DNA of 64,000 bases, from the NCBI GenBank assembly GCA_963801675.1, contig CAWDFN010000001.1:4439427-4503426 (forward strand), in the 5' to 3' direction. This DNA comes from an uncultured Planctomycetia bacterium. GTDB lineage: Bacteria > Planctomycetota > Planctomycetia > Pirellulales > PALSA-1355. The translations under genes were made by a program, and so were the position numbers. The notes beneath the pieces were generated by a model, which did no database searches, was not told the origin of the DNA, and worked only from the letters and a program-made list of their open reading frames with translations. Positions 1 to 64,000 of this stretch are shown here, piece by piece (position 1 is the stretch's first letter; each line of letters begins with the position of its first letter).

Positions 1-1
1 C

Positions 2-688
2 AACCAAAAGACTCCTTCCAATGGAGAGTCTTCTCTTAGTTCTTCATTCATTCAATCAATCAAGGATTTTTGGTTTGAGACTTGGGGAGAGCCGCTGCCC
101 GTCGTCATGCGTGCCGCGCGACTCTACGAAGCGATCGGAAACCCGAGGGACGCGCGCGGCGCCTCCATTCGCGCGATCATGGCGCTCGACTTCGGAGCGA
201 TCGACCAGGCCACGCTCGCCGAGCTGGTCGACAAGCACGCTTACGAGTTCGTCGAAGAGTTTCATCGCCGAGTAAAATCCTGCCCCATGGCGCCGGACGT
301 TGACGCTTGGGGGAAACCAGGCACGTTCAAGAGCCTGTTTAGGGGGCATTACAAGTTCCCGTGGAAGGACCACTGGAACGCGCCCCGCGTCGAGGACAAG
401 CCCCCCAAACCCAAACCGCGCGAGGAGGCGCCGATGGCCGAACGCAAATTTCAAAGCGCGGAAGAGGCCGCCGAGGAGATGGAGGACCGGTTTATCGCTC
501 GCCGCTGCATGGTGTGCGGCGCCGAATCGGGAAGCGAGCCGCTGTTGCCGCCCGGCTGGTCGTTCCTCGTCTACGGCGAGGCCGCCGCACCCGACATGCA
601 GGGCAAGATCGCCGCGTTTTTCTGCCCCGACTGCGCGGGCACGCTCGACGTCCCCGAGGCCCGCAACTACGGCAAGGATTTGAACTGA
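2..688 (+). CDS. 5'-truncated phage protein (possibly replication-initiator C-terminus) with C-terminal CxxC..CxxC zinc motif
   Basis: The frame of ORF 107..688 is open back to the window edge (NQKTPSNGESSLSSSFIQSIKDFW...). AT-rich low-complexity stretch at 1-80. CMVC/CPDC motifs. A GAGGAGG before ATG 435 suggests an internal start or a second gene. Confidence 0.5.
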   Translation, partial: NQKTPSNGESSLSSSFIQSIKDFWFETWGEPLPVVMRAARLYEAIGNPRDARGASIRAIMALDFGAIDQATLAELVDKHAYEFVEEFHRRVKSCPMAPDVDAWGKPGTFKSLFRGHYKFPWKDHWNAPRVEDKPPKPKPREEAPMAERKFQSAEEAAEEMEDRFIARRCMVCGAESGSEPLLPPGWSFLVYGEAAAPDMQGKIAAFFCPDCAGTLDVPEARNYGKDLN

Positions 689-691
689 TCA

Positions 692-736
692 TCGTACATT
701 CGCCGCCGGTCGTACCGGCCGCGGGCCGCGTAGGCC
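692..736 (+). repeat. Cruciform repeat, right arm only
   Basis: TCGTACATTCGCC-GCCGGT-CGT-ACCGGC-CGCGGGCCGCGTAGGC, nearly identical to the right arm at 2305-2348. Confidence 0.85.
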
Positions 737-807
737 AGTTTTTCTGAAAGGAGGAACCGACAGGAGTTTTTCTTACCCGTTTGGTAACCATTTTTCGAGG
801 ACCAACC

Positions 808-2255
808 ATGAACGCCTTTGCCATTGCCCTGATGATCGCCGTCGCGATCGTCGCCGGCGAGCCCAGCCAGGCCGCCGAACCTTTGAAAGCCGCTGCGTCT
901 TTGAAAGCGACGGGGCCCACGCGCGACGCGATCGCGCTGGCCACGATCGTCAACGACGACACCGATACCGACTGGTCCGAGTTCCGCGTGCTTTCCTTTG
1001 CCAACCTCGACCCGGTGCGCAAGCCGCGCGTGAAAGGGGACGTCAAGTTCATCGTCGAGACGCTGAACCGTCGCACCGAGCGGGCCGAGATCCGCGAGCT
1101 CTCCGACAGCCTGTGGGCCGTCAACGTCAAGCAGCTCAAGTGGCGCGGCCGCCACTGGGAGGATCTGGCCAAAAAATGGCCCTACCACGACGCGGTGCCC
1201 GAGCGGGCGCGCAAGTACCTGGCTGCGAAGTTCGAGACGAAGCATCCGATCCTGCGAGCCGACGTGTTCGCCCAACAGGCCTGGCAACCCGAATGGTACG
1301 CCAAGCTTTTGGATTTGCCGACGACGCGCGACAAGCTGCTCGACCAGGTGGGGCTCGACGCCGACTGGCCGAAGCAGATCCAAGCGATGGGGATCGTGCC
1401 CGAGTCGGGCGTGCAGGACAACCCGCGCAAGGTCGCGTATCTGCAGGGCCGCAGCGTCGCTGGAAAGCAGCGGGGCATCCCGCTCGATTTCTTCGTGACG
1501 ATGAACTACGAGGACCTCCGCGGCAAGAACGACAGCCTGCGCCATCCCACGCAGGTCGACTGCAACTACAACGAGATCGCGATCGAGGCGCCCAACGGCC
1601 TCGACTTTTACTTCGCCAACGCCGGCGGCGGCGGGATCGCCGAGCGCGATCGCATCACCGACGAGCTCGTCGATCGAGTGGGCAATGGCGACTCCCGGAT
1701 GGGCGGGCTGGTCAAGCAGATCCCGCTGCGCGCCGGCGCGACCACGTGCACGACGGCCAGATCCTGCTGGGCATGAGCTGCGTCGGCTGCCACGCCGGCG
1801 GGGCCCAGGATCTCTCTGAGAAGCTGGCCCAGGTGTCGCTGTTGCGTTTCGACGACGCGAAGATGACGCCCAAGCGCATCGGCGAGGTGTTCGATAACGA
1901 ACTGCTCGCCCGCCGCGCCCGCCGGGCCGGCTTGCGCTGGACGCGATCGCTGCGCGCGATCAACGGCCGCGCGCCCGACGAGAACCAGGCCTCGTGGCAG
2001 GCCACGCAGGCCGAGTTCGCCGCCGACGTCGACCTGGCCAAGGCCGCCGCCGAGCTGGGCGCGACCGAGGCCGCGTTGACCGCGTCGATCGAACGATGGC
2101 TCGCGAGCAATCGCGATCCGCTGGTGACCGCGATTGTCGAGCGCCCGATCACGCGCGAGCAGTTCGAGCAGATTTTCCCGACCCTTCGCCAAATGTGGCA
2201 GGGCCAAGACGAGACCGCCGTGGCCCGCGTGTTCGCGGGCCGGGGAATTCAATAG
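808..2255 (+). CDS. Secreted c-type heme-binding (CxxCH) protein, split by one frameshift near 1740
   Basis: ATG 808 after GAGG, with signal peptide MNAFAIALMIAVAIVAG. ORF 781..1776 continues in the frame of ORF 1113..2255 (DHVHDGQILLGMSCVGCHAGG). CxxCH at 1779-1793. Confidence 0.65.
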
Positions 2256-2257
2256 GA

Positions 2258-2348
2258 GCCTCCGGCGGCGGCCGAGCCGGCCGGGGCGATATACGAGGAA
2301 GTCTTCGTACATTCGCCGCCGGTCGTACCGGCCGCGGGCCGCGCAGGC
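2258..2348 (+). repeat. Cruciform repeat, full copy
   Basis: GCCTCCGGCGG-[CGGCCG AGC CGGCCG]-GGGCGATATACGAGGA..TCTTCGTACATTCGCC-[GCCGGT CGT ACCGGC]-..GCCGCGCAGGC. Confidence 0.9.
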
Positions 2349-2365
2349 CAGGTCGTGAACTGATT

Positions 2366-2591
2366 TTGAAAACAACCCACTTGGCCCACCCGAAGGGAGA
2401 CGCCGTCGTCAACGAAACGCAGTCGCGCTGAAACTGGATGCGTAGAAGTTGGGCTCGGTAGTGTTGCCGATCGCTATGCGAGTTGGCCTACGAGGCAAGG
2501 CGTCCTGACCAACACGTGCACGCCGCTCTGCAAAAGTGCCCAGCGAGACGAACGACCTTTCAGCGGGGTCGGCCAAGTGAGTTGTTTTCAA
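2366..2591 (+). ncRNA. Candidate large structured RNA / 5' leader (or MITE) upstream of parB
   Basis: 21-bp terminal inverted repeat with 20/21 pairs (2366-2386 / 2571-2591) enclosing many nested short helices and a GACGCC/GGCGTC pseudoknot candidate. Confidence 0.55.
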
Positions 2592-2614
2592 TCAAAACCC
2601 CCAGGAGAAAACCC

Positions 2615-4525
2615 GTGATCACTGCCAAAGCACCGAAGCGACCGAAAAGTGAAAAGGCCCTGGCCGACGACGCCAGGCGAAAGCCCGTCGTCAAAAACGA
2701 GACGGCGCGGCGCATGATCGCCGAGCATTCCCGCGAGAATGAACTTGCAGCGATGGGTCTGCTCGGAACCTCGACGCCGGCAGGCATCGCAGCCAATGGC
2801 CAGGCCGAGGCGAACAGCGGACCACCGGTAGCGTTCGGAAAACTGAATGGTGCGAAAAAAGAAAAACCCTCCGGGGGCGGCCGAGCCGGCCGTGGCGGTA
2901 TACGAGGAAATGCTGATCCATCTGCCCTCGTAGATTCGCCGGCGGCCGTGCCGCCCGCCGGCCGCGCAGGCCAGTCTGCTTCGTCCGCCGTCGTCAGCCG
3001 CGAGGCGAGTGTCTCGATCCATCAGATCGTCGTGTCGAAGAAAAACCCGCGCAGCGACTTTGACGAAGCCTACATCGACGAACTGGCCGCGAGCATCCAG
3101 GAGCACGGCCTGCTGCAATCGCTGGTGGTGCGGGCGCTGCCCGAAAAAGCGCACCACTACGAGCTGATCGCCGGCGAGTGCCGGCTGCGCGCGTGCAAAA
3201 AAGCCGGACGCCACGCCGTGGAAGTGAAGGTGCTCGACGTCGACGAGCGGACGGCGGACAAATTGCGCGTGATCGAGAACCTGCACCGCCGGAACCTGAA
3301 CGCGATCGAGGAGGCCCGCGGGTTTCAAAGCCTGTGCGCGGAGCACGGCTACACGCACGACGCGCTGGCCGCCGAGCTGGGCTGCTCGCAGGGTCACGTG
3401 ACCAGTCGGATCGGGCTTTTGAAGCTGCCGAAGGCCTGGCAGGACCGGATCATTACGCGCGAATTGCCGCCCACCCACGGCCGCGCGATCATCAAGTACG
3501 CCGCGTATCCCGAGATTTTGAAGCAGATCGAAAAGGACTGGTGCGAAGAAGGCTCGGAGCCGCCCGCCATCGACTATCGGACGTGGGAGCAGCAGGTCGA
3601 GACGGCCGCGGAGATCGCGACGAAGCAGATGTCCGGCCGATCGCACGTGCGGAAGAACAAGACCAGCCACGAGCACCTGTCGGGCAACGTGCCCAACTTC
3701 AACGAAGCCCAGCGCGCCGGGCTCAAGGTGATCAAGATTGGCAGCGGCAAGCAGGCCCACGAGCGGGCCGCCAACGTCGCGCTGTGGGAGCAGCTCTGCC
3801 GCGCCGCCTGGGAAAAGCAGGAAGCCAAAGCCGGCGCCAAGCGCGAGAAGGAGGCGGGCAAAGCCAAGGCCAAGGAGAAGACGCCCGCCGAGCGGTGCGC
3901 GTCGCAGGCCAAGCTCGACAAGGCCCTGCGCGAATGGATCGAGAACTGGCGCACCGACTGGCTGCGCCGCATCCTGAGCGCCCTCGTGCTGGAGGATCGC
4001 ACGCTGGCCGGCCGCGCGGTGCTGATGGGGCTGGCCTACGGCAGCGAGCGCTTCGTCGCCAATTGCGACGAGCGCGTCGAGGAGCTGATCGAGCCCTGGA
4101 CCAAAGGCCTCAGACAAGAGCAGGCCGTGGCCGCGGTCGAGCCCGACAACGTAATCGAGGTCCTCGCCCAAGTTGCCAGCGAGTGGGTGTGGAACGATTT
4201 GCAGGCCGAGAAGGAGCCCGGCAGTTGGCACGGCCGCGCGCTCCACGAGGACGCGATCGAGGCCCTGGCCGAATCCGCCAAGATCGACCTGGCCGAATTC
4301 TGGGCAGTCTCGGCCGACGACGAGGCGCCGTATGCCGAGCAGCTCTTCAATCGCCACACCACCGCCGACCTGGTCGCGTTGTGCGAGGAGCTGAAAGTCA
4401 AAACCGGCGCCACCAAAAAGACCGAGCTGGTCGCCGCCCTCGTCGAGTCAGAGGCCACGTGGAAACGCCTGCCCAAAGCGATCAAGCCGGTGGCAATCAC
4501 GACGAAGACGAAGCGGAAGAAGTGA
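2615..4525 (+). CDS. ParB/RepB/Spo0J-family protein with long C-terminal extension
   Basis: NPRSDFDEAYIDELAASIQEHGLLQSLVVR...YELIAGECRLRA...IENLHRRNLNAIEEA, then HTH (THDALAAELGCSQGHVTSRIGLLKLP). GTG 2615 follows AGGAGA. Confidence 0.9.
   Translation: MITAKAPKRPKSEKALADDARRKPVVKNETARRMIAEHSRENELAAMGLLGTSTPAGIAANGQAEANSGPPVAFGKLNGAKKEKPSGGGRAGRGGIRGNADPSALVDSPAAVPPAGRAGQSASSAVVSREASVSIHQIVVSKKNPRSDFDEAYIDELAASIQEHGLLQSLVVRALPEKAHHYELIAGECRLRACKKAGRHAVEVKVLDVDERTADKLRVIENLHRRNLNAIEEARGFQSLCAEHGYTHDALAAELGCSQGHVTSRIGLLKLPKAWQDRIITRELPPTHGRAIIKYAAYPEILKQIEKDWCEEGSEPPAIDYRTWEQQVETAAEIATKQMSGRSHVRKNKTSHEHLSGNVPNFNEAQRAGLKVIKIGSGKQAHERAANVALWEQLCRAAWEKQEAKAGAKREKEAGKAKAKEKTPAERCASQAKLDKALREWIENWRTDWLRRILSALVLEDRTLAGRAVLMGLAYGSERFVANCDERVEELIEPWTKGLRQEQAVAAVEPDNVIEVLAQVASEWVWNDLQAEKEPGSWHGRALHEDAIEALAESAKIDLAEFWAVSADDEAPYAEQLFNRHTTADLVALCEELKVKTGATKKTELVAALVESEATWKRLPKAIKPVAITTKTKRKK
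2867..2971 (+). repeat. Cruciform repeat, full copy, in-frame within parB
   Basis: Same architecture; right hairpin GGCGGC CGT GCCGCC. Confidence 0.85.
3451..3466. promoter_or_regulatory. parS-like palindrome copy 1 (CATTACGCGCGAATTG), inside parB
   Basis: One mismatch to the CATTWCGCGCGWAATG consensus shared with 6525, 13383 and 20094. Confidence 0.55.
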
Positions 4526-4561
4526 GCCACAGAGGGCACCGAGGTACGAGAGGACGCGACG

Positions 4562-4702
4562 ATGAAATACCAACTCGAACTTGGCGAGGAGGATCGACAG
4601 CTGATGCTGCTCGCGCTTGCGAAATTGAAACACGAGCGCCCGGGCTGGGACGATGCGATCGAAAGAATTGAAGAGCGGTTGGCGCCGCCGGCGGAACGCT
4701 GA
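4562..4702 (+). CDS. Small hypothetical protein (46 aa, MKYQLELGEEDRQLMLLALAKLKHERPGWDD...)
   Basis: ATG 4562 after GAGAGG, protein-like sequence, TGA at 4700-4702. Below the ORF-track cutoff. Confidence 0.55.
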   Translation: MKYQLELGEEDRQLMLLALAKLKHERPGWDDAIERIEERLAPPAER

Positions 4703-5742
4703 TCGCGGGCAGCAACGCCGCGACGACGTTTGCAGCCGGGCTGGTGATCAACAATTCGACGACCAACGGTACGGGTCTGACGATCACGGGCAATGGGTCA
4801 GCGTCGGCGATCTCGGCAATCGGCGGCAGCACGGGCAACGGCATCACCGTCTCGGGTGGCGCGACGAGCGGGCATGGCATCCAGTTCACGGGCACGGGTA
4901 CCGGCAAGGATGCGATCAATGCGACGGGTGGCAACAGCGGCGGACATGGCCTGTCCCTCACGGGCGGCAATTCGGGTTCGGCCCTGTTCGCCGCCGGCGG
5001 CTCGAATTCCAACGGGATCGAATGTTTTGGCGACGGCGTGTCGGACGGCTTCGCCGCCACCGGCGGCGCGACGGGGCGCGGCATTCACGCGCTGGGGGGC
5101 ATCACGTCCGGCGCCGGCGCTCGCTTCGAAGCACGCGCCGGCAATAGTCCGGGGTTTCATGCAGTCGGATTTCTGGCGGGCTGCGGGATGTTGCTCGACG
5201 CCGGCGCCACGGGGGATGGCTTCAAAGCAGCCACGACCGCCGGGGTGCCGTTCCGCGCGGACATCACGGGCAATCTGACCGGAACCGTGCTGGCGTTGGA
5301 TTCGGCCGAGCGGACGGCGATCGCCGACGCGGTCGAAACTGCCATCGTCAACGGTACGGACACGGCGGCGGTCAACGCCGCCATCGCCTCGGCCGTGTGG
5401 AAGGACGCCACCGCGGGCGACTTCACGATCGCCTCTTCGATGGGCAAGAAACTCAGCGACTGGTCGCCGACCGCCGACACCTCGGGGGTGACCACGCTGC
5501 TGGGCCGCATCCCGGGCGCGATCACGCTCTCAGGCGGCAAGGTGCAGCTCGACCTGACCCAGGCCGTGCCGACCAGCAACACCGCGCAGACCGTGGGCGA
5601 CGCGCTGAACGCGGCGCGCGCCCAGGGATTCGGCAAGTGGGTCATCAGCGGAACCGCGTTGACGCTGTACGCCGCCGACGGCTCGACCGTGGTCAAGACT
5701 TTCACCCTCAACTCGGCCACCGCGCCGACGAGCCGGCAATGA
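4672..5742 (+). CDS. Gly/Thr/Ala-rich virion structural (fiber-like) protein, probably 5'-truncated
   Basis: Repeated G-x-G-I/L-x-x-x-G-G beta-solenoid-like units. The frame is open from 4672 (AVGAAGGTLIAGSNAATTFA) with no good start or RBS. Confidence 0.6.
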   Translation, partial: RAVGAAGGTLIAGSNAATTFAAGLVINNSTTNGTGLTITGNGSASAISAIGGSTGNGITVSGGATSGHGIQFTGTGTGKDAINATGGNSGGHGLSLTGGNSGSALFAAGGSNSNGIECFGDGVSDGFAATGGATGRGIHALGGITSGAGARFEARAGNSPGFHAVGFLAGCGMLLDAGATGDGFKAATTAGVPFRADITGNLTGTVLALDSAERTAIADAVETAIVNGTDTAAVNAAIASAVWKDATAGDFTIASSMGKKLSDWSPTADTSGVTTLLGRIPGAITLSGGKVQLDLTQAVPTSNTAQTVGDALNAARAQGFGKWVISGTALTLYAADGSTVVKTFTLNSATAPTSRQ

Positions 5743-5909
5743 CCCCCATACCTACACCCAATCCCATCACCCAGGGCCTGGGCGTCGGGCCGACGATCAT
5801 CACGCAGGGCTTCGGCGCCAGCGCTGCGCCGCGAGCGGTCTTCCAACTGGTCTTTTACATCCGGCCCGAGGTTGACCTGGTCTTCTACGTATTGCAGAGC
5901 TCGACCTGA
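5739..5909 (+). CDS. Small phage protein (MTPIPTPNPITQGLGVGPTIITQGFG...)
   Basis: ATGA overlap with the upstream stop; internal ITQG repeat. Confidence 0.55.
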   Translation: MTPIPTPNPITQGLGVGPTIITQGFGASAAPRAVFQLVFYIRPEVDLVFYVLQSST

Positions 5910-5929
5910 CGCTCGAAGGTTAAACGCGC

Positions 5930-6256
5930 ATGACCAACGGACACATCCACGTAGGCGACATTGGGACGCTGCTGACGTGTTTCTTCCGCAAGGCTGACGA
6001 GAGTGCATTCGACATCTCGGCAGCCACCACGAAGGAGATCAGCTTTGAGAAACCGGATGGAACCAGTTTCCACCGCGCGGGAACGTTTCTTGTCGACGGG
6101 GTCGATGGCGTGCTGACGTATGGCCTGGCGGCCGACGACATCGACGTCGAAGGCTATTGGTGGTTGCAGGGGCACGTGGTCTTTGGCGACGGGACCGATC
6201 TGCGCAGCGATCGGGTGCGCGTGAGAATCCGAAAAAACAACGCGCCGGAAAGTTGA
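5930..6256 (+). CDS. BppU-N-like phage structural protein
   Basis: IHVGDIGT...FDISAAT...FEKPDGT...GVLTY...DIDVEGYWWLQGHV pattern resembles baseplate-upper N-terminal-like domains. Confidence 0.55.
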   Translation: MTNGHIHVGDIGTLLTCFFRKADESAFDISAATTKEISFEKPDGTSFHRAGTFLVDGVDGVLTYGLAADDIDVEGYWWLQGHVVFGDGTDLRSDRVRVRIRKNNAPES

Positions 6257-6401
6257 AAGAGAGCGGGTGACCGCGGAGCTGCAAACTCCGCGGCCACCCT
6301 GAGCACGACGACGTGACTGAGACGCCGCCATACCTACGAAACCCTAGGTTGGCAGCATGGCACCGAGAGACCGCAACGAAGACCCGATGCATTTTCGCCG
6401 C

Positions 6402-6450
6402 GGGTCCTTCCTAGCAGCCTTTTAGCCTTCGGCCCCTACGGGAACCGCCG
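6402..6450 (+). promoter_or_regulatory. Putative cos/packaging region (cosQ-like GGGTCCT)
   Basis: GGGTCCT at 6402-6408 is identical to lambda cosQ. It is followed by CTACGGG, in the intergenic gap just before the small terminase. Confidence 0.45.
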
Positions 6451-6486
6451 ATATTTACCACACAGTTACGTACGGCGTCCTCAGTG

Positions 6487-7025
6487 ATGGCCAAGAAGAA
6501 AACCCGCGGCAAAAAGCCGCGCGTCATTACGCGCGAAATGACGCCGCCGGAACTGCCCGAGGACGTGGTCGAGTTGGTCGTCGGGCTGCTGGTCAACTAT
6601 CGCAGCGTGCAAGTCGTGCGGCGCGAATGCCGCGAGCACGAGGAGCTCGGGTTGACCGACGAACAGACGGACGTCGCGATCGCCGAGGCCTCTCGGCGGA
6701 TCCGCCTGGCCGCGGCCGTCGACTTCGACCAGGAGCTCGGCAAAGCAAAAACGCGGCTCGAAGATTTGTTCGAGAAGGCCGACGTCAAGACTGCGCTGGC
6801 CATCCAAAAGGAAATCAACAAGCTGCTCGCGCTCTATCCGAAGAGCGGCGCGGCGCCGGGCCGGAAGCGCCGGACGATTCGGACGCGCTGGAGGAGCTGG
6901 CGGCGACCCGGGCCCACCTGGTGCCATTACTCGGCGCCGGCCCAGAAGAACTTGCGGACGACCCGCTCGACGAGATCGCCCGCCGCGTCGTGGCCCGATT
7001 CACCGCCCAGAGTACCCGTCGCTGA
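6487..7025 (+). CDS. Putative terminase small subunit (frameshift near 6860)
   Basis: Directly precedes TerL. The N-part (frame of 6484) joins the frame of 6627..7025 (PEAPDDSDALEEL...), whose TGA overlaps the TerL ATG. Confidence 0.6.
6525..6540. promoter_or_regulatory. parS-like palindrome copy 2 (CATTACGCGCGAAATG)
   Basis: Extends to a near-perfect 24-bp palindrome GCGTCATTACGCGCGAAATGACGC (6521-6544). Confidence 0.65.
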
Positions 7026-9100
7026 TGGTCAAAGCAGCCCGCACGAAGCAGTGGTACCAGAGCGAACGCGATCGCGTGCGCCGCTGGCGAAGCGCGCTCA
7101 GCGCGGCCGGCCGCGATATCGGCCGGCTGCCGCCGGTCGTCGACCCGAAGCGCAAGCAGGCCTGCCGCGACAGCCTCAAGCTGTTCGCCAAAACCTACTT
7201 CCCCGAAACGTTCGACCTGCCCTTTAGCGAGGACCACGACCAGGTCATTGAAATCATGGAGCGGGCCGTGCTCGAAGGGGGCCTGTTCGTCCTGGCCATG
7301 CCGCGCGGCAGCGGCAAGACCACGCTGTGCGTGGTGGCCGCGCTTTGGGCCGTGCTCTACGGTTATCACAATTTTGTGCTATTGGTCGGCGCCACCGCGG
7401 TCAAAGCCCGCGACATGCTCCGCACGATCAAGACCGAGCTGCGCACCAACGAACTGCTGCTGGCCGATTTTCCCGAAGTCTGCTATCCGATAGCCCGGTT
7501 GCAGGGCATCAACAACCGTTCGGCCGGCCAGACGTTTGGCGGCAAGCCGACGCTCATGGGCTGGACCAAGGACGAGGTCGTGCTGCCCACGATCGCCGGC
7601 AGCCCGGCCAGTAGCGCCATCATCGGCGTGGCCGGCATCCTGACCGCGTCGCGCGGCGGCCAGTTCAAGCGACCCGACGGCAAGACCGCGCGGCCGTCGC
7701 TCGTCATCCCCGACGATCCGCAAACCGACCGCTCGGCCAAAAGCCCCAAGCAGTGCGACACGCGCGAGGAGATCATCAAGAGCGGGCTGCTGCGAAGCGC
7801 CGGGCCCGGCAAGAAGATCACGATGATCATCCCCTGCACCGTGATCGCGACGGGGGACCTGGCCGACCGGATGCTCGACCGTCAGCTCAATCCCCAGTTC
7901 AACGGCCTGCGCACCAAGACGTTGTACGCGTTCCCGGCCGACATGAAGCTCTGGGAAGACTACGCCGAAAAACGCGCCGACAGCTTCCGCCAGGGCAACG
8001 AGGGGCGCGAGGCGACGGCGTTCTACAAGAAGAACCGCAAGGCCATGGACGCCGGCGCGAAAGTCGCGTGGCCCGACCGGGTCGAAGAGGGGGACCTCTC
8101 GGCGCTGCAAACGGCGATGAACGTCTACCTATCCGACCCGCGAGCCTTCGGCGCCGAGTATCAAAACGAACCGGTCATCGTCGCCGCGGCCGCGGCCATC
8201 AAGCTGTTGACCGCCGCGGAGATCACGCAAAAGCTGAACCATCTCGATCGCGGCGCGTTGCCGCAGTTCGTCTCGATCGTCAACGCCAAGATCGACGTGC
8301 AGCAGGACGTGCTGTTTTGGCTGATCGCCGGCTGGAGTGGCGACTTCGACGGCGCCGTGCTCGACTATGGTACCTGGCCCGAGCAGGACCGGGCCTACTT
8401 CACGTTGACCAGCCTGGCCCGCACGATCGGCGACGAGATCCCCGACGCCGCCAGTCTCGAGGAGCAGCTCTACCAGGCCCTCGACACGCTCGTTGATCAA
8501 CTGCTGGCCCGCGAGTTCCGCCGGGCCGACGGCGCCATTCTCAAGATCGGCCGATTGCAAATCGACGCCAGCTACGAGACCAAAACCGTCAAGAAGTTTT
8601 GCCGGCAATCGAAGCACGCCGCGCAGTTGTTGGCCAGCCATGGCCGCGGCATCGGCGCCAAGGACCGCCCGATCAGCCAGTGGGCGAAGAAGGAAGGGGA
8701 GCGCCGCGGCGAGGAATGGGTGATTGGCCGGGCCACCGACGTGCGAGGCCTGCGCCACCTGACGTTCGACACCAACCACTGGAAAACCGAAACGCAAAAG
8801 CGCTTTAGCACCGCCGCCGGCGGCCGCGGAAGCCTCGCCATTTTTGGCAAACGGCCCGGCGAACACCGCATGTTTGCCGACCACAACACGGCCGAGAAGC
8901 CCGTGATGGTCGCGGCCAAGGGGCGTGAAGTGATCGAGTGGCAGCTGCCGCCGAACAAGCCCGACAACCATTGGAACGACTGCCTGGTCGGCTGCGCCGT
9001 CGACGCCTCGATCGAGGGCGCCGCGGTGCTGGCCGGCAAGGCCCGCCCACCACGGCCGCCCCGGCCATCCCGACGCAAACGTGTGTCCTACATCGAGTGA
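7025..9100 (+). CDS. Terminase large subunit (GpA-like)
   Basis: Walker A MPRGSGKTT, Walker B region LVIPDDPQTD, nuclease IDVQ and C-terminal DNHWNDC. Confidence 0.9.
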   Translation: MVKAARTKQWYQSERDRVRRWRSALSAAGRDIGRLPPVVDPKRKQACRDSLKLFAKTYFPETFDLPFSEDHDQVIEIMERAVLEGGLFVLAMPRGSGKTTLCVVAALWAVLYGYHNFVLLVGATAVKARDMLRTIKTELRTNELLLADFPEVCYPIARLQGINNRSAGQTFGGKPTLMGWTKDEVVLPTIAGSPASSAIIGVAGILTASRGGQFKRPDGKTARPSLVIPDDPQTDRSAKSPKQCDTREEIIKSGLLRSAGPGKKITMIIPCTVIATGDLADRMLDRQLNPQFNGLRTKTLYAFPADMKLWEDYAEKRADSFRQGNEGREATAFYKKNRKAMDAGAKVAWPDRVEEGDLSALQTAMNVYLSDPRAFGAEYQNEPVIVAAAAAIKLLTAAEITQKLNHLDRGALPQFVSIVNAKIDVQQDVLFWLIAGWSGDFDGAVLDYGTWPEQDRAYFTLTSLARTIGDEIPDAASLEEQLYQALDTLVDQLLAREFRRADGAILKIGRLQIDASYETKTVKKFCRQSKHAAQLLASHGRGIGAKDRPISQWAKKEGERRGEEWVIGRATDVRGLRHLTFDTNHWKTETQKRFSTAAGGRGSLAIFGKRPGEHRMFADHNTAEKPVMVAAKGREVIEWQLPPNKPDNHWNDCLVGCAVDASIEGAAVLAGKARPPRPPRPSRRKRVSYIE

Positions 9101-9120
9101 ACCAACAGGAGCGCCCCATC

Positions 9121-9366
9121 ATGGCCAAGAAAAAGAACGGCCGCCCCGTCGGCAGCAAGAACGTCGCCACCGTGGTCAACGTCAAGCCGGCCAACTGCCC
9201 GAACTGCCAGAGCACCAAGCGCACACTCACCGGCAGCCAGACCGTGCAGGAGTTCGAGGGCACGATTGGCAACGAACCCTACAACCGCATCGTGCGCAGC
9301 CGCGCCATTTGCGACGACTGCGGCCAGACGCGGATCGAGCAAAGCTTCGAGTTCCAGCCGGGCTGA
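9121..9366 (+). CDS. Small zinc-ribbon protein (CPNC...CDDC)
   Basis: ATG after AGGAG; basic N-terminus GRPVGSKN; two CxxC pairs. Confidence 0.7.
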   Translation: MAKKKNGRPVGSKNVATVVNVKPANCPNCQSTKRTLTGSQTVQEFEGTIGNEPYNRIVRSRAICDDCGQTRIEQSFEFQPG

Positions 9367-9455
9367 AAAATAATAATGAGAATCTCACTATTACTTGCCA
9401 AATCTTCGCGCGCCGCGCTAGGGGTCGGCCGGATCGTCGCGTAGGTTGAAAGCGT

Positions 9456-9647
9456 ATGAGTTTCGCAGCCCAGATGGTCGCCAAGTACGAAGCGCTGCTG
9501 CTGGCCAACGCCGGCATGACCAGCGTCAACGTCGACGGCGGCCAGGTCGCCTACGCCGATCTGGAAGCGAAGTACAGCTTCTGGAAGTCCAAGCTGGCCC
9601 GCGAAAACGGCAGCCGCCCCCGCGCGGCACAAATCAAACTCGGTTAG
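9456..9647 (+). CDS. gpW-like head completion protein
   Basis: 63 aa, SVNVDGGQVAY motif, located between terminase and portal as in lambda. Confidence 0.7.
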   Translation: MSFAAQMVAKYEALLLANAGMTSVNVDGGQVAYADLEAKYSFWKSKLARENGSRPRAAQIKLG

Positions 9648-9690
9648 GTCGCCTCCTCGTCCTGTCCTCCTCACTTCGCACGGTTCCCGC

Positions 9691-11160
9691 TTGATTCGCG
9701 CCGCCCACGCTTCGTCCCCGATCGCGCCCATCACCGCCTCCGAGCTGGCCCACGCCCGGCACGTGATGTTCGGTTATGACGCCGTGGATCCGCAAAACAA
9801 GCGGAAGGCGCCGACGAGCATCCTGCGCACCGAGGACAACGAGGCCAACGAAGCCGACCGCCGCAAGCTGCTCGGCGGCGGTCGCGACACCGTACGCAAC
9901 TTCACGCTGGCCGCCTGGATGGTCCGCCGCCACATCGATTACGTGACCACGTTCACGTACAAGGCCAAGACGGGCAACCGCGAGCTCGACAAGAAGCTGG
10001 AGGCGATCGTCGCCGAACGCAGCAAACCCGCCCTGTTCGACGCCGCCGGCCGCCACGGCCGTAAACGGGCGCTCCGCCTGGCCGAGGCCCGCCGCACCGT
10101 CGACGGCGATGTGCTGCCGGTGCGCCTCGCCAACCGCACGCTGCAATGGGTCGAAGGCGACCGGCTCCGCGTCGGCAATGCGCCGCCCGCCGGATTGGAC
10201 CTGACCAAGATCGTGCACGGCGTCGAGATCGACCAGGCCGGCCGGGCCACGCGCTACGCCGTCAGCCGCCGCGGCCCCGCGGCCCTGCTGCAAGACTCGT
10301 CGTTCACGTTCGAGCGCATGGTGCCGGCGTACAACGCCTACCTGCACGGCTATTTCGACCGCTTCGACCAGGTCCGCGGCGTGTCGCCCTTGAAGACGGC
10401 ATTCAATGAGCTGCGCGATCTGTACGAGGGCATCGATTACGCCCGCGCCAAAATGAAGGTCAGCCAGCTCTTCGCGCTGGCCATCTTCCGCAAACTAGCC
10501 GGCGATGACGGCGACGGATTCAAGACCGAGGAAACCGACGACGACGGCACCGGCTATCAGATCGACTTCGGCAAGGGCCCCGTGTTCTTGGACTTGGACC
10601 CCGGCGACGATGCCAAGTTTCTGGAGAGCAATACGCCCAGCACCGAGATGCAGGCCTTTTGCCAGTTCGTGATCATGCTGGCGCTCGAAGCGCTCGACAT
10701 CCCGTACTCGATCTATGCCGAGAATTTCACCAACTACAGCGGCTCGCGCGGTGCGCGGCTGGACTACGAGCGGGCCTGCGTCAGCAAACGCGACGACAAC
10801 CGCGACCTGCTCGACTGGTGGAGCGGCTGGCAGTTCCTCATGTCGCTCCTGGAAGGCGAGCTGCCCGGGGTCGACCCGGCCATGCTCACCGCCGGCGAGT
10901 GGATCCACATCGGCCTGCCGTGGCTCGATCCGCTGAAGGAAGTCCTGGGGCTCAAAGAGGAACTGGCGCTGGGCATCAACACCCGTACCCGCATTTGCGC
11001 CGCCCGCGGCCTTTCGTTTGAAGAAGACATTTTGCCCGAGCTGGCGCACGAGTCCCAACTCCTCGTCGACGCCGGCCTGCCCCTGAACACCAACACCGAC
11101 AACGCACTGATCGCCGCCCTGGTCAACGATGCCCCCCACCAAGACAAAACCGCGGCCTAG
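9691..11160 (+). CDS. Portal protein, lambda family
   Basis: FGYDAV...RDTVRN...VHGVEID...DQVRGVSPL...NYSGSR...WLDPLKE motifs. True start may be ATG 9766. Confidence 0.9.
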   Translation: MIRAAHASSPIAPITASELAHARHVMFGYDAVDPQNKRKAPTSILRTEDNEANEADRRKLLGGGRDTVRNFTLAAWMVRRHIDYVTTFTYKAKTGNRELDKKLEAIVAERSKPALFDAAGRHGRKRALRLAEARRTVDGDVLPVRLANRTLQWVEGDRLRVGNAPPAGLDLTKIVHGVEIDQAGRATRYAVSRRGPAALLQDSSFTFERMVPAYNAYLHGYFDRFDQVRGVSPLKTAFNELRDLYEGIDYARAKMKVSQLFALAIFRKLAGDDGDGFKTEETDDDGTGYQIDFGKGPVFLDLDPGDDAKFLESNTPSTEMQAFCQFVIMLALEALDIPYSIYAENFTNYSGSRGARLDYERACVSKRDDNRDLLDWWSGWQFLMSLLEGELPGVDPAMLTAGEWIHIGLPWLDPLKEVLGLKEELALGINTRTRICAARGLSFEEDILPELAHESQLLVDAGLPLNTNTDNALIAALVNDAPHQDKTAA

Positions 11161-12328
11161 CCCGGCTGCCGAACACGTGTCTCCCGACACGCAGACGCGT
11201 AGCGATCAGCCGCCGCTCGAAGCCTGCCGCTTCGACGCCGACGTCGCGATCGACGCGGGCGGCGATGCCGCCGGCAAGACCAAGCCGATCACGATCCGCG
11301 CCCGCGGCAACCAGGTGGTCTTCAACTGGTACTTCGGCCGCATCGTGCACGACATGGCCGGCATGCAGACCGACCATCCGACGATCCCGCTCGATTACTG
11401 CCACTGCGCCGACGAGGTGCTGGGCTTTGGCGACAAGTTCAAAGCCGACAATGACGGCCTCGTGGTCACCGGCCAGCTGGTGCCATTCGTCGACGATGAT
11501 CGGGCCAACGAGGTGATTCACAAGAGCGGCCTGGGCGTGCCCTACCAGGGAAGCATCTTCTTCGACCCGATCCGCCTGGTGCTGGAGGAAGTCGGCGAGG
11601 GGATGACCGCCGAGGTCAACGGGTACACGTTCACCGGCCCGGGCCTGATCGCCCGCAAATGGGTGCTGCGCGGCGTCGCGGTGTGCCCGTACGGAACCGA
11701 CTGGGATACCGAGGCCGCGTTTTCACTTCGCCGCCAAATCGTTGAACGGCGCGCGGCTCAAACCAACTTTTCCAAACACCCGGAGGCAGCCATGCCCGTT
11801 ACCAAGAACAAGACCGCCGCGCAGATCGCAGCCGACAAAGCCAAGCAAGCCGCCGACGCGGCAGCCGCGGCCGAAGCGACCGAGACGGCCGAAGAGACCG
11901 TTGCGGAGGGCGAAGAGGCCGAAGTTAAAACGCCGGCCGAGAACGGCGCCGCCAAGCCCGCCGCGGCCGCAGCGGCGCCGGCCGCCGGCGAGCAGGCCAA
12001 CCAGCACGTGGCAAAGCCCGGTCCGGGCCAGCGATATCTCGACGCCTTCGGTGAGCAAGGGGCCGTCTGGTTCGTCCAAGGCCTCTCGTTCGAAGAGGCC
12101 CAGACCAAGTTCGCCGCCGCCACGAGCGAACGGATCAAGGCCCTGCAAACCGAAAACGCCACGCTGAAGACGGCCGTCGCCAGGCTGGGCGGCGAGCAGA
12201 CCGCGCTCAGCAGCACGCCGGAAGCCACCGAGCAAACCGACCAGCAGCGCCGGGCCGCCGAAATGGCCGCCAAAACCGGCAACGACAACCACGCCAAGAT
12301 CGCCGCGGCCATCAAGCTGCCCAAATAA
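11129..12328 (+). CDS. Prohead protease with C-terminal scaffold domain
   Basis: IPLDYCH, YQGSI and LRGVAVCPYGTD protease-like motifs; Ala/Glu-rich coiled-coil C-terminus; internal GGAGG-ATG at 11792. Confidence 0.75.
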   Translation: MPPTKTKPRPSPAAEHVSPDTQTRSDQPPLEACRFDADVAIDAGGDAAGKTKPITIRARGNQVVFNWYFGRIVHDMAGMQTDHPTIPLDYCHCADEVLGFGDKFKADNDGLVVTGQLVPFVDDDRANEVIHKSGLGVPYQGSIFFDPIRLVLEEVGEGMTAEVNGYTFTGPGLIARKWVLRGVAVCPYGTDWDTEAAFSLRRQIVERRAAQTNFSKHPEAAMPVTKNKTAAQIAADKAKQAADAAAAAEATETAEETVAEGEEAEVKTPAENGAAKPAAAAAAPAAGEQANQHVAKPGPGQRYLDAFGEQGAVWFVQGLSFEEAQTKFAAATSERIKALQTENATLKTAVARLGGEQTALSSTPEATEQTDQQRRAAEMAAKTGNDNHAKIAAAIKLPK

Positions 12329-12333
12329 GAAGA

Positions 12334-12386
12334 GCCTCCGGCGGCACGCGAGCCGCGTGGGGCAGTATACGAGGAGCCGCATAGGC
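12334..12386 (+). repeat. Cruciform repeat, internally deleted copy
   Basis: Left arm with CACGCG AGC CGCGTG joined directly to the terminal GCCGCATAGGC. Confidence 0.85.
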
Positions 12387-12457
12387 CAGTTTTTGTAAAC
12401 CACTTCCCGCCAACACACTCACCTCTCCAAACGAAAATCGAACGAGGAACCTGAGCA

Positions 12458-13375
12458 ATGTCTTATCCCACCCTGCTGGACATCGCCAAACGAAACGGCT
12501 CCGACCAGGTCGTGGGCCTGATCGACGAGTCGATCAAGTCCATTCCCGAGCTGACGCTCGGCTTCTCGCGCCCCATCAAGGGCGTGAACTTCAAAACCCG
12601 CGTCCGCACTTCGAAGCCCACCGTCGGCTTCCGGAACGTCAACGAGGGCACCGCGGCCACGCACGGCAAAATCGAGAACCGCCTGGTCGAGGCCTTCCTG
12701 ATGAACCCGCGCTGGGAGGCCGACGTGGCGCAGGCCAAGGAGGCCGAGGACGGCGCGGAGGCCTACATCGCCGACGAGGCCATCGCCATGATGGGCGCCG
12801 GCATGGAAACGGTCGCCAGCCAGTTCTATTACGGCCTCGCGACCGACCCCAACAAGGGATTCCCGGGCCTGATCGCCGCCGTCGACGCGTCAATGGTCCT
12901 CGATGCCACCGGCACCACGGCCAACGGCGCCACCAGCCTGTGGGGCGTGCGCTGGGGCCGCCAGGACTGCGGCTTCGTGTGGGGACTGGGCGCCAACTTC
13001 GAGCTGTCCGACCTGACCATTCAGCGCGTACTGGACGGTAACACGCCCGCCAACCCGTTCGACGCCTATTGCCAGTCACTCACCGCGCGGCCCGGCCTGC
13101 AGGTCGGCGCCAAGTTCTCCTGCGGGCGGATCAAGAACATCACGGCGCAAGCCGGCAAGACGCTCTCCGACGTGCTGATCTTCAACTTCCTGGCGCTGTC
13201 GCCGGCCAGCAAGCCGTTCGACATGCTCTTCACCACGAAGCGCGGCCTGAACCAACTCCGCGCCAGCCGCACCGCGACCAACGCCACCGGCGCGCCGGCC
13301 CCCATGCCCACCGAGGTGGGCGGCATTCCGATTTACGCCACCGAGTCGCTCGTCGACACGGAGGCCATCAGCTAG
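12458..13375 (+). CDS. Major capsid protein
   Basis: 305 aa, follows the protease/scaffold. TLLDIAK, GFRNVNEG, FPGL and GGIPIYATESL fit HK97-fold capsids. Confidence 0.85.
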   Translation: MSYPTLLDIAKRNGSDQVVGLIDESIKSIPELTLGFSRPIKGVNFKTRVRTSKPTVGFRNVNEGTAATHGKIENRLVEAFLMNPRWEADVAQAKEAEDGAEAYIADEAIAMMGAGMETVASQFYYGLATDPNKGFPGLIAAVDASMVLDATGTTANGATSLWGVRWGRQDCGFVWGLGANFELSDLTIQRVLDGNTPANPFDAYCQSLTARPGLQVGAKFSCGRIKNITAQAGKTLSDVLIFNFLALSPASKPFDMLFTTKRGLNQLRASRTATNATGAPAPMPTEVGGIPIYATESLVDTEAIS

Positions 13376-13382
13376 GCCGCGT

Positions 13383-13398
13383 CATTTCGCGCGAAATG
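13383..13398. promoter_or_regulatory. parS-like palindrome copy 3 (CATTTCGCGCGAAATG, perfect)
   Basis: Perfect 18-bp palindrome TCATTTCGCGCGAAATGA, intergenic just after the capsid stop. Confidence 0.65.
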
Positions 13399-13417
13399 AG
13401 CAAACGAAAACCCAAGA

Positions 13418-13508
13418 GCCTCCGGCGGCACGCGAGCCGCGTGGGGCGAGATACGAGGAGTCCTTTGTACACCCGCCACCGGTCGCACCGGTCGCCCGCC
13501 GCGTAGGC
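13418..13508 (+). repeat. Cruciform repeat, full copy
   Basis: CACGCG AGC CGCGTG and ACCGGT CGC ACCGGT hairpins. Confidence 0.9.
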
Positions 13509-13548
13509 GCGTTCTTCTCAAGCCAGTCACTTTCCAAAGGTACCGACC

Positions 13549-13956
13549 ATGGGCCCCAACATTCGCGACGCCAACCTGACCGTGCAGAAGGCCTTCCCGG
13601 CCGGCGCGGCCACCAACTATTCCGACGGCATCAACCTCGAGCAATCGAGCCGCGCCGACTTCGTGTCCCGAGCCGAGTTCCTCGTCGAGATCCCGCTGAT
13701 GACCACCGGCGAGCTGCCCGACACCAAGACGTACACCGTCAGCCTGCAGCACGACACCGATCCGGCCTTCGGCACGGCGGTCGACCTGTATCCGAACGTG
13801 CTGGTGGTGACCGGTGCCGGCGGCGCCGGCGCCGCGGCCGTCAGCAAGCGGCTCGGCATCCCGTCCGACATCAAGAGCTACGTGCGCCTGAAACAAGTCG
13901 GCGTGGCCACCGTCGACGCGAGCACCAAGAAAAGCACCCTGTCGATGGTGTTTTAG
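13549..13956 (+). CDS. Capsid cement/decoration protein (Bbp16-like)
   Basis: DANL...SDGINL...LQHDTDPAFGTA...SYVRL pattern; located right after the capsid gene. Confidence 0.6.
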   Translation: MGPNIRDANLTVQKAFPAGAATNYSDGINLEQSSRADFVSRAEFLVEIPLMTTGELPDTKTYTVSLQHDTDPAFGTAVDLYPNVLVVTGAGGAGAAAVSKRLGIPSDIKSYVRLKQVGVATVDASTKKSTLSMVF

Positions 13957-13991
13957 TCGCCGGCGCGTCCTGACCACTGACCACTACGCCC

Positions 13992-14351
13992 ATGTCCCTG
14001 TTCAGCAACCAGCTCGCCGCCGGCCTCGCGCAAATCCGCGCGGTGGCCGGCGACGCCTGGGCCTACCAGTGCCCAGCCGGCACGATCCCGACCCTCAACG
14101 CCACGCAAGGAAAGACCCAGTACGAAGCGATCGACGAATCGGGGCTGACGGTCCCGGCCACGGCAACCGACTTCCTGGTGGCCGCGGCTGACCTGGTGAT
14201 CAACAGCCAGGCCGTGCACCCGGCCCCTGGCGATCGCCTGTCCCGCGGCGGCCGCGTGTTCGAAGTCATGCCGCTGGGCAATGAGAAGTGCTTTGTGTTC
14301 AGCGACCCCGACGGCAGCCAACTGCGGATCCACACCAAGCAAATCGCCTGA
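13992..14351 (+). CDS. Head-tail joining protein
   Basis: Position; DFLV..DL...PAPGDRL...FEV...LRIHTK motifs. Confidence 0.7.
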   Translation: MSLFSNQLAAGLAQIRAVAGDAWAYQCPAGTIPTLNATQGKTQYEAIDESGLTVPATATDFLVAAADLVINSQAVHPAPGDRLSRGGRVFEVMPLGNEKCFVFSDPDGSQLRIHTKQIA

Positions 14352-14821
14352 TGCCCACGAAAATAGACAACCCGGCCCGCCTGACGCAGATCGCCGACCA
14401 GATCGTCGACGTGCTCAACGAGGGGGAATTCAGCCAGGACTTCGAGGCCAAGCGCTACTTCAGCCCGCGCTTGGCACTCGACGAACTGGCCGCCGACGGC
14501 TTGCGCGTGGCCGTGTTCAAGGCGGGTATTCGCCGAACCAACCTGACCCGCACCAGCAAACAATTCGAATTCGACGTCAACGTGAGCGTGCTGGCCAAGC
14601 TGAACCCCGAGAAAGACGAAGACGAGCTCGGCGACGAATGCCTGGCCCTGGCCGAGGAACTGGCCGAGGTGGTTGAAAACACGCCGCTGGCGCGCCTCAC
14701 CGACGGCAGCCGACCGATCCAAACCGACACCCACATTCGCGCGTCCTATTCGCCCGAACACTTCGTGCAAGAACGCGTCGTGCTGTGCGACGCGGTCTTC
14801 TCCTACCGGATTTTGGGGTAA
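14351..14821 (+). CDS. Tail terminator-like protein
   Basis: TGATG overlap with the upstream gene; size and position in the neck cluster. Confidence 0.55.
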   Translation: MPTKIDNPARLTQIADQIVDVLNEGEFSQDFEAKRYFSPRLALDELAADGLRVAVFKAGIRRTNLTRTSKQFEFDVNVSVLAKLNPEKDEDELGDECLALAEELAEVVENTPLARLTDGSRPIQTDTHIRASYSPEHFVQERVVLCDAVFSYRILG

Positions 14822-14832
14822 GCAGCTAAGCA

Positions 14833-15324
14833 ATGTTCGGCCTGGCCTACAACGCAACCGATTCCTTCTTCGATCGCCCCAAGGTGATGGAGGCCTGCAA
14901 AACGGCCGGCCGTCAGAACCTGGGCCGCGCAGGCGCGCACGTGCGCACCGCCGCCCGCGATCTGCTGCGCAAGAGCGGCGCGAAGCGTGGCCGGCCCGTG
15001 AAAGGCCAGCCGCGCAAACGAGACTCGGCCAAACCGGGCGAGCCGCCGCGCAAGCACGAAGGCGGCCTGCGCGACGGCGTGTGGTTCGCCTACGACTTCG
15101 CGCACGACAGCGTCGTGGCCGGACCCGTGCGCTACAACGGCGACCAGGGCGCCGTGCCGGGGCTGCTCGAACACGGCGGCACGATCACGCGCACCATCAA
15201 AGTTCGCGGCCACCGCTTCCGCAAGACGCTGCGGTACCACAAGTTTCCCTACATGGGCCCGGCGCTGGAGCGCGTCGCCCCAACGTTTCCCAATCTGTGG
15301 GCCAACACCGTCCGCGACCACTGA
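14833..15324 (+). CDS. Neck/tail-completion (HK97 gp10-like) protein
   Basis: SAKPGEPPRKHEGGLR, LLEHGG and PYMGPAL motifs. Confidence 0.7.
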   Translation: MFGLAYNATDSFFDRPKVMEACKTAGRQNLGRAGAHVRTAARDLLRKSGAKRGRPVKGQPRKRDSAKPGEPPRKHEGGLRDGVWFAYDFAHDSVVAGPVRYNGDQGAVPGLLEHGGTITRTIKVRGHRFRKTLRYHKFPYMGPALERVAPTFPNLWANTVRDH

Positions 15325-15350
15325 CCACCACCAACCGAACGAGATGAACC

Positions 15351-15794
15351 ATGGCCGACAAAAAGCTACTCGGCGGCGAGTGCAAACTCTACCGCAACTC
15401 GGGCACCTACGGCTCGCCCACGTGGAACGAAATCACCAACGTCGAAGATCTGTCGATGCCCAACTCGAAGGGCCGCGGCGAATTCAAGGTGCGCGGCAGC
15501 AAGTACGTCAAAAAGCGCGGCGCCAAGATCGAGGCCGCGCTCAACTGGAAGCAGATCTACGACCCGGGCGACGACGATTTCACCGTCCTGCTGGGCAGCA
15601 TGAACAGCGGCACCATTCTCGACCTGGCCTGCGTCGACGGGGCCATCGCCACCAGCGGCACCCAGGGCCTGCGCGCCGACATGGAAGTGATGGAATTTCC
15701 GCTCGACGAGCCGCTGGAAAGCGGCGTCTCGATCGCCGTCGTCGCCGAAGTGGCCATCAGCGCCAACGAACCGACCTGGATGACCGTCGCCTAG
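15351..15794 (+). CDS. Tail tube protein
   Basis: LGGECKLYRNSG...PTWNEITNVEDL; size and position. Confidence 0.75.
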   Translation: MADKKLLGGECKLYRNSGTYGSPTWNEITNVEDLSMPNSKGRGEFKVRGSKYVKKRGAKIEAALNWKQIYDPGDDDFTVLLGSMNSGTILDLACVDGAIATSGTQGLRADMEVMEFPLDEPLESGVSIAVVAEVAISANEPTWMTVA

Positions 15795-15825
15795 ACCGCG
15801 AGCCGCGGTGGGCGATGTACGAAGA
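15795..15825 (+). repeat. Cruciform repeat, left-arm remnant
   Basis: ACCGCG AGC CGCGGT GGGCGATGTACGAAGA. Confidence 0.75.
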
Positions 15826-15861
15826 AGACTGACCACTAACCACTGACCACTGGACACAACC

Positions 15862-16212
15862 ATGCTCACCCAAGATCAGCTCGCCGCCCTGCGGGCCCGG
15901 GCCGCCACGCGCGTCGCCGGCTTGCACACGCCCAAGCAGCTCGAGCACGCCTACCTGGAAGTCACGCCGGCCGAGATCATCGCCGTCTGCGACCAGGCCC
16001 GGCCGGCCAGCGACGACCAGGCCACGCTGCTCGCCGCGCAGCAAAAGGTCGCCGAGCTGCGGTTCGGCTCCGCCAACGCCGGCGCCCAGGCCGAGTTCGT
16101 TTACGTCCGCGCCAGCGACGTGCTGTTCGTTTGCGACCAGGTGCCATCGCCGACGCTGACGAGTGCGGCCGCACCGGACGCCGCCCACGCCGCCAGCGAT
16201 CACGACGAGTAG
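15862..16212 (+). CDS. Hypothetical phage protein
   Basis: Co-oriented ORF with GC3-rich codons and an internal VCDQ repeat. Confidence 0.6.
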   Translation: MLTQDQLAALRARAATRVAGLHTPKQLEHAYLEVTPAEIIAVCDQARPASDDQATLLAAQQKVAELRFGSANAGAQAEFVYVRASDVLFVCDQVPSPTLTSAAAPDAAHAASDHDE

Positions 16213-16229
16213 CAAACGACAAAAAAGAT

Positions 16230-16328
16230 GCCTCCGGCGGCCCGGTAGGACCGGGTGCCCGTTAAAAACGCTCCGCGTTTTTCCTCGTAAATCGCCCGTG
16301 GCGGCTCGCCACCGCCGGCCGCGCAGGC
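16230..16328 (+). repeat. Cruciform repeat, variant full copy
   Basis: CCCGGT AGG ACCGGG and GTGGCG GCT CGCCAC hairpins, same termini. Confidence 0.85.
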
Positions 16329-16357
16329 CAATAAGACAGGCCAGTAAGAGTTGAAAA

Positions 16358-16851
16358 ATGGCTTCCAAGATCAACGACGACCTGTCGTGCAACCGGTTGA
16401 CGCCCAAGTCGTTTGACCCGCCGTCGGGATGTATTACGGACGACGCGATCCCGTCGAGGCGCAAATCCAGGCCACGAAGGTTCAGCACCAGCAGCGGGGC
16501 TCGTACGCGCAAGCCAGCGCCACGACGACGACGGCCGCCACGATCCCCATCTTTACCGCCCGCTTCGCCGGGACGCTGATCGACTTCGTGGCCGGCGTGG
16601 TGGGCGTGCTCACGGGCAACGCCACGACCACCGTCGACCTGAAGAAAAACGGCACGACGGTCCTGTCGTCGACGATCGTGCTGGACAACGCGAACACGGC
16701 CCGCGTGGTGGAGGCCGCCACGCTCAACCCGGCCGCGGTCGCCTACGTCGCCGGCGACGTGTTCGAGCTGGTGATGACCGTCAACGCCGGCAGCGGCGCC
16801 CTCGGCACCGGCTTCTTCTGCGAAGCCCGTTTCAACGAAAAGAGCCAATAA
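16358..16851 (+). CDS. Phage structural protein (frameshift near 16450)
   Basis: MASKINDDL...GCITDDAI joins EAQIQATKVQHQ...TVDLKKNGTTVLSS in the next frame. Confidence 0.55.
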
Positions 16852-16856
16852 GAACT

Positions 16857-16951
16857 GCCCTGCGCGGCCGGCGGCCGGTACGACCGGCGGCGAATATTAC
16901 AAAGACTTCCTCTTATACCGCCCCACGCGGCTCGCGTGCCGTCGGAGACTC
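16857..16951 (-). repeat. Cruciform repeat, full copy in inverted orientation
   Basis: Reverse complement reads GTCTCCGACGG-CACGCG AGC CGCGTG-GGGCGGTATAAGAGGAAGTCTTTGTAATATTCGCC-GCCGGT CGT ACCGGC-CGCCGGCCGCGCAGGG. Confidence 0.9.
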
Positions 16952-16988
16952 TTCACTCCCAAACCCCCAACCGAAACGCTCCCAATCC

Positions 16989-17495
16989 ATGGCCCACAAA
17001 TTCACCGACGCGACCGGCACCGACTGGCTGGTGGCGGTCAACGTCACCACGATCAAGCGCGTGCGCGACTTGCTCAAAGACGACGACGGCACGCCGGTCA
17101 ACCTGCTGGCGGTCGTCGAGAAGAAGGGCACGTTGATGAAGCAGCTGGCGACCGATCCCGTGCTGCTGGTCAACGTGGTGTACGTGCTGTGCCAGAGGCA
17201 ATGCCAGGAGCGGAACATCAGCGACGAGCAGTTCGGCGAGCTGATGGCCGGCGACGTGATCGAGAGCGCTACGGTCGCGCTGCTGGAGGACCTCCGCGAT
17301 TTTTTCCCGAAAGGCCAACGCGAACTGATCGGCACCGCGCTGGCCAAGCTGAAAAAGTTCGAGGCCCTGGCACTGGAAAGAGCGCGCGAGCGCGTCGACT
17401 CGCCCGAATTCGACGCCGCCATCGAGCGAAGGATTACCGAGGCGTTCGCGGAGTTGAACGGCTCATTTACGAGCTCGCCGGCGTCGCCGGGGTAG
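16989..17495 (+). CDS. Tail assembly chaperone (G-like)
   Basis: MAHKFTDATGTDWLVAVNV...LRDFFP; located between tail tube and tape measure. Confidence 0.75.
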   Translation: MAHKFTDATGTDWLVAVNVTTIKRVRDLLKDDDGTPVNLLAVVEKKGTLMKQLATDPVLLVNVVYVLCQRQCQERNISDEQFGELMAGDVIESATVALLEDLRDFFPKGQRELIGTALAKLKKFEALALERARERVDSPEFDAAIERRITEAFAELNGSFTSSPASPG

Positions 17496-17731
17496 ATCCC
17501 GGTCCGCACACGCTCCGCGAGCTGCTGTGGATGGCCGACGGCGTACGGCGCGACGAGTGGCAGCGCACGAGCCTGCTGGCCGCGCTCATCCACAACCAGT
17601 GGCGGAAGAAACATCAGATGCGCGATCCGCGCCACTTCAACCCCTTCGAGACCAGCGGCCGAGGCCACGGGCGGCTCACACCGCGCACCATTCACCGGCT
17701 CAAAGCGTTCCTGCCCGACCACGGCGGGTAG
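17450..17731 (+). CDS. Tail assembly chaperone T-like segment (-1 frame, overlapping G)
   Basis: ERLIYELAGVAGVDPGPHTLRELLWMADG... in the -1 frame, overlapping the 3' end of the chaperone. Confidence 0.6.
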   Translation, partial: GVERLIYELAGVAGVDPGPHTLRELLWMADGVRRDEWQRTSLLAALIHNQWRKKHQMRDPRHFNPFETSGRGHGRLTPRTIHRLKAFLPDHGG

Positions 17732-17753
17732 CACCCGCGGGCGATGTACGAAG
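17724..17753 (+). repeat. Cruciform repeat, left-arm remnant overlapping a stop codon
   Basis: GCGGGT AGC ACCCGC GGGCGATGTACGAAG. Confidence 0.75.
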
Positions 17754-17804
17754 TTCTGTCCTGATCACTGACCACTAACCACTGACCACCAACGACTGCT
17801 TCCC

Positions 17805-19925
17805 ATGGGTCTCGGTTCCCAAATCCGCGCCGGCGCAGCCTACGTCGAGATCACAACGCGCAACGGCGCCCTGGTCAAAGGCCTGAAGAGCGCGCAGAAG
17901 TCGATCAGCGGCTGGGGCACGAGCGTCCGCTCGGCCGGCCTGAAGGTGGCAGGCGCCGGCGTGGCGGCCGTGACGGGCTTTCTGGGCTTTGCCAAGACGT
18001 TTGCCGACGCCGGCAGCGAACTGGTCGATATGAGCCAGCGGACTGGTATGTCGGTCGAAGCGCTCAGCGAGCTGGGTTACGCAGCCGATCAGAGCGGCGC
18101 CGACATGGAGACGTTGGAAGGCGGCGTCAAGAAGATGCAGAAGGCGATCGGCGACGTCGCCGGCGGGAACAAAGACACCGAGCGCAGCTTCGACATGCTC
18201 GGCATCAGCATGGAGGACCTGAAGGGCAAAACGCCCGACGAACAACTGACCATGTTCGGCGAGGCCCTGTCGAAGATCCAAGATCCGCTCGTCAAGAACA
18301 ACCTGGCAATGGACGTCTTCGGGAAGACCGGCACCAAGCTGCTGCCCATGTTCGAGGGGGGCGCCGCGGGCATGGCCGCCCTGCGCGAGGAGGCCAAGCG
18401 TTTGGGGCTGGCCTGGGACACCGACACCGCCAAGTCGGCCGAGGCATTTGGCGACGCGATCAGCACCGTCTGGAAGTTGATCAAAATGGTGTCGATCAGC
18501 ATCGGCGGCGCGCTGCTGCCCGATATGAAGCAGCTCGCCGCCACCGTCACCGAGGTCACCAGCAACACGATCGCGTGGATTAAGGAAAACCAAGATTTCA
18601 TCCGCCTGGTGTTTCGCATCGCGATTGGCGTCGCCGCCGCGGGCGCCGCGCTACTCGCGCTGGGCTGGGTATTGACCACGATCGGCGCCGCGTTGGCGAC
18701 CGGCGTCACGATCGCGGGCCTGTTCGGCACGGCCGTCAGCGTGCTGGGCGGCCTGCTGGCGTTTGTCCTTTCGCCGATTGGCCTGATCACGACGGCCCTG
18801 ATCGCGGGCGCCGCCATCTGGGCCCTTTACACCCAATCGGGCCAGGCGGCAGTCGGCGGTTTGACCAGTTTGTTTGGAGATCTGCTGTCGACGTTCACGC
18901 AAACGTTCGGGGGCATTAAAGACGCACTCCTGGCCGGCGACCTGGCCCTGGCTGGCACGATCGCGGTCGCCGGCCTGCGCGTGGCACTGCTGCAAGGCGT
19001 GGCGGCGCTATCGGAGGCCGTGGGCGGATCGTTCGGCGACTTCCTCGGCACGATCGGCACCCAGATCGCCGGCGGCGACTTGGCGGGCGCCTGGAGCACG
19101 GTAGTCACCGGCATGGCCAACCTGTGGGCCGGCTTCGCCGAGGGACTGGTGGCCGTGTTCACGGTCGCGGCTCGCGCGATCATTGATATGTGGCAGGGCA
19201 TCGAGAACAAGCTCACGAAATTTTTTCTGAAGTACGGCAACAAACGCTTGCTCGGCGTCGACATGAAGGCCGAGCAGGCCCGAGCCGAGAAGGCCCGCCA
19301 GTCGGGCATCGACGTCACGCAGCGCGAGATCGCCACGGCGAAGGAGGACCTGGCGAAGGCCCAGGCCAACGGCGGCTCGTTCGTCGACCAGAACGGGCAA
19401 ACCGCCACGACCCAAGAGCTCGAACGGTTCCTGACCGGTTTGGAAGCCCGGCTGGCCCAGTTGCAGGACGAGAAGCCCGACGTCAAAGGCGACGCGACGA
19501 AGACGGCCGAAGCCATCACCGCGGCCACGGCCGACGCGCTGCGCGGCAAGCTCGACAACCTCGACGCAGCCGCCCAGGAGCGGACGCGTGCCGCCGGCGA
19601 GAACTTTCGCAACCGGACCCGCGGCGGCGCGGACGGCGCCAATGACGCACTGGCCAAGGCGCAGGAAGAGCTCGACGCGGCGGTCGAGGCGGCAAAAGCC
19701 GCGCGTGACGCGGCCACCGAAGACCGTGCCAAGAATGCGCAGAACGGCGCGCCCGATCCCAACGAGCTCGACAAGCTGGCCAAGGACAAGATCGACGTCT
19801 CGGGCACCTTCAACGCCGCGGTCGTCGGCGGCCTGGGCGGCGGCGACGTGCAGGCGGAAATCGCCGCCAATACCAAGGCCACCGCCACCAACACCAAGAA
19901 AAACAACAAGCCCGTGCACAGCTAG
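17805..19925 (+). CDS. Tail tape measure protein (706 aa)
   Basis: IRAGAAYVEI N-terminus, DMSQRTGMSVEALSELGYAA, FGKTGTKLLPM, hydrophobic mid-region. Confidence 0.9.
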   Translation: MGLGSQIRAGAAYVEITTRNGALVKGLKSAQKSISGWGTSVRSAGLKVAGAGVAAVTGFLGFAKTFADAGSELVDMSQRTGMSVEALSELGYAADQSGADMETLEGGVKKMQKAIGDVAGGNKDTERSFDMLGISMEDLKGKTPDEQLTMFGEALSKIQDPLVKNNLAMDVFGKTGTKLLPMFEGGAAGMAALREEAKRLGLAWDTDTAKSAEAFGDAISTVWKLIKMVSISIGGALLPDMKQLAATVTEVTSNTIAWIKENQDFIRLVFRIAIGVAAAGAALLALGWVLTTIGAALATGVTIAGLFGTAVSVLGGLLAFVLSPIGLITTALIAGAAIWALYTQSGQAAVGGLTSLFGDLLSTFTQTFGGIKDALLAGDLALAGTIAVAGLRVALLQGVAALSEAVGGSFGDFLGTIGTQIAGGDLAGAWSTVVTGMANLWAGFAEGLVAVFTVAARAIIDMWQGIENKLTKFFLKYGNKRLLGVDMKAEQARAEKARQSGIDVTQREIATAKEDLAKAQANGGSFVDQNGQTATTQELERFLTGLEARLAQLQDEKPDVKGDATKTAEAITAATADALRGKLDNLDAAAQERTRAAGENFRNRTRGGADGANDALAKAQEELDAAVEAAKAARDAATEDRAKNAQNGAPDPNELDKLAKDKIDVSGTFNAAVVGGLGGGDVQAEIAANTKATATNTKKNNKPVHS

Positions 19926-19930
19926 TCGAA

Positions 19931-20078
19931 GCCGCCGGCGGCCGGCAAGGTGCCGGTGCCAGTAGACGCAGCAAGCGCGCCAAACTGCGGCGCGCAGCAA
20001 CAACCGCACTCACCCAACGCACGATGTTCCACTGACGTATTTCGCCAGCCGGGGCTCCCGGCAGCCCGCCGCGTAGGC
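19931..20078 (+). repeat. Cruciform repeat, long-spacer variant
   Basis: CCGGCA AGG TGCCGG and GCCGGG GCT CCCGGC hairpins; terminal GCCGCGTAGGC. Confidence 0.8.
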
Positions 20079-20093
20079 GCGTAACTCTCCCAC

Positions 20094-20109
20094 CATTTCG
20101 CGCGTAATC
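20094..20109. promoter_or_regulatory. parS-like palindrome copy 4 (CATTTCGCGCGTAATC)
   Basis: Intergenic after the tape measure; one mismatch to consensus. Confidence 0.6.
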
Positions 20110-20126
20110 ACTTCGCCACAATCACC

Positions 20127-20945
20127 ATGCCGATCATCTACGACGAACGCTGGGACTCGGGCAACGGCTCGGTCTCGGCCGACAGCGACGAGAAGGACCT
20201 GATCTACCTGGTGGCCGGCGCGGCCAACCAGGACGAGGCGGAGATCTTCATCGACGGCATCGCGCCGCTGAGCCTGACGCGCCCCAGCGGTCGCACGATC
20301 GTCAAGCAGACGATGGAGTTCGAGATGGCCGAAGGCGGCCTGGTGAGCGTGACGGTGCACTACGGCCCGCGCAAGCCGTCGCAGGTCGGCGAGTTCACCC
20401 TCAACTTCGACACCACCGGCGGCACGGCCAAGATCACCCAGAGCAAGCGGACGATCAACAAATACGCTCCGCCGGGAAAAACGGCGCCCGATTTCAAAGG
20501 CGCCATCGGCGTCACGGCCGACGGCGTCGAGGGCGTCGAGGTCGGCGTCTCCGTGTTCAAGTGGACCGAGACGCACACGCTGCCGCTGGCCGCCTGCACG
20601 ATGACCTACGGCCTGATCCTGGCGGCCCTCTCGCACCACTACAACAACGCGCCCTTCCGCGTCTTCCCGGCCGGCGCCGTCATCTTTCGCGGCAGCACCG
20701 GCGGCAAGAAGGACGAGGACACGGCCGAGATCAGTTTCAGCTTCGAGGCCGGCGTGCACGCCACCGGCCTGTCGTGCGGCGCCATCACGGGCATCGAAAA
20801 AAAGGCCTGGGAATACCTGTGGGTGCGCTACGAGGACGTGTTCGACGCCACGGCCAAGGCCACGACCAAGGTGCCGCTGGCCGCCTACGTCGAGGAAATC
20901 TGCGACCCGGCCGACTTTTCCCGGTTGGGGATCGGAACGACGTAG
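20127..20945 (+). CDS. Tail tip/hub protein
   Basis: Directly after the tape measure; FDTTGGT, GAIGV and KKAWEYLWV motifs. Confidence 0.65.
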   Translation: MPIIYDERWDSGNGSVSADSDEKDLIYLVAGAANQDEAEIFIDGIAPLSLTRPSGRTIVKQTMEFEMAEGGLVSVTVHYGPRKPSQVGEFTLNFDTTGGTAKITQSKRTINKYAPPGKTAPDFKGAIGVTADGVEGVEVGVSVFKWTETHTLPLAACTMTYGLILAALSHHYNNAPFRVFPAGAVIFRGSTGGKKDEDTAEISFSFEAGVHATGLSCGAITGIEKKAWEYLWVRYEDVFDATAKATTKVPLAAYVEEICDPADFSRLGIGTT

Positions 20946-20952
20946 GCTCCCC

Positions 20953-22046
20953 ATGGCAGGTTTCAACAACGTCCGAGCCGGCCAAGAGATCGACATCTCG
21001 GCCGCCCTGTGGAACGACGTGCTGGCGATGCGCCGCTGGTGGCTCGCGCAGCTGGGCGGCTTTCGCGCCGGCACGGGAGGCGGGTCGCGCGACTTTGACA
21101 CGCTGTTGATCCAGAACAACAGCGGCGGCGATCGCGACGCGTTCGAGATTTTGGGCATCGACAACGCCGGCATTACGCCCACCGACAATCTCAACGAGTT
21201 TCGCTCGCGGCCCTCGCTCAAGGGAATCACGCCCACCACGGCCGACCACTATTCGAAGTTCGCCGTGCTGCTGGAGCCGGCGACGAGCGCCGCGGTGCGG
21301 ATGTGCGCCCTCGACGGCATCGTGCCCGTGCAGCTCGACGTCGGCCACGCCAGCCACACCCATGCCGACGTCAAGAACAGCGACTGCACCAAGCTGAAGA
21401 CCGAATTCTCCGGGGCGCGCAGATCCTGTGGAAGGAGAGCGGCACGGGCACGAAGTGGGGCCTGGTGCGGCTGGGCGTTTCGCCCCGGCCCGTGCTGGGC
21501 AAAACCGACGCCCAATGCGCAACGGGTGCAACGGGCACGGTCAGCATTTACACCGGCACGCCGGGCAGCGAGACGGACACCGGCGCCAACGTCACCGGAG
21601 TCTTCAACAAGTTCAGCTCGTTAGCCATCGACACTTGGGTGATCCTCGACTGGATCGATGGCAAACCGTATTTTGCGGGAAGTGGCCGAGGCTCGCGCCG
21701 CTTTAAGTGTCTCCTGAACGGAGCGCTGACGTCGGGCACCGCGTCGGCGCCGATCGACACCCTCACCGCGCTGGACGGCGGCTCGGTGCCGGCGGCCACC
21801 TTGGCCAGGAACTATCTTCACTGGGCGGGAGCGGACAACGATCAGGCCATCATTTCGGAAGACTGGTCGAGCGGCAGTCTCGACTACCTGCTCGAGTCCG
21901 TCGCGTGGGACGTCATCCCGTCGGTCACCGATTCGCTGGTCGACAACGCCAACAAGAAGCTGCAAAAGAAAACGACCGACCTGCTCGGGAAGGCCAACGC
22001 CGCCCAGTCCGCCGCGACCGACGTCGACGTGGGGACGCTCTGCTAA
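20953..22046 (+). CDS. Tail-associated protein (frameshift near 21415)
   Basis: ORF 20953 (...LKTEFSG) continues as AQILWKESGTGTKWGLVRLG in the frame of ORF 21303. Confidence 0.6.
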
Positions 22047-22660
22047 TGCCGCTCGCATGGAAAAACGTGTCGGGAACCAACCATCTCGTATGGAAGAGCG
22101 TATCCGGCACGAACCACCTTAGCCACGGTTGCACGCACTGCACGGGTAGCTGCGCGAATTTCTTCAAACTGAATTCTTGTCAGGTGATTATCGCTGGCGC
22201 GCAATCGAATACGGCTGTCTACTCGGGTCTGGCCGGCTGTTGCGAAGCCTGGCTTAACGCGACGTTTAATTTGCCGATCTTGCCGGGCGGATGCCAATTC
22301 GACGGCTACGTAGACAACTCGACCTATTGCGCCGGCGCGTCGCCAGCGCCGACGCCGTGCGGCTTCACGTGGGCCGGCTACACTCGTTTCGAGATCTCCG
22401 TATTTCCTGTTCTGGTGAGCAGCGGTCCAAACGTGTGCGCCCTCGGAATTCAATTCAAAAAGTCACCAGGCGGAAGCAGCCTTTGTAGCCAGCAACCGTT
22501 TTTCCTCACGCCAAACATCCCGGTTGTGGGCGACGTGTGGCGTTGTACCGGAACATTTTCGACAACTCAAATCCCCTCGACTTGCGACGCCGACAACCCG
22601 GGTTACCCCGAGGGCTACCTATGCGCCGGCGGCGGGCCGGCGCCCCTGCGGTGTGCCTAA
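22046..22660 (+). CDS. Cys-rich, lower-GC tail tip/receptor-binding candidate
   Basis: TAATG overlap; about 15 Cys in 204 aa; tandem WK(N/S)VSGTNHL; visibly more A/T-rich codon usage. Confidence 0.55.
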   Translation: MPLAWKNVSGTNHLVWKSVSGTNHLSHGCTHCTGSCANFFKLNSCQVIIAGAQSNTAVYSGLAGCCEAWLNATFNLPILPGGCQFDGYVDNSTYCAGASPAPTPCGFTWAGYTRFEISVFPVLVSSGPNVCALGIQFKKSPGGSSLCSQQPFFLTPNIPVVGDVWRCTGTFSTTQIPSTCDADNPGYPEGYLCAGGGPAPLRCA

Positions 22661-22696
22661 TGCAACCCGCCACGGTAACCCTAGTTGTAAACTGAA

Positions 22697-23029
22697 ATGC
22701 TTTGCGAGTTCGAGACGACCGACAACGGCGACGGCACATTCTCGCAGCTCTGCAAACGCTGCGGGCATAGCGCGACAACGACCACAGAGCGATACTACAA
22801 CGGCTGTTCTGTCGTCGGGTGGGGCGATCGGCTGAAAGCGGCATTCGCCCGTAGGGGGATCACCAAGGAGCTTTACGCCGCGGCCCGCGGCCGCCATCGC
22901 GTGGTGGGCGGGATGAACTGCGTCCTGGTCGAGCTGCCCCCCGACGAGCCGACCTGCAACTGCGACGAGCGCCAGGCCTGGCTAAACCGTTGGGGCAACG
23001 CGCTGGTTAATCGCTGGTGGCCTACCTGA
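22697..23029 (+). CDS. Small Cys-rich phage protein
   Basis: CKRCG, GWGDRL and CNCDERQAWLN motifs. Confidence 0.6.
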   Translation: MLCEFETTDNGDGTFSQLCKRCGHSATTTTERYYNGCSVVGWGDRLKAAFARRGITKELYAAARGRHRVVGGMNCVLVELPPDEPTCNCDERQAWLNRWGNALVNRWWPT

Positions 23030-23207
23030 CCGCCGAAGGCCGCGGCTGGACCTGCTTGGGTCCGCGCGCGTAGTGCACGACGCACAGCTCGCTGGACTCG
23101 AAGCCCATCGCGATCAGCACGCGGAGCTGCGCGTAGAGTTCGGAGTTTCGCCGATGGTACCGCCGCCACGGTTCGGTGACCACGTCCTGCCACTTGCGCT
23201 CGCTCAT
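23022..23207 (-). CDS. Small hypothetical protein (MSERKWQDVV...)
   Basis: GGAGG Shine-Dalgarno upstream of the ATG on the minus strand. Confidence 0.5.
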   Translation of the reverse strand: MSERKWQDVVTEPWRRYHRRNSELYAQLRVLIAMGFESSELCVVHYARGPKQVQPRPSAVR

Positions 23208-23317
23208 GCTGGTTTCCTCCGGTTGTGGGTGCCGGTGGTTCGGCCGCTGGTGTCCCATGGTACCGACCCACGCGATTTTGTTGAACGGGAGCTGCTAGCG
23301 TGATAAACTACCCCCCC

Positions 23318-24016
23318 ATGAAGACCACTCTGCGTCTCTGCCTGGCCGCCATCCTGTTGTGCCCGATCGCGGTCCACGCCGCGGACGAACGGGTCGAGCC
23401 CGACGTGGATCTCTTTCGCAACGATTCGGCCGACCAGCGGGCCGTGCTGGTGACCCGCGCCAAGGAGAACATGCTCTTCCGCGAGCAGCTCCTGCGCCGC
23501 TGCCGGGGCGGCCGCATCAACCCCAAGCTCGGAAAAGAGGTTTCGATTTCCGGCGATGGGCCGGTGTTCTTTGAGAGCAAGGTCGCGAAGGACAACGTGG
23601 TCAATCGCCTGGCCGCGCGCGTGGCCGACGACAAGAAGCGGCTGCCGAAGATCAACGCGGGCACCGAACCGCTCGCCCCGTTTCTGCGCGGCCCGCTGCG
23701 GATCGGCCAGGTCGGCCGGCTCGAATTTCCCGATCCGGAGATCCGCCAGGTCGTCGACGAGTCGAACCTTTTGGCCGACGTGATCTATCGGACGCGCGAG
23801 AGCACGCGGGGCCTCAAAGCCCTGTATTGGGTGAAGGGGGTCGGCACGCGCAACTTGTCCGACGGCAACCGCGTGGACCTGGAAGACGAGATCTTCATCG
23901 TCGAAGACTCGAAACAGTACGGCACGGCCCTGGGCAGCACCAACACGGTGCGCGTGCTGCGCGTGATGAGCAACGACGAAGTCGAAGCCCTCCGCACGCG
24001 CCTGGTCAAGAAGTAG
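23318..24016 (+). CDS. Secreted hypothetical protein (moron-like)
   Basis: Signal peptide MKTTLRLCLAAILLCPIAVHA; last gene before att. Confidence 0.65.
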   Translation: MKTTLRLCLAAILLCPIAVHAADERVEPDVDLFRNDSADQRAVLVTRAKENMLFREQLLRRCRGGRINPKLGKEVSISGDGPVFFESKVAKDNVVNRLAARVADDKKRLPKINAGTEPLAPFLRGPLRIGQVGRLEFPDPEIRQVVDESNLLADVIYRTRESTRGLKALYWVKGVGTRNLSDGNRVDLEDEIFIVEDSKQYGTALGSTNTVRVLRVMSNDEVEALRTRLVKK

Positions 24017-24231
24017 CCCCGCGGGGTTCTGCCTCACATGCCCGAGCCGCCACGCGGCTGCAGCCGCGCAGCGACCCGAGCGAGGTCGCACCCGTCCCTG
24101 GGCGTCAAACGGCGATCGCCAGGACCCGCGGCACATTTTAGTTCGCCGCCGCGCCGCCCGCGACTGCGATCCCGCTAGCAGCTCCCCGACAATTCGCCCG
24201 CCAGAACGCCCCAGCGGCCGCCTGCCACGCC

Positions 24232-24277
24232 CGGAATCATAATCCGCGTGTCCGGGGTTCGAATCCCTGCGCCGCTA
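24232..24277 (+). other. att core: 3' half of tRNA with CAT anticodon (Met/Ile2)
   Basis: CGGA-ATCATAA-TCCG anticodon arm, GGGGTTCGAATCCC T-arm and acceptor 3' strand. No D-arm or 5' acceptor strand upstream. Confidence 0.85.
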
Positions 24278-24336
24278 CTGAAGGGAATGGATTGCAATCG
24301 TTGCCGTTCTTCGTGGTTTCGGCACTTGATTGCCGC

Positions 24337-25482
24337 TCAGCTTGCCCGCTGACGGGCTTGTTTCCAGCCGGCGATGGCCTGCTCCCATTGTTGGGCGCGG
24401 ACGCGCCAGGTGCACTCGGCGTTGATGGCTTGGATTTGTTCCAGCCGGGCGGCGGCGAAGGCGCGGGGGTCGGCGGCCCGGTGGCGGAGGACTTCTTTGA
24501 GCCGGTTCAGGTAAGCTCGGGCAAAATCGGTGGGGCTCTGGTTGGTGACGTCGATGGGAACCAAGGCCCCGAAACCCATCGTGGTCTCGGCCAGCGCGCC
24601 CAAATCGGTGGTTACGACGAACAGGCCGGCGGCCAGCGCCTCCATGACCGCGATGCAGCTTGTTTCGGCCCAGGTGTTGGGGTAAGCAAGCACCGAAGCG
24701 CTCTTCAACGCGTCGGCCAGCCGTGGTTGGGGCACCGAACCCACGTAACGCAACCCGGGCGTGGATCGGCACTGGTCGTAAAGGATCTTGTACTCGTCGG
24801 CCGGCTCGTCTTGCTGGTAGACCTTCATGCTCGAAAAGACTTCGAGCTCGGCGTCGGGAAAGTCGACGCGCGCCGCGACGAAGACCGGCACCAGCAGATC
24901 GAGCCCGCGGAACGGCGTGCTGGTGTAGCTCAGCAGCAGGCGCCGGCTCTTGGCCTCGGCCAGCTCGTCACGACTTGCGAATAGTCCCTCGAAGGCCGGC
25001 CCGATCGCGTTGCGCAGGATCGATGTGCCGCTCGGGCGCAAGCCAAATCGCTCGATCAGCGTCGCTCGCTGCCACTGGGAGACGCAGACGAACGCGTCCC
25101 ACGCGTCGCGCGCTTCGGGCCGATCGAGCGCCTGCATGGCGGGCTGGTCACTCGCATGCTGCGTCCACAGGACGAGCGACGTGCGGGGGTCAAGGTGCGG
25201 GCGAAGCTGCAAGCAGGCGTCGGCCGGACCGTTAAGCACGACCAACGCGTCGAATGGCTGGGTAAACGCGGTCCACAGCAGTCCGCGAGTCGAAACGCAC
25301 GTCACTCCCATGACTTCGCGAGGAGAACGGGTGCCCGAGAAGAGCGTGACCCGCGCCTGCCGCCGGGCCAATTCCACCGCCAGGTAGGTGAGCGCCGACT
25401 GTGACCCGCCAAGGGGTCGCTGGTAGGGCGTGGACACGTCATAGTCCCACTCGATCGCATCCAGGAAGGCGATGTTCATCAT
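24337..25482 (-). CDS. Glycosyltransferase family 4
   Basis: PLGGSQSA, YTSTPFRGL and ETSCIAVMEALAAG (EX7E) motifs. Confidence 0.9.
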   Translation of the reverse strand: MMNIAFLDAIEWDYDVSTPYQRPLGGSQSALTYLAVELARRQARVTLFSGTRSPREVMGVTCVSTRGLLWTAFTQPFDALVVLNGPADACLQLRPHLDPRTSLVLWTQHASDQPAMQALDRPEARDAWDAFVCVSQWQRATLIERFGLRPSGTSILRNAIGPAFEGLFASRDELAEAKSRRLLLSYTSTPFRGLDLLVPVFVAARVDFPDAELEVFSSMKVYQQDEPADEYKILYDQCRSTPGLRYVGSVPQPRLADALKSASVLAYPNTWAETSCIAVMEALAAGLFVVTTDLGALAETTMGFGALVPIDVTNQSPTDFARAYLNRLKEVLRHRAADPRAFAAARLEQIQAINAECTWRVRAQQWEQAIAGWKQARQRAS

Positions 25483-25705
25483 GGCTTGGCTGGCCGCGAA
25501 CTGTTGGGCTTCGATCGCCGCGAAATGAGCCACTCGGTCGAGTCTTCAATCGTACCCCACGGCGGCTCGGCTGCCCATCGGTTGGACTCGAAGACGCGGT
25601 CGGCGAACTTCACGCAGATCGCCGGGTTTTTTCGACTTTTCGGCGAACCGCCTGGGCATGCGCGACGTCTGAAGCGCAGAGAGGGCCTTGAGGGAGACCG
25701 ACACG

Positions 25706-26260
25706 ATGAGCGCGAGACATTTGACGAGCGTCGAACTTGAAGCGGGGTTGGACGAAATCCGCCAGTCGCCCAAGGACGAGGGCGTCGTGGAGATGATCGT
25801 GCGACGGCCGCGGCCGGGAGAGCGGGAAGTCTTGGCGAGTGCCGACTTGGACCTGGACGAAGGCCTCGTGGGCGACAACTGGAAAAGCCGTGGCAGCAGG
25901 CACATGCAAGACGGGTCGGCGGATCCGGATGCGCAACTGACGGTAATGAACGCCCGCGCGATCGAGCTGGCGGCACAGGACAGGAATCGTTGGCCGTTGG
26001 CGGGAGATCAGTTGTTTGTCGACTTCGATCTGAGCGCGGACAATTTGCCGCCCGGGTCGCGATTGGAAATTGGCTCGGCCGTGATCGAGGTGACCGCCTT
26101 GCCTCACACCGGCTGCAAGCAATTCGAGGCCCGATTTGGGCGGGATGCTGTGAAGGTTTTTAATTCAGGCGTGGGGAAACGACTGCGACTGCGGGGCATC
26201 AATGCGAAGATCGTGCAGCCGGGCGCGGTCCGCGTCGGTGACGTTGCGAGGCGCGTTTAG
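25706..26260 (+). CDS. MOSC domain protein
   Basis: EGLVGDNW, LAGDQLFVD, PHTGCKQF and LRGINAKIV motifs. Confidence 0.85.
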   Translation: MSARHLTSVELEAGLDEIRQSPKDEGVVEMIVRRPRPGEREVLASADLDLDEGLVGDNWKSRGSRHMQDGSADPDAQLTVMNARAIELAAQDRNRWPLAGDQLFVDFDLSADNLPPGSRLEIGSAVIEVTALPHTGCKQFEARFGRDAVKVFNSGVGKRLRLRGINAKIVQPGAVRVGDVARRV

Positions 26261-26453
26261 ACGAAGGGAAGACGGGGCCAGATCATGCTGCGAGCGATCC
26301 TGACGGCACTGCGCAGCTTGTTTCGCCCGCGACGAGTGCGCAGGGTCGCCGGAAGCTATTGCGCCGCAATCGCGTCACGCCGCGACGGGCGTCGCGACGC
26401 GGGTCGCCAGCGGTTCTCCGGCGTCGGCCCAACGGAGTGAAGGGAGGTTTACG

Positions 26454-26957
26454 ATGAATGCAGCTTACGAAAAACTGATCCAGCATCTGGATGAGCAGCA
26501 CATCGGCTACTGGTCGAACAGCGACGAGCGATCGATCTGCGCGGATTTCCGTGGCGCGGTCGGGAATTATCGGATTTACGCGCGCGTCGATGCCGACGAC
26601 AGCCTATTCCAGGTCTTCGGAAATTCGCCAGTGCGAGTTCCGCCAGGGTGCCGTCCAGCGATCGCCGAGGTGATTGCCCGGGCCAACTGCGGCTTGAAAG
26701 TCGGCAAGTTCGAGATGAACTATGACGAAGGCGACCTGCGCTTCCAGGCGGCCCACATTCTCACCGACGACAGTCTGGACGACGACACGATCCGGCGCTT
26801 GATGGGAACCGCCATGGCGATGCTGGACATCTATCTGCCCGCGGTCCTGTCGGTGATCTACGGCAACGAGTTGCCCGCGGACGCGATCCGGAATGTGGAG
26901 CCGGCTCGCCCCGGTTCGGACGAATCTGAAGGTGATGCGCGGAGAGCCGACGACTGA
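26454..26957 (+). CDS. YbjN-domain protein
   Basis: IARANCGLKVGKFEMNYDEGDLRF signature. Confidence 0.8.
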   Translation: MNAAYEKLIQHLDEQHIGYWSNSDERSICADFRGAVGNYRIYARVDADDSLFQVFGNSPVRVPPGCRPAIAEVIARANCGLKVGKFEMNYDEGDLRFQAAHILTDDSLDDDTIRRLMGTAMAMLDIYLPAVLSVIYGNELPADAIRNVEPARPGSDESEGDARRADD

Positions 26958-27128
26958 GCCATGCCGAAGGGGACGGCTCGGCCGGCGGCTCTGTGCGATT
27001 TAGCCGGCCTATCGACGGCCATCGCTTGGATGTCACTTCAGACTGATTTCCTCCAGCGCCAGGCTGCGGCTACAATGCCGGCTTATCGGTTTCTCTCGGT
27101 GCCGAGATGTCCCAACTGAAAGTCGCGC

Positions 27129-29424
27129 ATGCGAATCCTGGCCGTCATTCACCTCAGCTTGATTTTGCCCGCCCTGCTGCGCGGCGATGAGTGGCGCCCG
27201 GCGGCCGGGCCGCTGACGACTCGCTGGGCGAAGGACGTTTCGCCCGAGAAGGTGCATCCGGAATATCCGCGTCCGCAGTTGGTCCGCGACGACTGGCAGA
27301 ACCTGAACGGATTGTGGCAGTTGGCCATCGGCAAAGAGGGCGAGCCGGCGCCGTTGGGCAAGGAACTTGAGCGGCGGATCCTCGTGCCGTTTCCAATCGA
27401 ATCGGCCCTGTCGGGCCTGATGGAACATGCCGACCGGCTCTGGTACCGGCGCCAGTTCACGATTCCGTCGACCTGGTCTGGCAATCGCGTGCTGTTGCAC
27501 TTTGGCGCCGTCGACTGGGAGACCCGCGTATGGATCAACGGACGCGAACTGGGCACGCACCGCGGCGGCTACGATCCGTTCTCGTTCGATATTACCGATT
27601 CGCTGAAAGCCGACGGCCCGCAGGAAGTCGTTGTCGGGGTGTTCGATCCAAGCAACCAGGGCACGCAGCCGCGCGGCAAACAGGTCGTGGGTGGAAAAGG
27701 AATTTATTACACTCCCACGACGGGCATCTGGCAGACGGTTTGGCTCGAACCAGTGGCGAAGTCGCATCTGTCGCGGTTGCGGATCGTGACGGACGTTGGG
27801 CCCGAGGCGGGTCGCGCGACGGTTCGGATCACGACCGACGTCGAGACAGCTGCCGACGAGCATCGCGTGCGGATCGCGGTGCGCGACGGCCAGCGAGTCG
27901 TGGCCAATGCGACGGGCAGTGTTGGAAAGGAGATTGAAATCCCGATTGCCGACGCCAAGTTGTGGTCGCCCGAGTCACCGTTTCTGTACGACCTGGACGT
28001 CGAGCTGGTTGCTGGCAACGACGTGGTCGATCGGGTAGGCAGCTATTGCGGGTTGCGGACAATCGCGATTGGCAAGGACCCACGGGCCGACGCGGGTAGA
28101 TCAGCGGACAAGCCGGACGTGACGCGGATGTTGCTCAATGGAAAACCGTACTTCCAGGTTGGCCCCTTGGATCAGGGCTTTTGGCCCGACGGGCTGTACA
28201 CGGCTCCGACGGACGAGGCGCTGCGTTACGATCTGGAGATGACGAAGCAGTTGGGGTTCAACATGACGCGAAAACACGTCAAGGTTGAGCCCGCGCTGGT
28301 ATTACTGGTGCGACAAGCTGGGGCTGCTGGTTTGGCAGGACATGCCTAGCGGCGACGCCAGCGTGGCTCCGGGCAAGGGCGAGATTCATCGCACTCCCGA
28401 GGCGGCCGCGCAGTTCGAACTGGAACTGCGGCGGATGATCGACTCGCTGGCCAATCATCCGTCGATCGTGATGTGGGTCGTGTTCAACGAAGGCTGGGGG
28501 CAATACGACACGGTCCGCCTGACCGATTGGGTGAAGAAGTACGACCCGACGCGGTTGGCCGACTGCGCCAGCGGCTGGAACGACATGCCAGCCGGCGACG
28601 TCCACGATATCCATGTCTATCCCGGGCCGGGATCGCCCGAGCCCGAGGCCCGCCGCGCGGCCGTGCTGGGCGAGTTTGGCGGCCTGGGCTTGGGAATCAA
28701 GGGCCACACCTGGACCGAAGGCACCTGGGGCTATCGCACCACGCAGTCGAGCGAGGAGTTGACGCGAAAATATGAACGCTTGCTCGCCGAGGTCTGGAAG
28801 CTCAAGGACAAACCGGGCTTGAGCGCCGCGATCTATACGCAAATTACCGACGTCGAAACCGAAGCCAACGGGTTGATGACGTATGATCGGGAAGTGCTCA
28901 AGGTCGACTCGACACGGGTCGCAGCGGCGAACCGCGGCGATTTTTCGCGCGCTCCACAAGTCGCCACGGTGCTGCCGACGGCGCGTCAGCAGGCCGCGGC
29001 GTGGCACTACCGTCTCGATGCGCCGCCGGCGGGATGGCAGGAGGCGTCATTCGATGCCAGCGCGTGGACCGAGGGACAGGGGGGCTTCGGCACGCGAGGC
29101 ACGCCGGGCGCGACGGTGCGCAGCGAGTGGAAGACGCCGGACATTTGGCTCCGCCGCCAATTCATGCTCACCGCCGATGATGTCCGCCACGCAAGACACC
29201 TGTTCTTGAGCGTCCATCACGACGAGGACGCCGAAATCTATATCAACGGTGTGCTAGCCGCCAAGATCGCCGGGTACACGACCGACTACGAAGAAGTACC
29301 GCTCGATGAAGCAGCCCGCGCGGCGATCAAACAGGGTCAGAACGTCCTGGCGGTCCACTGCCATCAGACTGGCGGGGGCCAATATATCGACGTCGGACTG
29401 GTTCGCATTTCCGCGGCGAAGTGA
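27129..29424 (+). CDS. Glycoside hydrolase family 2 (frameshift near 28290)
   Basis: EYPRPQL, LHFGAVDW, LDQGFWPDGLYTAP, RKHVKVEP|RWYYWCDKLG, WVVFNEGWGQ; C-terminal sugar-binding domain. Confidence 0.9.
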
Positions 29425-29683
29425 GATGAACGGCGCAAGCGGGGAAAGGCGACGAGCACGACCCGCGCACCTGGCATAATCGCTCACCCATGAGTTCGGC
29501 GGGAACCAATGGGGCAGGCCATCGCAGGTGCTTGCTTGACAATCGGGCTCGGCCTGTCTTTGATGGAGCTGTGCGCCAACCATGCGGTGTCCCCCATTCG
29601 GCGGAACCGACACCACCGGCCATTCGAGTTCATGAAATCCAGGCCCAGGCATTCGGGCTCATTGCTCGGCGGGGGTCGTCCCT

Positions 29684-31623
29684 ATGTTCGCGTTTTTTGG
29701 CGGGCCGAACGGCTGGCGCAATTCACGCTCTGCGCATCGCGCTCGCACCGGTGCATGCCGCTTGACACTTGGTCGCCGCTGCGGTCTCGAGCCGCTCGAG
29801 CATCGGCATCTGCTGTCCGCCGCGCCCGGGACGGACGTCGCGTTAGTGGCCAGCCCGGCGATAGAGCCCGGCACGCATCCGTGGCGGAATTCGGTGAATT
29901 ATTTCGACGTCAACAATGACGGCATCGTCTCGCCGATCGACGCGGTGCAGGTGATCAACGCCCTGATCGTAAGCGGCCCTCGTCCGTTGTCGGATCCGCC
30001 CGTCGAGCCGGACGTTCCACCGCCATTTTTGGACGTCAAGCCGGACGGCCAATTGTCAGCGCTCGACGCCCTGCAGGTGATCAACGAGCTGATCGCGCGT
30101 GGCAGCCTGGACGGCTCGGGCGTGCAGGCTCGCATTTGGTCATTGACGGCTCAGACTTTAGCATCCTTACGCCTCCCACCGTGACCTTCAGCGATGGGAC
30201 GGGTTACTCGGTTACTGCCGTGCCCTTGGTGGTCACCAGTACGACCATCGAAACGGCGGTTCCAGCCTATTTCGATTTCACCAACCTTCAATTCCGTTCG
30301 GGGCGCGTGACGGTCACCCTGACGGACGCCTCGGGCCCGCATGCGATTTATAACAACTTCCTGATCTTCGACCTTCAGCGGTCGCAACCCTCGTCTGGCA
30401 CTCTGACCAGCGAATTCCTGCGGAACCTTGAAGGGTTGACCAACCTGGCGCTCGTTGACTACCAGACAATCAAACAAGCCTCGAGCGACGTTGACATCGC
30501 CACCTTGGTGACTTCCTTGCAAAACCAGCAAGCAGACCTGATTGCCATGCGCCAAGCCGTCGATTCGCTCATTGCCGGCACCTCTGACCACGTTGACCTC
30601 GTCAAGACGGCCAACAACGTTCAACTCACGATAACCGCCGATTCGCTGGCCGCGTCCGACCGGCAGATTGCCGGTTGGATTGGAAACTCGATCTCCAAGT
30701 CAGGCCCGATCACGGTCGACGACCTTCGAGGATACTTCAATTCGTTCGTCGCCGACGTGCGCGGAGGCAGGGCCAACGGCGACGCGGCGGCGATTGCCCG
30801 AACGAAGACGCGGTTTGCCGAGATGGTCGACTTTAGCGCCGAAGTGACGGCGCTGTCGGGCGCCTTGAAGTCCGCGGCTGACGGCTCGGCCCCGAACGTC
30901 GCGCCTGCGGCGGCCGTCGAATTCAATTTGGCGACGAGCATAGCGGGCCTGGTTTCGGTCGCGGACTTGGAGATCGTTGCCAATGAAACTCGCCCTGACA
31001 CCTTGGGAACTTTCCTAACCGATTACCCCCAGACCCTCACCTTTCTCGACCAAACGGGCATCTACAATTTGATCACTGTCGAGGGCCAGGCGTTCGCACA
31101 ACTGACGGCCAGCGTGCCGGCAGGAGCGGGCTCCGCCCTGCTCGCGTATCCGACCGAGGCCGGCAACGCGCTGAACCAGGTGCAAAGCCCGCTGCCGACG
31201 CTGACCGGCCCGCTGGGACAGCAGATCAAGGACAACATTTTCGAGATCTGGTTGCAGACTCCGCCCTATTCGGAGTCGGAAGGCGTCAACGAGGTGTTGG
31301 GCAGCGCGCCGTTGACCACGACCGAGGCTGGCGGCACGGGGATATTCCGCGTGCAACTCGCGACGCCGCCGACGGCTCCGGTCACAATTACGTTCGCTTC
31401 CTCCAAGCCGACGGAAGCCAGCGTCACGGAGTCGATCACCATCGACCCGGCCGACTGGATGCTGCTGGAAATCGTGCTGGTCACCGGTCTGGACGACGGC
31501 ATTCGAGATGGAACGGTGGAATACACGATCTCGATGGTCACGCAGAGCGACGACCCCGCCTACGACAACTTGCATCCGACCTCCGTGTCGATGACGCATT
31601 TCGACAATCTGGCCGCAGGATGA
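29684..31623 (+). CDS. Planctomycete extracellular protein with dockerin-like and Ig/Calx-like regions (frameshift near 30135)
   Basis: LEPLEHRHLLS N-terminal motif; DVNNDGIVSPIDAVQVIN and DVKPDGQLSALDALQVIN repeats; TTEAGGT...VTGLDDGIRDG. Confidence 0.75.
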
Positions 31624-31653
31624 ACGGCGGAATGAGACTCGCGGGGGTGCGAG

Positions 31654-33333
31654 TCAGCTCTTCTTGCGGCCCTTTCCCCACACGGCCATACCCGGCTTCG
31701 CGCCGGTGTGCTCGCCGTCGGCGAGCACTTGCTTGCCGTTGACAAAGACGTGCCGCATTCCGGTCGAGTATTGGTGCGGCTGGTCGTAAGTGGCGTGGTC
31801 CGCGACTTTGGCCGGATCGAACACCACTACGTCGGCGAAATAGCCGGGCTTCAACAGTCCACGGTCGGCGAGGCCCAGGTTTTGCGCGGGCAGGCCGGAG
31901 AGCTTGCGAATTGCATCATCGAGCGAAATGACTTTCTCATCGCGGACATACCTGCCTAGCAGCCGCGCGACGTTGCCATAGCTGCGCGGATGAGGCTGTG
32001 ACAGGAGGAACGGGCCTTCGGGCGCTTCGGAGGCCGCGTCGGAGCCGAAGCTAACCCAGGGCAGGGCGATGTTCGCCTTCACGTCGGCTTCGTCCATCAT
32101 GAAATAGATCGTATCGACGCGGCTGTTGTCCTCGATCACCAGATCCATGGCCGTCTCTTCGGGCGTCGAGCCGCGACGAGATGCGACTTCGGCCAGAGTC
32201 TTGCCGGTCAAGTGCTTTAGCGCCGGATTCTTGAAGCCGACCAATAGCACGCGTTCGGGCGAGCCGGACGCCGAGCAGCAAGTTCTCCCACTTGTCGGTG
32301 CGCGTGCGCATCTCGGAGGCGACCCGGCGTCGGGTCTCGCCGTCGCGCAGACGCTGGGTCCACTTCTGCAAGCCCCCTTCCTGGACCCAAGGAGGCATCG
32401 CGCCATCGAGGCCGGTCGCTCCGGCCGTGTACACGTACATGTCGGCGGTGATTCGCGTGCCGGCGGCGCGAGCCGCCTCGACCAGTTCGACGACGCGCGG
32501 CCGTTTGTGCCAGTTGTCCTTGCCGGCAGCTTTGAGGTGATAGATCTCGGCTGGCAAGCCGGCCTCGCGGGCAATCTGGATCAGCTCTTCGACCGCCTCG
32601 GTCAAGCGGTTGCCTTCGCTGCGAATGTGCGAGATGTACATGCCCTGATATTCGGCGGCGACTTTGCACAGTTCGATAAGCTCGTGCGTGTCGGCATAAA
32701 AGGCCGGCGCGTAGATCAGCGACGAGCCGACGCCCAGCGCTCCCTCTTGCATGGCCTGACGAACCAACTGCCGCATCTGCTCCAATTCATCCGCGTTGGG
32801 CCGACGGTCTTCATAGCCCACGACGTGGATGCGCACGGTCGTGGCGCCGACGAACGAGGCCACGTTGCACGAGACGCCGCGTCGAACCAGGTGCTCGAGA
32901 TACTCCGAAAGGGTCGTCCAAGGCACGTCGTACTTGATGTCGCCCTGATGCTCAACGAGATCTTTCTTCATCCGCGCGTTGAGCGGTCCTTCCGACCAGC
33001 CCTCGCCAAACACTTCGAGTGTCACGCCCTGACGGATGTCGCCTTGCGATCGGCCGTCGGCCAACAACGACCGGGTGGCCCAGCTAAGCATATTGATGAA
33101 GCCCGGCGCTACCGCCATCCCGCGGCGTCCACCAATTTTTTGGCCCGCGCGTCGTCCAGCTTTCCCACCGCGACGATGCGGTCCGCGTTGATGGCGACGT
33201 CGCCGAAGACGGGCGGGGCGCCGCTGCCATCGTAGATGCTGCCGCCGCGGACGACCACGTCGTACTCCGCCGAAATTGCGGCTGTCGAATTAGCGACGGC
33301 CAATGCAAGGATCAGCGCGGACAAGCGAACCAT
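31654..33333 (-). CDS. N-acyl-D-amino-acid deacylase (frameshifts near 33120 and 32270)
   Basis: YDVVVRGGSIYDGSG, VAPGFINMLSW, SHIRSEG, HPRSYGN and GYFADVVVFDP motifs across three frames. Confidence 0.88.
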
Positions 33334-33412
33334 GTCGATTACCTCCGGCGAAGGGTTCTGCAACGGACGGGCGCGGTGTGCTCGACACACTCTAATCTTG
33401 GCGGCACAAGCG

Positions 33413-35675
33413 TCATAGCCCCTGCTTGGGCAGCCATTTGCGCACCAGTTGCTCGCGTTCGACGTCGCTGCCGCCGATGATCACTTTGGCATCGTCCTCG
33501 CCGATCAGGCTGGACATTAGCGAGACGACCGTCTCCTCGGGGATCCTTTTTTCCCGTTGGTAGTAGCCCAGTTCGGCCAACAGTGGCAGGGGGTTCTCGG
33601 TTTTCCGGCCAGCCAGCGCCTTGACGCGGACTTGGACCGCCTCGATGTCGAGCTGGGCGGGCAATTCTTCGAGACCCACGTCCTTGTTCATGGTTCCCAA
33701 GAGCGCTTCGACGTCTTTGCGCACCTGACCGACAACGGTCTTCGGCTTCAACGTGCGCAACTCGCGCCCGCCGGCGGCCTCGACGACGCGTATCGCGGTT
33801 GAGACCGTGGGGCGAGCGCCGGTCCCGGTCGCGGGAACGCCGCGCAAGCTGAAGACAAAAACGAGGTCCAAACCTTGCAAGCGCGCGGTCCGCAGCGTCT
33901 CGGCCGGCGTGTCGGCGCCGAGATACGTTGACCCACGCAGCGTCCGATCGGCGGGAGCGCGTATTAGTTCCAAGTCGCCGAACTTACCTTCGTCGTAGCA
34001 TTTGTGCAGCCAGGCCGAAATCAGCCGGCCGCCAGCGTTCTTGGTTTGCTCGTCGAACAACGTTGCCAACGCGGATTGCGAGTCGAGAGCACCGCGGCCG
34101 CGCGTGGCGTGGCGTCCGATGACAATGCCTGTTGCCTCCGACGCCAGGTCGTCGAGTTCGACGGCCGCGCCAAAGCGGAGCGCGATCACGGGGCGCCCCA
34201 ACACGCGACTCCAGCGGAAATAACGCCATACGTCGCTGTCGGAGTGCGCTACGCGCCTCGGCATAAAGGCAGCGCAGCGCCGTGTTCGGATCGGCATCGC
34301 CGAATGCCTTGTCGGCCCGCTGTCGTAACTCGTCGATGCTGGCCGTGTCGGACTCAGACGATATTGTGCCGGTCGGGGGAAGTGGAAGAGGTTGAGGCGT
34401 TGGGCCGCCTGGAGTGGGTCGCGCCGTTGGCGGCTCGGTCGGCTCGTCGGGCGGCGTGACGACCGGCGTGGGAACGGTGCCCGGTTTAGGATCGCCTTGC
34501 TGCGCAAGCGGGGTTGCCGCGTCGGTCTCGTTGCCTTGCGGCTCGACCGCAGGCTGGTTCGGATCGGACGGATCGTCGGGCGACGGAGCGCTGGGAATCG
34601 GCGCCGCGACAAGCGTGTCCGCCGAGGCGACTTGCGTCGGATTGCGCATCACTTTCGCGCCGGCCAGTCCTAATTCGACTTTATAGCGCAACACGATCGG
34701 AAACGCGCACAGCACGATCAGATAGCACCATGCCGAAGCCTGATAGAGCGATCCGCCGGCGAGCCGCGGTTGCAAGCCCATATAACTCAATCCGACCGCC
34801 AAAAGGCCGAAAACCAGCGCCAAGAGTCCTTGACCGCTACGCAGGTACTCGGCTTCGACGAACAACGCGATGACGATGATCGTCAGGAATAGTTTGTGCG
34901 ACGAAGCGAAGTGAAGCAGTTCCTCGATGCTCGGCGGATTCTGCAAGCGCCGCCGCACTCCGCGAAAACGGTCCCGTGCCAGTCGCTCTTCTTCGTCCAG
35001 CATTTCTTCGACGGCGTCCGCGCGGACGGCATCCAGTTGCGGGCTTCGGGTGGCAGCAGAGCGCATGCCGGGCGATTGGGTAATGGGATCGTCAACCGGC
35101 CTTGCGACCGGAGCGGCAAACGGGGCCGCGGTCGCCGAAACCGGTTGCGCCACTGGAATGCCACTCGACGCCGGGACCTGCGGAGACGGCGAGAGAGGCG
35201 CTGTCGGCGAACCGCCCGGCTTGCCAGCCGTCGTGCCTGGCTGAGTCGGCGGCGCTGCCGGTCTGGGCAGCGTCGCGCTTGACTTGTCGCGCACCACTCC
35301 GGACTTGCTGGATGGCGCGTTCGATTTGCCGGGCGGGGCGGCTGGGTTGCCGCCCAGCACGCTCGAATTGCCCGGCGACGCTGCAGCGCCGACCGAAACG
35401 TCGCCGAACACGCTGGAGTTACTCAACTCGATCGTGCTGCCGCCCACCGAGCTCGGGTTGCCGCCCAGCACGCTTGAGCTACCTGGCGAGCTGCTCGATC
35501 CGCTGGCGCCGCGAGCGGCGGCGCCCGGCGGCGGCGGCATGCGATCGTCGGGTGCTCCGGGGAGCGGAATGTCGACCGTCGTGCCGCACTTCTGGCAGCG
35601 AATCGAACGCCCGGCGGCGCCATCGTTGACCCGGTAGCGCTGAGCGCATTTGCGGCACTGGACTGAAATGCTCAT
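33413..35675 (-). CDS. Zinc-ribbon, Pro/Ser-rich membrane protein (frameshift near 34230)
   Basis: N-terminal CRKC...CQKC, low-complexity linker, three TM segments, C-terminal part in the frame of 33413..34612. Confidence 0.65.
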
Positions 35676-35820
35676 CGCGTCGACATGGCCTCGAGAAAGC
35701 GTTCTCCGCTGGGCTTACCCCACTTTCAGTGTCCCCGGAACGCAGGCTCACGTCAAACGGAATGGAAATACTTTTCCGGACCGTCGGCGTTCGGGCTATC
35801 CCCCCTCGCCAAACGGCCGT

Positions 35821-37170
35821 TTACTTGTAGTTTACCATCACGTCGTTCATGGTTTCTTGCGTAATGGCCCCCTCGTCGACAAGGTTTTGCAGGGACGAAG
35901 CCATCGAGATCATGCCGAATTTCTTGCCGGTGGTGATCACGTTTCTCAGGAAGAACGTGCCCCGGTTGCGGATAATGTGCTTGGTCGCCTGATTGACGAT
36001 CAGGATTTCGCAGGCCACGCGTTTGCCGCCGTCGCGGGCGGGCAGCAGCTCCTGGTGGATGACGCCGACCAGGGTGTCGGCCAGCACGTAGCGAATGTGG
36101 CCTTCGTCCTCGGTGGGGGTGAAGCTCAACAGCCGTTCGATGATTTTGTCGATCGACATGATGTGCAACGTGGACAGCACCAGGCAGCCGGTCTCGGCCG
36201 CGGTAAGCGCGATCTTGATGGTTTCGAAGTCGCGCATTTCGCCGATCGAAATGACGTCGGGGTTCTGCCGCAGCGCCGCCCGCAAGCCCGTATGAAAGTC
36301 CTTCGTGTCGCGTCCGGCCTGTCGCTGGCGAATCAGGCCCTTCTTGTTGGTGTGCAGATATTCAATCGGATCTTCGATCGTGATGACGTGCCGCGCGTGG
36401 TTGCTGTTGATTTCATCGATGATCGCGGTCATGGTGGTCGTCTTGCCCTGGCTAGCGCTGCCGGTCAAGAGTACCAGCCCCTTGGTCGCGGCGGCGAGGT
36501 CTTTGACGACGTCGGGCAATTTCAGTTCCGACAGCGTTTTGGGCCGTTGTGCCAAGATGCGAATCACGGTGCCGATGTCGCCGTCGAAATAGCCCACGTT
36601 GACGCGGTATCGCCCGTAGTCGTCGATGGCCATGAAGTCGTAGTCATGATCCATGTGAAATTGCGTTCGCTGGGGCTCGCTCAACAGTTCCAGCGACAAC
36701 CGCTCGCTTTGCTTGGAGGTCAAAGTCTTGGTCGTGGCCGGCACCAGCTTGCGGGCAATTCGGAACAAGATCGGTGCGCCCGGCGCCACGTGAATATCGC
36801 TCACTTTGTGGGCTCGCCCGTGCCTGAGCACCTCATGGATCGACAACTCGTTGAGCGGCGTGGTCAACGGAGAGATCGTGGGCACGGCGGTGGGCCGCTC
36901 GGGCAAAAGCAGCGAGTCGGGCTCGATCTCTTGAATCGCCGGAGAGCGCGACGCGCGGATCATGGGGAACGCCGCTTGCTCCGGCGGCATTGGCGGACCG
37001 CCCCCCTTGGCTCCCGCGGCGACTTTCACCGGGGTAGGCGCCGTCGGCGGCATGCCGGCGATCGTGACCAGGCCTCGGCAGTGCGTGCAATGCACCTGCT
37101 GGTCCTTGGGACGCGATTCAACCTGAAACGTGCCCGCACAGTGCGGACAGCGAAAAAGGACCAGCGCCAT
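35821..37170 (-). CDS. pilT: PilT/PilU-family type IV pilus ATPase with N-terminal zinc ribbon
   Basis: GSASQGKTTT Walker A, ITIEDPIEY, ALRQNPDVISIGEMRD, AAETGCLVLSTLH. Confidence 0.85.
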   Translation of the reverse strand: MALVLFRCPHCAGTFQVESRPKDQQVHCTHCRGLVTIAGMPPTAPTPVKVAAGAKGGGPPMPPEQAAFPMIRASRSPAIQEIEPDSLLLPERPTAVPTISPLTTPLNELSIHEVLRHGRAHKVSDIHVAPGAPILFRIARKLVPATTKTLTSKQSERLSLELLSEPQRTQFHMDHDYDFMAIDDYGRYRVNVGYFDGDIGTVIRILAQRPKTLSELKLPDVVKDLAAATKGLVLLTGSASQGKTTTMTAIIDEINSNHARHVITIEDPIEYLHTNKKGLIRQRQAGRDTKDFHTGLRAALRQNPDVISIGEMRDFETIKIALTAAETGCLVLSTLHIMSIDKIIERLLSFTPTEDEGHIRYVLADTLVGVIHQELLPARDGGKRVACEILIVNQATKHIIRNRGTFFLRNVITTGKKFGMISMASSLQNLVDEGAITQETMNDVMVNYK

Positions 37171-37320
37171 GTGAGCTCCGCCGAGGGATATTAGCCAAAA
37201 TGCGCACCAGCGCGCTGCGGCTATCGCCGCGGCCCGCGCCGGCATTCAGTGTAGAGACGCTTGCATCCACGGAGCAAGGGTCTTTGTCGCGCTGGATTGG
37301 TCGGCGACGAAGTGGGCGCC

Positions 37321-37349
37321 TTGAATTGTCGGCCCACAAGTCCTATAAA
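37321..37349 (+). promoter_or_regulatory. Sigma-70-like promoter of tRNA-Leu
   Basis: TTGAAT-17 bp-TATAAA, 10 bp upstream of the tRNA. Confidence 0.55.
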
Positions 37350-37359
37350 GCCTGATCGG

Positions 37360-37443
37360 GCCGAAGTGGCGGAATTGGCAGACGCGCTAGCCTCAGGAGC
37401 TAGTCCGGGTAACCGGGTGCAGGTTCAAGTCCTGTCTTCGGCA
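37360..37443 (+). tRNA. tRNA-Leu(CAG)
   Basis: GCCGAAG/CTTCGGC acceptor stem, GGAATTGGCAGAC D-arm, CTAGC-CTCAGGA-GCTAG anticodon arm, long variable arm, GGTTCAAGTCC. Confidence 0.97.
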
Positions 37444-37661
37444 TTGATTTGACGGTAAGCACTTACGCAATGTGCTGCCGACGCGATCGGAAAACGTTTT
37501 ATGGGCCGAAACCTTAGAAAAAAGTCCACAGCACATCGAGGCAGTGCCGCTGGCCTTCGACCCGTCGGGGACGTAGAGGCTTTGCTCGGCCGGATGGAGT
37601 CGGCGGCCGATACTTGATCCTTCGAATCTTGGGTCGGCGTCATCAGTCGACGTCACGTACG

Positions 37662-38648
37662 TTATTCGGAGAGACGGCGAAGGCGCTCTTGGACATTTGA
37701 CACGGCGTTTTGCGCTTTTTCGAGTTCCATATTTCCCGAAATAGACGTCCTGTGTGCTGGGTTCATCTTGAAGACTCCGCACAAAGAAGCCGTTTTCCCG
37801 GTTGAGGCTGCGTCGTATATCGTGTCCAACAATCCACCCTTCACCCATTGCCCTGCCAAGACATCGGCGTGGAGTCGTTGAACGGTACCAAGCTCTTCGG
37901 CCAAACGGTTCGCCTCGGCGTCGCCGATCAGATAGAGTCCAATTTGTGATTGACCGACGCCGGCAGCCACGACTCCACTTCGCAAGAAAAGGGTCTTGGA
38001 TTTAGCTCTCGCAGCGCAAGAGATCGTGCACCATCCCGCTCTCCATGACCTCGGGACCGTGGCCAAGAACGTGAACTCTTTGCCACCCTCCATGGAAGCC
38101 GTTCTCGAGGGCTTTAGCTTGAAAAATATGCCGTGCTCGTGATCCGTAGTGCCGCTCGCCACGACCAATCCTCGGGGGGCGATCTCCTTGTAGCGGCTGG
38201 AATGCGTTTTCTTCGAACTCTTGGTCTTGGAGAGGCCCCCGCCGACCCCTTGGTAGCCAACATGAGCAGCGATTTCACCTCCCTTGGCATTCTCCGTGGT
38301 GTCGGTGATCTCAATCAGGTCATCCGCCACAGAGCTTTCAAGTGAGGTGTTCGGAAGATAGTCCTGGAAGCGCAGCTTTTTGTCGGGGCTGGCGACGACA
38401 TAAAGAAAGTCCACGATTTCCGACTCGGACCCCTCCACGATCCTGGCGGAAACCCGAAACTTCGCCTCGATGACCTTGAGAGTTGGGTGTGCTTCAGCGA
38501 AGTCAGTCGGCGTCACTTCTCGGCATTCAACGGTTTCAGGAAGATCGAAGACGACCCGAGCGGGGTCGCTAAAGCTAGGAGCACTGGAACCCGCAACCGC
38601 TAAGAGCGACACTGCGACCAGAGCGAGGAATGCGCTGAATTTGACCAT
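37662..38648 (-). CDS. Secreted hypothetical protein
   Basis: Signal peptide MVKFSAFLALVAVSLLAVA; long ORF with somewhat lower GC. Confidence 0.7.
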   Translation of the reverse strand: MVKFSAFLALVAVSLLAVAGSSAPSFSDPARVVFDLPETVECREVTPTDFAEAHPTLKVIEAKFRVSARIVEGSESEIVDFLYVVASPDKKLRFQDYLPNTSLESSVADDLIEITDTTENAKGGEIAAHVGYQGVGGGLSKTKSSKKTHSSRYKEIAPRGLVVASGTTDHEHGIFFKLKPSRTASMEGGKEFTFLATVPRSWRAGWCTISCAARAKSKTLFLRSGVVAAGVGQSQIGLYLIGDAEANRLAEELGTVQRLHADVLAGQWVKGGLLDTIYDAASTGKTASLCGVFKMNPAHRTSISGNMELEKAQNAVSNVQERLRRLSE

Positions 38649-38881
38649 GCTCGACTCCTTGCCCACCCCCTTGACGCAAACTTCGTGTTTTGGAGGGCCG
38701 CAAACTCTAGCGTCGGCAGTGCAGGCACGTCAATAAGGATCGGCACCGATGGCTTGACGTGCTAGCTTCCCGGATTTTGCAGGAAAGCATTCGGCAATCT
38801 GACGTCCGAGCATGCCGATCCCAAAACCGAACCCGGCACTGGTAAAGGCCGGCATATAGACTGACCGTCAGGTGTGCCTGT

Positions 38882-39181
38882 TCATTTCTTCCTCAGGATG
38901 CCGACGACCTTCTCCATTTCGGCCGAGCCGAACGCGCGCGACGTTGTGGTGTGAACGTTGCCTTGCGCCGACAGATGCAGCATCGCGGCGGTCGCCGTCT
39001 CGTCATCGGGTGCCTCGAAAACGATGACGCCATCGAAATAGCCCAGAGTCCAATAAATATCCGTGACCTTGACGCCCATTTTCTTCGACGTTGCCTTGAA
39101 TACGGCCGCTCGTTTGGGCGATTCTTGGATGCCCTGGACGCCCTGTTCGGTGAACTTGATCGTGGTGATAAAGGTTGCCAT
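38882..39181 (-). CDS. GYD-domain protein
   Basis: FTEQG...YWTLGYFDGVIVFEAPD...GNVHTTT. Confidence 0.85.
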   Translation of the reverse strand: MATFITTIKFTEQGVQGIQESPKRAAVFKATSKKMGVKVTDIYWTLGYFDGVIVFEAPDDETATAAMLHLSAQGNVHTTTSRAFGSAEMEKVVGILRKK

Positions 39182-39217
39182 TGCATCGTCTTCGTTGGTT
39201 CGAATTCGGATTTCGGT

Positions 39218-40018
39218 CTAGCGCCTGCCAACCGCCAAAAGCGCCGCAACGGTCAGGGTCGAGAACACGATCAGCATCTGGCCCGGACTGTAAGTGAGCC
39301 AGACGCTTTGGGTTTGATAGGGAAAATGCCCGCGGAACAGGCCAAACGCCAGAATCAGGTCGCTGGCCAGAAACAGCGCGGCGCCGATGGCCAGGCCGGC
39401 GAGCCTGCGTTCTTGCAGGGCCAGGCCGGTGGCCACGCCCGCAGTGCCGGCCAACAGCAGCGAATAGGGTAGGGCGGGCCCGATGAGCGAGCGATTCTCG
39501 GTTCCCAGAAAGACGACGAAGTACCAGGCCACCAGGCCAACCAATTGCCAAAACAGCACCGCGACCAACATGGTCCGGCGATCGAGCAATCGCAGCTCGC
39601 GGCGAAGATTCCAACAGCCGGCGATGTAAGCGACGTGCCCCAAGCCGAACGCCGCGATGCCGCCGAGCGTGCCGTGCACTACCGGCACGAAGTCGAGCAG
39701 GTTGGCGTTGAAGAAGTCGCCAATTGCACCCAGCGTCATGCCGACGGCGATGCCCAACGAGAATCGTCCGGCGTTGGTGCTGCGCCACCATGCAAAAGCA
39801 CACCAGCCGGCCACCACCAGCGCGACCGACGACGCCATTCGGCAGGCCGTGGGAATCGCCTCGCCGTGCCGCTCCCCGACGGTCCCCCAGACCATCGCCG
39901 TCGCCAATAGCGCCGCCCAAAGCAGCCATAGCGCGGCAAACACTCCGCGCGAAGCGGGTGCAACGGCGCTCGTGGACAATGGCGAACGGCCAGCGAGTCC
40001 TTCGGCATCGGCAGTCAT
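39218..40018 (-). CDS. Lysoplasmalogenase/YhhN-like membrane protein
   Basis: GAIGD, AFGLGHVAYI, GAALFLASD and WLTYSPGQMLI motifs. Confidence 0.8.
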   Translation of the reverse strand: MTADAEGLAGRSPLSTSAVAPASRGVFAALWLLWAALLATAMVWGTVGERHGEAIPTACRMASSVALVVAGWCAFAWWRSTNAGRFSLGIAVGMTLGAIGDFFNANLLDFVPVVHGTLGGIAAFGLGHVAYIAGCWNLRRELRLLDRRTMLVAVLFWQLVGLVAWYFVVFLGTENRSLIGPALPYSLLLAGTAGVATGLALQERRLAGLAIGAALFLASDLILAFGLFRGHFPYQTQSVWLTYSPGQMLIVFSTLTVAALLAVGRR

Positions 40019-40179
40019 GAATCACGCTTTTCGGAAGAGGAATTAGGAGGAAACCGTCACTGGCGCACACAGCCCTGCTGGCAGTCCGATGAAAAGTGTA
40101 AGAGACGATCGCCAATATGTGGCCCACGGAATCCGGCTGATCGTAAAGCGGAAACCAGCGGCGATTGGCGGGCCTTCGC

Positions 40180-40278
40180 TCACAGGGCCTGCGGAGTGGC
40201 AAGCAGGAACCACAGCACAACCCCGACCACGACCAGAACCACGACAATCAGAATGTGATGGTGCTTAACGCCGTACAT
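40180..40278 (-). CDS. 32-aa single-pass membrane microprotein (MYGVKHHHILIVVVLVVVGVVLWFLLATPQAL)
   Basis: GGAGG 6 nt upstream of the ATG; clean TM helix; not in the ORF track. Confidence 0.55.
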   Translation of the reverse strand: MYGVKHHHILIVVVLVVVGVVLWFLLATPQAL

Positions 40279-40839
40279 GGCCATCCTCCGCTTGTTGGGC
40301 CTTGGTTTACCGGGGCATTATAGGGCTGGGAGCCATCCGAACCAACGTCGAAGCAGGCGTCGCTGCTTTGTTCGGAGGCGAGCGCACAGGGTAAGGCCGC
40401 CCATGAGTGCGGCATCAGGCCACGGCCACCGCCCGGCGTCGCTGGCGACGTCATCCCCCCGCGAGTTTACGAGTCCGATCGCGCCACGCGACTCGTTTGC
40501 ACGGCCCTGGCCGCGTGGGAGATTTCGATAAAAACCGCGTTCGGCCGAAAATCTTCGTCCGATTTTGCAATTTTTGGTGCCTAGTGGTATAGGGGGAAAC
40601 CGCCTGAGTACATCGCCGCGTCTGGTTCCGCATTGACCCAGCGCGTGCGGTCTCCGGGGCCTGCTGATTGTCCTACCAAGGTCAGCAGGCCCTTTTTATT
40701 GTCCCCGGCTCGATTTGACGTTCGTCGCGGACCATGCGGCCTTCTTTCGCAACATGGCGGAAATACCATGTTGTCTTTTTGCATCTGGGCCAACCTCGTG
40801 GCGGGCGTTTTTCCTGGGTCTTTCCGCCACTGGCCTCAC

Positions 40840-40855
40840 TGGCACGCGACGTGCA
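40840..40855 (+). promoter_or_regulatory. Sigma-54 (-24/-12) promoter candidate
   Basis: TGGCAC-N5-GTGCA, with correct GG/GC spacing, 56 bp before ATG 40912. Confidence 0.5.
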
Positions 40856-40911
40856 TTTGGTCCCAACCAAGTCTCGTTTTTCACATCTTTGAGTCCCCTC
40901 GGGAGATTACG

Positions 40912-41286
40912 ATGAAGAAGTTGGCAATCATTTGCGTTGCGGCAGTATTGTTCGCTGGTATGGTCGGTTCGGTTTCGGCCGCCGAGCGCGTTCCGGCGTC
41001 AACGCTGGCCAGCATGGGCTTCAGCAGCGTCCACCAGATCTCGGACGTCGACGGTCTGGCCGTTCGCGGCAAGGGCACCAGCGCTGGCGTTTGGGGTCAG
41101 AGCACCGCCGTTTTTGGCCCGAACACCTCGTCGAACGGCTACAGCGCTTCGGCCAGCCACCATTACGGTAGCTCCACGGCCAACGGCAGCAACAGCAGCT
41201 TCGCCGGTGTCACCAACACGTTTGGCCACTTTGTCAGCTCGACCATCGTCTCGGCCGGCGGCGCCTCGTCCGCGTACGCCAAGTAA
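40912..41286 (+). CDS. Small secreted Ser/Gly/Asn-rich protein
   Basis: GGGAG RBS, Sec signal MKKLAIICVAAVLFAGMVGSVSA, ISDVDGLAVRGKG motif, low-complexity C-terminus. Confidence 0.8.
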   Translation: MKKLAIICVAAVLFAGMVGSVSAAERVPASTLASMGFSSVHQISDVDGLAVRGKGTSAGVWGQSTAVFGPNTSSNGYSASASHHYGSSTANGSNSSFAGVTNTFGHFVSSTIVSAGGASSAYAK

Positions 41287-41341
41287 TTTGAAGCCTCGCG
41301 GTCGTCGGGCGGCCCGGTCCTCGGGCAGGCTCGCCTAATCC

Positions 41342-41386
41342 AGCGGCCCTGGTGCCCACTGTGCGGCACCAGGGCCGCTCTTCGTT
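41342..41386 (+). terminator. Hairpin terminator candidate
   Basis: 15-bp perfect stem AGCGGCCCTGGTGCC/GGCACCAGGGCCGCT followed by CTTCGTT. Confidence 0.55.
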
Positions 41387-41550
41387 CCTGGATTTCTGGC
41401 TGCAAATGCGGTGAAGCGCCGGATCGGGAGGCAACGTTGCTGCTGGACAGCCGGCGGAGCGGCCAAATATGATGGAACGCGTGTGCTGAGCGTTTGGCTT
41501 AGCCGCTGGGTGAGCCCGGGCATTCCCGCTAAAGCATTCAGTTTCCCTCC

Positions 41551-44500
41551 ATGACGGCGCACGTCGGCCCGGCAATTCGAATTGCAGTGATCGCGGCAGC
41601 ATGGCTGCCGTTGGCCGGCAGTGCCGCATTGGTGGCGGCCGATCCTTCCACCGCCAAGATCGACTACAACCGCGACATTCGCCCGATCTTGTCGAACAAC
41701 TGCTTCCAGTGCCACGGCCCCGACGAAACCCAGCGACAGACCGGGCTGCGGCTCGACGTGGCCGAATTGGCCCGGCAGCCGGCCGAGTCGGGCGAAACGG
41801 CCGTCGTGCCCGGCAAACCCGAGCGAAGCGAGCTGGTGGCCCGGATTGGCGCCGTCGACGAAGAGCGTCGCATGCCGCCGGCCGATAGCAACAAGAAGCT
41901 GACCGAGGGGCAAAAACAACTGCTCAAGCAGTGGATTGCCGAAGGAGCCGCGGTCGAAACCCATTGGTCGCTCGTCGTCCCCAGGCGGCCAGCGCTAACG
42001 GCGGTTGGCGATCGCTCGTGGCCGCGCAATGAAATCGATCTGTTCGTGCTCAATCGGCTCGACCGTGAGGGGCTCAAGCCGTCGCCGCCGGCTGATCGGG
42101 TGGCGCTCGTGCGACGTGTCTATTTGGATCTCATCGGCCTGTTGCCCGCGCCCGAGGAGGCCGATGCGGTTGCCCGAGACCCGCGTCCGAAGGCGTACGA
42201 AGAATTGGTCGACCGGCTGCTCGACTCGCCTCACTACGGCGAGCGTTGGGCCCGGCGTTGGCTCGATCTGGCGCGGTACTCCGATACCAACGGCTATGAG
42301 AAAGACCGCCCGCGATCGATCTGGCCCTATCGCGATTGGGTGATTCGCGCGCTAAACGCCGACATGCCGTTCGATCGGTTCACGATCGAGCAAATTGCTG
42401 GCGACCTGCTGCCGAATGCCACGCTCGACCAGAAAGTTGCCACGGGTTTCCATCGCAACACGATGCTGAACGAAGAAGGGGGCATCGACGTCGAGGAGTT
42501 TCGCTTTTACTCGGTGGTCGATCGCGTCAGCACGACCGGCGCGGTTTGGCTGGGCCTGACCGTTGGTTGCGCTCAATGCCACAACCACAAGTTCGATCCG
42601 ATCACGCAGCGCGAGTACTATCAACTGTTCGCATTCTTGAACAACTCGGACGAACCGGAGTTGGAGGTTCCGCAGGTCGAGGTCGCGGCCGGGCGAGCGG
42701 CCGTCGAAGCTAAGATCTTGACGATTGTCGCTCAGCGCAACGCGCAATTCGACGAGGCAAAGTTTGCCGCTTGGACGAGCGAAGCGGCCAAGACGGCGGG
42801 GCATTGGCCGCCCGTTGCCCCGGCCTCGGCAATTTCCACAGGCCACGCCACGCTATCGGTGCTTGCCGACGGCTCGGTGCTGGCCAGCGGCGACAAGCCG
42901 AACCAGGACACGTACATCGTCGAGCTGCCGTGCGCCTTGCCGCGCGTGAGCGGCATCCGGCTCGAAGTATTGCCGCATGCGAGTTTGCCGGAAGGAGGGC
43001 CCGGCCGAGCACCGCTCTACTCTGAAGGCGACTTCATGTTGGGCGAGTTTTCAGTTGCGGAGCTTTCGTCGGGCGAATCATCATCCGCGCCGCGGCCGAT
43101 CGCGTTGAAAAACGCAACCGACAGTTACGCCAGTGAAAAATCGTCCGCCGCGCAAACGATCGACAACGATCTCGACACCGGCTGGAGCATCAAAGGCCGC
43201 GCTGGTCAGCCGCACCGGGCGGTGTTTCAGTTCGAACAACCGCTTGTTGCGCCCGCCGGCACGCGGCTGCAAGTCACTTTGGATCATCGCTACATTCATC
43301 AGATGGTCATTGGCCGCTTCCGGCTTTCGCTCACCGCCGCCGACGCTCCGACTGCTTCTACCTTGCCGGGCGAGGTCGAGGCGATCCTGGCCGCCGATCC
43401 CAAGCAGCACACCGCCGACGAGCAGCGCCAGTTGCGAGACTACTATCTCACGGTCGCACCCGAACTGGCCGAGTTCAACAAGCAGATTGCCGAATTGCGC
43501 AAGGGCATGCCCAAGCCGCTCACTACGCTGGTAATGGAGGAGCGCGACGCGGCCCATGCCCGTACGACGCGGCTGGCACATCGGGGCGAGTTTTTAAGTC
43601 CGCGCGATCCGGTTGATCCGGGGGTGCCTGGCGTATTGCACGGCTTGCCCGCGGGCGCGCCGCCGAATCGCTTGACGCTGGCCCGCTGGCTGGTCGACCC
43701 GCGCAATCCGCTGGTGGCCCGCGTGGTGATGAATCGGCATTGGCAGTATTTCTTCGGCCGTGGGCTGGTCCGCACGACCGAGGATTTTGGCGTTCGCGGC
43801 GAGCCGCCGAGCCATCCGGAATTGCTGGACTACCTGGCCACCGAGTTTGTCGCACGCGGCTGGTCGCTCAAGCAGATGCACCGGCTGATCGTCACCAGTG
43901 CCGCATACCGCCAGTCGTCGCAGTTGACGCCAGCGCTCGGCGAGCGGGACCCCAACAACATGCTGTTGGCGCGCGGGCCGCGGCTGCGCGTCGAGGCCGA
44001 GGCGGTGCGCGACATGGCGCTTTGTGCCAGCGGTCTACTGAGCGAGAAGCTGGGCGGCGCGAGCGTCTATCCTCCGCAGCCGGCCGGCGTGCTCGAACTG
44101 GCCTGGGGCGGCGGCGGCTGGCCGACGAGCGAGGGTGCTGATCGCTTTCGACGCGGCTTGTATACCTACTTGAAGCGGACCAGTCCCTACGCGCAGTTCA
44201 CCACGTTCGACGCCCCCAGCGGCGAGAACTGCGTCGTGCGCCGCGAGCGTTCGAACACGCCGCTACAGGCCTTGACGCTGCTGAACGACACCGTGTTCGT
44301 CGACGCGGCCCAGGCCCTGGCTCGCCGCGTGTTGAAGTCGAGCGACGCCGCCGTCGACGCTCGGGCCCGGGCGCTGTTTCGCTCGTGCCTGACGCGGGAG
44401 CCGACGTCCGAGGAACTCGGCGACCTGCAAAAGTTCTATCAGGCGCAACGTGCACGGTTGGAACAGGGCCAGCTCGATGCCAAGGCAATTGCAGGAAAAG

Positions 44501-44592
44501 ATTCGGCGGCCGATCAAGTCGTCGAGCTGGCCGCGTGGACGCTCGTCGCCCGCGCCGTCTTGAACCTCGACGAGTTCGTCACCAAGGAATAG
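41551..44592 (+). CDS. Planctomycete cytochrome c / DUF1549 / DUF1553 protein
   Basis: [35 protein letters not shown] and SNTPLQAL motifs. Confidence 0.93.
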
Positions 44593-44606
44593 GCGCGAGA
44601 GCGAAC

Positions 44607-46055
<1,449 letters not shown>

Positions 46056-46127
46056 TCAGGCAGTTGTCGTTGACGTGTCCAGAAGGGCGGTAGCTGAATC
46101 GCGTTCCTGAATAGCCGTGGTGCGATT

Positions 46128-46451
46128 TTGAAGTCAATTTTTTGGTACACGATCTCTGCTTGTCTTCTGACGTCTGCACTATTCACGGTGGCGGCATTTG
46201 TTCTTTGCATATACTACCAATGCCGCTGTGCATTCCATCGTAGGGCCGGCGTCACGATTCTCGAGGGCATGGTTTTACTTCTCACCATCTTGCACCCGGA
46301 GAATTTCTCGGATTCCGGCCAAGTAATGCGAAAGCGTCTTTTGCGATCGCTGCGCGGCTTCTTCTTGGGAATGGCCGCGGTCGCGATTTGCATTACATTG
46401 AAGGTTGTTGCGGACAAAACCGGAGCGAGTCCGTACACTGTGCATCTTTGA
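46128..46451 (+). CDS. Small membrane hypothetical protein
   Basis: Hydrophobic segments; lower GC. Confidence 0.45.
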   Translation: MKSIFWYTISACLLTSALFTVAAFVLCIYYQCRCAFHRRAGVTILEGMVLLLTILHPENFSDSGQVMRKRLLRSLRGFFLGMAAVAICITLKVVADKTGASPYTVHL

Positions 46452-46471
46452 CTCCGAGAGGCCTCAAATCT

Positions 46472-46705
46472 GTGAAGACAACGCACGTGTACCGCAGCTA
46501 TGTATTCACGATCGAGTACCAGCCTCACGAGCCAGTGTACTCCGCTGATTTTCCTGACATGCCGGACATTATCACCAGTGGCGATACGTTGGCGGAGGCC
46601 TTCGCCAACGCTTGCGACGCTTTGGATTTGCACCTCGAAAGCTTGCAAAAGCTGGGTTTGCCGCTTCCAACGCCTAGGCATCGTCTTGTCGTGGAATCAA
46701 CGTAG
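46472..46705 (+). CDS. HicB-like antitoxin domain protein
   Basis: YSADFPDMPDIITSGDTLAEAFANACDAL...LPLP matches the HicB N-terminal fold. Confidence 0.8.
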   Translation: MKTTHVYRSYVFTIEYQPHEPVYSADFPDMPDIITSGDTLAEAFANACDALDLHLESLQKLGLPLPTPRHRLVVEST

Positions 46706-46735
46706 ACACATTCTCGGGAGCGAAGATCTGATCTG

Positions 46736-47855
46736 ATGGAAATCACGCAAGTCGTCTGCCAGATTCTGCGGATTCAAAACGTCCAGGCCAAGACGGCCAG
46801 CAGCCAGGACGCGGTGATCGTGCGCGTGCGCACCGACACGGGCTTGGAGGGCATCGGCGAGGCCGACGCGTCGCCCGAGGTCGTCAAGGCGATCGTCGAC
46901 GCCCCGTTCAGCCACAACATCGCCTGCGGCTTGCGCCAAATTCTCGTCGGCGAAAACCCGCTCGAGACCGAGCGGCTGTGGCAGAAGATGTATCGCCGCA
47001 CGATGTACTTCGGCCGCACGTCGGTCGGCATCACGGCCATGGCCGCCGTCGACATGGCGCTGTGGGATCTCAAGGGCAAGCACTACGGCGAGCCGATTCA
47101 CCGGCTGCTGGGCGGCAAGCAGCATCGCGCGCATCAAGGCCTACGCGTCGATCCTGTTCGGCCGCGACGGCAAGGAAACCTCCGACATCGCCCGCCGCTG
47201 GCGCGAGGCCGGCTATCAGGCCGTCAAGTGCGGTTGGGAACCGATGGGCCAGAGCGAGGCGCTCGACGTCGAGCTGGTGCGCGGCGCCCGCGAAGGATTG
47301 GGCGAGGGCACGCTGTTGATCGACGCCGGCTGCGTGTGGGACGCCCGCACGGCGCTGCGCCGGGCGCACGCCTTTGCCGAGTTCGGCATCGAGTGGCTCG
47401 AAGAGCCGCTGCGCGAGGACGACATCGACGGCTACGTCTGGCTACGCGACCGCTCGCCGGTGCCGATCGCCTCGGGCGAAGGAGAATGCGGCCGCGAGGC
47501 GTTCCGCCCGTTGATCGACCGCCATGCGCTCGACGTCTACCAGGTCGACCTGTCGCGCAACGGGTTCACCGACGCCGCGTACATTCGGGCTCGGGTCGAA
47601 GAACGCGGGGCCCGGCTGTGCAATCACTGCTACACCAGCCCGCTGACGGTGGCCGCCAGCCTGCACTGGCTGTGCACCTGCCGCGACGCGTTCATGTTCG
47701 AGGACTGCGTGGAAGACTCGCCGTTGCGGCACGAATTGACCCACGAAAAAGTGCAGGCCGTCGACGGTTGGATCACGGTGCCGGACAAACCCGGGCTGGG
47801 CGTGACGCTCGATGAGGACTTCGTCAAGGCGCACTTGATCTCGGAGTCGACATGA
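46736..47855 (+). CDS. Mandelate racemase/muconate lactonizing enzyme family (frameshift near 47130)
   Basis: VDMALWDLKGK, LLIDAG, WLEEP, IASGEGE and PGLGV motifs. Confidence 0.88.
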
Positions 47856-47890
47856 ACGAACGTCGTTGGCCAGCGAGCGGCGGGTGAGCG

Positions 47891-49176
47891 ATGTCCGACG
47901 AGCCAGAACGCCCGACCAACGTTCGCTATCTCGTATTGGCGGCCTTGTCGCTGGTGGCGGCGATCGCATACCTGCAACGCCAACTGATCGCGGTCGTGGC
48001 CGATCCTTTGCAACTCGACTTGCAATTGACCAAGACGCAAATGGGCTGGCTGATGTCGGGCTTCTTCGTCGGCTACGCCGTGTTCCAGATTCCCGCCGGC
48101 GCGCTAGCCGATCGTTGGGGAACCCGCAGGTCGCTGTCGCTGTTCGCGCTGCTGTGGTCGGTGGCGGCCGGGGCCATGGCATTGGCGGGCAGCTTTGTCA
48201 CCGCGGTCGTGCTATGGTTCGTCGCCGGCGCCGCGCAGGCGGGAGTGTTTCCCTGCGCCGCCAGTTCGATTTGTAAGTGGCTGCCCATTTCGCGGCGGGC
48301 GTTTGCCAGCGGCGCGCTGGCCAGTTGCATGTCGCTGGGCGGGGCACTATCGGCCTACCTCGCGGGCGAACTTTCGAGCGAGCTTGATTGGCGAGAATTA
48401 TTTGTTGCATTCGCACTGCCGGGGCTGGCGTGGGCGGCGGCCTTTTTTTGGTGGTTTCGCGATTCTCCCGCTCAGCACGATGCCACGAACGCCGCCGAAC
48501 GACGGCTGATCGCGGCCGAATCGGACGAACCATTGGCGGCCGGTACATCGGAAACACCCGTGAGCTTGCCGTGGATCACGATGCTTTCGAGCCGCTCGAT
48601 GTGGGCCATTTGCGGCCAGCAGTTCTTCCGCGCGGCGGCTTACATTTTCTTCGCCACCTGGTTTCCGACCTATTTAAGAGAAAGTCGGGGACTCTCGATC
48701 GCCGAGGCCGGCGCGCTGACCAGCTTGCCGCTGGTGGCGGTCGTTGTGGGCTCGCCGTTGGGCGGCATCGTTTCCGACTGGTTGTTGGTTCGCACCGGCA
48801 GCCGGCGGATCAGCCGCTGCGTGCTGTCGGCCGCCAGCATGTGGCTGTGTTCGGGGCTAATCTTGGCGGCCTGGTTCGTCGCCGACGCCCGGCTGGCCGT
48901 GCTGGTGATCAGCGCCGGCTCGTTTTGCGCGGCGTTCGGCGGGGTCAGTGCTTACACGATCACGATGGACATGGGGGGCCGGCACGTGGCAACCGTGTTC
49001 AGCGTGATGAACATGTGCGGCAATGTTGGGGCCGCGCTTTTCCGCTCGTCGTGGGGCGGCTCGTCGAACAGAGCGGCAATTGGGACCAGGTGTTGCCGCT
49101 GTTCGCCGCCATCTATGCCGCGGCAGCCGTCTGCTGGATGCTGCTCAATCCGCGGCGTATGATCTTTTCCGACTGA
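47891..49176 (+). CDS. MFS transporter, ACS-like (frameshift near 49040)
   Basis: GALADRWGTRR motif, multiple TMs, MNMCGNVG. Confidence 0.88.
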
Positions 49177-49205
49177 CGAAACGCGCCCCGGAGGAGCAGC
49201 CCATC

Positions 49206-50654
49206 ATGCCACACGTCGATTTTCCGCAAACATTATGCTCGGGCGGCGTCGCCCGGTGCGACATCACGCCGCCGGTCGGCGCGTACCATCGGATGTGGGG
49301 CGCGGCGACGCACGACCGCTCGACCGGCATTCATCGGCCGCTCGAAGCGACCGTGCTGGCACTGCGGGCTGGTGGCCAGCAACAATCGGCCGTCAAAGGG
49401 CCGACGACGCAAGTGCTCGTCACGGTCGATCATTGCCTGCTGTGGACCGAAGAGATGGACTCCTTGCGGGCCACGGTCTGCCGGGGGGCCAATCTAGCTC
49501 CCGAACAGTTGCAGATCGCCTTCACGCACACGCACGCTGCCGGTTTGATGGATCCCGCGCGGGCCGACCTGCCCGGCGGTGACTTGATCGCCGGCTATCT
49601 CAAGGAAATGGCCGAGCGAATTTCCGAGGCGGTTCGCGAGGCGCTGGCATCGATCCGGCCGATTGGCATCGTGTATGGACGCGGCCGATGCAGCCTGGCC
49701 GCGAATCGCGATTTTTGGGACGACGAGAACAAGCTGTTCGCCTGCGGGTTCAATCCGGCCGGCCCATGCGACGACACGGTGCTGGTGGCGCGAATCACCG
49801 ACGCCCAGTCGCAAACCGTGGCCACGTTGGTCAACTATGCCTGCCACCCGACGACGCTGGCCTGGGACAACACCCTGGTGAGCCCCGACTTTGTCGGCGC
49901 GATGCGCGAGCTGGTCGAGAGGGCTACTGCTGCGCCCTGCTTGTTCTTGCAAGGAGCCTCGGGCGATTTGGGGCCGCGGCACGGATACGTGGGGGACGTT
50001 GCGGTCGCCGATCGCAATGGCCGCGAGCTGGGTTACGCGGCCCTGGCGGCGCTCGAATCGCTGCCCGCGCCGGGATTGCGGTTTGAATACACCGGCCCGG
50101 TCATCTCGGGAGCCACGATCGGCACATGGGACTATCGGCCTTTGCCGGCCGACGAACTGGCGAAAAAGTCTCGCTGGCGGTGCCGGCAGTTCGACGTTGA
50201 CCTTCCCTATCGGGCCGACTTGCCGAATCGGGAGGAGACCGAAACGCAGCTCGCCGGCTGGCAAACCGAAGAGCAAGCCGCCACGCGGCAGGGGGACCAC
50301 GCGCTTGCCCGCGATTGCCGGGCCCAGGCCGAGCGGATGGCGCGGCAACTTTCGCGACTTCGTTCGCTACCGCCGGGCAAGAGCGTGCCGTTGGCGGTAT
50401 CGCTGTGGCAATTGGGGGACGCAATCTGGATCACCCTGCAAGGCGAGCACTACCACCTGTTGCAACGGGCCCTGCGCGAGCGATTCGCCGATCGTCCGCT
50501 GCTGATCGCCACCGTGAGCAACGGCTGGCGTCCCGGCTACTTGCCGACCGCCGAGACGTACGGGAAGGGGATTTATCAAGAGTCGATCGCGATCGCCGCT
50601 CCCGGCTCGCTGGAGCTACTGATCGACGCGATTGGCGAGCGGATTAGCGGGTAG
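49206..50654 (+). CDS. Neutral/alkaline ceramidase-like protein
   Basis: DITPP, THTHAA, VNYACHPT, FLQGASGD and GYLPT motifs. Confidence 0.8.
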   Translation: MPHVDFPQTLCSGGVARCDITPPVGAYHRMWGAATHDRSTGIHRPLEATVLALRAGGQQQSAVKGPTTQVLVTVDHCLLWTEEMDSLRATVCRGANLAPEQLQIAFTHTHAAGLMDPARADLPGGDLIAGYLKEMAERISEAVREALASIRPIGIVYGRGRCSLAANRDFWDDENKLFACGFNPAGPCDDTVLVARITDAQSQTVATLVNYACHPTTLAWDNTLVSPDFVGAMRELVERATAAPCLFLQGASGDLGPRHGYVGDVAVADRNGRELGYAALAALESLPAPGLRFEYTGPVISGATIGTWDYRPLPADELAKKSRWRCRQFDVDLPYRADLPNREETETQLAGWQTEEQAATRQGDHALARDCRAQAERMARQLSRLRSLPPGKSVPLAVSLWQLGDAIWITLQGEHYHLLQRALRERFADRPLLIATVSNGWRPGYLPTAETYGKGIYQESIAIAAPGSLELLIDAIGERISG

Positions 50655-50719
50655 GGGCCACGAGGCAAGCCAAGACTCATGGTCGGATTGCTGCCACGGT
50701 TCTGGGGTATGATAAACCC

Positions 50720-51202
50720 ATGGCCTTCCCTCGTTTTTCGATGAAGCAGTTGCTCGTGTCCATCCTGTGGATCTCGATCGGATTTGGCGGGATTGCATTT
50801 TCTTTGCGCGAGTGGAATCTATCTCTGCGACAGTCAGATGATTGGCTGGCGAATATCCAACCGATTGTGCATATTACGGCGCGAGTTGTTGGCTGGACTT
50901 TCGTTTGCATTGGTGTCATCGCTCTCGTCGCGACTCGACGACGAACGAAGGTGCTCATTGTTGCGTTATGCGGGGCCATCTTCGGATTGTTTGTCGGGGC
51001 GATGGCGTATCGTCCATCGTCTAGGATCGGCCATACGACCGCGGGTGAAGCGTTTGTGTACGTTGTGATGGCATTGGGATCCTTGCTTTTTCTAATTGTT
51101 CACGCGGTCGTCGTGAACACGACCTCCGAACCGGAAAAATACCCTGATCAGAGTGACCCGCCATCGGCGCGCGGTCGGGTTGGCAATTCAGGCTCGGATT
51201 GA
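50720..51202 (+). CDS. Membrane hypothetical protein
   Basis: PRFSMKQLL N-terminus and four TM segments; lower GC. Confidence 0.6.
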   Translation: MAFPRFSMKQLLVSILWISIGFGGIAFSLREWNLSLRQSDDWLANIQPIVHITARVVGWTFVCIGVIALVATRRRTKVLIVALCGAIFGLFVGAMAYRPSSRIGHTTAGEAFVYVVMALGSLLFLIVHAVVVNTTSEPEKYPDQSDPPSARGRVGNSGSD

Positions 51203-51269
51203 CTATGATTGATGCGTTTGCTGCCCGCCTTGTCATCCCGCCCCAGCGGTGCCCGAGGGTGTGATCCCA

Positions 51270-53595
51270 ATGTCGCCTCGCGTCGCCAAGTTGATCGTGA
51301 TTTGCACGCTGCTCGCGTCACTGGTGGGCATCAATTCGACGCGTTCGGACGAGCCTTACGGCCGCAGCCAGTTCGCGGCGGACATTCGCGATCACTGGTC
51401 GTTCCAAAGCCTCACGCGGCCCGAGGTTCCGGACGTTTCGGATCGTGATTGGGTGCGCAATCCGATCGACGCCTTCGTGCTGGCTGGGTTGAACGAAGCC
51501 GGACTGAAGCCCGCGCCGCCGACGCTGCGGGCGACGCTGCTTCGGCGGGTGTACATGGATCTGATCGGGCTGCCGCCGACGCCGGCCGAGCTCGACGCTT
51601 TTTTGGCGGACACGAGCCCGGCGGCATTTGAGAAAGTCGTCGACGATCTGCTGGCCCGGCCGCAATATGGCGAACGCTGGGCCCGGCATTGGCTCGACGT
51701 GGTCCGCTATGCCGAGACCAACGGCTACGAGCGCGACGGCCTGAAGCCGCAGGCCTGGCGCTATCGCGATTGGGTCATCGACGCTTTCAACGCCGACAAG
51801 CCGTACGACCGGTTTTTGATCGAGCAACTGGCCGGCGACGAGATTGCCGGCACAAACGCCGAAACGCAAATCGCGACCACGATGCTGCGGCTGGGCCCCT
51901 GGGACGACGAGCCGGCCGACAACCTGGTCGACCGCTACGACCAGTTGGACGACATCGTGGCTGCCACTTCGGCCACGTTCCTGGGGCTGACGCTTCGTTG
52001 TGCGCGCTGCCACGACCACAAGTTCGAGCCCTTTTCGCAAAAAGACTACACCCGCTGGCAGGCGATTTTCGCGCCGCTAAAACGCCCGCAGCGTGACCGG
52101 GCCGATTTGGACCGCGAGCTCGGTCCGCCTGCCGAAGTGGCAGCTTACCTGGCAACAGTCCAGCAGCTCGACGGACAGAAATCGCAAATCGAAAAGCAGA
52201 TCGGCGGGCTCGAGCGTGAGGTCTGCCAAAAGGCGGTCGCCGAGGGACGCTTGCCCGTGGCTGCCGAGTCGGTGGCGACGGGCGACAAGCCGGCCTCGGA
52301 ACAACTGGCGCAGCTTGCCAAGGAGGTTCCGGCCGAAGTGTTCACGGCGCTGACTTCGGATCCGGCCAAGCGGAACGATCAGCAGAAGAAACTTCTGACC
52401 AAGCACGCGGCGAAACTTACGGGCCTGGCGCGCGAATTGGCCAACGACGAACAGCGCGGACAGTGGGAGCAGTGGGACAAGGACCTGGCAGTCACCAAAA
52501 GCAAGTATCCCCCGCCGATGCCCAAGGGTTACATCTGGTACGAGGAAGGCAATTCGTTCGGCGCGAGCCGCGTGTTCCGGCGCGGCGACCCACGCAATCC
52601 GAGCGACGAAGTGGCCTCGGGCTTTCCGGCGGTGCTGGTCGACTCGCCCCCCGCGGCACCAACGCCGACGTCGCACTCAACCGGCCGACGTTTGCAGCTG
52701 GCCCATTGGCTGACCGCCCCCGACCATCCGCTGACCGCGCGCGTGATGGTCAACCGACTGTGGCAGCACCATTTCGGCGAAGGGATCGTGGCGACCGAAA
52801 ACGACTTTGGCGTCATGGGGTCTGCGCCGTCGAACCAGCCGCTATTGGATTGGCTGGCGTCAGCGAGTTCGTCGCGGGCGGTTGGCGGATCAAGCGGATG
52901 CATCGGATGATGGTGCTGTCGCAAACCTATCAGATGGCGTCGACGTCGAACCCGGCGGCGGAAAAAGTCGATCCGGAAGGAGCCTTGCTGTGGCGGTTCC
53001 GGCCGCGCCGGATCGAGGCCGAGTCGCTGCGCGACGCAGTCCTGGCTGTCAGCGGTCAATTGAATCTCACGCCGCGCGGGCCGGGCGTGTATCCAAAAAT
53101 CTCGCGAGCCGTGCTGGAAACCCAGAGTCGCGCCCGGCAGCGGGTGGGGAGCCTCCGGTGCGCGCGGACGCTTCACGGCGCAGCGTGTACGTTTTCGTCA
53201 AGCGGACGCTGCTACTGCCGGAGTTGGAAGTTTTGGATTTCCCCAGCACGGAGGAGACGTGCGAGCAGCGCGTGGTTTCGACAGTGGCACCGCAGGCATT
53301 AACGTTCTTAAATGGCGAATTCATCAACGAGCAGGCCCAGGCGTTCGCCTCGCGGCTGGCTAACGAGGCTGGGGCCGACAACGCGGCGCGGATCGATCGG
53401 GCCTATCGACTTGCGTTCGCTCGCATGCCGTCGGAGCAAGAACGAGCGTCGGTGATCGACTTCCTCGCCAAACAGCAGATACAAATCGAAGCCGACTCAA
53501 AGGGCCAAATCGCCGGCGAAGCGGCGCGGACGAAGGCACTGGCGGCACTGTGCCTGGTCTTGTTGAATACCAATGAATTTGCATATTTGCAATAG
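51270..53595 (+). CDS. DUF1549/DUF1553 protein (frameshifts near 52860 and 53135-53170)
   Basis: NPIDAF, YGERWARHWLD, CARCHDHKF, RRSVYVF and VAPQAL motifs. Confidence 0.88.
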
Positions 53596-53622
53596 TCGCG
53601 ATCGACTGCCGGGAGACCACAT

Positions 53623-55116
53623 GTGTCGGAACACGACGAACAACCCATGAACGGCCAATCACTGCGGCGATTGACTCCTTGCGGACGCACGCGCCGCGAG
53701 TTCATTTGGCAGGCAGGCGGCGTGTTTGTCGGCACGGCACTGACGTATCTGCTGGCTGAGGACGGTTTTTTCAATTCCGCCTTCGCGTCCGATACCTCGA
53801 AAGGTTCGATGCTTTCGCCTAAGCCGGCCCATTTTGCTCCCAAAGCCAGCAGTTGCATCTTTCTGTTCAACTATGGCGGCCCGAGCCACGTGGACCTGTT
53901 CGATCCCAAACCGGAGCTGACCAAGCGCGACGGGCAGCCGATGCCGGACTTGGAGAACGACCCGCGCTTCGATCACAAAAAGACCAAGGGCTTGCCGCTG
54001 CTGGGAAGCCTGTGGGAATTCAAGAAGCACGGGCAGGCGGGCATCGAGGTTTCGAGCCTGTTTCCCAAAGTCGCCGAGTGCGTCGACGACCTGGCGATTA
54101 TCCGATCGTGCTATGCCGATAGCTTTGCTCACGGATCGGGCTTGTTGCAGATGAACACCGGCAGCTTGCGGCAGGGCTACCCCAGCCTGGGCTCGTGGGT
54201 CACGTATGGCTTGGGAACGGTGAACCAGAACTTGCCGGCCTACGTGGTGCTGCTGGATCACCGCGGCGGTCCGATCGGCGGGGCGCCGAACTGGGGCGCC
54301 GGCTTCATGCCAGCTGGCTATCAAGGAACGCAGTTCCGCACCAGCGGCGACCCGATCATCGATCTTTCGCCGCGCGGCGGCGTGACTCGCGCTCAGCAGC
54401 GGCAGCAGCTCGACCTGCTTGGCCAGTTAGGCCAGTCGCAGCGCGAGCAATTGCCGCACGACACCGAGTTTGCGGCTCGGCTGGAAAGTTACGAACTGGC
54501 CTTCCGCATGCAGCAGCATGCGCCCGAGGCGGTCGATCTGGCAAACGAGACCGCGCAGACGCTCGAGCAATACGGCCTAAACCATCCGATGACCGAAAAG
54601 TTCGGCCGCCGCTGCCTGATGGCCCGCCGGCTGGTCGAGCGGGGCGTGCGGTTCGTGCAGGTCTATTCCGGTGGCGGTCATTTCGACGAAAACTGGGACG
54701 CTCACCAGGGAATGAAAAAGAACCACGAGCTGCACTGCGGCGAAACCGACCAGCCGATCGCCACGCTGCTCGGCGATCTGAAGGAGCGCGGACTGCTGGA
54801 CGAAACGCTGGTGGTGTGGGGGGGCGAGTTTGGCCGCACTCCGACCAGCCAGGGAGACAACAAGGGCCGCGACCACAATCCGCGCGGCTTCACGATGTGG
54901 ATGGCCGGCGGCGGCATTCAGGGCGGCCAGGTATACGGCGCCACCGACGAGTTCGGCTATGCTGCGGTGGAAAAGAAAGTTCACGTCCACGACCTGCACG
55001 CCACGATCTTGCACCTGATGGGCCTGAATCACGAGGCCCTGACGTTCTTCCACGGCGGCCGCGAAATGCGCCTGACCGACGTTGAAGGCAACGTGCTGCA
55101 CGAATTGATCGCCTGA
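53623..55116 (+). CDS. DUF1501 sulfatase-like protein
   Basis: [37 protein letters not shown]. Confidence 0.92.
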   Translation: MSEHDEQPMNGQSLRRLTPCGRTRREFIWQAGGVFVGTALTYLLAEDGFFNSAFASDTSKGSMLSPKPAHFAPKASSCIFLFNYGGPSHVDLFDPKPELTKRDGQPMPDLENDPRFDHKKTKGLPLLGSLWEFKKHGQAGIEVSSLFPKVAECVDDLAIIRSCYADSFAHGSGLLQMNTGSLRQGYPSLGSWVTYGLGTVNQNLPAYVVLLDHRGGPIGGAPNWGAGFMPAGYQGTQFRTSGDPIIDLSPRGGVTRAQQRQQLDLLGQLGQSQREQLPHDTEFAARLESYELAFRMQQHAPEAVDLANETAQTLEQYGLNHPMTEKFGRRCLMARRLVERGVRFVQVYSGGGHFDENWDAHQGMKKNHELHCGETDQPIATLLGDLKERGLLDETLVVWGGEFGRTPTSQGDNKGRDHNPRGFTMWMAGGGIQGGQVYGATDEFGYAAVEKKVHVHDLHATILHLMGLNHEALTFFHGGREMRLTDVEGNVLHELIA

Positions 55117-55141
55117 TCAAGTCAGCCTGACGTTGCCGGCG

Positions 55142-56731
55142 TCACGGCTTCGCTTCGTCCGAGACGCCGGCGGCATCGTTGGCGGGTGCTTCGGCCGCCG
55201 CACCAGGAGCAGGAATCTCGACGGTCCGCACTCGTCCGGCCGTTTCGATCTCTAGTGCCAGAGGGCCTTGCAAGGTCGTGGCCAGTTGGCGGAAGTTTTC
55301 GCCGTCGGCAAATGGTTGTCCGTCGATTCGGTAGATGCGGTCGTTGACGCGGACCCCGGCCAGGTCGGCCGGCGAACCTGACGTGACGCGGTTGACGATC
55401 ACCGAGCCCGGCTCGGCGTCGTCGGTGCGCCACGAAATTCCCAGCCGCACCGGATCGCCGGGCAATTGGAGCGTCACTTCGACGGGTTCGGCTTCGCCCG
55501 ACCGTCGCAGGGTGACGGGAACTGGGCTTTTCGCGGCCAGCACGTTGACGCGGAACTGAGGTGCACCGTGGACTTCGCGGCCGGCAAACGAGAGCAGGGT
55601 GTCGCCCGGACGGATGCCGGCAATGTCGGCGGCCGAGCGGGGTGTTACGGCTGCCACGGTGATCGCGCCGGTTTTCTCGGCGATGGCATCGTCCCAGCGG
55701 ATGCCCAACCGCCCGGGGACCGGCGGCAGCGCGACCTCGCGGGCCCGCTGGTCGGATTTCGATTCGCTGCGCGCATGATGGCGGAAACCGGGTAGACTGG
55801 GCGATTCGGCCAGTTCCACCAGCACGTTGAACATCAGTTGGGCGACTTGCTTAAGCCCGTCACTGTTGATCTTGTCCGCGTCGTCGCTGGGCCGGTGATA
55901 GTCCTTGTGCAGGCCGGTGTGCAGCATGACCACGGGGATATTGTGCATGACGAACGTGTGGTGGTCGCTGTCGGGTTTCAGCTCCCAGTCGAAATTCAAC
56001 AGCAGTTGCGATACGTCGTTCTGCCGGCTCACCAGTTGCCGCAGGCCGGGGCCGGTGCGCGATCCGAACACGATGAGCTGCGAGTCGCGCAGGCGGCCGA
56101 TCATGTCGGCATTGATCATGATTGGGACACTCTTCAAGGGCACGGTCGGATGATCGATCCAGTCCTGCGAGCCGAGCAGGCCTTTCTCTTCGCCGTCCCA
56201 GAAGGCGAATAGGATCGAACGCTTGGGCTTCTCGGGCAGTTTGCAGACGGCCGCCGCGACTTCGAGCAGCCCGACGACTCCGCTGGCGTTGTCGTCGGCG
56301 CCGTTGTGGATCAATCCGACCGGTCCGAAGCTGTTGCGGTTGTTTCCATATCCGACGTGATCGTAGTGGGCGCCGATCACGATGATCTGTTCTTTGAGCG
56401 CCGGATCGCGTCCCTCGGCCAGCGCGAGGATATTATGGTAACTGCCGAAGTTCTGGTAGAAGCTGCCCTTGGGGCCGCCGCCATGTAGACCTGCTTTTTT
56501 CAACCGGTCGATGACGTAGATGCCGGCCGCCCGATTGCCGCGGCTACCCGACTCGCGCCCTTCGAACGTGTCATCGGCCAGGGCGCCGACATATTCCTTG
56601 ATTTCCTGGGCGGTGATCGATTGCACTGCCGTGTTGCGGGCGTCGGCTTCGACGGCCGAGCTGCAGGGTGCCAAGGCCCCAAGCAGCAGTGCGAAAGCGA
56701 TCCAAGCGACGGCAAGTCGGGAAAGATGCAT
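55142..56731 (-). CDS. M28 family aminopeptidase with two PDZ domains
   Basis: GAHYDH, GADDNASG, GEEKGLLGS, SDH and DYHRPSD motifs; two RLGI PDZ repeats. Confidence 0.9.
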   Translation of the reverse strand: MHLSRLAVAWIAFALLLGALAPCSSAVEADARNTAVQSITAQEIKEYVGALADDTFEGRESGSRGNRAAGIYVIDRLKKAGLHGGGPKGSFYQNFGSYHNILALAEGRDPALKEQIIVIGAHYDHVGYGNNRNSFGPVGLIHNGADDNASGVVGLLEVAAAVCKLPEKPKRSILFAFWDGEEKGLLGSQDWIDHPTVPLKSVPIMINADMIGRLRDSQLIVFGSRTGPGLRQLVSRQNDVSQLLLNFDWELKPDSDHHTFVMHNIPVVMLHTGLHKDYHRPSDDADKINSDGLKQVAQLMFNVLVELAESPSLPGFRHHARSESKSDQRAREVALPPVPGRLGIRWDDAIAEKTGAITVAAVTPRSAADIAGIRPGDTLLSFAGREVHGAPQFRVNVLAAKSPVPVTLRRSGEAEPVEVTLQLPGDPVRLGISWRTDDAEPGSVIVNRVTSGSPADLAGVRVNDRIYRIDGQPFADGENFRQLATTLQGPLALEIETAGRVRTVEIPAPGAAAEAPANDAAGVSDEAKP

Positions 56732-56948
56732 GGCGAGGTCCGTTTGTAGGGTTTATCCGGAAGGCGGGCTGGGAACTTCGTGCCGTTGCGGCCGGCGGGG
56801 CGCGGCCGTGTTTGGGGGCCACGGATAATATACCCCACGGTACCAGCGCGCGTGATCGACTGACAGCGCTGCGCCCCCTAGTCGCTTACACCGCGGCGCT
56901 GCTACATTTTGGGCTGGTTTCCGCAGCCTGCAAGGCCCCGTGCGTTTT

Positions 56949-59900
56949 ATGACATCTACGATCCGCAAGCTGCTGGTCGCCAACCGCAGCGAAATTGCCA
57001 TCCGCGTGTTTCGCACGGCCCACGAGTTGGGCATCCGCACGGTCGCCATCTACTCGCACGAGGATCGCTACGCCCTGCACCGGTTCAAGGCCGACGAAGC
57101 CTATCTGATCGGCCAGCCCGGCGAGCCGATTCGGTCGTATCTGGACATCGACGCGCATCATCGCCGTGGCCCGGCAGTACGGGGTCGACGCGATTCATCC
57201 CGGCTACGGCTTTCTGTCCGAGAATCCGGCCTTGGCGCGGGCCTGCCGCGACGGCCGGCATCATCTTTTGCGGCCCGCCGCCGGAGATTCTGGAACAGCT
57301 GGGCGACAAGATCGCAGGCCCGCGCCATCGCCGCGGCGGCCGGCGTGCCGATCCTGTCCGGCAGCAGCAAGCCGCTGGCGACGGTCAAGGAGGCCGCAAG
57401 ACCTGGCCGCAAACGCTCGGCTACCCCGTGATGCTCAAGGCGGCCAAGGGGGGCGGCGGCCGCGGCATGCGCGTGGTCAACGAAGCCGACGAGCTGGCCT
57501 CGGCGCTCGAACAGGCCCAGCGCGAGTCGCAGGCCGCCTTCGGCAGCTCCGACGTGTTTCTGGAAAAATACATCCACCGGCCGCGGCACATCGAAGTGCA
57601 ATTGCTGGGCGATCAGCACGGCAATCTCGTGCACCTGTTCGAGCGCGATTGCTCGGTGCAGCGGCGCCATCAGAAAGTGGTCGAAATCGCACCGGCGCCG
57701 AACCTCGATCCGGCCGTTGCGCGACGAGCTTTGCGAGCGCGGCATTGCGCGATCGGCCACGCCGTCGCGCTACGAAAACGCCGGCACGGTCGAATTCCTG
57801 GTCGATGCCGACACCGGCAAGTTTTACTTCATCGAAGTCAATCCGCGCATTCAGGTCGAGCACACCGTGACCGAAGAGGTGACCGGCATCGACATCGTCA
57901 AGTGCCAGATTCTGGTCGCCAAGGGACGCACGCTTGCACGATCCGGAAATCGGCCTGGCCTCGCAGGAGCGACGTGCGCACGCACGGCTTCGCCTTGCAG
58001 TGCCGCGTGACGACCGAAGATCCGGAAAATCGGTTTCTGCCCGACTACGGCCGGATCGCCCACTATCGCTCGGCCGGCGGCATGGGCATTCGGCTCGACG
58101 CCGGCACGGCGTTTTCCGGCGCGGTGGTCACGCCGTTCTACGATTCGCTGTTGGTGAAGGTCACCGCCTGGGGCCGGCGATTCACCGACGCCGCCGCGGC
58201 GGATGGAGCGCGTGCTTGCAGGAATTTCGCGTCCGCGGCGTGAAGACGAACATTCCGTTTCTGATCAACCTGGTCACGCACCCGACGTTTCTCGCCGGCG
58301 GCTTCACCACGCGATTCATCGACGACACGCCCGGAGCTGTTCGATTTCGTGCCGCGGCAGGATCGGGCCACGAAGCTGTTCACGTATCTGGCCGACGTGA
58401 TCGTCAACGGCAATCCGCTGGTCAAGAATCGGCCCGCCACGATTCGCCGCGAGCCCGCGCCGGTGCCGACGCTCGACCACAAGCAGCCGATTCCCGCCGG
58501 CACGCGGCAGAAGTTGCTGGAGCTGGGGCCCGAGAAATTCTGCAAGTGGATTCTGGAGCAGAAGCCGCTGCTGCTGACCGACACCACGTTTCGCGACGCG
58601 CATCAGTCGCTGCTGGCCACGCGGATGCGGACGTACGACATGCTGGCGATCGCCGAGGCGTATGCCCGGCTCATGCCCGCAGTTGTTCTCGCTCGAAATG
58701 TGGGGCGGGGCGACGTTCGACACGTCGATGCGGTTTCTGCAAGGAGTGCCCCTGGCAGCGGCTGGCCGAGCTGCGCGAGCGGATTCCCAACATCCTGTTT
58801 CAGATGCTGCTGCGGGCCTCGAACGCGCGTGGGCTACACGAACTATCCGGACAACGTGGTGCAAGGCGTTCGTGCAAGAGTCGGCCCAGGCGGGCATCGA
58901 CCTGTTCCGCATTTTCGATTCGCTCAATTGGGTGCCGAACATGCGCGTGGCCATGGACGCGGTGCTCGAAACCGGCGCGCATGTGCGAAGCGGCCATCTG
59001 CTACACCGGCGACATCCTCGATCCCGAAGCGCCCGAAGTACGACCTGAAGTACTACGTCGACCTGGCCAAGGAACTCGAGAAGATGGGCGCGCACATCCT
59101 GGCCATCAAGGACATGGCCGGCCTGTGCAAGCCGTACGCGGCCGAAGTGCTGGTGCAGACGCTGAAGCAGGAAATCGGCATTCCGATTCACTTCCACACG
59201 CACGACACCAGCGGCGTGCAGGCGGCCGTCGATTCTGAAGGCGGCCGAAGCCGGGCTCGACATCGCCGACGGCGCGATGGCGCCGATGTCGGGCCTGACG
59301 TCGCAGCCGAATCTGAACTCGATCGTCGAGGCGCTGCGGTTCACGCCGCGCGACACGCGGCCTCGAGTTCGAAGCCTTGCAAGCCATGGCCCACTACTGG
59401 GAGGCGGTGCGCGAGTTCTACTCGCCGTTCGAGACCGGCATGATGGCCAGCACGGCCGACGTGTACACGCAACGAAATGCCCGGCGGGCAGTACACGAAT
59501 CTGTTCGAGCAGGCGCAAGCCGCTCGGCCTGGCGTCGCGCTGGCCCGACATTTGCCGCATGTATGCCGACGTGAATCAACTGTTCGGCGACATCGTCAAG
59601 GTCACGCCCTCGTCGAAGGCGGTCGGCGATATGGCGCTGTTCCTGGTCACCAACAATCTGACCGTGGCCGACGTGCTCGACTCGAACCGCGAGCTGGCGT
59701 TTCCCGAATCGGTGGTCGACCTGATCGCCGGCCGCATGGGCCAGCCGCCGGGCGGATTTCCGCCGCAGGTGCAGAAGCGAATTCTGCGCGGGCAGAAACC
59801 GCTCGAAGGTCGGCCCGGCGCCGCGCTGCCGCCGGCCGATTTCAAAGCCGCCGCCGCCGAATTGCAGAAGAAACTCGGCCGCGAGCCGACGCGGCAAGAC

Positions 59901-60422
59901 GTGCTGTCGTACCTGCTCTATCCCAAGGTGTTTCACGGATTTCGTCGCCCATCACGAGCAGCTATTCCGACGTGAGCATCCTGCCCACCGCCGTGTTCTT
60001 CTACGGCCAGGAGCCGGGCCAGGAAGTCGCCATCGAGATCGAGCCCGGCAAGACGCTGATCGTCAAGTTTCTGACCGTCGGCGATCCGCATCCCGACGGC
60101 CGCCGCACCGTGTTCTTCGAGCTCAACGGCCAGCCGCGCAGCGTCACCGTGCGCGACCTGTCGCTGGAGCCGGAGGAAAAGGTCCGCGCCAAGGCCGATC
60201 CGGCCAACCCGATGCACGTCGGCGCGCCGATGCCCGGGCTGGTCGTCACGGTTGCGGTCAAGGTGGGCGACACGGTGACGCAGGGCCAGAAGCTGCTGTC
60301 GCTGGAAGCCATGAAGATGGAAACCACGCTGTACGCCGAGCGACGCCGGCAAAGTCGCGGAGCTGCTGGTCAAGCCGGGCACGCAAGTCGACACCAACGA
60401 TTTGCTGTTGCGATTGGAGTAG
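56949..60422 (+). CDS. pyc: Pyruvate carboxylase (many frameshifts)
   Basis: [50 protein letters not shown] and EAMKME biotin motif, spread over shifting frames. Confidence 0.92.
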
Positions 60423-60533
60423 CTTGTTCGCTGCATGGGAGGGTGCCGCGAAGGTGTCGCAAAGGCAGTGCTGGACATGCCAGCAGTGACACCCCGTTAG
60501 CGTCGCATCGCTTGTCGCAAGTCGCGCGTCGCA

Positions 60534-62237
60534 TCAGCCGTCGGTCGATCGTTTTGGCCTGAAGATATCCAGTACGGCCTCGATCGGCAGATAGACCCAA
60601 TCGGGCCGATTATTCAATTCGTACCGCAATTCGTACAGTGCTTTCTCCAGAATGCAGAGCTTCAGGAGCGAGCGAAATTCCTGCTCGTCGGTGGGCAGAA
60701 ACGCGGCGCCGGCGGCCACGCGGCGGTAGCCCTTCAAAAAGGCCGCACTAGTCCAGAAGCACCACGCGCCCGTCCAGTCGTCGATCCGTCGGATGTCGCC
60801 GTTCGGCGCACACTCTTTGGCGTGCGTTGCAGCCGAGCAGCTTGCGTAGTGAAACGACCGGATCATGCCAGCCACGTCGCGCAGCGCCAACTGTCGCCGC
60901 CGCCGCTGGCTCAAGGGCCGGGCAGGCTCTCCCTCGAAATCGATGATTACGAAATCGTGGTCGGTGACCAGTACCTGGCCGAGGTGATAATCGCCGTGGC
61001 AACGAATGCCCAAAGCATGAATGGGCCGATCGCCGGCCGACTGAAATACGCGTTCAACGTCCGACTCGAGACGCAACACCATCTCGGCTTTCCGAGCGAC
61101 TTCGGAGGGCCATCCGGAGGTCTGGCTGGCGAGCAACCGAAAGGTGTCGTGGGCCAACTCGCGAGTGCGCTCGAACAGGGTCCGTTGCTCGGCGGCCGTG
61201 AACGGTTGCGGAGCCATCGCCGCATCGTCGGTTGCCGCCGCAAGTGCCAGGTGCATTTCGGCAGTGCGCACGCCAAGTCGGTCGGCGTCGGACAAGAAAT
61301 CGCCGAAGGAGGCTTCGACATGGGCCGGAATCGGACGGCTCGCGGCCTCGCACACCTTGCCTTCGAGCAAGCCGGGTGCGACGTCCGATCCGGACGGCAG
61401 CTTTGATCTTCCATCTAAGAGCGCCGCGAGCTTGAGCAGCATATAGGCCCACGCGTCACCCTGGTTGGGCACAAAACCTTGCAGCATCGCCAACGCCCAA
61501 GGCGGTTGATCGTCGCGGCGATATTCCACGGCACCGGCCAGCGGGGGAACTCGCGCAAATCCTTGCCGCCAAAGGTATGCGTTGAGCTCCAGGTCGGGGT
61601 TCATGCCCATCTCGACGCGGCGAAAAACCTTGAGGATCAAGCGGTCGCCGTACACGATCGAGCTGTTGCTCTGTTCGGCGTGCGAGAGCCTGGCGATGAG
61701 CGACGACTTTGCGTCACCGTGAAGCCGGCGGAATGATGGGGCTTGCCAGGCGACGAGTTGTCCGACCATGCCCGGCAGCGTTGCGGCGGTCTCGAACAAG
61801 CGCAACAATGCAGCCGAAAAATCATCGTCGATCAGCGCGTCATACAGGACGGCCGGCTCGCGCGGATCGGCCAGTCGCACGCTGCTCCAAAGCGCGGGCC
61901 CGCCAACGGTCAATAATCGTTGTGCCCGGTCGCCGGTGGCCAGTGCCAGGGGGAGTTGATAGACCTCGGCCGGCCCCGTGGCAAATCGCACTTCAACCAG
62001 CGCCAGTCGCGCTTCGTCGGACAGCGTAAAGGCATCGACAACCGTCACGGTTTCAATCGTTCGAGCCTTCGAGCCAAACCACCGCCGCGTCGCGATTCCC
62101 TGTGCCAGCGCCGTTGTGATGTCGCGATGGGGCGTCGGACCAAGCACCTGGTTCCAATCCCAGACGCCGCCCAAGTCGAGCGTCGGCAGCTTCCTGGGCG
62201 TTTCACGAGGTGGGCGCGACGCGGCATGCTCTTCCAT
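60534..62237 (-). CDS. Maltokinase (Pep2/Mak-like)
   Basis: RRWFGSK, AEQSNSS, HGDYHLGQVL, IDFEGEP and YELNNRPDW motifs. Confidence 0.9.
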   Translation of the reverse strand: MEEHAASRPPRETPRKLPTLDLGGVWDWNQVLGPTPHRDITTALAQGIATRRWFGSKARTIETVTVVDAFTLSDEARLALVEVRFATGPAEVYQLPLALATGDRAQRLLTVGGPALWSSVRLADPREPAVLYDALIDDDFSAALLRLFETAATLPGMVGQLVAWQAPSFRRLHGDAKSSLIARLSHAEQSNSSIVYGDRLILKVFRRVEMGMNPDLELNAYLWRQGFARVPPLAGAVEYRRDDQPPWALAMLQGFVPNQGDAWAYMLLKLAALLDGRSKLPSGSDVAPGLLEGKVCEAASRPIPAHVEASFGDFLSDADRLGVRTAEMHLALAAATDDAAMAPQPFTAAEQRTLFERTRELAHDTFRLLASQTSGWPSEVARKAEMVLRLESDVERVFQSAGDRPIHALGIRCHGDYHLGQVLVTDHDFVIIDFEGEPARPLSQRRRRQLALRDVAGMIRSFHYASCSAATHAKECAPNGDIRRIDDWTGAWCFWTSAAFLKGYRRVAAGAAFLPTDEQEFRSLLKLCILEKALYELRYELNNRPDWVYLPIEAVLDIFRPKRSTDG

Positions 62238-62327
62238 GGACCATCCTTGAAGGTTCGACGAATTCGTATGGCGCCGACGTGAATTCTACCTGGAAAGCGT
62301 GGCTACTTCCTAGGAAGACAATCGTTC

Positions 62328-64000
62328 CTAGGAAGACAATCGGAAAATGTGGGCGACCGTGCGCTGCGGATCGAGTTCGACGAAATTTCGCTCCCCTTGC
62401 CAGTGGAAACTGGTTCCGCTGAGCAGATCTTGCAACGGGTACGGGCGATCCGGCGAGATTCCCCATTCCGCCAGCGGCAGAATGATGAACCCGTGCTGCG
62501 GCTCGTGGAAATGCAAATTGACGACCACCACGATCAGGTTGCCGTCTTCGCTCCGCTTGCTGTAACAGAGCAAGTGTTCGTTGTCGGTCGGGTGAAATCG
62601 TAGACTCCAGTCCGACTGCAACGCCCGGTTTTCGCGTCGTGCCCGATTGACCGTTGCGATCACGTCGTGCAGGCCCTCAGGCCGACTGAAGTCCCAATGG
62701 CGCAACTGGTACTTTTCGGAATCCAGGTATTCCTCGCTACCCGGCTCGCGCGGCTGGTGGTCGAGCATCTCGAATGGTGGACCGTAAATTCCGTAATTGG
62801 CGCCCAGCGTTGCGGCCAGCACCAGCCGCGCGATGAAAGCCGGACGGCCGCCGGTCTGCAAATGTTCCGGCAGAATGTCGGGCGTGTTGGGCCACAGGTT
62901 CGGCCGAAAATACTCGCGCACGTCCGTTTGCGCCAGCTCCGTGAAATATTCGGTGAGTTCCGCCTTGGTGTTCCGCCACGTGAAATACGTATACGACTGC
63001 GTGAAGCCGAGTTTCGCCAGAGCGTACATCACGTGCGGCCGCGTGAACGCCTCGGACAGGAATATCGTGTCGGGATAACGGGCCTTGATCTGGCCGATCC
63101 AGTATTCCCAAAACGCGAACGGTTTGGTGTGAGGGTTGTCGACGCGAAAGACGCGAATCCCTTGAGCGCACCAATACAGAGCCACGTCGGTCAGCTCTTG
63201 CCACAAACCGCGCCAGTCGACGTTTTCGAAATCGAAGGGATAGATATCCTGATATTTCTTGGGCGGGTTCTCCGCATATTGCACCGTTCCGTCGGGGCGA
63301 GTGCGAAACCACTGCGTATGTTCTTTCACGTACGGGTGGTCCGGCGAGCATTGAAACGCGATGTCCAGCGCCACGTCGACGCCGAGCGCCGCGGCCGCGG
63401 CGACTAGGTGACGCAAATCGTCGAGCGTGCCGAGCTGGCGGTGGATCGCCTTGTGTCCTCCTTCGGGCGAACCGATCGCCCACGGACAGCCGACGTCGGC
63501 CGCGTCGGCGGTGACGGCGTTGTTCTTGCCTTTGCGAAACGTGGCGCCAATGGGATGAATCGGCGGCAGGTAGAGAATGTCAAAGCCCATTTTGGCCAAT
63601 CGCGGCAGCCAAGCTTCGCAATCGGCCAGCGTGGCGTGCCGCGCCGGATCGCTGGCGCAGGATCGGGGAAACAGTTCGTACCAGCTGCTATAGCGAGCTC
63701 TTTCGCGATCGACGACCACGGCAAACGGCGGCTCGCATTGCGTCGCCAGCCGCAGGTCGGGGTTGCGGTCCATCAGTTGGGCCAGTTCGGTCGCGCCGGC
63801 CTGATACTGCGATTGGCCCGCCGACCCCGCGGCCAAAACCGACTGCCAATGGCGCAGCCGCTGGGCGTCGGTGTCGAAGGCCCGATCGGCCGCCTGGCCG
63901 ACGAGTCGGGCGCCGATTTGCAGGTCGACGGAAATATTCTGATTGGCTTCGATGCGCTTCTTCAGATCGTGGTGCCAGGTTTCGAAGGCGTCGACCCAGG
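62328..64000 (-). CDS. glgE: Alpha-1,4-glucan:maltose-1-phosphate maltosyltransferase (5' end outside window)
   Basis: WYELFPRS, YLPPIHPIG, ENPPKKYQDIYP, FRVDNPHTKP and NTPDIL motifs. Confidence 0.95.
   Translation of the reverse strand, partial: WVDAFETWHHDLKKRIEANQNISVDLQIGARLVGQAADRAFDTDAQRLRHWQSVLAAGSAGQSQYQAGATELAQLMDRNPDLRLATQCEPPFAVVVDRERARYSSWYELFPRSCASDPARHATLADCEAWLPRLAKMGFDILYLPPIHPIGATFRKGKNNAVTADAADVGCPWAIGSPEGGHKAIHRQLGTLDDLRHLVAAAAALGVDVALDIAFQCSPDHPYVKEHTQWFRTRPDGTVQYAENPPKKYQDIYPFDFENVDWRGLWQELTDVALYWCAQGIRVFRVDNPHTKPFAFWEYWIGQIKARYPDTIFLSEAFTRPHVMYALAKLGFTQSYTYFTWRNTKAELTEYFTELAQTDVREYFRPNLWPNTPDILPEHLQTGGRPAFIARLVLAATLGANYGIYGPPFEMLDHQPREPGSEEYLDSEKYQLRHWDFSRPEGLHDVIATVNRARRENRALQSDWSLRFHPTDNEHLLCYSKRSEDGNLIVVVVNLHFHEPQHGFIILPLAEWGISPDRPYPLQDLLSGTSFHWQGERNFVELDPQRTVAHIFRLSS

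What the first reader, a model, noticed from the sequence alone, without database searches (positions are those of the whole stretch)
692..20078. Family of ~10 cruciform elements with co-varying 6-bp/3-nt hairpins punctuating the prophage
Seen: copies at 692, 2258, 2867, 12334, 13418, 15795, 16230, 16857 (inverted), 17724 and 19931. The full form is GCCTCCGGCGG-[hairpin]-GGCG..TACGA-spacer-TCGTA..CGCC-[hairpin]-..GCCGCGYAGGC, which folds as a four-way junction. Every hairpin is exactly 6 bp with a 3-nt loop, but stem sequences swap with full compensation. Left stems: CGGCCG, CACGCG, ACCGCG, CCCGGT, GCGGGT, CCGGCA (loops AGC/AGG). Right stems: GCCGGT, GGCGGC, ACCGGT, GTGGCG, GCCGGG (loops CGT/CGC/GCT). 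Most copies sit just after stop codons, and none was seen in the host part. Inference: structure rather than sequence is selected. The two arms are inverted versions of one unit, as in REP doublets (REPINs) mobilised by HUH transposases. Alternatives are RNA processing/stability elements that tune late-gene stoichiometry, or recombination sites for gene shuffling. I do not recognise it as a named family.
Basis: partly seen in the sequence, partly recalled or inferred. Interest (0 to 1): 0.85.

Follow-up and report, generated by a model that had tools for sequence, protein, structure and literature searches.

The report
Host palindromic repeats crowding a prophage
The ten "cruciform" elements are real, but they belong to a small REP/MITE-like palindromic repeat family of the host genus that has piled up in one prophage, which is a known kind of phenomenon.

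Summary
All ten named copies exist at the stated coordinates. Every unit carries a perfect 6-bp/3-nt hairpin whose stem sequence varies with full compensation: 229 of 229 cells paired, no G-U, 0 of 500 shuffles as good.

Only the two small hairpins covary. The outer and inner stems of the proposed four-way junction are an imperfect inverted repeat with no compensatory changes.

The family is not prophage-specific.
- Of 43 good units in the 7.9-Mb genome, 19 lie in 23 kb of the prophage, at 12 loci.
- The other 24 lie at 16 chromosomal loci beside housekeeping genes.
- Five of nine same-genus genomes, none of which shows this phage's capsid gene, carry 1-9 units.
- One site downstream of hisS is occupied in five species.
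- Two other chromosomal loci carry the element here but are empty in the congeners compared.
- Thirteen related prophage loci lack the element.

There is no Rfam match. The two RAYT-like genes are flanked by a different palindrome.

Best reading: an orphan REP/BIME-like mobile repeat that probably acts as an intercistronic terminator or RNA stabiliser. It is enriched about 230-fold in this prophage. This is a new member of a known kind, of moderate interest.

The parts
692..736 (+). Copy J: solo right arm (TCGTACATTCGCC, hairpin GCCGGT-CGT-ACCGGC, outer strand ending GCGTAGGCC), followed by CAGTTTTTC. It starts 3 nt after the stop (686-688) of the 537-aa replication-initiator-like gene.
2258..2349 (+). 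Copy A: full doublet, 92 nt. Left stem CGGCCG (loop AGC), right stem GCCGGT (loop CGT). It starts 2 nt after the stop at 2253-2255.
2867..2972 (+). Copy B: full doublet, 106 nt. Left stem CGGCCG, right stem GGCGGC. It lies in a stretch with no coding signal upstream of the ParB-like gene, whose codon-position-3 GC bias (GC3) begins at about 2978.
12334..12387 (+). Copy C: left arm (stem CACGCG) joined directly to a vestigial right end (CCGCATAGGCC), followed by AGTTTTTG. It starts 5 nt after the stop of the 399-aa gene that precedes the major capsid gene.
13418..13509 (+). Copy D: full doublet, 92 nt. Left stem CACGCG, right stem ACCGGT (loop CGC). It starts 42 nt after the stop of the major capsid gene. 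It is the only copy whose minimum-energy fold is the four-way junction.
15795..15827 (+). Copy E: solo left arm without the outer strand. The hairpin ACCGCG-AGC-CGCGGT begins at the base after the stop codon (15792-15794). It is followed by the motif CTGACCACTAACCACTGACCAC.
16230..16329 (+). Copy F: full doublet, 100 nt. Left stem CCCGGT (loop AGG), right stem GTGGCG (loop GCT), with a divergent inner part. It starts 17 nt after the stop at 16210-16212.
16857..16949 (-). Copy G: full doublet in inverted orientation, 93 nt. Left stem CACGCG and right stem GCCGGT when read on the minus strand. It starts 5 nt after the stop at 16849-16851. It is the only one of the 12 prophage loci that lies antisense to the genes.
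17724..17753 (+). Copy H: solo left arm. The hairpin GCGGGT-AGC-ACCCGC overlaps the stop codon TAG at 17729-17731. It is followed by the same CTGACCACTAACCACTGACCAC motif, upstream of the tape-measure gene.
19931..20079 (+). Copy I: long-spacer doublet, 149 nt. Left stem CCGGCA (loop AGG), right stem GCCGGG (loop GCT). It starts 5 nt after the tape-measure stop. Its ends match the long chromosomal subfamily at C1:1050502, 1522674 and C3:27446.

Best explanation
The elements are copies of a low-copy, genus-restricted family of REP/BIME-like palindromic repeats, meaning a non-autonomous, MITE-like element.

Anatomy. The basic unit is about 45 nt:
- a conserved outer strand (GCCTCCGGCGG, or its longer variant GCCTGCGCGGCCGGCGG);
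- a 6-bp/3-nt hairpin in which only the pairing is conserved;
- a conserved inner strand (GGGCGATATACGAGGA).
Two units joined head to head across a variable spacer make the doublet. The doublet is framed by an A-rich 5' flank and a T-rich 3' flank.

Shown:
- The family is chromosomal and older than this prophage's residence.
- It is present or absent at orthologous sites among congeners.
- It has accumulated in this one prophage at about 230 times the chromosomal density. There it lies almost always in the sense orientation and directly after stop codons.

Inferred:
- Copies spread when an enzyme acting in trans recognises the short hairpin plus its flanks in single-stranded DNA. An HUH-type enzyme is the leading candidate, but none is linked to this family here.
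- Once inserted, the GC-rich palindrome with its T-rich tail acts on the transcript as an intercistronic terminator, attenuator or barrier to 3' exonucleases. This would set the relative amounts of scaffold-position, capsid, tail and tape-measure messages.
- That use could explain why copies are kept in every larger gap of the late operon.
For: Family and covariation:
- 43 units genome-wide with 17 different stems, all perfectly paired.
- Hairpin helices are 100% paired, with 11 of 12 pairs changed on both sides in 13 doublets.

Enrichment: 19 of 43 units lie in C1:4436529-4459502, which is 23 kb of 7.94 Mb.

Host origin:
- The 24 other units flank MORN, Asn synthase, Usp, DJ-1, DUF1501, ABC transporter, ThuA, UxuA, UbiA, S41 peptidase and LplA genes.
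- No paralogue of the phage proteins lies near them.
- Congeners carry 1-9 units in 5 of 9 genomes, after chromosomal parB, hisS, metG, ilvD and similar genes.
- 0 of 9 congeners have this phage's capsid gene.
- The site downstream of hisS is occupied in G000, G001, G004, G006 and G007, with compensated stem differences.

Mobility:
- At the UbiA locus the intergenic gap is 208 nt here, against 53-62 nt in the 7 congeners where both flanks aligned around it. There is no model hit in the 8 orthologous loci fetched.
- At the LplA/HEAT locus the gap is 120-225 nt longer than in 8 of 9 congeners, again with no convincing hit there.
- Solo and truncated arms exist.
- The element is absent from 13 loci of related prophages with 32-54% capsid identity.

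Terminator-like frame: the 12 nt upstream of 14 doublets are 55% A, and the 12 nt downstream are 44% T. The genome is 19% each.

Orientation and position:
- 11 of 12 prophage loci are sense to the genes.
- 9 of 10 window copies begin 0-42 nt after a stop.

Precedent:
- REP dimers with differing stems, lying downstream of genes, and orphan REP families without a transposase (PMC3733652, passages read).
- Genus-specific MITEs shared by hosts and their viruses, at 0.18 per kb in viral sequences and up to 30 in one phage (PMC11602168, abstract and sections 40 and 45 read).
Against: - No mobilising enzyme was found.
  - None of the three Y1 genes has a unit nearby, and the RAYT-like ones have their own palindrome.
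  - The gene bracketed by a left and a right arm looks like a replication initiator and not a transposase.
- No target-site duplication was seen. No exact empty site could be defined, because the congeners are only about 75-80% identical.
- Copy number (about 50) is far below that of classical REP families.
- Prophage copies are diverse, with 7 stems unique to the prophage, so there was no recent burst.
- At least three other phage-like regions of the same genome carry no unit. The enrichment in this one prophage is therefore unexplained.
- The terminator role is untested.
  - The simple terminator scan flags none of the elements.
  - Only A and B fold clearly better than shuffles.
  - Only about 4 of the 12 prophage loci are followed by a clean T run.
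- The complete absence of G-U pairs argues that the constraint acts on DNA rather than on RNA.
Confidence: 0.6

Rival explanations
1. The elements are native functional RNA elements of the phage, such as processing sites, terminators read through by an antiterminator, or stability determinants. They would have evolved in the phage lineage. The chromosomal copies would then be secondary, left by past infections or copied from the phage.
For: - 19 of 43 units lie in the prophage.
- 11 of 12 loci are sense to transcription.
- By my reading of the ORF list, every gap of 60 nt or more between genes from 11129 to 20127 (7 of 7) holds one.
- The copies hug stop codons and leave 28-74 nt before the next start.
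- The prophage holds the greatest stem diversity: 11 stem types, 7 of them found nowhere else in the genome.
- G000, the only genome with the prophage, has 48 model hits against 0-9 in congeners.
Against: - Thirteen related prophage loci have no unit.
- Congeners without this phage's capsid gene carry units after housekeeping genes, including a hisS site shared by five species.
- There is no compensatory change in the outer or inner stems. Mismatches there are 16 G-U to 33 unpaired, which I estimate is about what neutral decay would give.
- There are no G-U pairs in 229 hairpin cells.
- F, G and I fold no better than shuffles.
- There is no Rfam match.
Confidence: 0.17
2. The repeats have no function, and the covariation is a mutational by-product. 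Short palindromes would be kept perfect by intrastrand templated correction (hairpin-directed repair or template switching) or by gene conversion between copies. The prophage cluster would then be neutral accumulation.
For: - Pairing is strictly Watson-Crick with no wobble intermediates at all. Templated correction predicts this; RNA-level selection does not.
- The rest of the inverted repeat appears to decay neutrally.
- Stem types are shared between prophage and chromosome: CGGCCG, CACGCG, GCCGGT and CCGGCA.
Against: - Neutral accumulation does not explain a roughly 230-fold enrichment in one prophage while other phage-like regions have none.
- It does not explain the 11 of 12 orientation bias.
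- It does not explain why the flanks are more conserved than the stems.
Confidence: 0.1
3. The elements are attC-like or other single-strand recombination sites that let a tyrosine recombinase shuffle the genes between them.
For: - The palindromes conserve structure while varying in sequence, lie directly after stop codons and share one orientation.
- A tyrosine integrase gene lies 273 nt upstream of the first doublet.
Against: - The genes between the elements are terminase, portal, capsid and tape-measure in canonical order. Related prophages have a similar downstream neighbour after the capsid gene without the elements.
- By inspection, the conserved ends are GCCTCC...GCAGGC and not the integron R-box consensus as I recall it.
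- The integrase matches only the general Phage_integrase family (27.9 bits) and no NCBIfam model.
- Units also stand alone after housekeeping genes.
Confidence: 0.03
4. The elements are binding sites or decoys for CsrA-type RNA-binding proteins. The conserved AUACGAGGAAGU at the tip of the central stem would be bound by the prophage's own CsrA-domain protein or by host paralogues.
For: - A CsrA-domain gene (98 aa, 38.7 bits) lies in the prophage, 7 nt upstream of a solo left arm.
- The genome has 14 CsrA-domain loci.
- Six of the 12 prophage loci carry ACGAGGA on the sense strand.
- The motif resembles the published CsrA SELEX consensus. I recalled that consensus; the search listing shows only that the string is in print.
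Against: - GGA is part of the inverted repeat and is partly paired in the predicted stem.
- Half of the prophage loci lack it.
- The perfectly conserved feature is the side hairpin, not the GGA.
Confidence: 0.05

Closest known systems
REP dimers, BIMEs and REPINs (Escherichia coli, Pseudomonas), with the REP super-families of Di Nocera et al. 2013 (PMC3733652)
   Same: - Short GC-rich stem-loop units lying outside genes.
- Mostly paired head to head across a variable linker.
- Mostly downstream of coding regions.
- Restricted to a genus, with copy number differing between species.
- Heterodimers whose two units have different stems.
- Able to form a long hairpin or a cruciform.
   Different: - There is no GTAG or CGTC tag next to the stem.
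- There are only about 50 units, not hundreds.
- The stem is only 6 bp and is the most variable part, while the flanks are conserved.
- The units do not flank the RAYT-like genes of this genome, which have their own palindrome.
- 44% of units sit in one prophage.
MITEs shared between prokaryotic hosts and their viruses (vMITEs, Nadal-Molero et al. 2024, PMC11602168), for example the many MITEs in a Neisseria meningitidis phage sequence
   Same: - A genus-specific small inverted-repeat element found both in the host chromosome and in its (pro)phage.
- Higher density in viral sequence than in cellular sequence.
- Intergenic location.
   Different: - No target-site duplication or cognate transposase was seen here.
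- Density (12 loci in 23 kb, about 0.5 per kb) is above the reported mean of 0.18 per kb.
- The copies here are diverged (75-80% between doublets), not near-identical.
Integron attC sites
   Same: - The structure is conserved while the sequence varies.
- They lie immediately after stop codons and in one orientation.
- They are presumably read in single-stranded form.
   Different: - There is no R/L box consensus and no integron integrase.
- The intervening genes are syntenic phage structural genes, not cassettes.
- Solo units occur after housekeeping genes.
Repeated intergenic signals of phage genomes: T7 RNase III sites, and the stoperators and start-associated sequences of mycobacteriophages (recalled, not checked in a call)
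   Same: A conserved motif repeated about ten times between genes of one phage, in one orientation relative to transcription.
   Different: Those signals are specific to the phage and conserved in sequence. This family is shared with the host chromosome, and its hairpin stems vary freely.
Bidirectional intrinsic terminators
   Same: A GC-rich palindrome framed by an A-rich tract upstream and a T-rich tract downstream.
   Different: - The structure is branched or very long, with a 3-nt to more than 100-nt centre.
- None of the elements passes the simple hairpin-plus-T-run scan.

Membership tests
REP / REPIN-RAYT system | A short imperfect-palindrome unit repeated in extragenic space | tested here: met
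   43 units, all intergenic by my ORF calls. Flanking genes were identified by Pfam.
REP / REPIN-RAYT system | Units organised as inverted doublets separated by a short spacer | tested here: met
   7 of 12 prophage loci and at least 7 of 16 chromosomal loci are doublets.
REP / REPIN-RAYT system | A conserved GTAG (or CGTC) tetranucleotide directly at one end of the hairpin | tested here: not met
   The bases next to the stem are CGG on the 5' side and GGGCG on the 3' side. A GTAG or GCAG occurs only about 12 nt away, in the outer strand of right arms. The definition is taken from PMC3733652.
REP / REPIN-RAYT system | A RAYT gene flanked by the same REP units | tested here: not met
   There are three Y1_Tnp loci: one IS200-type and two RAYT-like, at 58.6 and 61.2 bits against a cut-off of 80. 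No unit was listed at any of the three Y1 loci. One RAYT-like gene is flanked on both sides by AAGGTGCCAGGAACCTT-type palindromes and the other has a related sequence upstream; that palindrome has 16 exact sites, several in inverted pairs.
REP / REPIN-RAYT system | High copy number (hundreds per genome) | tested here: not met
   43 good units, and 50 model hits at E<=1, in 7.94 Mb.
MITE | Terminal inverted repeats on an element of about 50-500 bp with no coding capacity | tested here: met
   Doublets are 91-170 nt, and the arms are inverted copies of one unit.
MITE | Target-site duplication, and an autonomous element with the same ends | tested here: inconclusive
   No duplication is visible in the flanks of 14 doublets. 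Exact empty sites could not be defined. The only gene bracketed by a left and a right arm (P0001) resembles a replication initiator: Atlas leads to DnaA_N and HTH_36, PDB DnaA N-domain at E 0.012, and a winged-helix fold.
MITE | Presence or absence differing between related genomes | tested here: met
   The UbiA and LplA/HEAT loci are filled in G000 and have no hit in the 8 and 9 orthologous loci fetched from congeners. The hisS site is filled in 5 species and not recognisably filled in 4.
Integron attC site | R''/L''...L'/R' boxes with the conserved core, an integron integrase, and mobile cassettes | tested here: not met
   The ends are GCCTCC...GCAGGC. The integrase matches only the general Phage_integrase family and no NCBIfam model. 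The genes between the sites are syntenic structural genes. The box consensus was recalled, not taken from a call.
Any Rfam family (ribozymes, processing sites, terminator-like RNAs) | A score at or near the family's gathering threshold | tested here: not met
   At gathering score the window gives only a tRNA at 37360. At E<=1 there is no match in 1-21000.
Canonical intrinsic terminator | A GC-rich stem with a 3-8-nt loop, followed within 2 nt by a T run | tested here: not met
   None of the 30 terminator-like sites in 1-20000 coincides with an element, and 24.1 such sites are expected by chance. T-rich tails do follow the elements on average.
Structured RNA with a four-way junction | Compensatory changes in all four helices | tested here: not met
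   Only the two hairpins covary. Helices 1-3 have no pair changed on both sides and helices 5-6 have 2 of 12, and all five are 77-92% paired.

The most novel reading that the evidence does not exclude
The prophage is not a passive target. It would be the amplifier and vector of an orphan, hairpin-guided mobile element. An as yet unrecognised phage-encoded function, or phage replication intermediates, would drive copying of the units. The phage would also have put them to use as modular intercistronic RNA devices, possibly read by its own CsrA-like protein. This would explain three things: the one genome with the prophage has 48 hits against 0-9 in congeners, the prophage holds the greatest stem diversity, and other phage-like regions of the same genome have none.
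Probability: 0.1. Interest if true: 0.7.

Novelty: new member of a known kind. Interest (0 to 1): 0.35.

Why it matters
The finding adds a REP/MITE-like family for a planctomycete-like genus. I infer that lineage from the DUF1501, DUF1570 and DUF1571 genes. My two literature searches on REPs in Planctomycetes and on REPINs in prophages turned up only the general survey PMC3733652.

It is also a clean example of a host repeat family concentrated in a temperate phage. That has two uses. The family could serve as a host-linking marker for viral contigs from this genus, in the sense of PMC11602168. The locus is also a compact natural test bed, with 12 variants of one element in one operon, for asking whether such palindromes set transcript boundaries.

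The strictly Watson-Crick, hypervariable 6-bp hairpin between conserved flanks is a sharp recognition signature. It should make the unknown partner enzyme findable by biochemistry.

It does not open a new category. The ordinary explanation fits most of the data.

Tried and rejected
Autonomous parent element. A solo left arm, a 537-aa ORF (P0001) and solo right arm J together look like an element carrying its own gene.
- The ORF has no Pfam, PHROGs or NCBIfam match.
- It has only 15 relatives among 1.84 billion representatives.
- Protein-atlas leads point to DnaA_N, HTH_36, DnaD_N and Phage_rep_O, at scores of 0.85-0.90.
- A profile of 10 relatives touches the DnaA N-domain in the PDB at E 0.012, and 2 of the 10 match Pfam DnaA_N.
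- The model (pLDDT 64) shows a winged helix, and the fold matches are weak hits to winged-helix repressors and plasmid initiators, none at E<=0.001.
- I therefore rejected the idea as unlikely. It is not excluded.

Related prophages through the search for related loci. Searching with the capsid protein found nothing in genome contigs or viral contigs. The genome search over 301 genomes of the order did find 15 other genomes.

Strict left-arm pattern in public collections: 0 hits in genome contigs, 0 in viral contigs, and 1 metagenome contig (L107, one zero-spacer doublet). A distant-mode blastn of copy A against 50,697 phage records gave no match. The window's own genome, and very near ones, may be left out of these collections.

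Replication-linked orientation.
- Element orientation is minus for loci at 0.2-2.0 Mb (two exceptions), plus at 2.06-5.24 Mb, and minus at 5.76-6.40 Mb.
- It tracks local gene-strand bias and, loosely, a weak cumulative GC skew.
- Two dnaA-like genes give no clear origin.
- I could not separate a replication effect from a transcription effect, and I chose the boundaries after seeing the data. I draw no conclusion.

Sequencing runs: none was listed, and no RNA holder was listed.

The locus at C1:1050502 could not be used for an empty-site comparison, because its two flanking genes are not neighbours in the congeners.

An Rfam search of the repeat-rich loci next to the solo right arms gave only sub-threshold microRNA-precursor look-alikes.

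Supplementary files of the two papers were not opened. Supplementary tables of PMC11602168 and the additional files of PMC3733652 might list planctomycete families that I could not check.

Full report
**1. The observation**

The window is G000:C1:4439427-4503426 of a 7.94-Mb, 62% GC genome in four contigs. Its first ~22 kb are the head-tail part of a siphovirus-like prophage. PHROGs identify these genes:
- a ParB-like gene (homology from ~2987 to 4525)
- large terminase (7025-9100)
- portal (9691-11160)
- major capsid (12458-13375)
- tape measure (17805-19925)

The integrase, a CsrA-domain gene and a 537-aa early gene lie just upstream of the window.

All ten named copies are there. A mechanical repeat scan, nhmmer and a covariance model each recover them independently. 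The same prophage holds two more loci upstream of the window. In total it has 7 doublets and 5 solo arms, which is 19 units in 22,974 nt.

**2. Structure**

Aligning the arms shows that the left and right arms are inverted copies of one unit. The right arm carries six extra bases in its outer strand.

Across all 43 good units of the genome the hairpin is always 6 bp + 3 nt. There are 17 different stems. Loops are AGC (20), ACG (15), AGG (6), TGC (1) and GCG (1). Pair counts:
- 229 of 229 cells are paired.
- All six pairs change on both sides.
- There is no G-U pair.
- 0 of 500 shuffles reach the observed values.
- Slid registers pair at 22-58%.

The outer stem has no pair changed on both sides and the inner stem has 2 of 12, and these five helices are only 77-92% paired. 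Their non-Watson-Crick cells are 16 G-U to 33 unpaired. I estimate that this is about what unselected decay of an inverted repeat would give.

Single-sequence folds agree:
- The junction is the minimum-energy fold only for D.
- A and B prefer one long hairpin (z -4.0 and -2.8).
- D has z -1.7.
- F, G and I are no better than shuffles.

What is conserved is therefore two short, strictly Watson-Crick hairpins between conserved flanks. A four-way junction is not shown.

**3. Distribution**

Within the genome:
- The model finds 50 hits at E<=1 in the genome and none in the host part of the window.
- 24 good units lie at 16 loci outside the prophage.
- Their neighbours are ordinary host genes.
- No relative of the phage's proteins lies near them.
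- Other phage-like regions carry no unit. These are the portal and scaffold-position homologues at 4.52 Mb, a tape-measure homologue at 3.16 Mb and a terminase homologue at 6.96 Mb.

Among relatives:
- Among 40 other related genomes, hits occur only in the same genus.
- A genus-only search gives G009 9 units and G001, G004, G006 and G007 one each. Four genomes have none, and G000 has 48.
- These congener units follow chromosomal parB, hisS, metG, ilvD, a NAD kinase gene and similar genes.
- None of the nine congeners has this phage's capsid gene.
- The unit downstream of hisS is shared by G000 (the doublet at C1:2366502-2366602), G001, G004, G006 and G007. It is not recognisable in G002, G005, G008 or G009.
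- Between these orthologous copies the stem differs by compensated changes: GCCGCG/CGCGGC against GCCGGG/CCCGGC, and GTCGGT/ACCGAC in the right arm of G006.

Sites that differ between genomes:
- At the UbiA locus the gap is 208 nt here, against 53-62 nt in the 7 congeners where both flanks aligned around it. The congeners have small simple hairpins there, and none of the 8 orthologous loci fetched has a model hit.
- At the LplA/HEAT locus the gap is 120-225 nt longer than in eight of nine congeners.

Related prophages and public collections:
- Related prophages in 15 other genomes of the order (capsid identity 32-54%) have short intergenic regions after the capsid gene. None of the 13 loci fetched has a model hit below E 0.1.
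- Public collections add one metagenome contig with one doublet and nothing else.

**4. What it is**

The family is chromosomal and restricted to the genus. It is older than this prophage's residence, and it is gained or lost at individual sites. That is the behaviour of REP- or MITE-type repeats. The unit-and-doublet architecture is that of REP dimers, BIMEs and REPINs.

Di Nocera et al. (PMC3733652; passages read) describe:
- REP dimers whose partners differ in stem;
- families whose subsets differ in stem, loop or tail;
- a preference for sites downstream of genes;
- whole super-families without a dedicated transposase.

Nadal-Molero et al. (PMC11602168; abstract and sections 40 and 45 read) show that genus-specific MITEs are shared with the host's viruses. 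Density in viral sequences is higher than in cells, with up to 30 MITEs in one phage sequence.

Against simple membership:
- There is no GTAG or CGTC tag at the stem.
- Copy number is low.
- The genome's two RAYT-like genes are associated with a different palindrome that has its own inverted pairs.

I therefore file this as an orphan REP/MITE-like family. It is not shown to be a REPIN.

**5. How it probably works**

Shown:
- The hairpin pairing is maintained through compensated change, both among paralogues and among orthologues.
- The doublets are framed by A-rich (55% A) and T-rich (44% T) flanks, against 19% each in the genome.
- In the prophage, 11 of 12 loci are sense to the genes.
- 9 of 10 window copies begin 0-42 nt after a stop and leave 28-74 nt before the next start.
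- By my reading of the ORF list, each of the seven gaps of 60 nt or more between 11129 and 20127 contains one.

Inferred:
- An enzyme acting in trans reads the hairpin and its flanks in single-stranded DNA to copy the unit. The total lack of G-U pairs points to DNA rather than RNA as the constrained form.
- The inserted palindrome then serves, or is at least tolerated, as a transcript-end or attenuator structure in the late operon.

The terminator role is not supported by the simple scan or by folding energies for most copies. It rests on the flanks, the position and analogy.

**6. What remains odd**

Forty-four per cent of the units sit in 0.3% of the genome, about 230 times the chromosomal density. 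They are diverse rather than recent, and the other phage-like regions have none. Neither neutral accumulation nor a host-wide enzyme explains this. The boldest reading not excluded is that the phage itself amplifies or exploits the family.

The one gene bracketed by a left and a right arm looks like a replication initiator and not a transposase.

A CsrA-domain gene next to a solo arm, and a GGA-containing conserved motif, suggest a further testable idea.

**7. Verdict**

- Observation: confirmed.
- Interpretation: partly supported. The architecture and the selection on structure hold. Prophage specificity, the RAYT link and the four-way junction do not.
- Novelty: a new member of a known kind.
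- Interest: moderate to low (0.35).

Noticed in passing
window 15828-15850 and 17767-17789: The 22-mer CTGACCACTAACCACTGACCAC lies just 3' of solo arms E and H and 10-15 nt before the next ATG. One of those ATGs starts the tape-measure gene. The genome holds 4 exact copies of the 22-mer and 29 copies of the 12-mer ACCACTGACCAC. It may be a leader or translation signal.
   Followed up: partly
L060:8143-8439 (C1:4438143-4438439, 1 kb upstream of the window): The prophage encodes a 98-aa CsrA-domain protein (Pfam 38.7 bits). The genome has 14 CsrA-domain loci. The conserved AUACGAGGAAGU of the left arms resembles the CsrA SELEX consensus as I recall it. Nothing was tested.
   Followed up: partly
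L060:8501-10114, continuing to window 688: A 537-aa early gene is bracketed by a solo left arm, which supplies a Shine-Dalgarno-like AGGAAGGA before its ATG, and by solo right arm J. Weak evidence points to a replication initiator, with winged-helix and DnaA_N-like parts. In relatives, the last ~80 residues (a zinc-ribbon-like CxxC...CxxC segment) are a separate small protein.
   Followed up: yes
C1:5240355-5240924 and at least 35 other places (for example L056, L050, L055, L046): A dispersed repeat of about 500-800 nt occurs in at least 35 copies at 78-96% identity. My crude filter found no ORF in the copy checked. An extended version carries a solo right arm of the element and a GTCAGGCC-AATG-GGCCTGAC palindrome at one edge. 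Rfam gave nothing meaningful.
   Followed up: partly
L018 (C1:1606305-1606988) and L019 (C1:6639107-6639814): Two RAYT-like genes fall below the NCBIfam cut-off. One is flanked on both sides by AAGGTGCCAGGAACCTT-type palindromes, which also occur as inverted pairs at several other loci. This is a separate, small REPIN-like family.
   Followed up: partly
window 781-2255; C1:2365114-2366441: ORFs 781-1776 and 1113-2255 overlap in different frames. The tblastn match to hisS is split into three pieces. Either these are frameshifted genes or the assembly has indel errors.
   Followed up: no
window ~42300-46000 and ~51750-55050: Two paralogous gene blocks are 76-82% identical over 63-112-nt stretches and lie about 9.06-9.43 kb apart (families D4, D7, D8, D11, D17). 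I did not annotate these blocks. DUF1501-family genes, typical of planctomycetes, were seen elsewhere in the genome.
   Followed up: no
C1:4521220-4523104 (about 18 kb beyond the window end): A second portal homologue and a homologue of the 399-aa gene that precedes the capsid gene (47-48% identity) mark another phage-like region. It carries no unit of the family.
   Followed up: partly
window 6265-6299, minus strand: A 16-bp perfect hairpin followed by a T-rich tail is the strongest terminator-like site in the scan. It lies between early-region ORFs and faces against the late genes.
   Followed up: no

What the first reader, a model, noticed from the sequence alone, without database searches (positions are those of the whole stretch)
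2615..20109. Prophage-encoded orphan ParB with four parS-like palindromes spread over its own gene and the late operon
Seen in sequence: a 16-bp palindrome CATTWCGCGCGWAATG occurs at 3451 (inside parB), 6525 (5' end of terS), 13383 (after capsid) and 20094 (after tape measure). The last three are spaced 6858 and 6711 bp apart. I saw no copy in the 40 kb of host DNA. Established: canonical parS is TGTTTCACGTGAAACA and the Noc site is TATTTCCCGGGAAATA. This motif keeps the same TTTC-N-CG-N-GAAA skeleton with a different GCGC centre and CA/TG ends. No ParA is adjacent to parB. Inference: an orthogonal ParB-CTPase clamp loads at these sites and spreads over the morphogenesis operon. It could silence it in lysogeny (KorB-like), organise or segregate the excised circle, or mark DNA for packaging.
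Basis: partly seen in the sequence, partly recalled or inferred. Interest (0 to 1): 0.85.

Follow-up and report, generated by a model that had tools for sequence, protein, structure and literature searches.

The report
Phage ParB with evenly spaced parS-like sites
A prophage carries its own ParB DNA-clamp gene without a ParA partner, plus a private parS-like palindrome repeated about every 6 kb along its genome, a layout shared by distantly related uncultured phages that suggests the protein coats the whole phage chromosome.

Summary
The palindrome (14-bp core ATTWCGCGCGWAAT) has four exact copies in the 7.94-Mb genome. All four lie in one 30.7-kb prophage integrated at tRNA-Met. A one-mismatch copy lies inside parB. 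One exact copy lies 3 kb left of the window, so the prophage holds five sites, not four.

The prophage ParB (636 aa) has ParB_N and HTH domains and a new C-terminal half. No ParA gene was found in the prophage.

Nine of the ten distant relatives examined (26-42% ParB identity; eight uncultured viral records and one bacterial genome) carry 4-8 copies of the same palindrome or a private variant. In 9 of 11 ParB genes a copy sits at the same codons. It is kept by rare codons and by symmetric compensatory changes.

Sites avoid gene interiors and are spaced more evenly than chance (median gap 6.2 kb). The ParB carries Gln at the position that reads adenine in Noc, which matches the site. The host ParB and host parS are canonical.

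Most likely reading: these are the cognate loading sites of an orthogonal orphan ParB that covers the whole phage genome. Binding, CTP use (one pocket arginine is Cys here) and the biological role are untested.

The parts
1..24283 (+). Window part of a 30.7-kb prophage (window -6438 to 24283). It is bounded by 52-bp direct repeats, integrated at tRNA-Met, and has its integrase at window -4153..-3170.
   Evidence: 52-bp repeat at -6438 and 24232; tRNA-Met at L001:13534-13608; Phage_integrase; gpA-type TerL, lambda-type portal, major capsid, head-tail joining protein.
2615..4525 (+). parB, 636 aa. Disordered N-terminal 125 aa, then ParB_N (about residues 132-224), ParB HTH (about 227-298), and a roughly 320-aa C-terminal half of unknown fold that ends in a weak HeH/Rho_N-like motif.
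   Evidence: ParB_N 2.7e-20, HTH_ParB 3.4e-16; phrog_3264 1.3e-34; best PDB relatives are Caulobacter ParB and Noc; model and fold search; C-terminal half: no PDB fold match, best E 6.1; Rho_N E 0.001-0.006, below cut-off.
3451..3466 (.). Site inside parB, CATTACGCGCGAATTG (1 mismatch). It encodes I-I-T-R-E-L just after the HTH recognition helix.
   Evidence: same codons carry the site in 9 of 11 ParB genes; rare ATT and GAA codons.
6525..6540 (.). Site CATTACGCGCGAAATG in codons 13-18 of the small-terminase ORF (ATG 6487).
13383..13398. Site CATTTCGCGCGAAATG, a perfect palindrome, 7 nt after the major-capsid stop codon (16-mer counted; one search gives 8 nt to the 14-mer core).
20094..20109 (.). 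Site CATTTCGCGCGTAATC (1 mismatch), 168 nt after the tape-measure stop and about 17 nt before the next gene's ATG at 20127.
24232..24283 (+). attR: a 52-bp copy of the 3' end of tRNA-Met.
7025..9100 (+). Large terminase (gpA type), given as context.
   Evidence: GpA_nuclease 6.4e-21.
12458..13375 (+). Major capsid protein, given as context.
   Evidence: PF20911 8e-15.
17805..19925 (+). 706-aa ORF in the tape-measure position, given as context. The name rests on size and position only.
   Evidence: no Pfam hit; homologues in G406 and G408.

Best explanation
The palindromes (full form YATTWCGCGCGWAATR) are the cognate parS-type sites of the prophage's own ParB. This ParB is an orphan of the ParB/Noc family whose HTH has been retuned away from the host parS.

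The pair is an old, conserved feature of a loose clade of temperate lambda-like tailed phages. Each phage keeps one site inside parB and 3-7 more at gene boundaries, about 6 kb apart, around its whole genome. On the excised 30.67-kb circle of this prophage no base is more than about 3.8 kb from a site.

Inferred mechanism: ParB dimers load at each site and spread or slide outwards, as ParB, Noc and KorB do. Phage DNA, and only phage DNA, then becomes covered end to end by ParB.

Inferred role, in order of my odds:
- About 45%: an early lytic function made together with the replication genes. It would organise, compact or shield the replicating phage genomes, that is, mark them as self.
- About 25%: genome-wide silencing in the lysogen, like KorB or stoperators.
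- About 15%: ParA-free keeping or tethering of the episomal form.

Shown here: exclusivity of the motif, co-occurrence with ParB, covariation, even spacing, avoidance of gene interiors, and matching specificity residues. Inferred: binding, spreading, nucleotide use and biological role.
For: 1. Exclusivity. The exact 14-mer occurs 4 times in 7.94 Mb, all in the prophage. Five of 6 hits with at most 1 mismatch lie in one 23-kb stretch.

2. Co-occurrence.
- Whole viral records with a full-length relative carry ATTTCGCGCGAAAT within 2 mismatches 6, 2, 8, 5 and 7 times (G001-G005). The reversed-pattern control gave 0 in all 5.
- G406 has 3 and G409 has 6 by the same scan. G008 has 5 exact copies, 2 of them on the 9.4-kb ParB contig.
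- G408 carries its own variant, ATTACGGCCGTAAT, 3 times, plus an intragenic copy.
- Density of the motif class per 100 kb: 12.15 in ten family records (46 in 378,735 bp); 0.65 in 71 viral loci with other ParBs; 0.18 in host DNA; 0.15 in 80 bacterial ParB loci; 0.20 in 45 metagenome ParB loci.

3. Selection on the DNA inside parB.
- The site sits at the same codons in 9 of 11 genes.
- ATT is used in 8 of 9 sites, although it makes up only 5-22% of Ile codons. GAA is used in 7 of 7, although it is 22-42% of Glu codons.
- Changes are symmetric: G406 has TCA CGT (synonymous on both arms), and G002 and G408 change Glu to Val so that the palindrome is kept. Each intragenic copy matches that phage's dispersed variant.

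4. Fit to the known recognition code.
- Q173 is present in 11 of 11, with K or R at 179 or 184 in 9 of 11.
- Jalal et al. showed that Q173, together with such permissive residues, reads adenine at base 1. ParB-type R173 reads guanine there (PMC7383237 passages).
- Every variant starts with A. The host ParB has R173 and G201, and the single host parS is AGTTTCACGTGAAACA, next to the host parAB genes.
- Residue 178 is not Asn only in G000p, G002 and G408. These are the only three records with A at base 4, and they are not one clade (3 changes needed, at least 2 forced).

5. Symmetry. Across 49 sites the flanks are also symmetric and show no bias relative to the direction of transcription.

6. 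Layout.
- The variation in gap size is below the random expectation in 8 of 9 records. Combined, 0 of 20,000 simulations were as even, and 0 of 10,000 when simulated sites were limited to gene boundaries.
- Only 4 of 40 non-parB sites lie more than 150 nt inside an ORF, against 20.7 expected (P = 3e-8).
- Site positions relative to homologous genes differ between G000p and G406.

7. No other candidate binder. ParB is the only DNA-binding family shared by all 10 records; the other shared families are TerL, portal and protease.
Against: - No binding data exist; everything here is comparative.
- This member's nucleotide pocket is altered. R103 is Cys, Q58 is Asn and Q138 is His in Caulobacter numbering (alignment), and R103A abolishes CTP binding in Caulobacter ParB. 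Clamp-type spreading may therefore be weak, different or absent here. In the 96-member family R103 is replaced in 24 of 86 aligned sequences.
- G407 has a family ParB with Q173 but no motif.
- G002 has only 2 perfect and 2 hybrid sites, separated by a 25.5-kb gap.
- L116, a 29% relative, showed no site, and L120 showed only the intragenic one within 10 kb either side.
- The records share distant TerL, portal and protease genes. They are one old clade, not independent backbones, so the counts across records are not independent. G003 and G005 are close relatives.
- My gene calls are crude (longest ORF plus a GC3 filter), which affects the gene-boundary statistics.
- The phage integrates, which removes the usual need for a partition system.
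- Small Cro/CI-type proteins diverge too fast for my BLAST clustering, so another binder is not formally excluded.
Confidence: 0.62

Rival explanations
1. ParB at these sites acts as a genome-wide silencer in the lysogen. It would resemble KorB on plasmid RK2 or the stoperators of mycobacteriophage L5. Clamps or roadblocks at gene boundaries would stop read-through and spurious transcription of the prophage, and could also give immunity against related phages.
For: - Sites lie at gene boundaries between co-directional genes and cover all modules.
- No recognisable CI-type repressor was found among the early ORFs.
- About 840 nt without a confident ORF, plus a 26-nt inverted repeat, precede parB. 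The gene could therefore have its own regulated promoter.
- KorB is a ParB-family CTP clamp that silences promoters from distal sites (PMC11790492 passages).
Against: - parB is co-oriented with the replication genes and downstream of or next to them in this prophage and in G003. That placement suggests early lytic expression.
- No KorA-like locking partner is conserved.
- The sites are symmetric and not oriented with transcription, unlike stoperators (stoperator properties are recalled).
- Site positions are not tied to particular promoters across relatives.
Confidence: 0.25
2. The system is a partition or retention device for the excised or not-yet-integrated circle. It would work without its own ParA, either by borrowing the host ParA or by tethering phage DNA to the nucleoid through the extra C-terminal domain (hitch-hiking).
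For: - The protein is a ParB-family member with multiple centromere-like sites.
- The C-terminal half is conserved, of unknown fold, and ends in a weak HeH/Rho_N-like motif that could bind nucleic acid.
- Phage N15 has centromere sites dispersed over its genome (recalled; not found in the library).
Against: - The phage has an integrase and intact att repeats at a tRNA gene.
- No ParA gene lies in the prophage.
- The N-terminus lacks the (L/F/I)G(K/R)G(L/F/I) ParA-binding motif, which the host ParB has as LGRGL (read; motif definition from PMC12704722).
- One centromere would be enough for partition. Even 6-kb spacing is not needed for it.
Confidence: 0.13
3. The palindrome is recognised by something other than ParB. 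Candidates are another phage regulator, an RNA-level hairpin, or a restriction or modification enzyme. Its link with ParB would then reflect only shared ancestry of the phages.
For: - The records are one distant clade, so motif and ParB could be co-inherited.
- Small regulators would escape my clustering.
- G407 keeps ParB without the motif.
Against: - The intragenic copy is kept at one place in parB itself, through rare codons and compensatory changes.
- The motif is parS/NBS-like, and its first base fits Q173.
- Residue 178 co-varies with base 4 in non-sister lineages.
- As RNA the four sites fold no better than shuffled sequence (z from -0.75 to +1.61), and there is no Rfam hit.
- A 14-16-bp target is too long for ordinary restriction or modification enzymes (established knowledge).
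- No methyltransferase or Tet/JBP domain was found in the scanned ORFs.
Confidence: 0.07

Closest known systems
Chromosomal ParB-parS and Noc-NBS (ParB/Noc family)
   Same: - ParB_N and HTH domains with 29-35% identity to solved ParB and Noc structures.
- A 16-bp palindrome sharing the TTTC...GAAA skeleton.
- Q173 plus K/R at 179 and 184, as in Noc, together with A at base 1, as in the NBS.
- A site inside the parB gene itself, as recalled for B. subtilis spo0J.
   Different: - Base 6 is G (A in parS, C in NBS) and residue 201 is Thr or Ser (Gly in ParB, Arg in Noc).
- No ParA partner and no ParA-binding motif.
- No PF23552 C-terminal dimerisation domain. A roughly 320-aa half of unknown fold takes its place.
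- Sites are spread evenly over a 30-45-kb phage genome, not clustered near an origin.
- R103 is Cys in this member.
KorB and its OB operators on plasmid RK2
   Same: A ParB-family protein of a mobile element with many palindromic sites dispersed over the whole element. It acts at a distance as a CTP-dependent sliding clamp (PMC11790492 passages). That RK2 has 12 OB sites is recalled.
   Different: - KorB works with IncC (a ParA) and with the clamp-locking partners KorA and TrbA. No such partner was found or is conserved here.
- The site sequence is different.
- The host element is an integrating phage, not a plasmid.
- KorB is only a distant match (E 6.2e-8).
Linear plasmid-prophage N15 SopAB with dispersed centromere sites
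   Same: A phage genome with several ParB-family (SopB) binding palindromes scattered through it, including the late region, reported to affect late gene expression. This is recalled; my library search listed no paper on it.
   Different: N15 has SopA, is extrachromosomal, and needs partition. This phage integrates at a tRNA gene and has no ParA.
Stoperators of cluster A mycobacteriophages (L5) and the 17-bp dyad repeats of cluster O mycobacteriophages
   Same: Short sites repeated many times through a phage genome, mostly between genes. Cluster O phages have 31 copies of a 17-bp dyad and also encode a ParB-like protein (PMC6439249 passages).
   Different: - Stoperators are asymmetric, oriented with transcription, and bound by the immunity repressor (recalled). 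The sites here are symmetric.
- For cluster O, the passages I read make no link between the repeat and ParB, and the motif is unrelated.
Orphan ParB-CTPase-fold proteins of prophages (2025 survey) and the ParBs that activate phage 5mYOX enzymes
   Same: The survey reports orphan ParB homologues without ParA to be common on prophages and plasmids (PMC12704722 abstract and passages).
   Different: - In the passages I read, the survey gives no sites or roles for them.
- The 5mYOX-activating ParBs lack a DNA-binding domain (PMC13229309 abstract). This protein has a canonical HTH, and no dioxygenase was found nearby.

Membership tests
ParB/Noc family (ParB_N + ParB HTH) | ParB N-terminal (CTPase-fold) domain above the Pfam cut-off | tested here: met
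   PF02195 at 72.7 bits (cut-off 26.3); sequence and fold matches to ParB and Noc structures.
ParB/Noc family (ParB_N + ParB HTH) | ParB-type HTH DNA-binding domain with the conserved DNA-contact residues | tested here: met
   PF17762 at 59.7 bits (cut-off 22.6). S172 and R204 are kept, but N178 is Ser in this member (residue list from PMC7383237).
ParB/Noc family (ParB_N + ParB HTH) | Intact CTP pocket (Caulobacter class I residues R60, S74, G79, R103, R104, N136, R139) | tested here: inconclusive
   Six of 7 are conserved and R103 is Cys (alignment; PMC8367383 passage). Nine of 10 relatives keep GERR. In the 96-member family R103 is R in 62, T in 22 and C in 2. Nucleotide binding was not testable.
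ParB/Noc family (ParB_N + ParB HTH) | Canonical C-terminal dimerisation domain (PF23552) | tested here: not met
   No hit. PF23552 is listed for the short ParBs but for none of the long relatives. The C-terminal half has no PDB fold match.
ParB/Noc family (ParB_N + ParB HTH) | Specific binding to a cognate 16-bp palindrome | not testable with these tools
   Only comparative support is available: co-occurrence, covariation, and the fit of Q173 to base 1.
ParABS partition system | Adjacent ParA ATPase and a ParA-stimulating N-terminal motif in ParB | tested here: not met
   none of 7 PF13614 matches lies in the prophage. The motif (L/F/I)G(K/R)G(L/F/I) is absent from the translation and present in the host ParB. 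Other partition ATPase types (ParM, TubZ) were not searched by family; no such hit appeared among the scanned ORFs.
KorB-type global regulator | Many operator palindromes dispersed over the whole element | tested here: met
   Five sites in 30.7 kb here, and 4-8 per related record.
KorB-type global regulator | Clamp-locking co-repressor (KorA or TrbA) and an IncC/ParA partner | tested here: not met
   No conserved partner family across the 10 records and no ParA. KorA-like proteins were not searched by profile.
L5-type stoperators | Asymmetric sites oriented with the direction of transcription | tested here: not met
   Sites and their flanks are symmetric in 49 sites oriented by transcription. 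Stoperator properties are recalled.
5mYOX-activating phage ParB | No DNA-binding domain, paired with a neighbouring T-dioxygenase | tested here: not met
   The HTH is present. No Tet/JBP hit among the neighbouring ORFs. Family definition from the PMC13229309 abstract.

The most novel reading that the evidence does not exclude
A clade of temperate phages uses an orphan ParB-family switch and evenly spaced private parS sites to coat its entire chromosome. This would be a self-marking system in which the phage genome becomes one continuous ParB-DNA body. If so, ParB clamps would have a new job in phage biology. They might act as the phage's genome-wide immunity repressor in place of a CI-type protein. 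Alternatively they might form a protective or organising compartment for replicating phage DNA. The new C-terminal domain would be the effector.
Probability: 0.3. Interest if true: 0.85.

Novelty: new variant of a known kind. Interest (0 to 1): 0.74.

Why it matters
ParB-type CTP switches are known from chromosome and plasmid segregation, from Noc, and from KorB, BisD and VirB-type regulation. A 2025 survey found orphan ParBs to be common on prophages, but in the passages I read it gave neither their DNA sites nor their roles.

This locus provides a concrete, testable pair:
- a defined 16-bp site;
- a defined protein;
- natural specificity variants (GCGC, CACGTG, GGCC and NN centres; ATTTC, ATTAC and ATCAC arms);
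- a striking layout rule, with sites about every 6 kb, at gene boundaries, and one always inside parB.

It could show what a ParB does for a phage that integrates and so needs no partition. It extends the ParB/Noc recognition code to a third natural specificity. It also offers new orthogonal ParB/parS pairs for DNA labelling.

Tried and rejected
- RNA hairpin reading rejected. The four sites fold no better than shuffled sequence, and Rfam gave no match in window 1-25000.
- ParA in the prophage: none found (and the family scans).
- T-dioxygenase-linked ParB rejected. The HTH is present and no dioxygenase hit appeared.
- 'Motif tracks ParB on unrelated backbones' withdrawn. Direct BLASTP from the prophage found only ParB, integrase, one CsrA-like protein and one weak TerL hit in G001-G005. 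Single-linkage clustering then showed that TerL, portal and protease are distantly shared by all or nearly all records.
- Backbone control failed. The TerL search of viral contigs gave only 2 short loci (L098, L099) with too little flank to judge ParB. Neither has the motif.
- The phylum-wide search for the C-terminal half found 1 weak match among 400 other genomes (G008).
- The genome contigs and metagenome-contig scans returned almost only N-terminal (chromosomal-type) ParB matches. I used them as negative controls.
- No cultured phage has a full-length relative: 0 of 62 matching records cover at least 80% of the query.
- De novo palindrome search in G407 found nothing convincing.
- Expression: no RNA holder was listed.
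- Complex prediction was not used, because no protein-protein claim is made.
- The fold search of the C-terminal half found no PDB match.
- Supplementary files of the papers were not seen. The supplementary tables and trees of PMC12704722 may already include members of this family.
DNA for most of the 96 family representatives could therefore not be examined.
- Not in print as far as my searches go: no listed paper describes evenly dispersed parS sites for an orphan phage ParB. The N15 and L5 literature is recalled and was not in the listings.

Full report
**Observation.** The stated pattern CATTWCGCGCGWAATG matches exactly at 6525 and 13383; none of 100 dinucleotide-preserving shuffles gave a match. 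Sites 3451 and 20094 differ from it by one base each. An alignment of the four shows an invariant CATT.CGCGCG.A.T core.

In the whole genome (7.94 Mb, 4 contigs; the window is C1:4439427-4503426) there are 6 hits with at most 1 mismatch. One is far away, at C1:752418. The exact 14-mer ATTWCGCGCGWAAT occurs 4 times genome-wide, all in this stretch.

**The element.** A 52-bp direct repeat at window -6438 and 24232 is the 3' end of a tRNA-Met gene. It bounds a 30.67-kb prophage that contains:
- a tyrosine integrase at window -4153..-3170;
- a CsrA-like gene and several ORFs without family hits;
- parB at 2615-4525;
- a small-terminase ORF, a gpA-type TerL, a lambda-type portal, a major capsid protein, a head-tail joining protein and a 706-aa ORF in the tape-measure position.

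The five sites lie as follows:
- about 135 nt after the integrase gene;
- inside parB;
- in codons 13-18 of terS;
- 7 nt after the capsid stop;
- about 17 nt before the gene that follows the tape-measure ORF.

On the excised circle the gaps are 6486, 3074, 6858, 6711 and 7541 bp (arithmetic).

**The protein.** ParB has ParB_N and HTH_ParB domains above the Pfam cut-offs. Its closest solved relatives are Caulobacter ParB and Noc. A model built from 14 sequences is confident for residues 126-630 and disordered for residues 1-125. The C-terminal 317 residues form a small beta unit, long helices and a helical bundle. They have no PDB fold match (best E 6.1) and only a sub-threshold Rho_N/HeH-like hit near the end.

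This C-terminal half defines a family of 96 representatives at 50% identity among 1.84 billion proteins. Nearly all are 530-750 aa, and 86 of the 96 align with a G-E-x-R box. No cultured phage has a full-length relative (0 of 62 matching records cover at least 80%). Only 1 of 400 other genomes sampled from the same phylum gave even a weak match.

No ParA gene lies in the prophage, and the N-terminus lacks the ParA-binding motif defined in PMC12704722. The host has a canonical parAB operon. Its ParB carries LGRGL, GERR, R173 and G201, and one near-consensus parS lies beside the operon.

**Relatives.** Full-length relatives (26-42% identity) lie on uncultured viral records of 24-46 kb and in one other bacterial genome, G008.

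| Record | Sites and variant |
|---|---|
| G001 | 6 x ATTTCGNNCGAAAT |
| G002 | 2 x ATCACGCGCGTGAT plus 2 hybrids |
| G003 | 8 x ATTYCGCGCGRAAT |
| G004 | 5 |
| G005 | 7 |
| G406 | 4 x ATTTCACGTGAAAT-type |
| G408 | 3 x ATTACGGCCGTAAT plus an intragenic copy |
| G409 | 6 (its ParB resembles ours only in the N-terminal part) |
| G008 | 5 exact copies, 2 of them on the 9.4-kb ParB contig |
| G407 | none |

The reversed-pattern controls gave 0 everywhere. The motif class is about 19-fold denser in family records than in 71 viral loci with other ParBs. It is 60-80-fold denser than in host DNA or in 125 bacterial and metagenomic ParB loci.

A caveat applies. I first thought the backbones were unrelated, but clustering shows distant TerL, portal and protease homology among all or nearly all records. 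This is one old clade, and G003 and G005 are close to each other.

**Selection on the DNA.** In 9 of 11 ParB genes the site occupies the same codons, I-(S/T)-(R/G)-(E/V)-(I/L/M), just after the recognition helix. It uses ATT in 8 of 9 and GAA in 7 of 7, although these are minority codons (5-22% and 22-42%).

Changes are mirror-symmetric. G406 changes both central codons synonymously and obtains CACGTG. G002 and G408 replace the conserved Glu with Val, which keeps ATCAC...GTGAT and ATTAC...GTAAT. In each phage the intragenic copy matches the dispersed copies.

**Fit to the recognition code.** Jalal et al. (PMC7383237; passages read) showed four things:
- parS and the NBS differ at bases 1 and 6;
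- R173 reads G1;
- Q173 reads A1 when K or R is present at 179 or 184;
- R201 reads C6.

All 11 phage ParBs have Q173 and all site variants begin with A. Residue 201 is Ser or Thr, and base 6 is G, or A in G406. Residue 178 departs from the conserved Asn only in the three records whose sites have A at base 4. Those three are not a clade. The numbers are small: 3 of 3 against 0 of 7.

**Layout.** In 49 sites oriented by transcription, the flanks extend the palindrome to Y-ATT...AAT-R and show no strand asymmetry. Only 4 of 40 non-parB sites lie deep inside ORFs, against 20.7 expected. Gaps have a median of 6.2 kb and a minimum of 2.1 kb. They are more even than random in 8 of 9 records. Combined, 0 of 20,000 simulations were as even, and 0 of 10,000 when simulated sites were limited to gene boundaries. 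Site positions relative to homologous genes are not conserved between this prophage and G406. What is kept is therefore coverage, not a particular promoter.

**Reading.** The simplest account is a cognate, host-orthogonal ParB/parS pair whose sites are placed so that ParB can reach every part of the phage chromosome. Loading and spreading are inferred from the family.

For this member they are uncertain because R103 is Cys. R103A abolishes CTP binding in Caulobacter ParB (PMC8367383 passage). Nine of 10 relatives keep GERR, but 24 of 86 aligned family members replace R103.

The role is open. parB sits with the early and replication genes: a gene with a weak HTH_36 helix-turn-helix hit (below the Pfam cut-off) lies upstream in G003, and DUF5131 lies beside it in G409. 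That is why I lean to an early lytic genome-organising or shielding function. KorB-like silencing and ParA-free retention remain live alternatives.

**Known comparators.** The closest in layout are KorB with its OB sites on RK2 (PMC11790492 passages) and N15 with its dispersed Sop sites (recalled). Both have a ParA. Orphan prophage ParBs are reported as common in PMC12704722, which gives no sites or roles for them in the passages I read. The phage ParBs that activate T-dioxygenases lack a DNA-binding domain (PMC13229309 abstract). Cluster O mycobacteriophages have 31 copies of an unrelated 17-bp dyad and a ParB-like gene, with no link between them in the passages I read (PMC6439249).

I therefore class this as a new variant of a known kind. 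It is well supported as a ParB/site pair, but its function is unproven.

Noticed in passing
window -3035..-3020 (G000:C1:4436391-4436406; L002:3965-3980): A fifth copy of the palindrome (CATTTCGCGCGAAATA) lies outside the window. It sits in the roughly 390-nt gap between the integrase gene and the first early gene.
   Followed up: yes
window 2366-2391 and 2566-2591: A 26-nt inverted repeat (92% complementary) flanks 174 nt and ends 24 nt before the parB start. It is unique in the genome, and the predicted RNA fold of 2361-2600 is -93.8 kcal/mol. It could be a structured leader or an invertible segment. About 840 nt upstream of parB have no confident ORF.
   Followed up: partly
window -2904, -979, 695, 2256, 2859, 12331, 13415, 16952 (reverse strand): A second repeat of about 100 bp. 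Eight of its 22 genome-wide BLAST hits lie in the prophage, mostly between genes. One copy is in frame inside the disordered linker of ParB (2859-2977), and another appears to lie in frame near the 5' end of the 606-aa ORF (peptide similarity only; not among the 8 BLAST hits). Two copies carry compensatory changes (CGGCC...GGCCG versus CACGC...GCGTG), which suggests a conserved hairpin. No Rfam match.
   Followed up: partly
window 6487-7227: The small-terminase ORF looks genuine for about 115 codons and then turns Arg-rich. A second frame (6627-7025) ends where terL starts. This points to a frameshift, programmed or an error. Its N-terminal VITREMTPPELP resembles ParB IITRELPP because both encode the palindrome. 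The DNA similarity runs a few bases beyond the 16-mer.
   Followed up: no
window -1283..-987 (L002:5717-6013): A CsrA-like regulator gene lies in the prophage early region (PF02599 9.9e-10; phrog_9500). A homologue is present in G003.
   Followed up: no
ParB residues about 50-60 (window about 2765-2795) and relatives: A short conserved peptide (T/S)(S/T)TPAGIAA sits in the otherwise disordered, variable N-terminal region of several family members. It may be a docking motif for an unknown partner. Thr3 is invariant in the 7-sequence alignment.
   Followed up: no
G004 (L092:7017-7910, minus strand): A second, short ParB_N + HTH_ParB gene (297 aa) lies next to the long ParB in this viral record.
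   Followed up: no
G407 (L104/L105): This record has a family ParB (26% identity, Q173, box II reads GESRYRG) but no copy of the palindrome and no intragenic site. The system may have been lost or retargeted.
   Followed up: partly
G000:C1:2739937: This is the only near-consensus host parS found (AGTTTCACGTGAAACA). It lies next to the host parAB operon. No NBS-type site was found in the genome.
   Followed up: yes
L009, L027, L066, L120: Some ParBs that resemble ours only in the N-terminal and HTH part also carry an ATT.C....G.AAT palindrome inside the matched gene region. The habit of keeping a site inside parB may reach beyond the long-ParB family.
   Followed up: no
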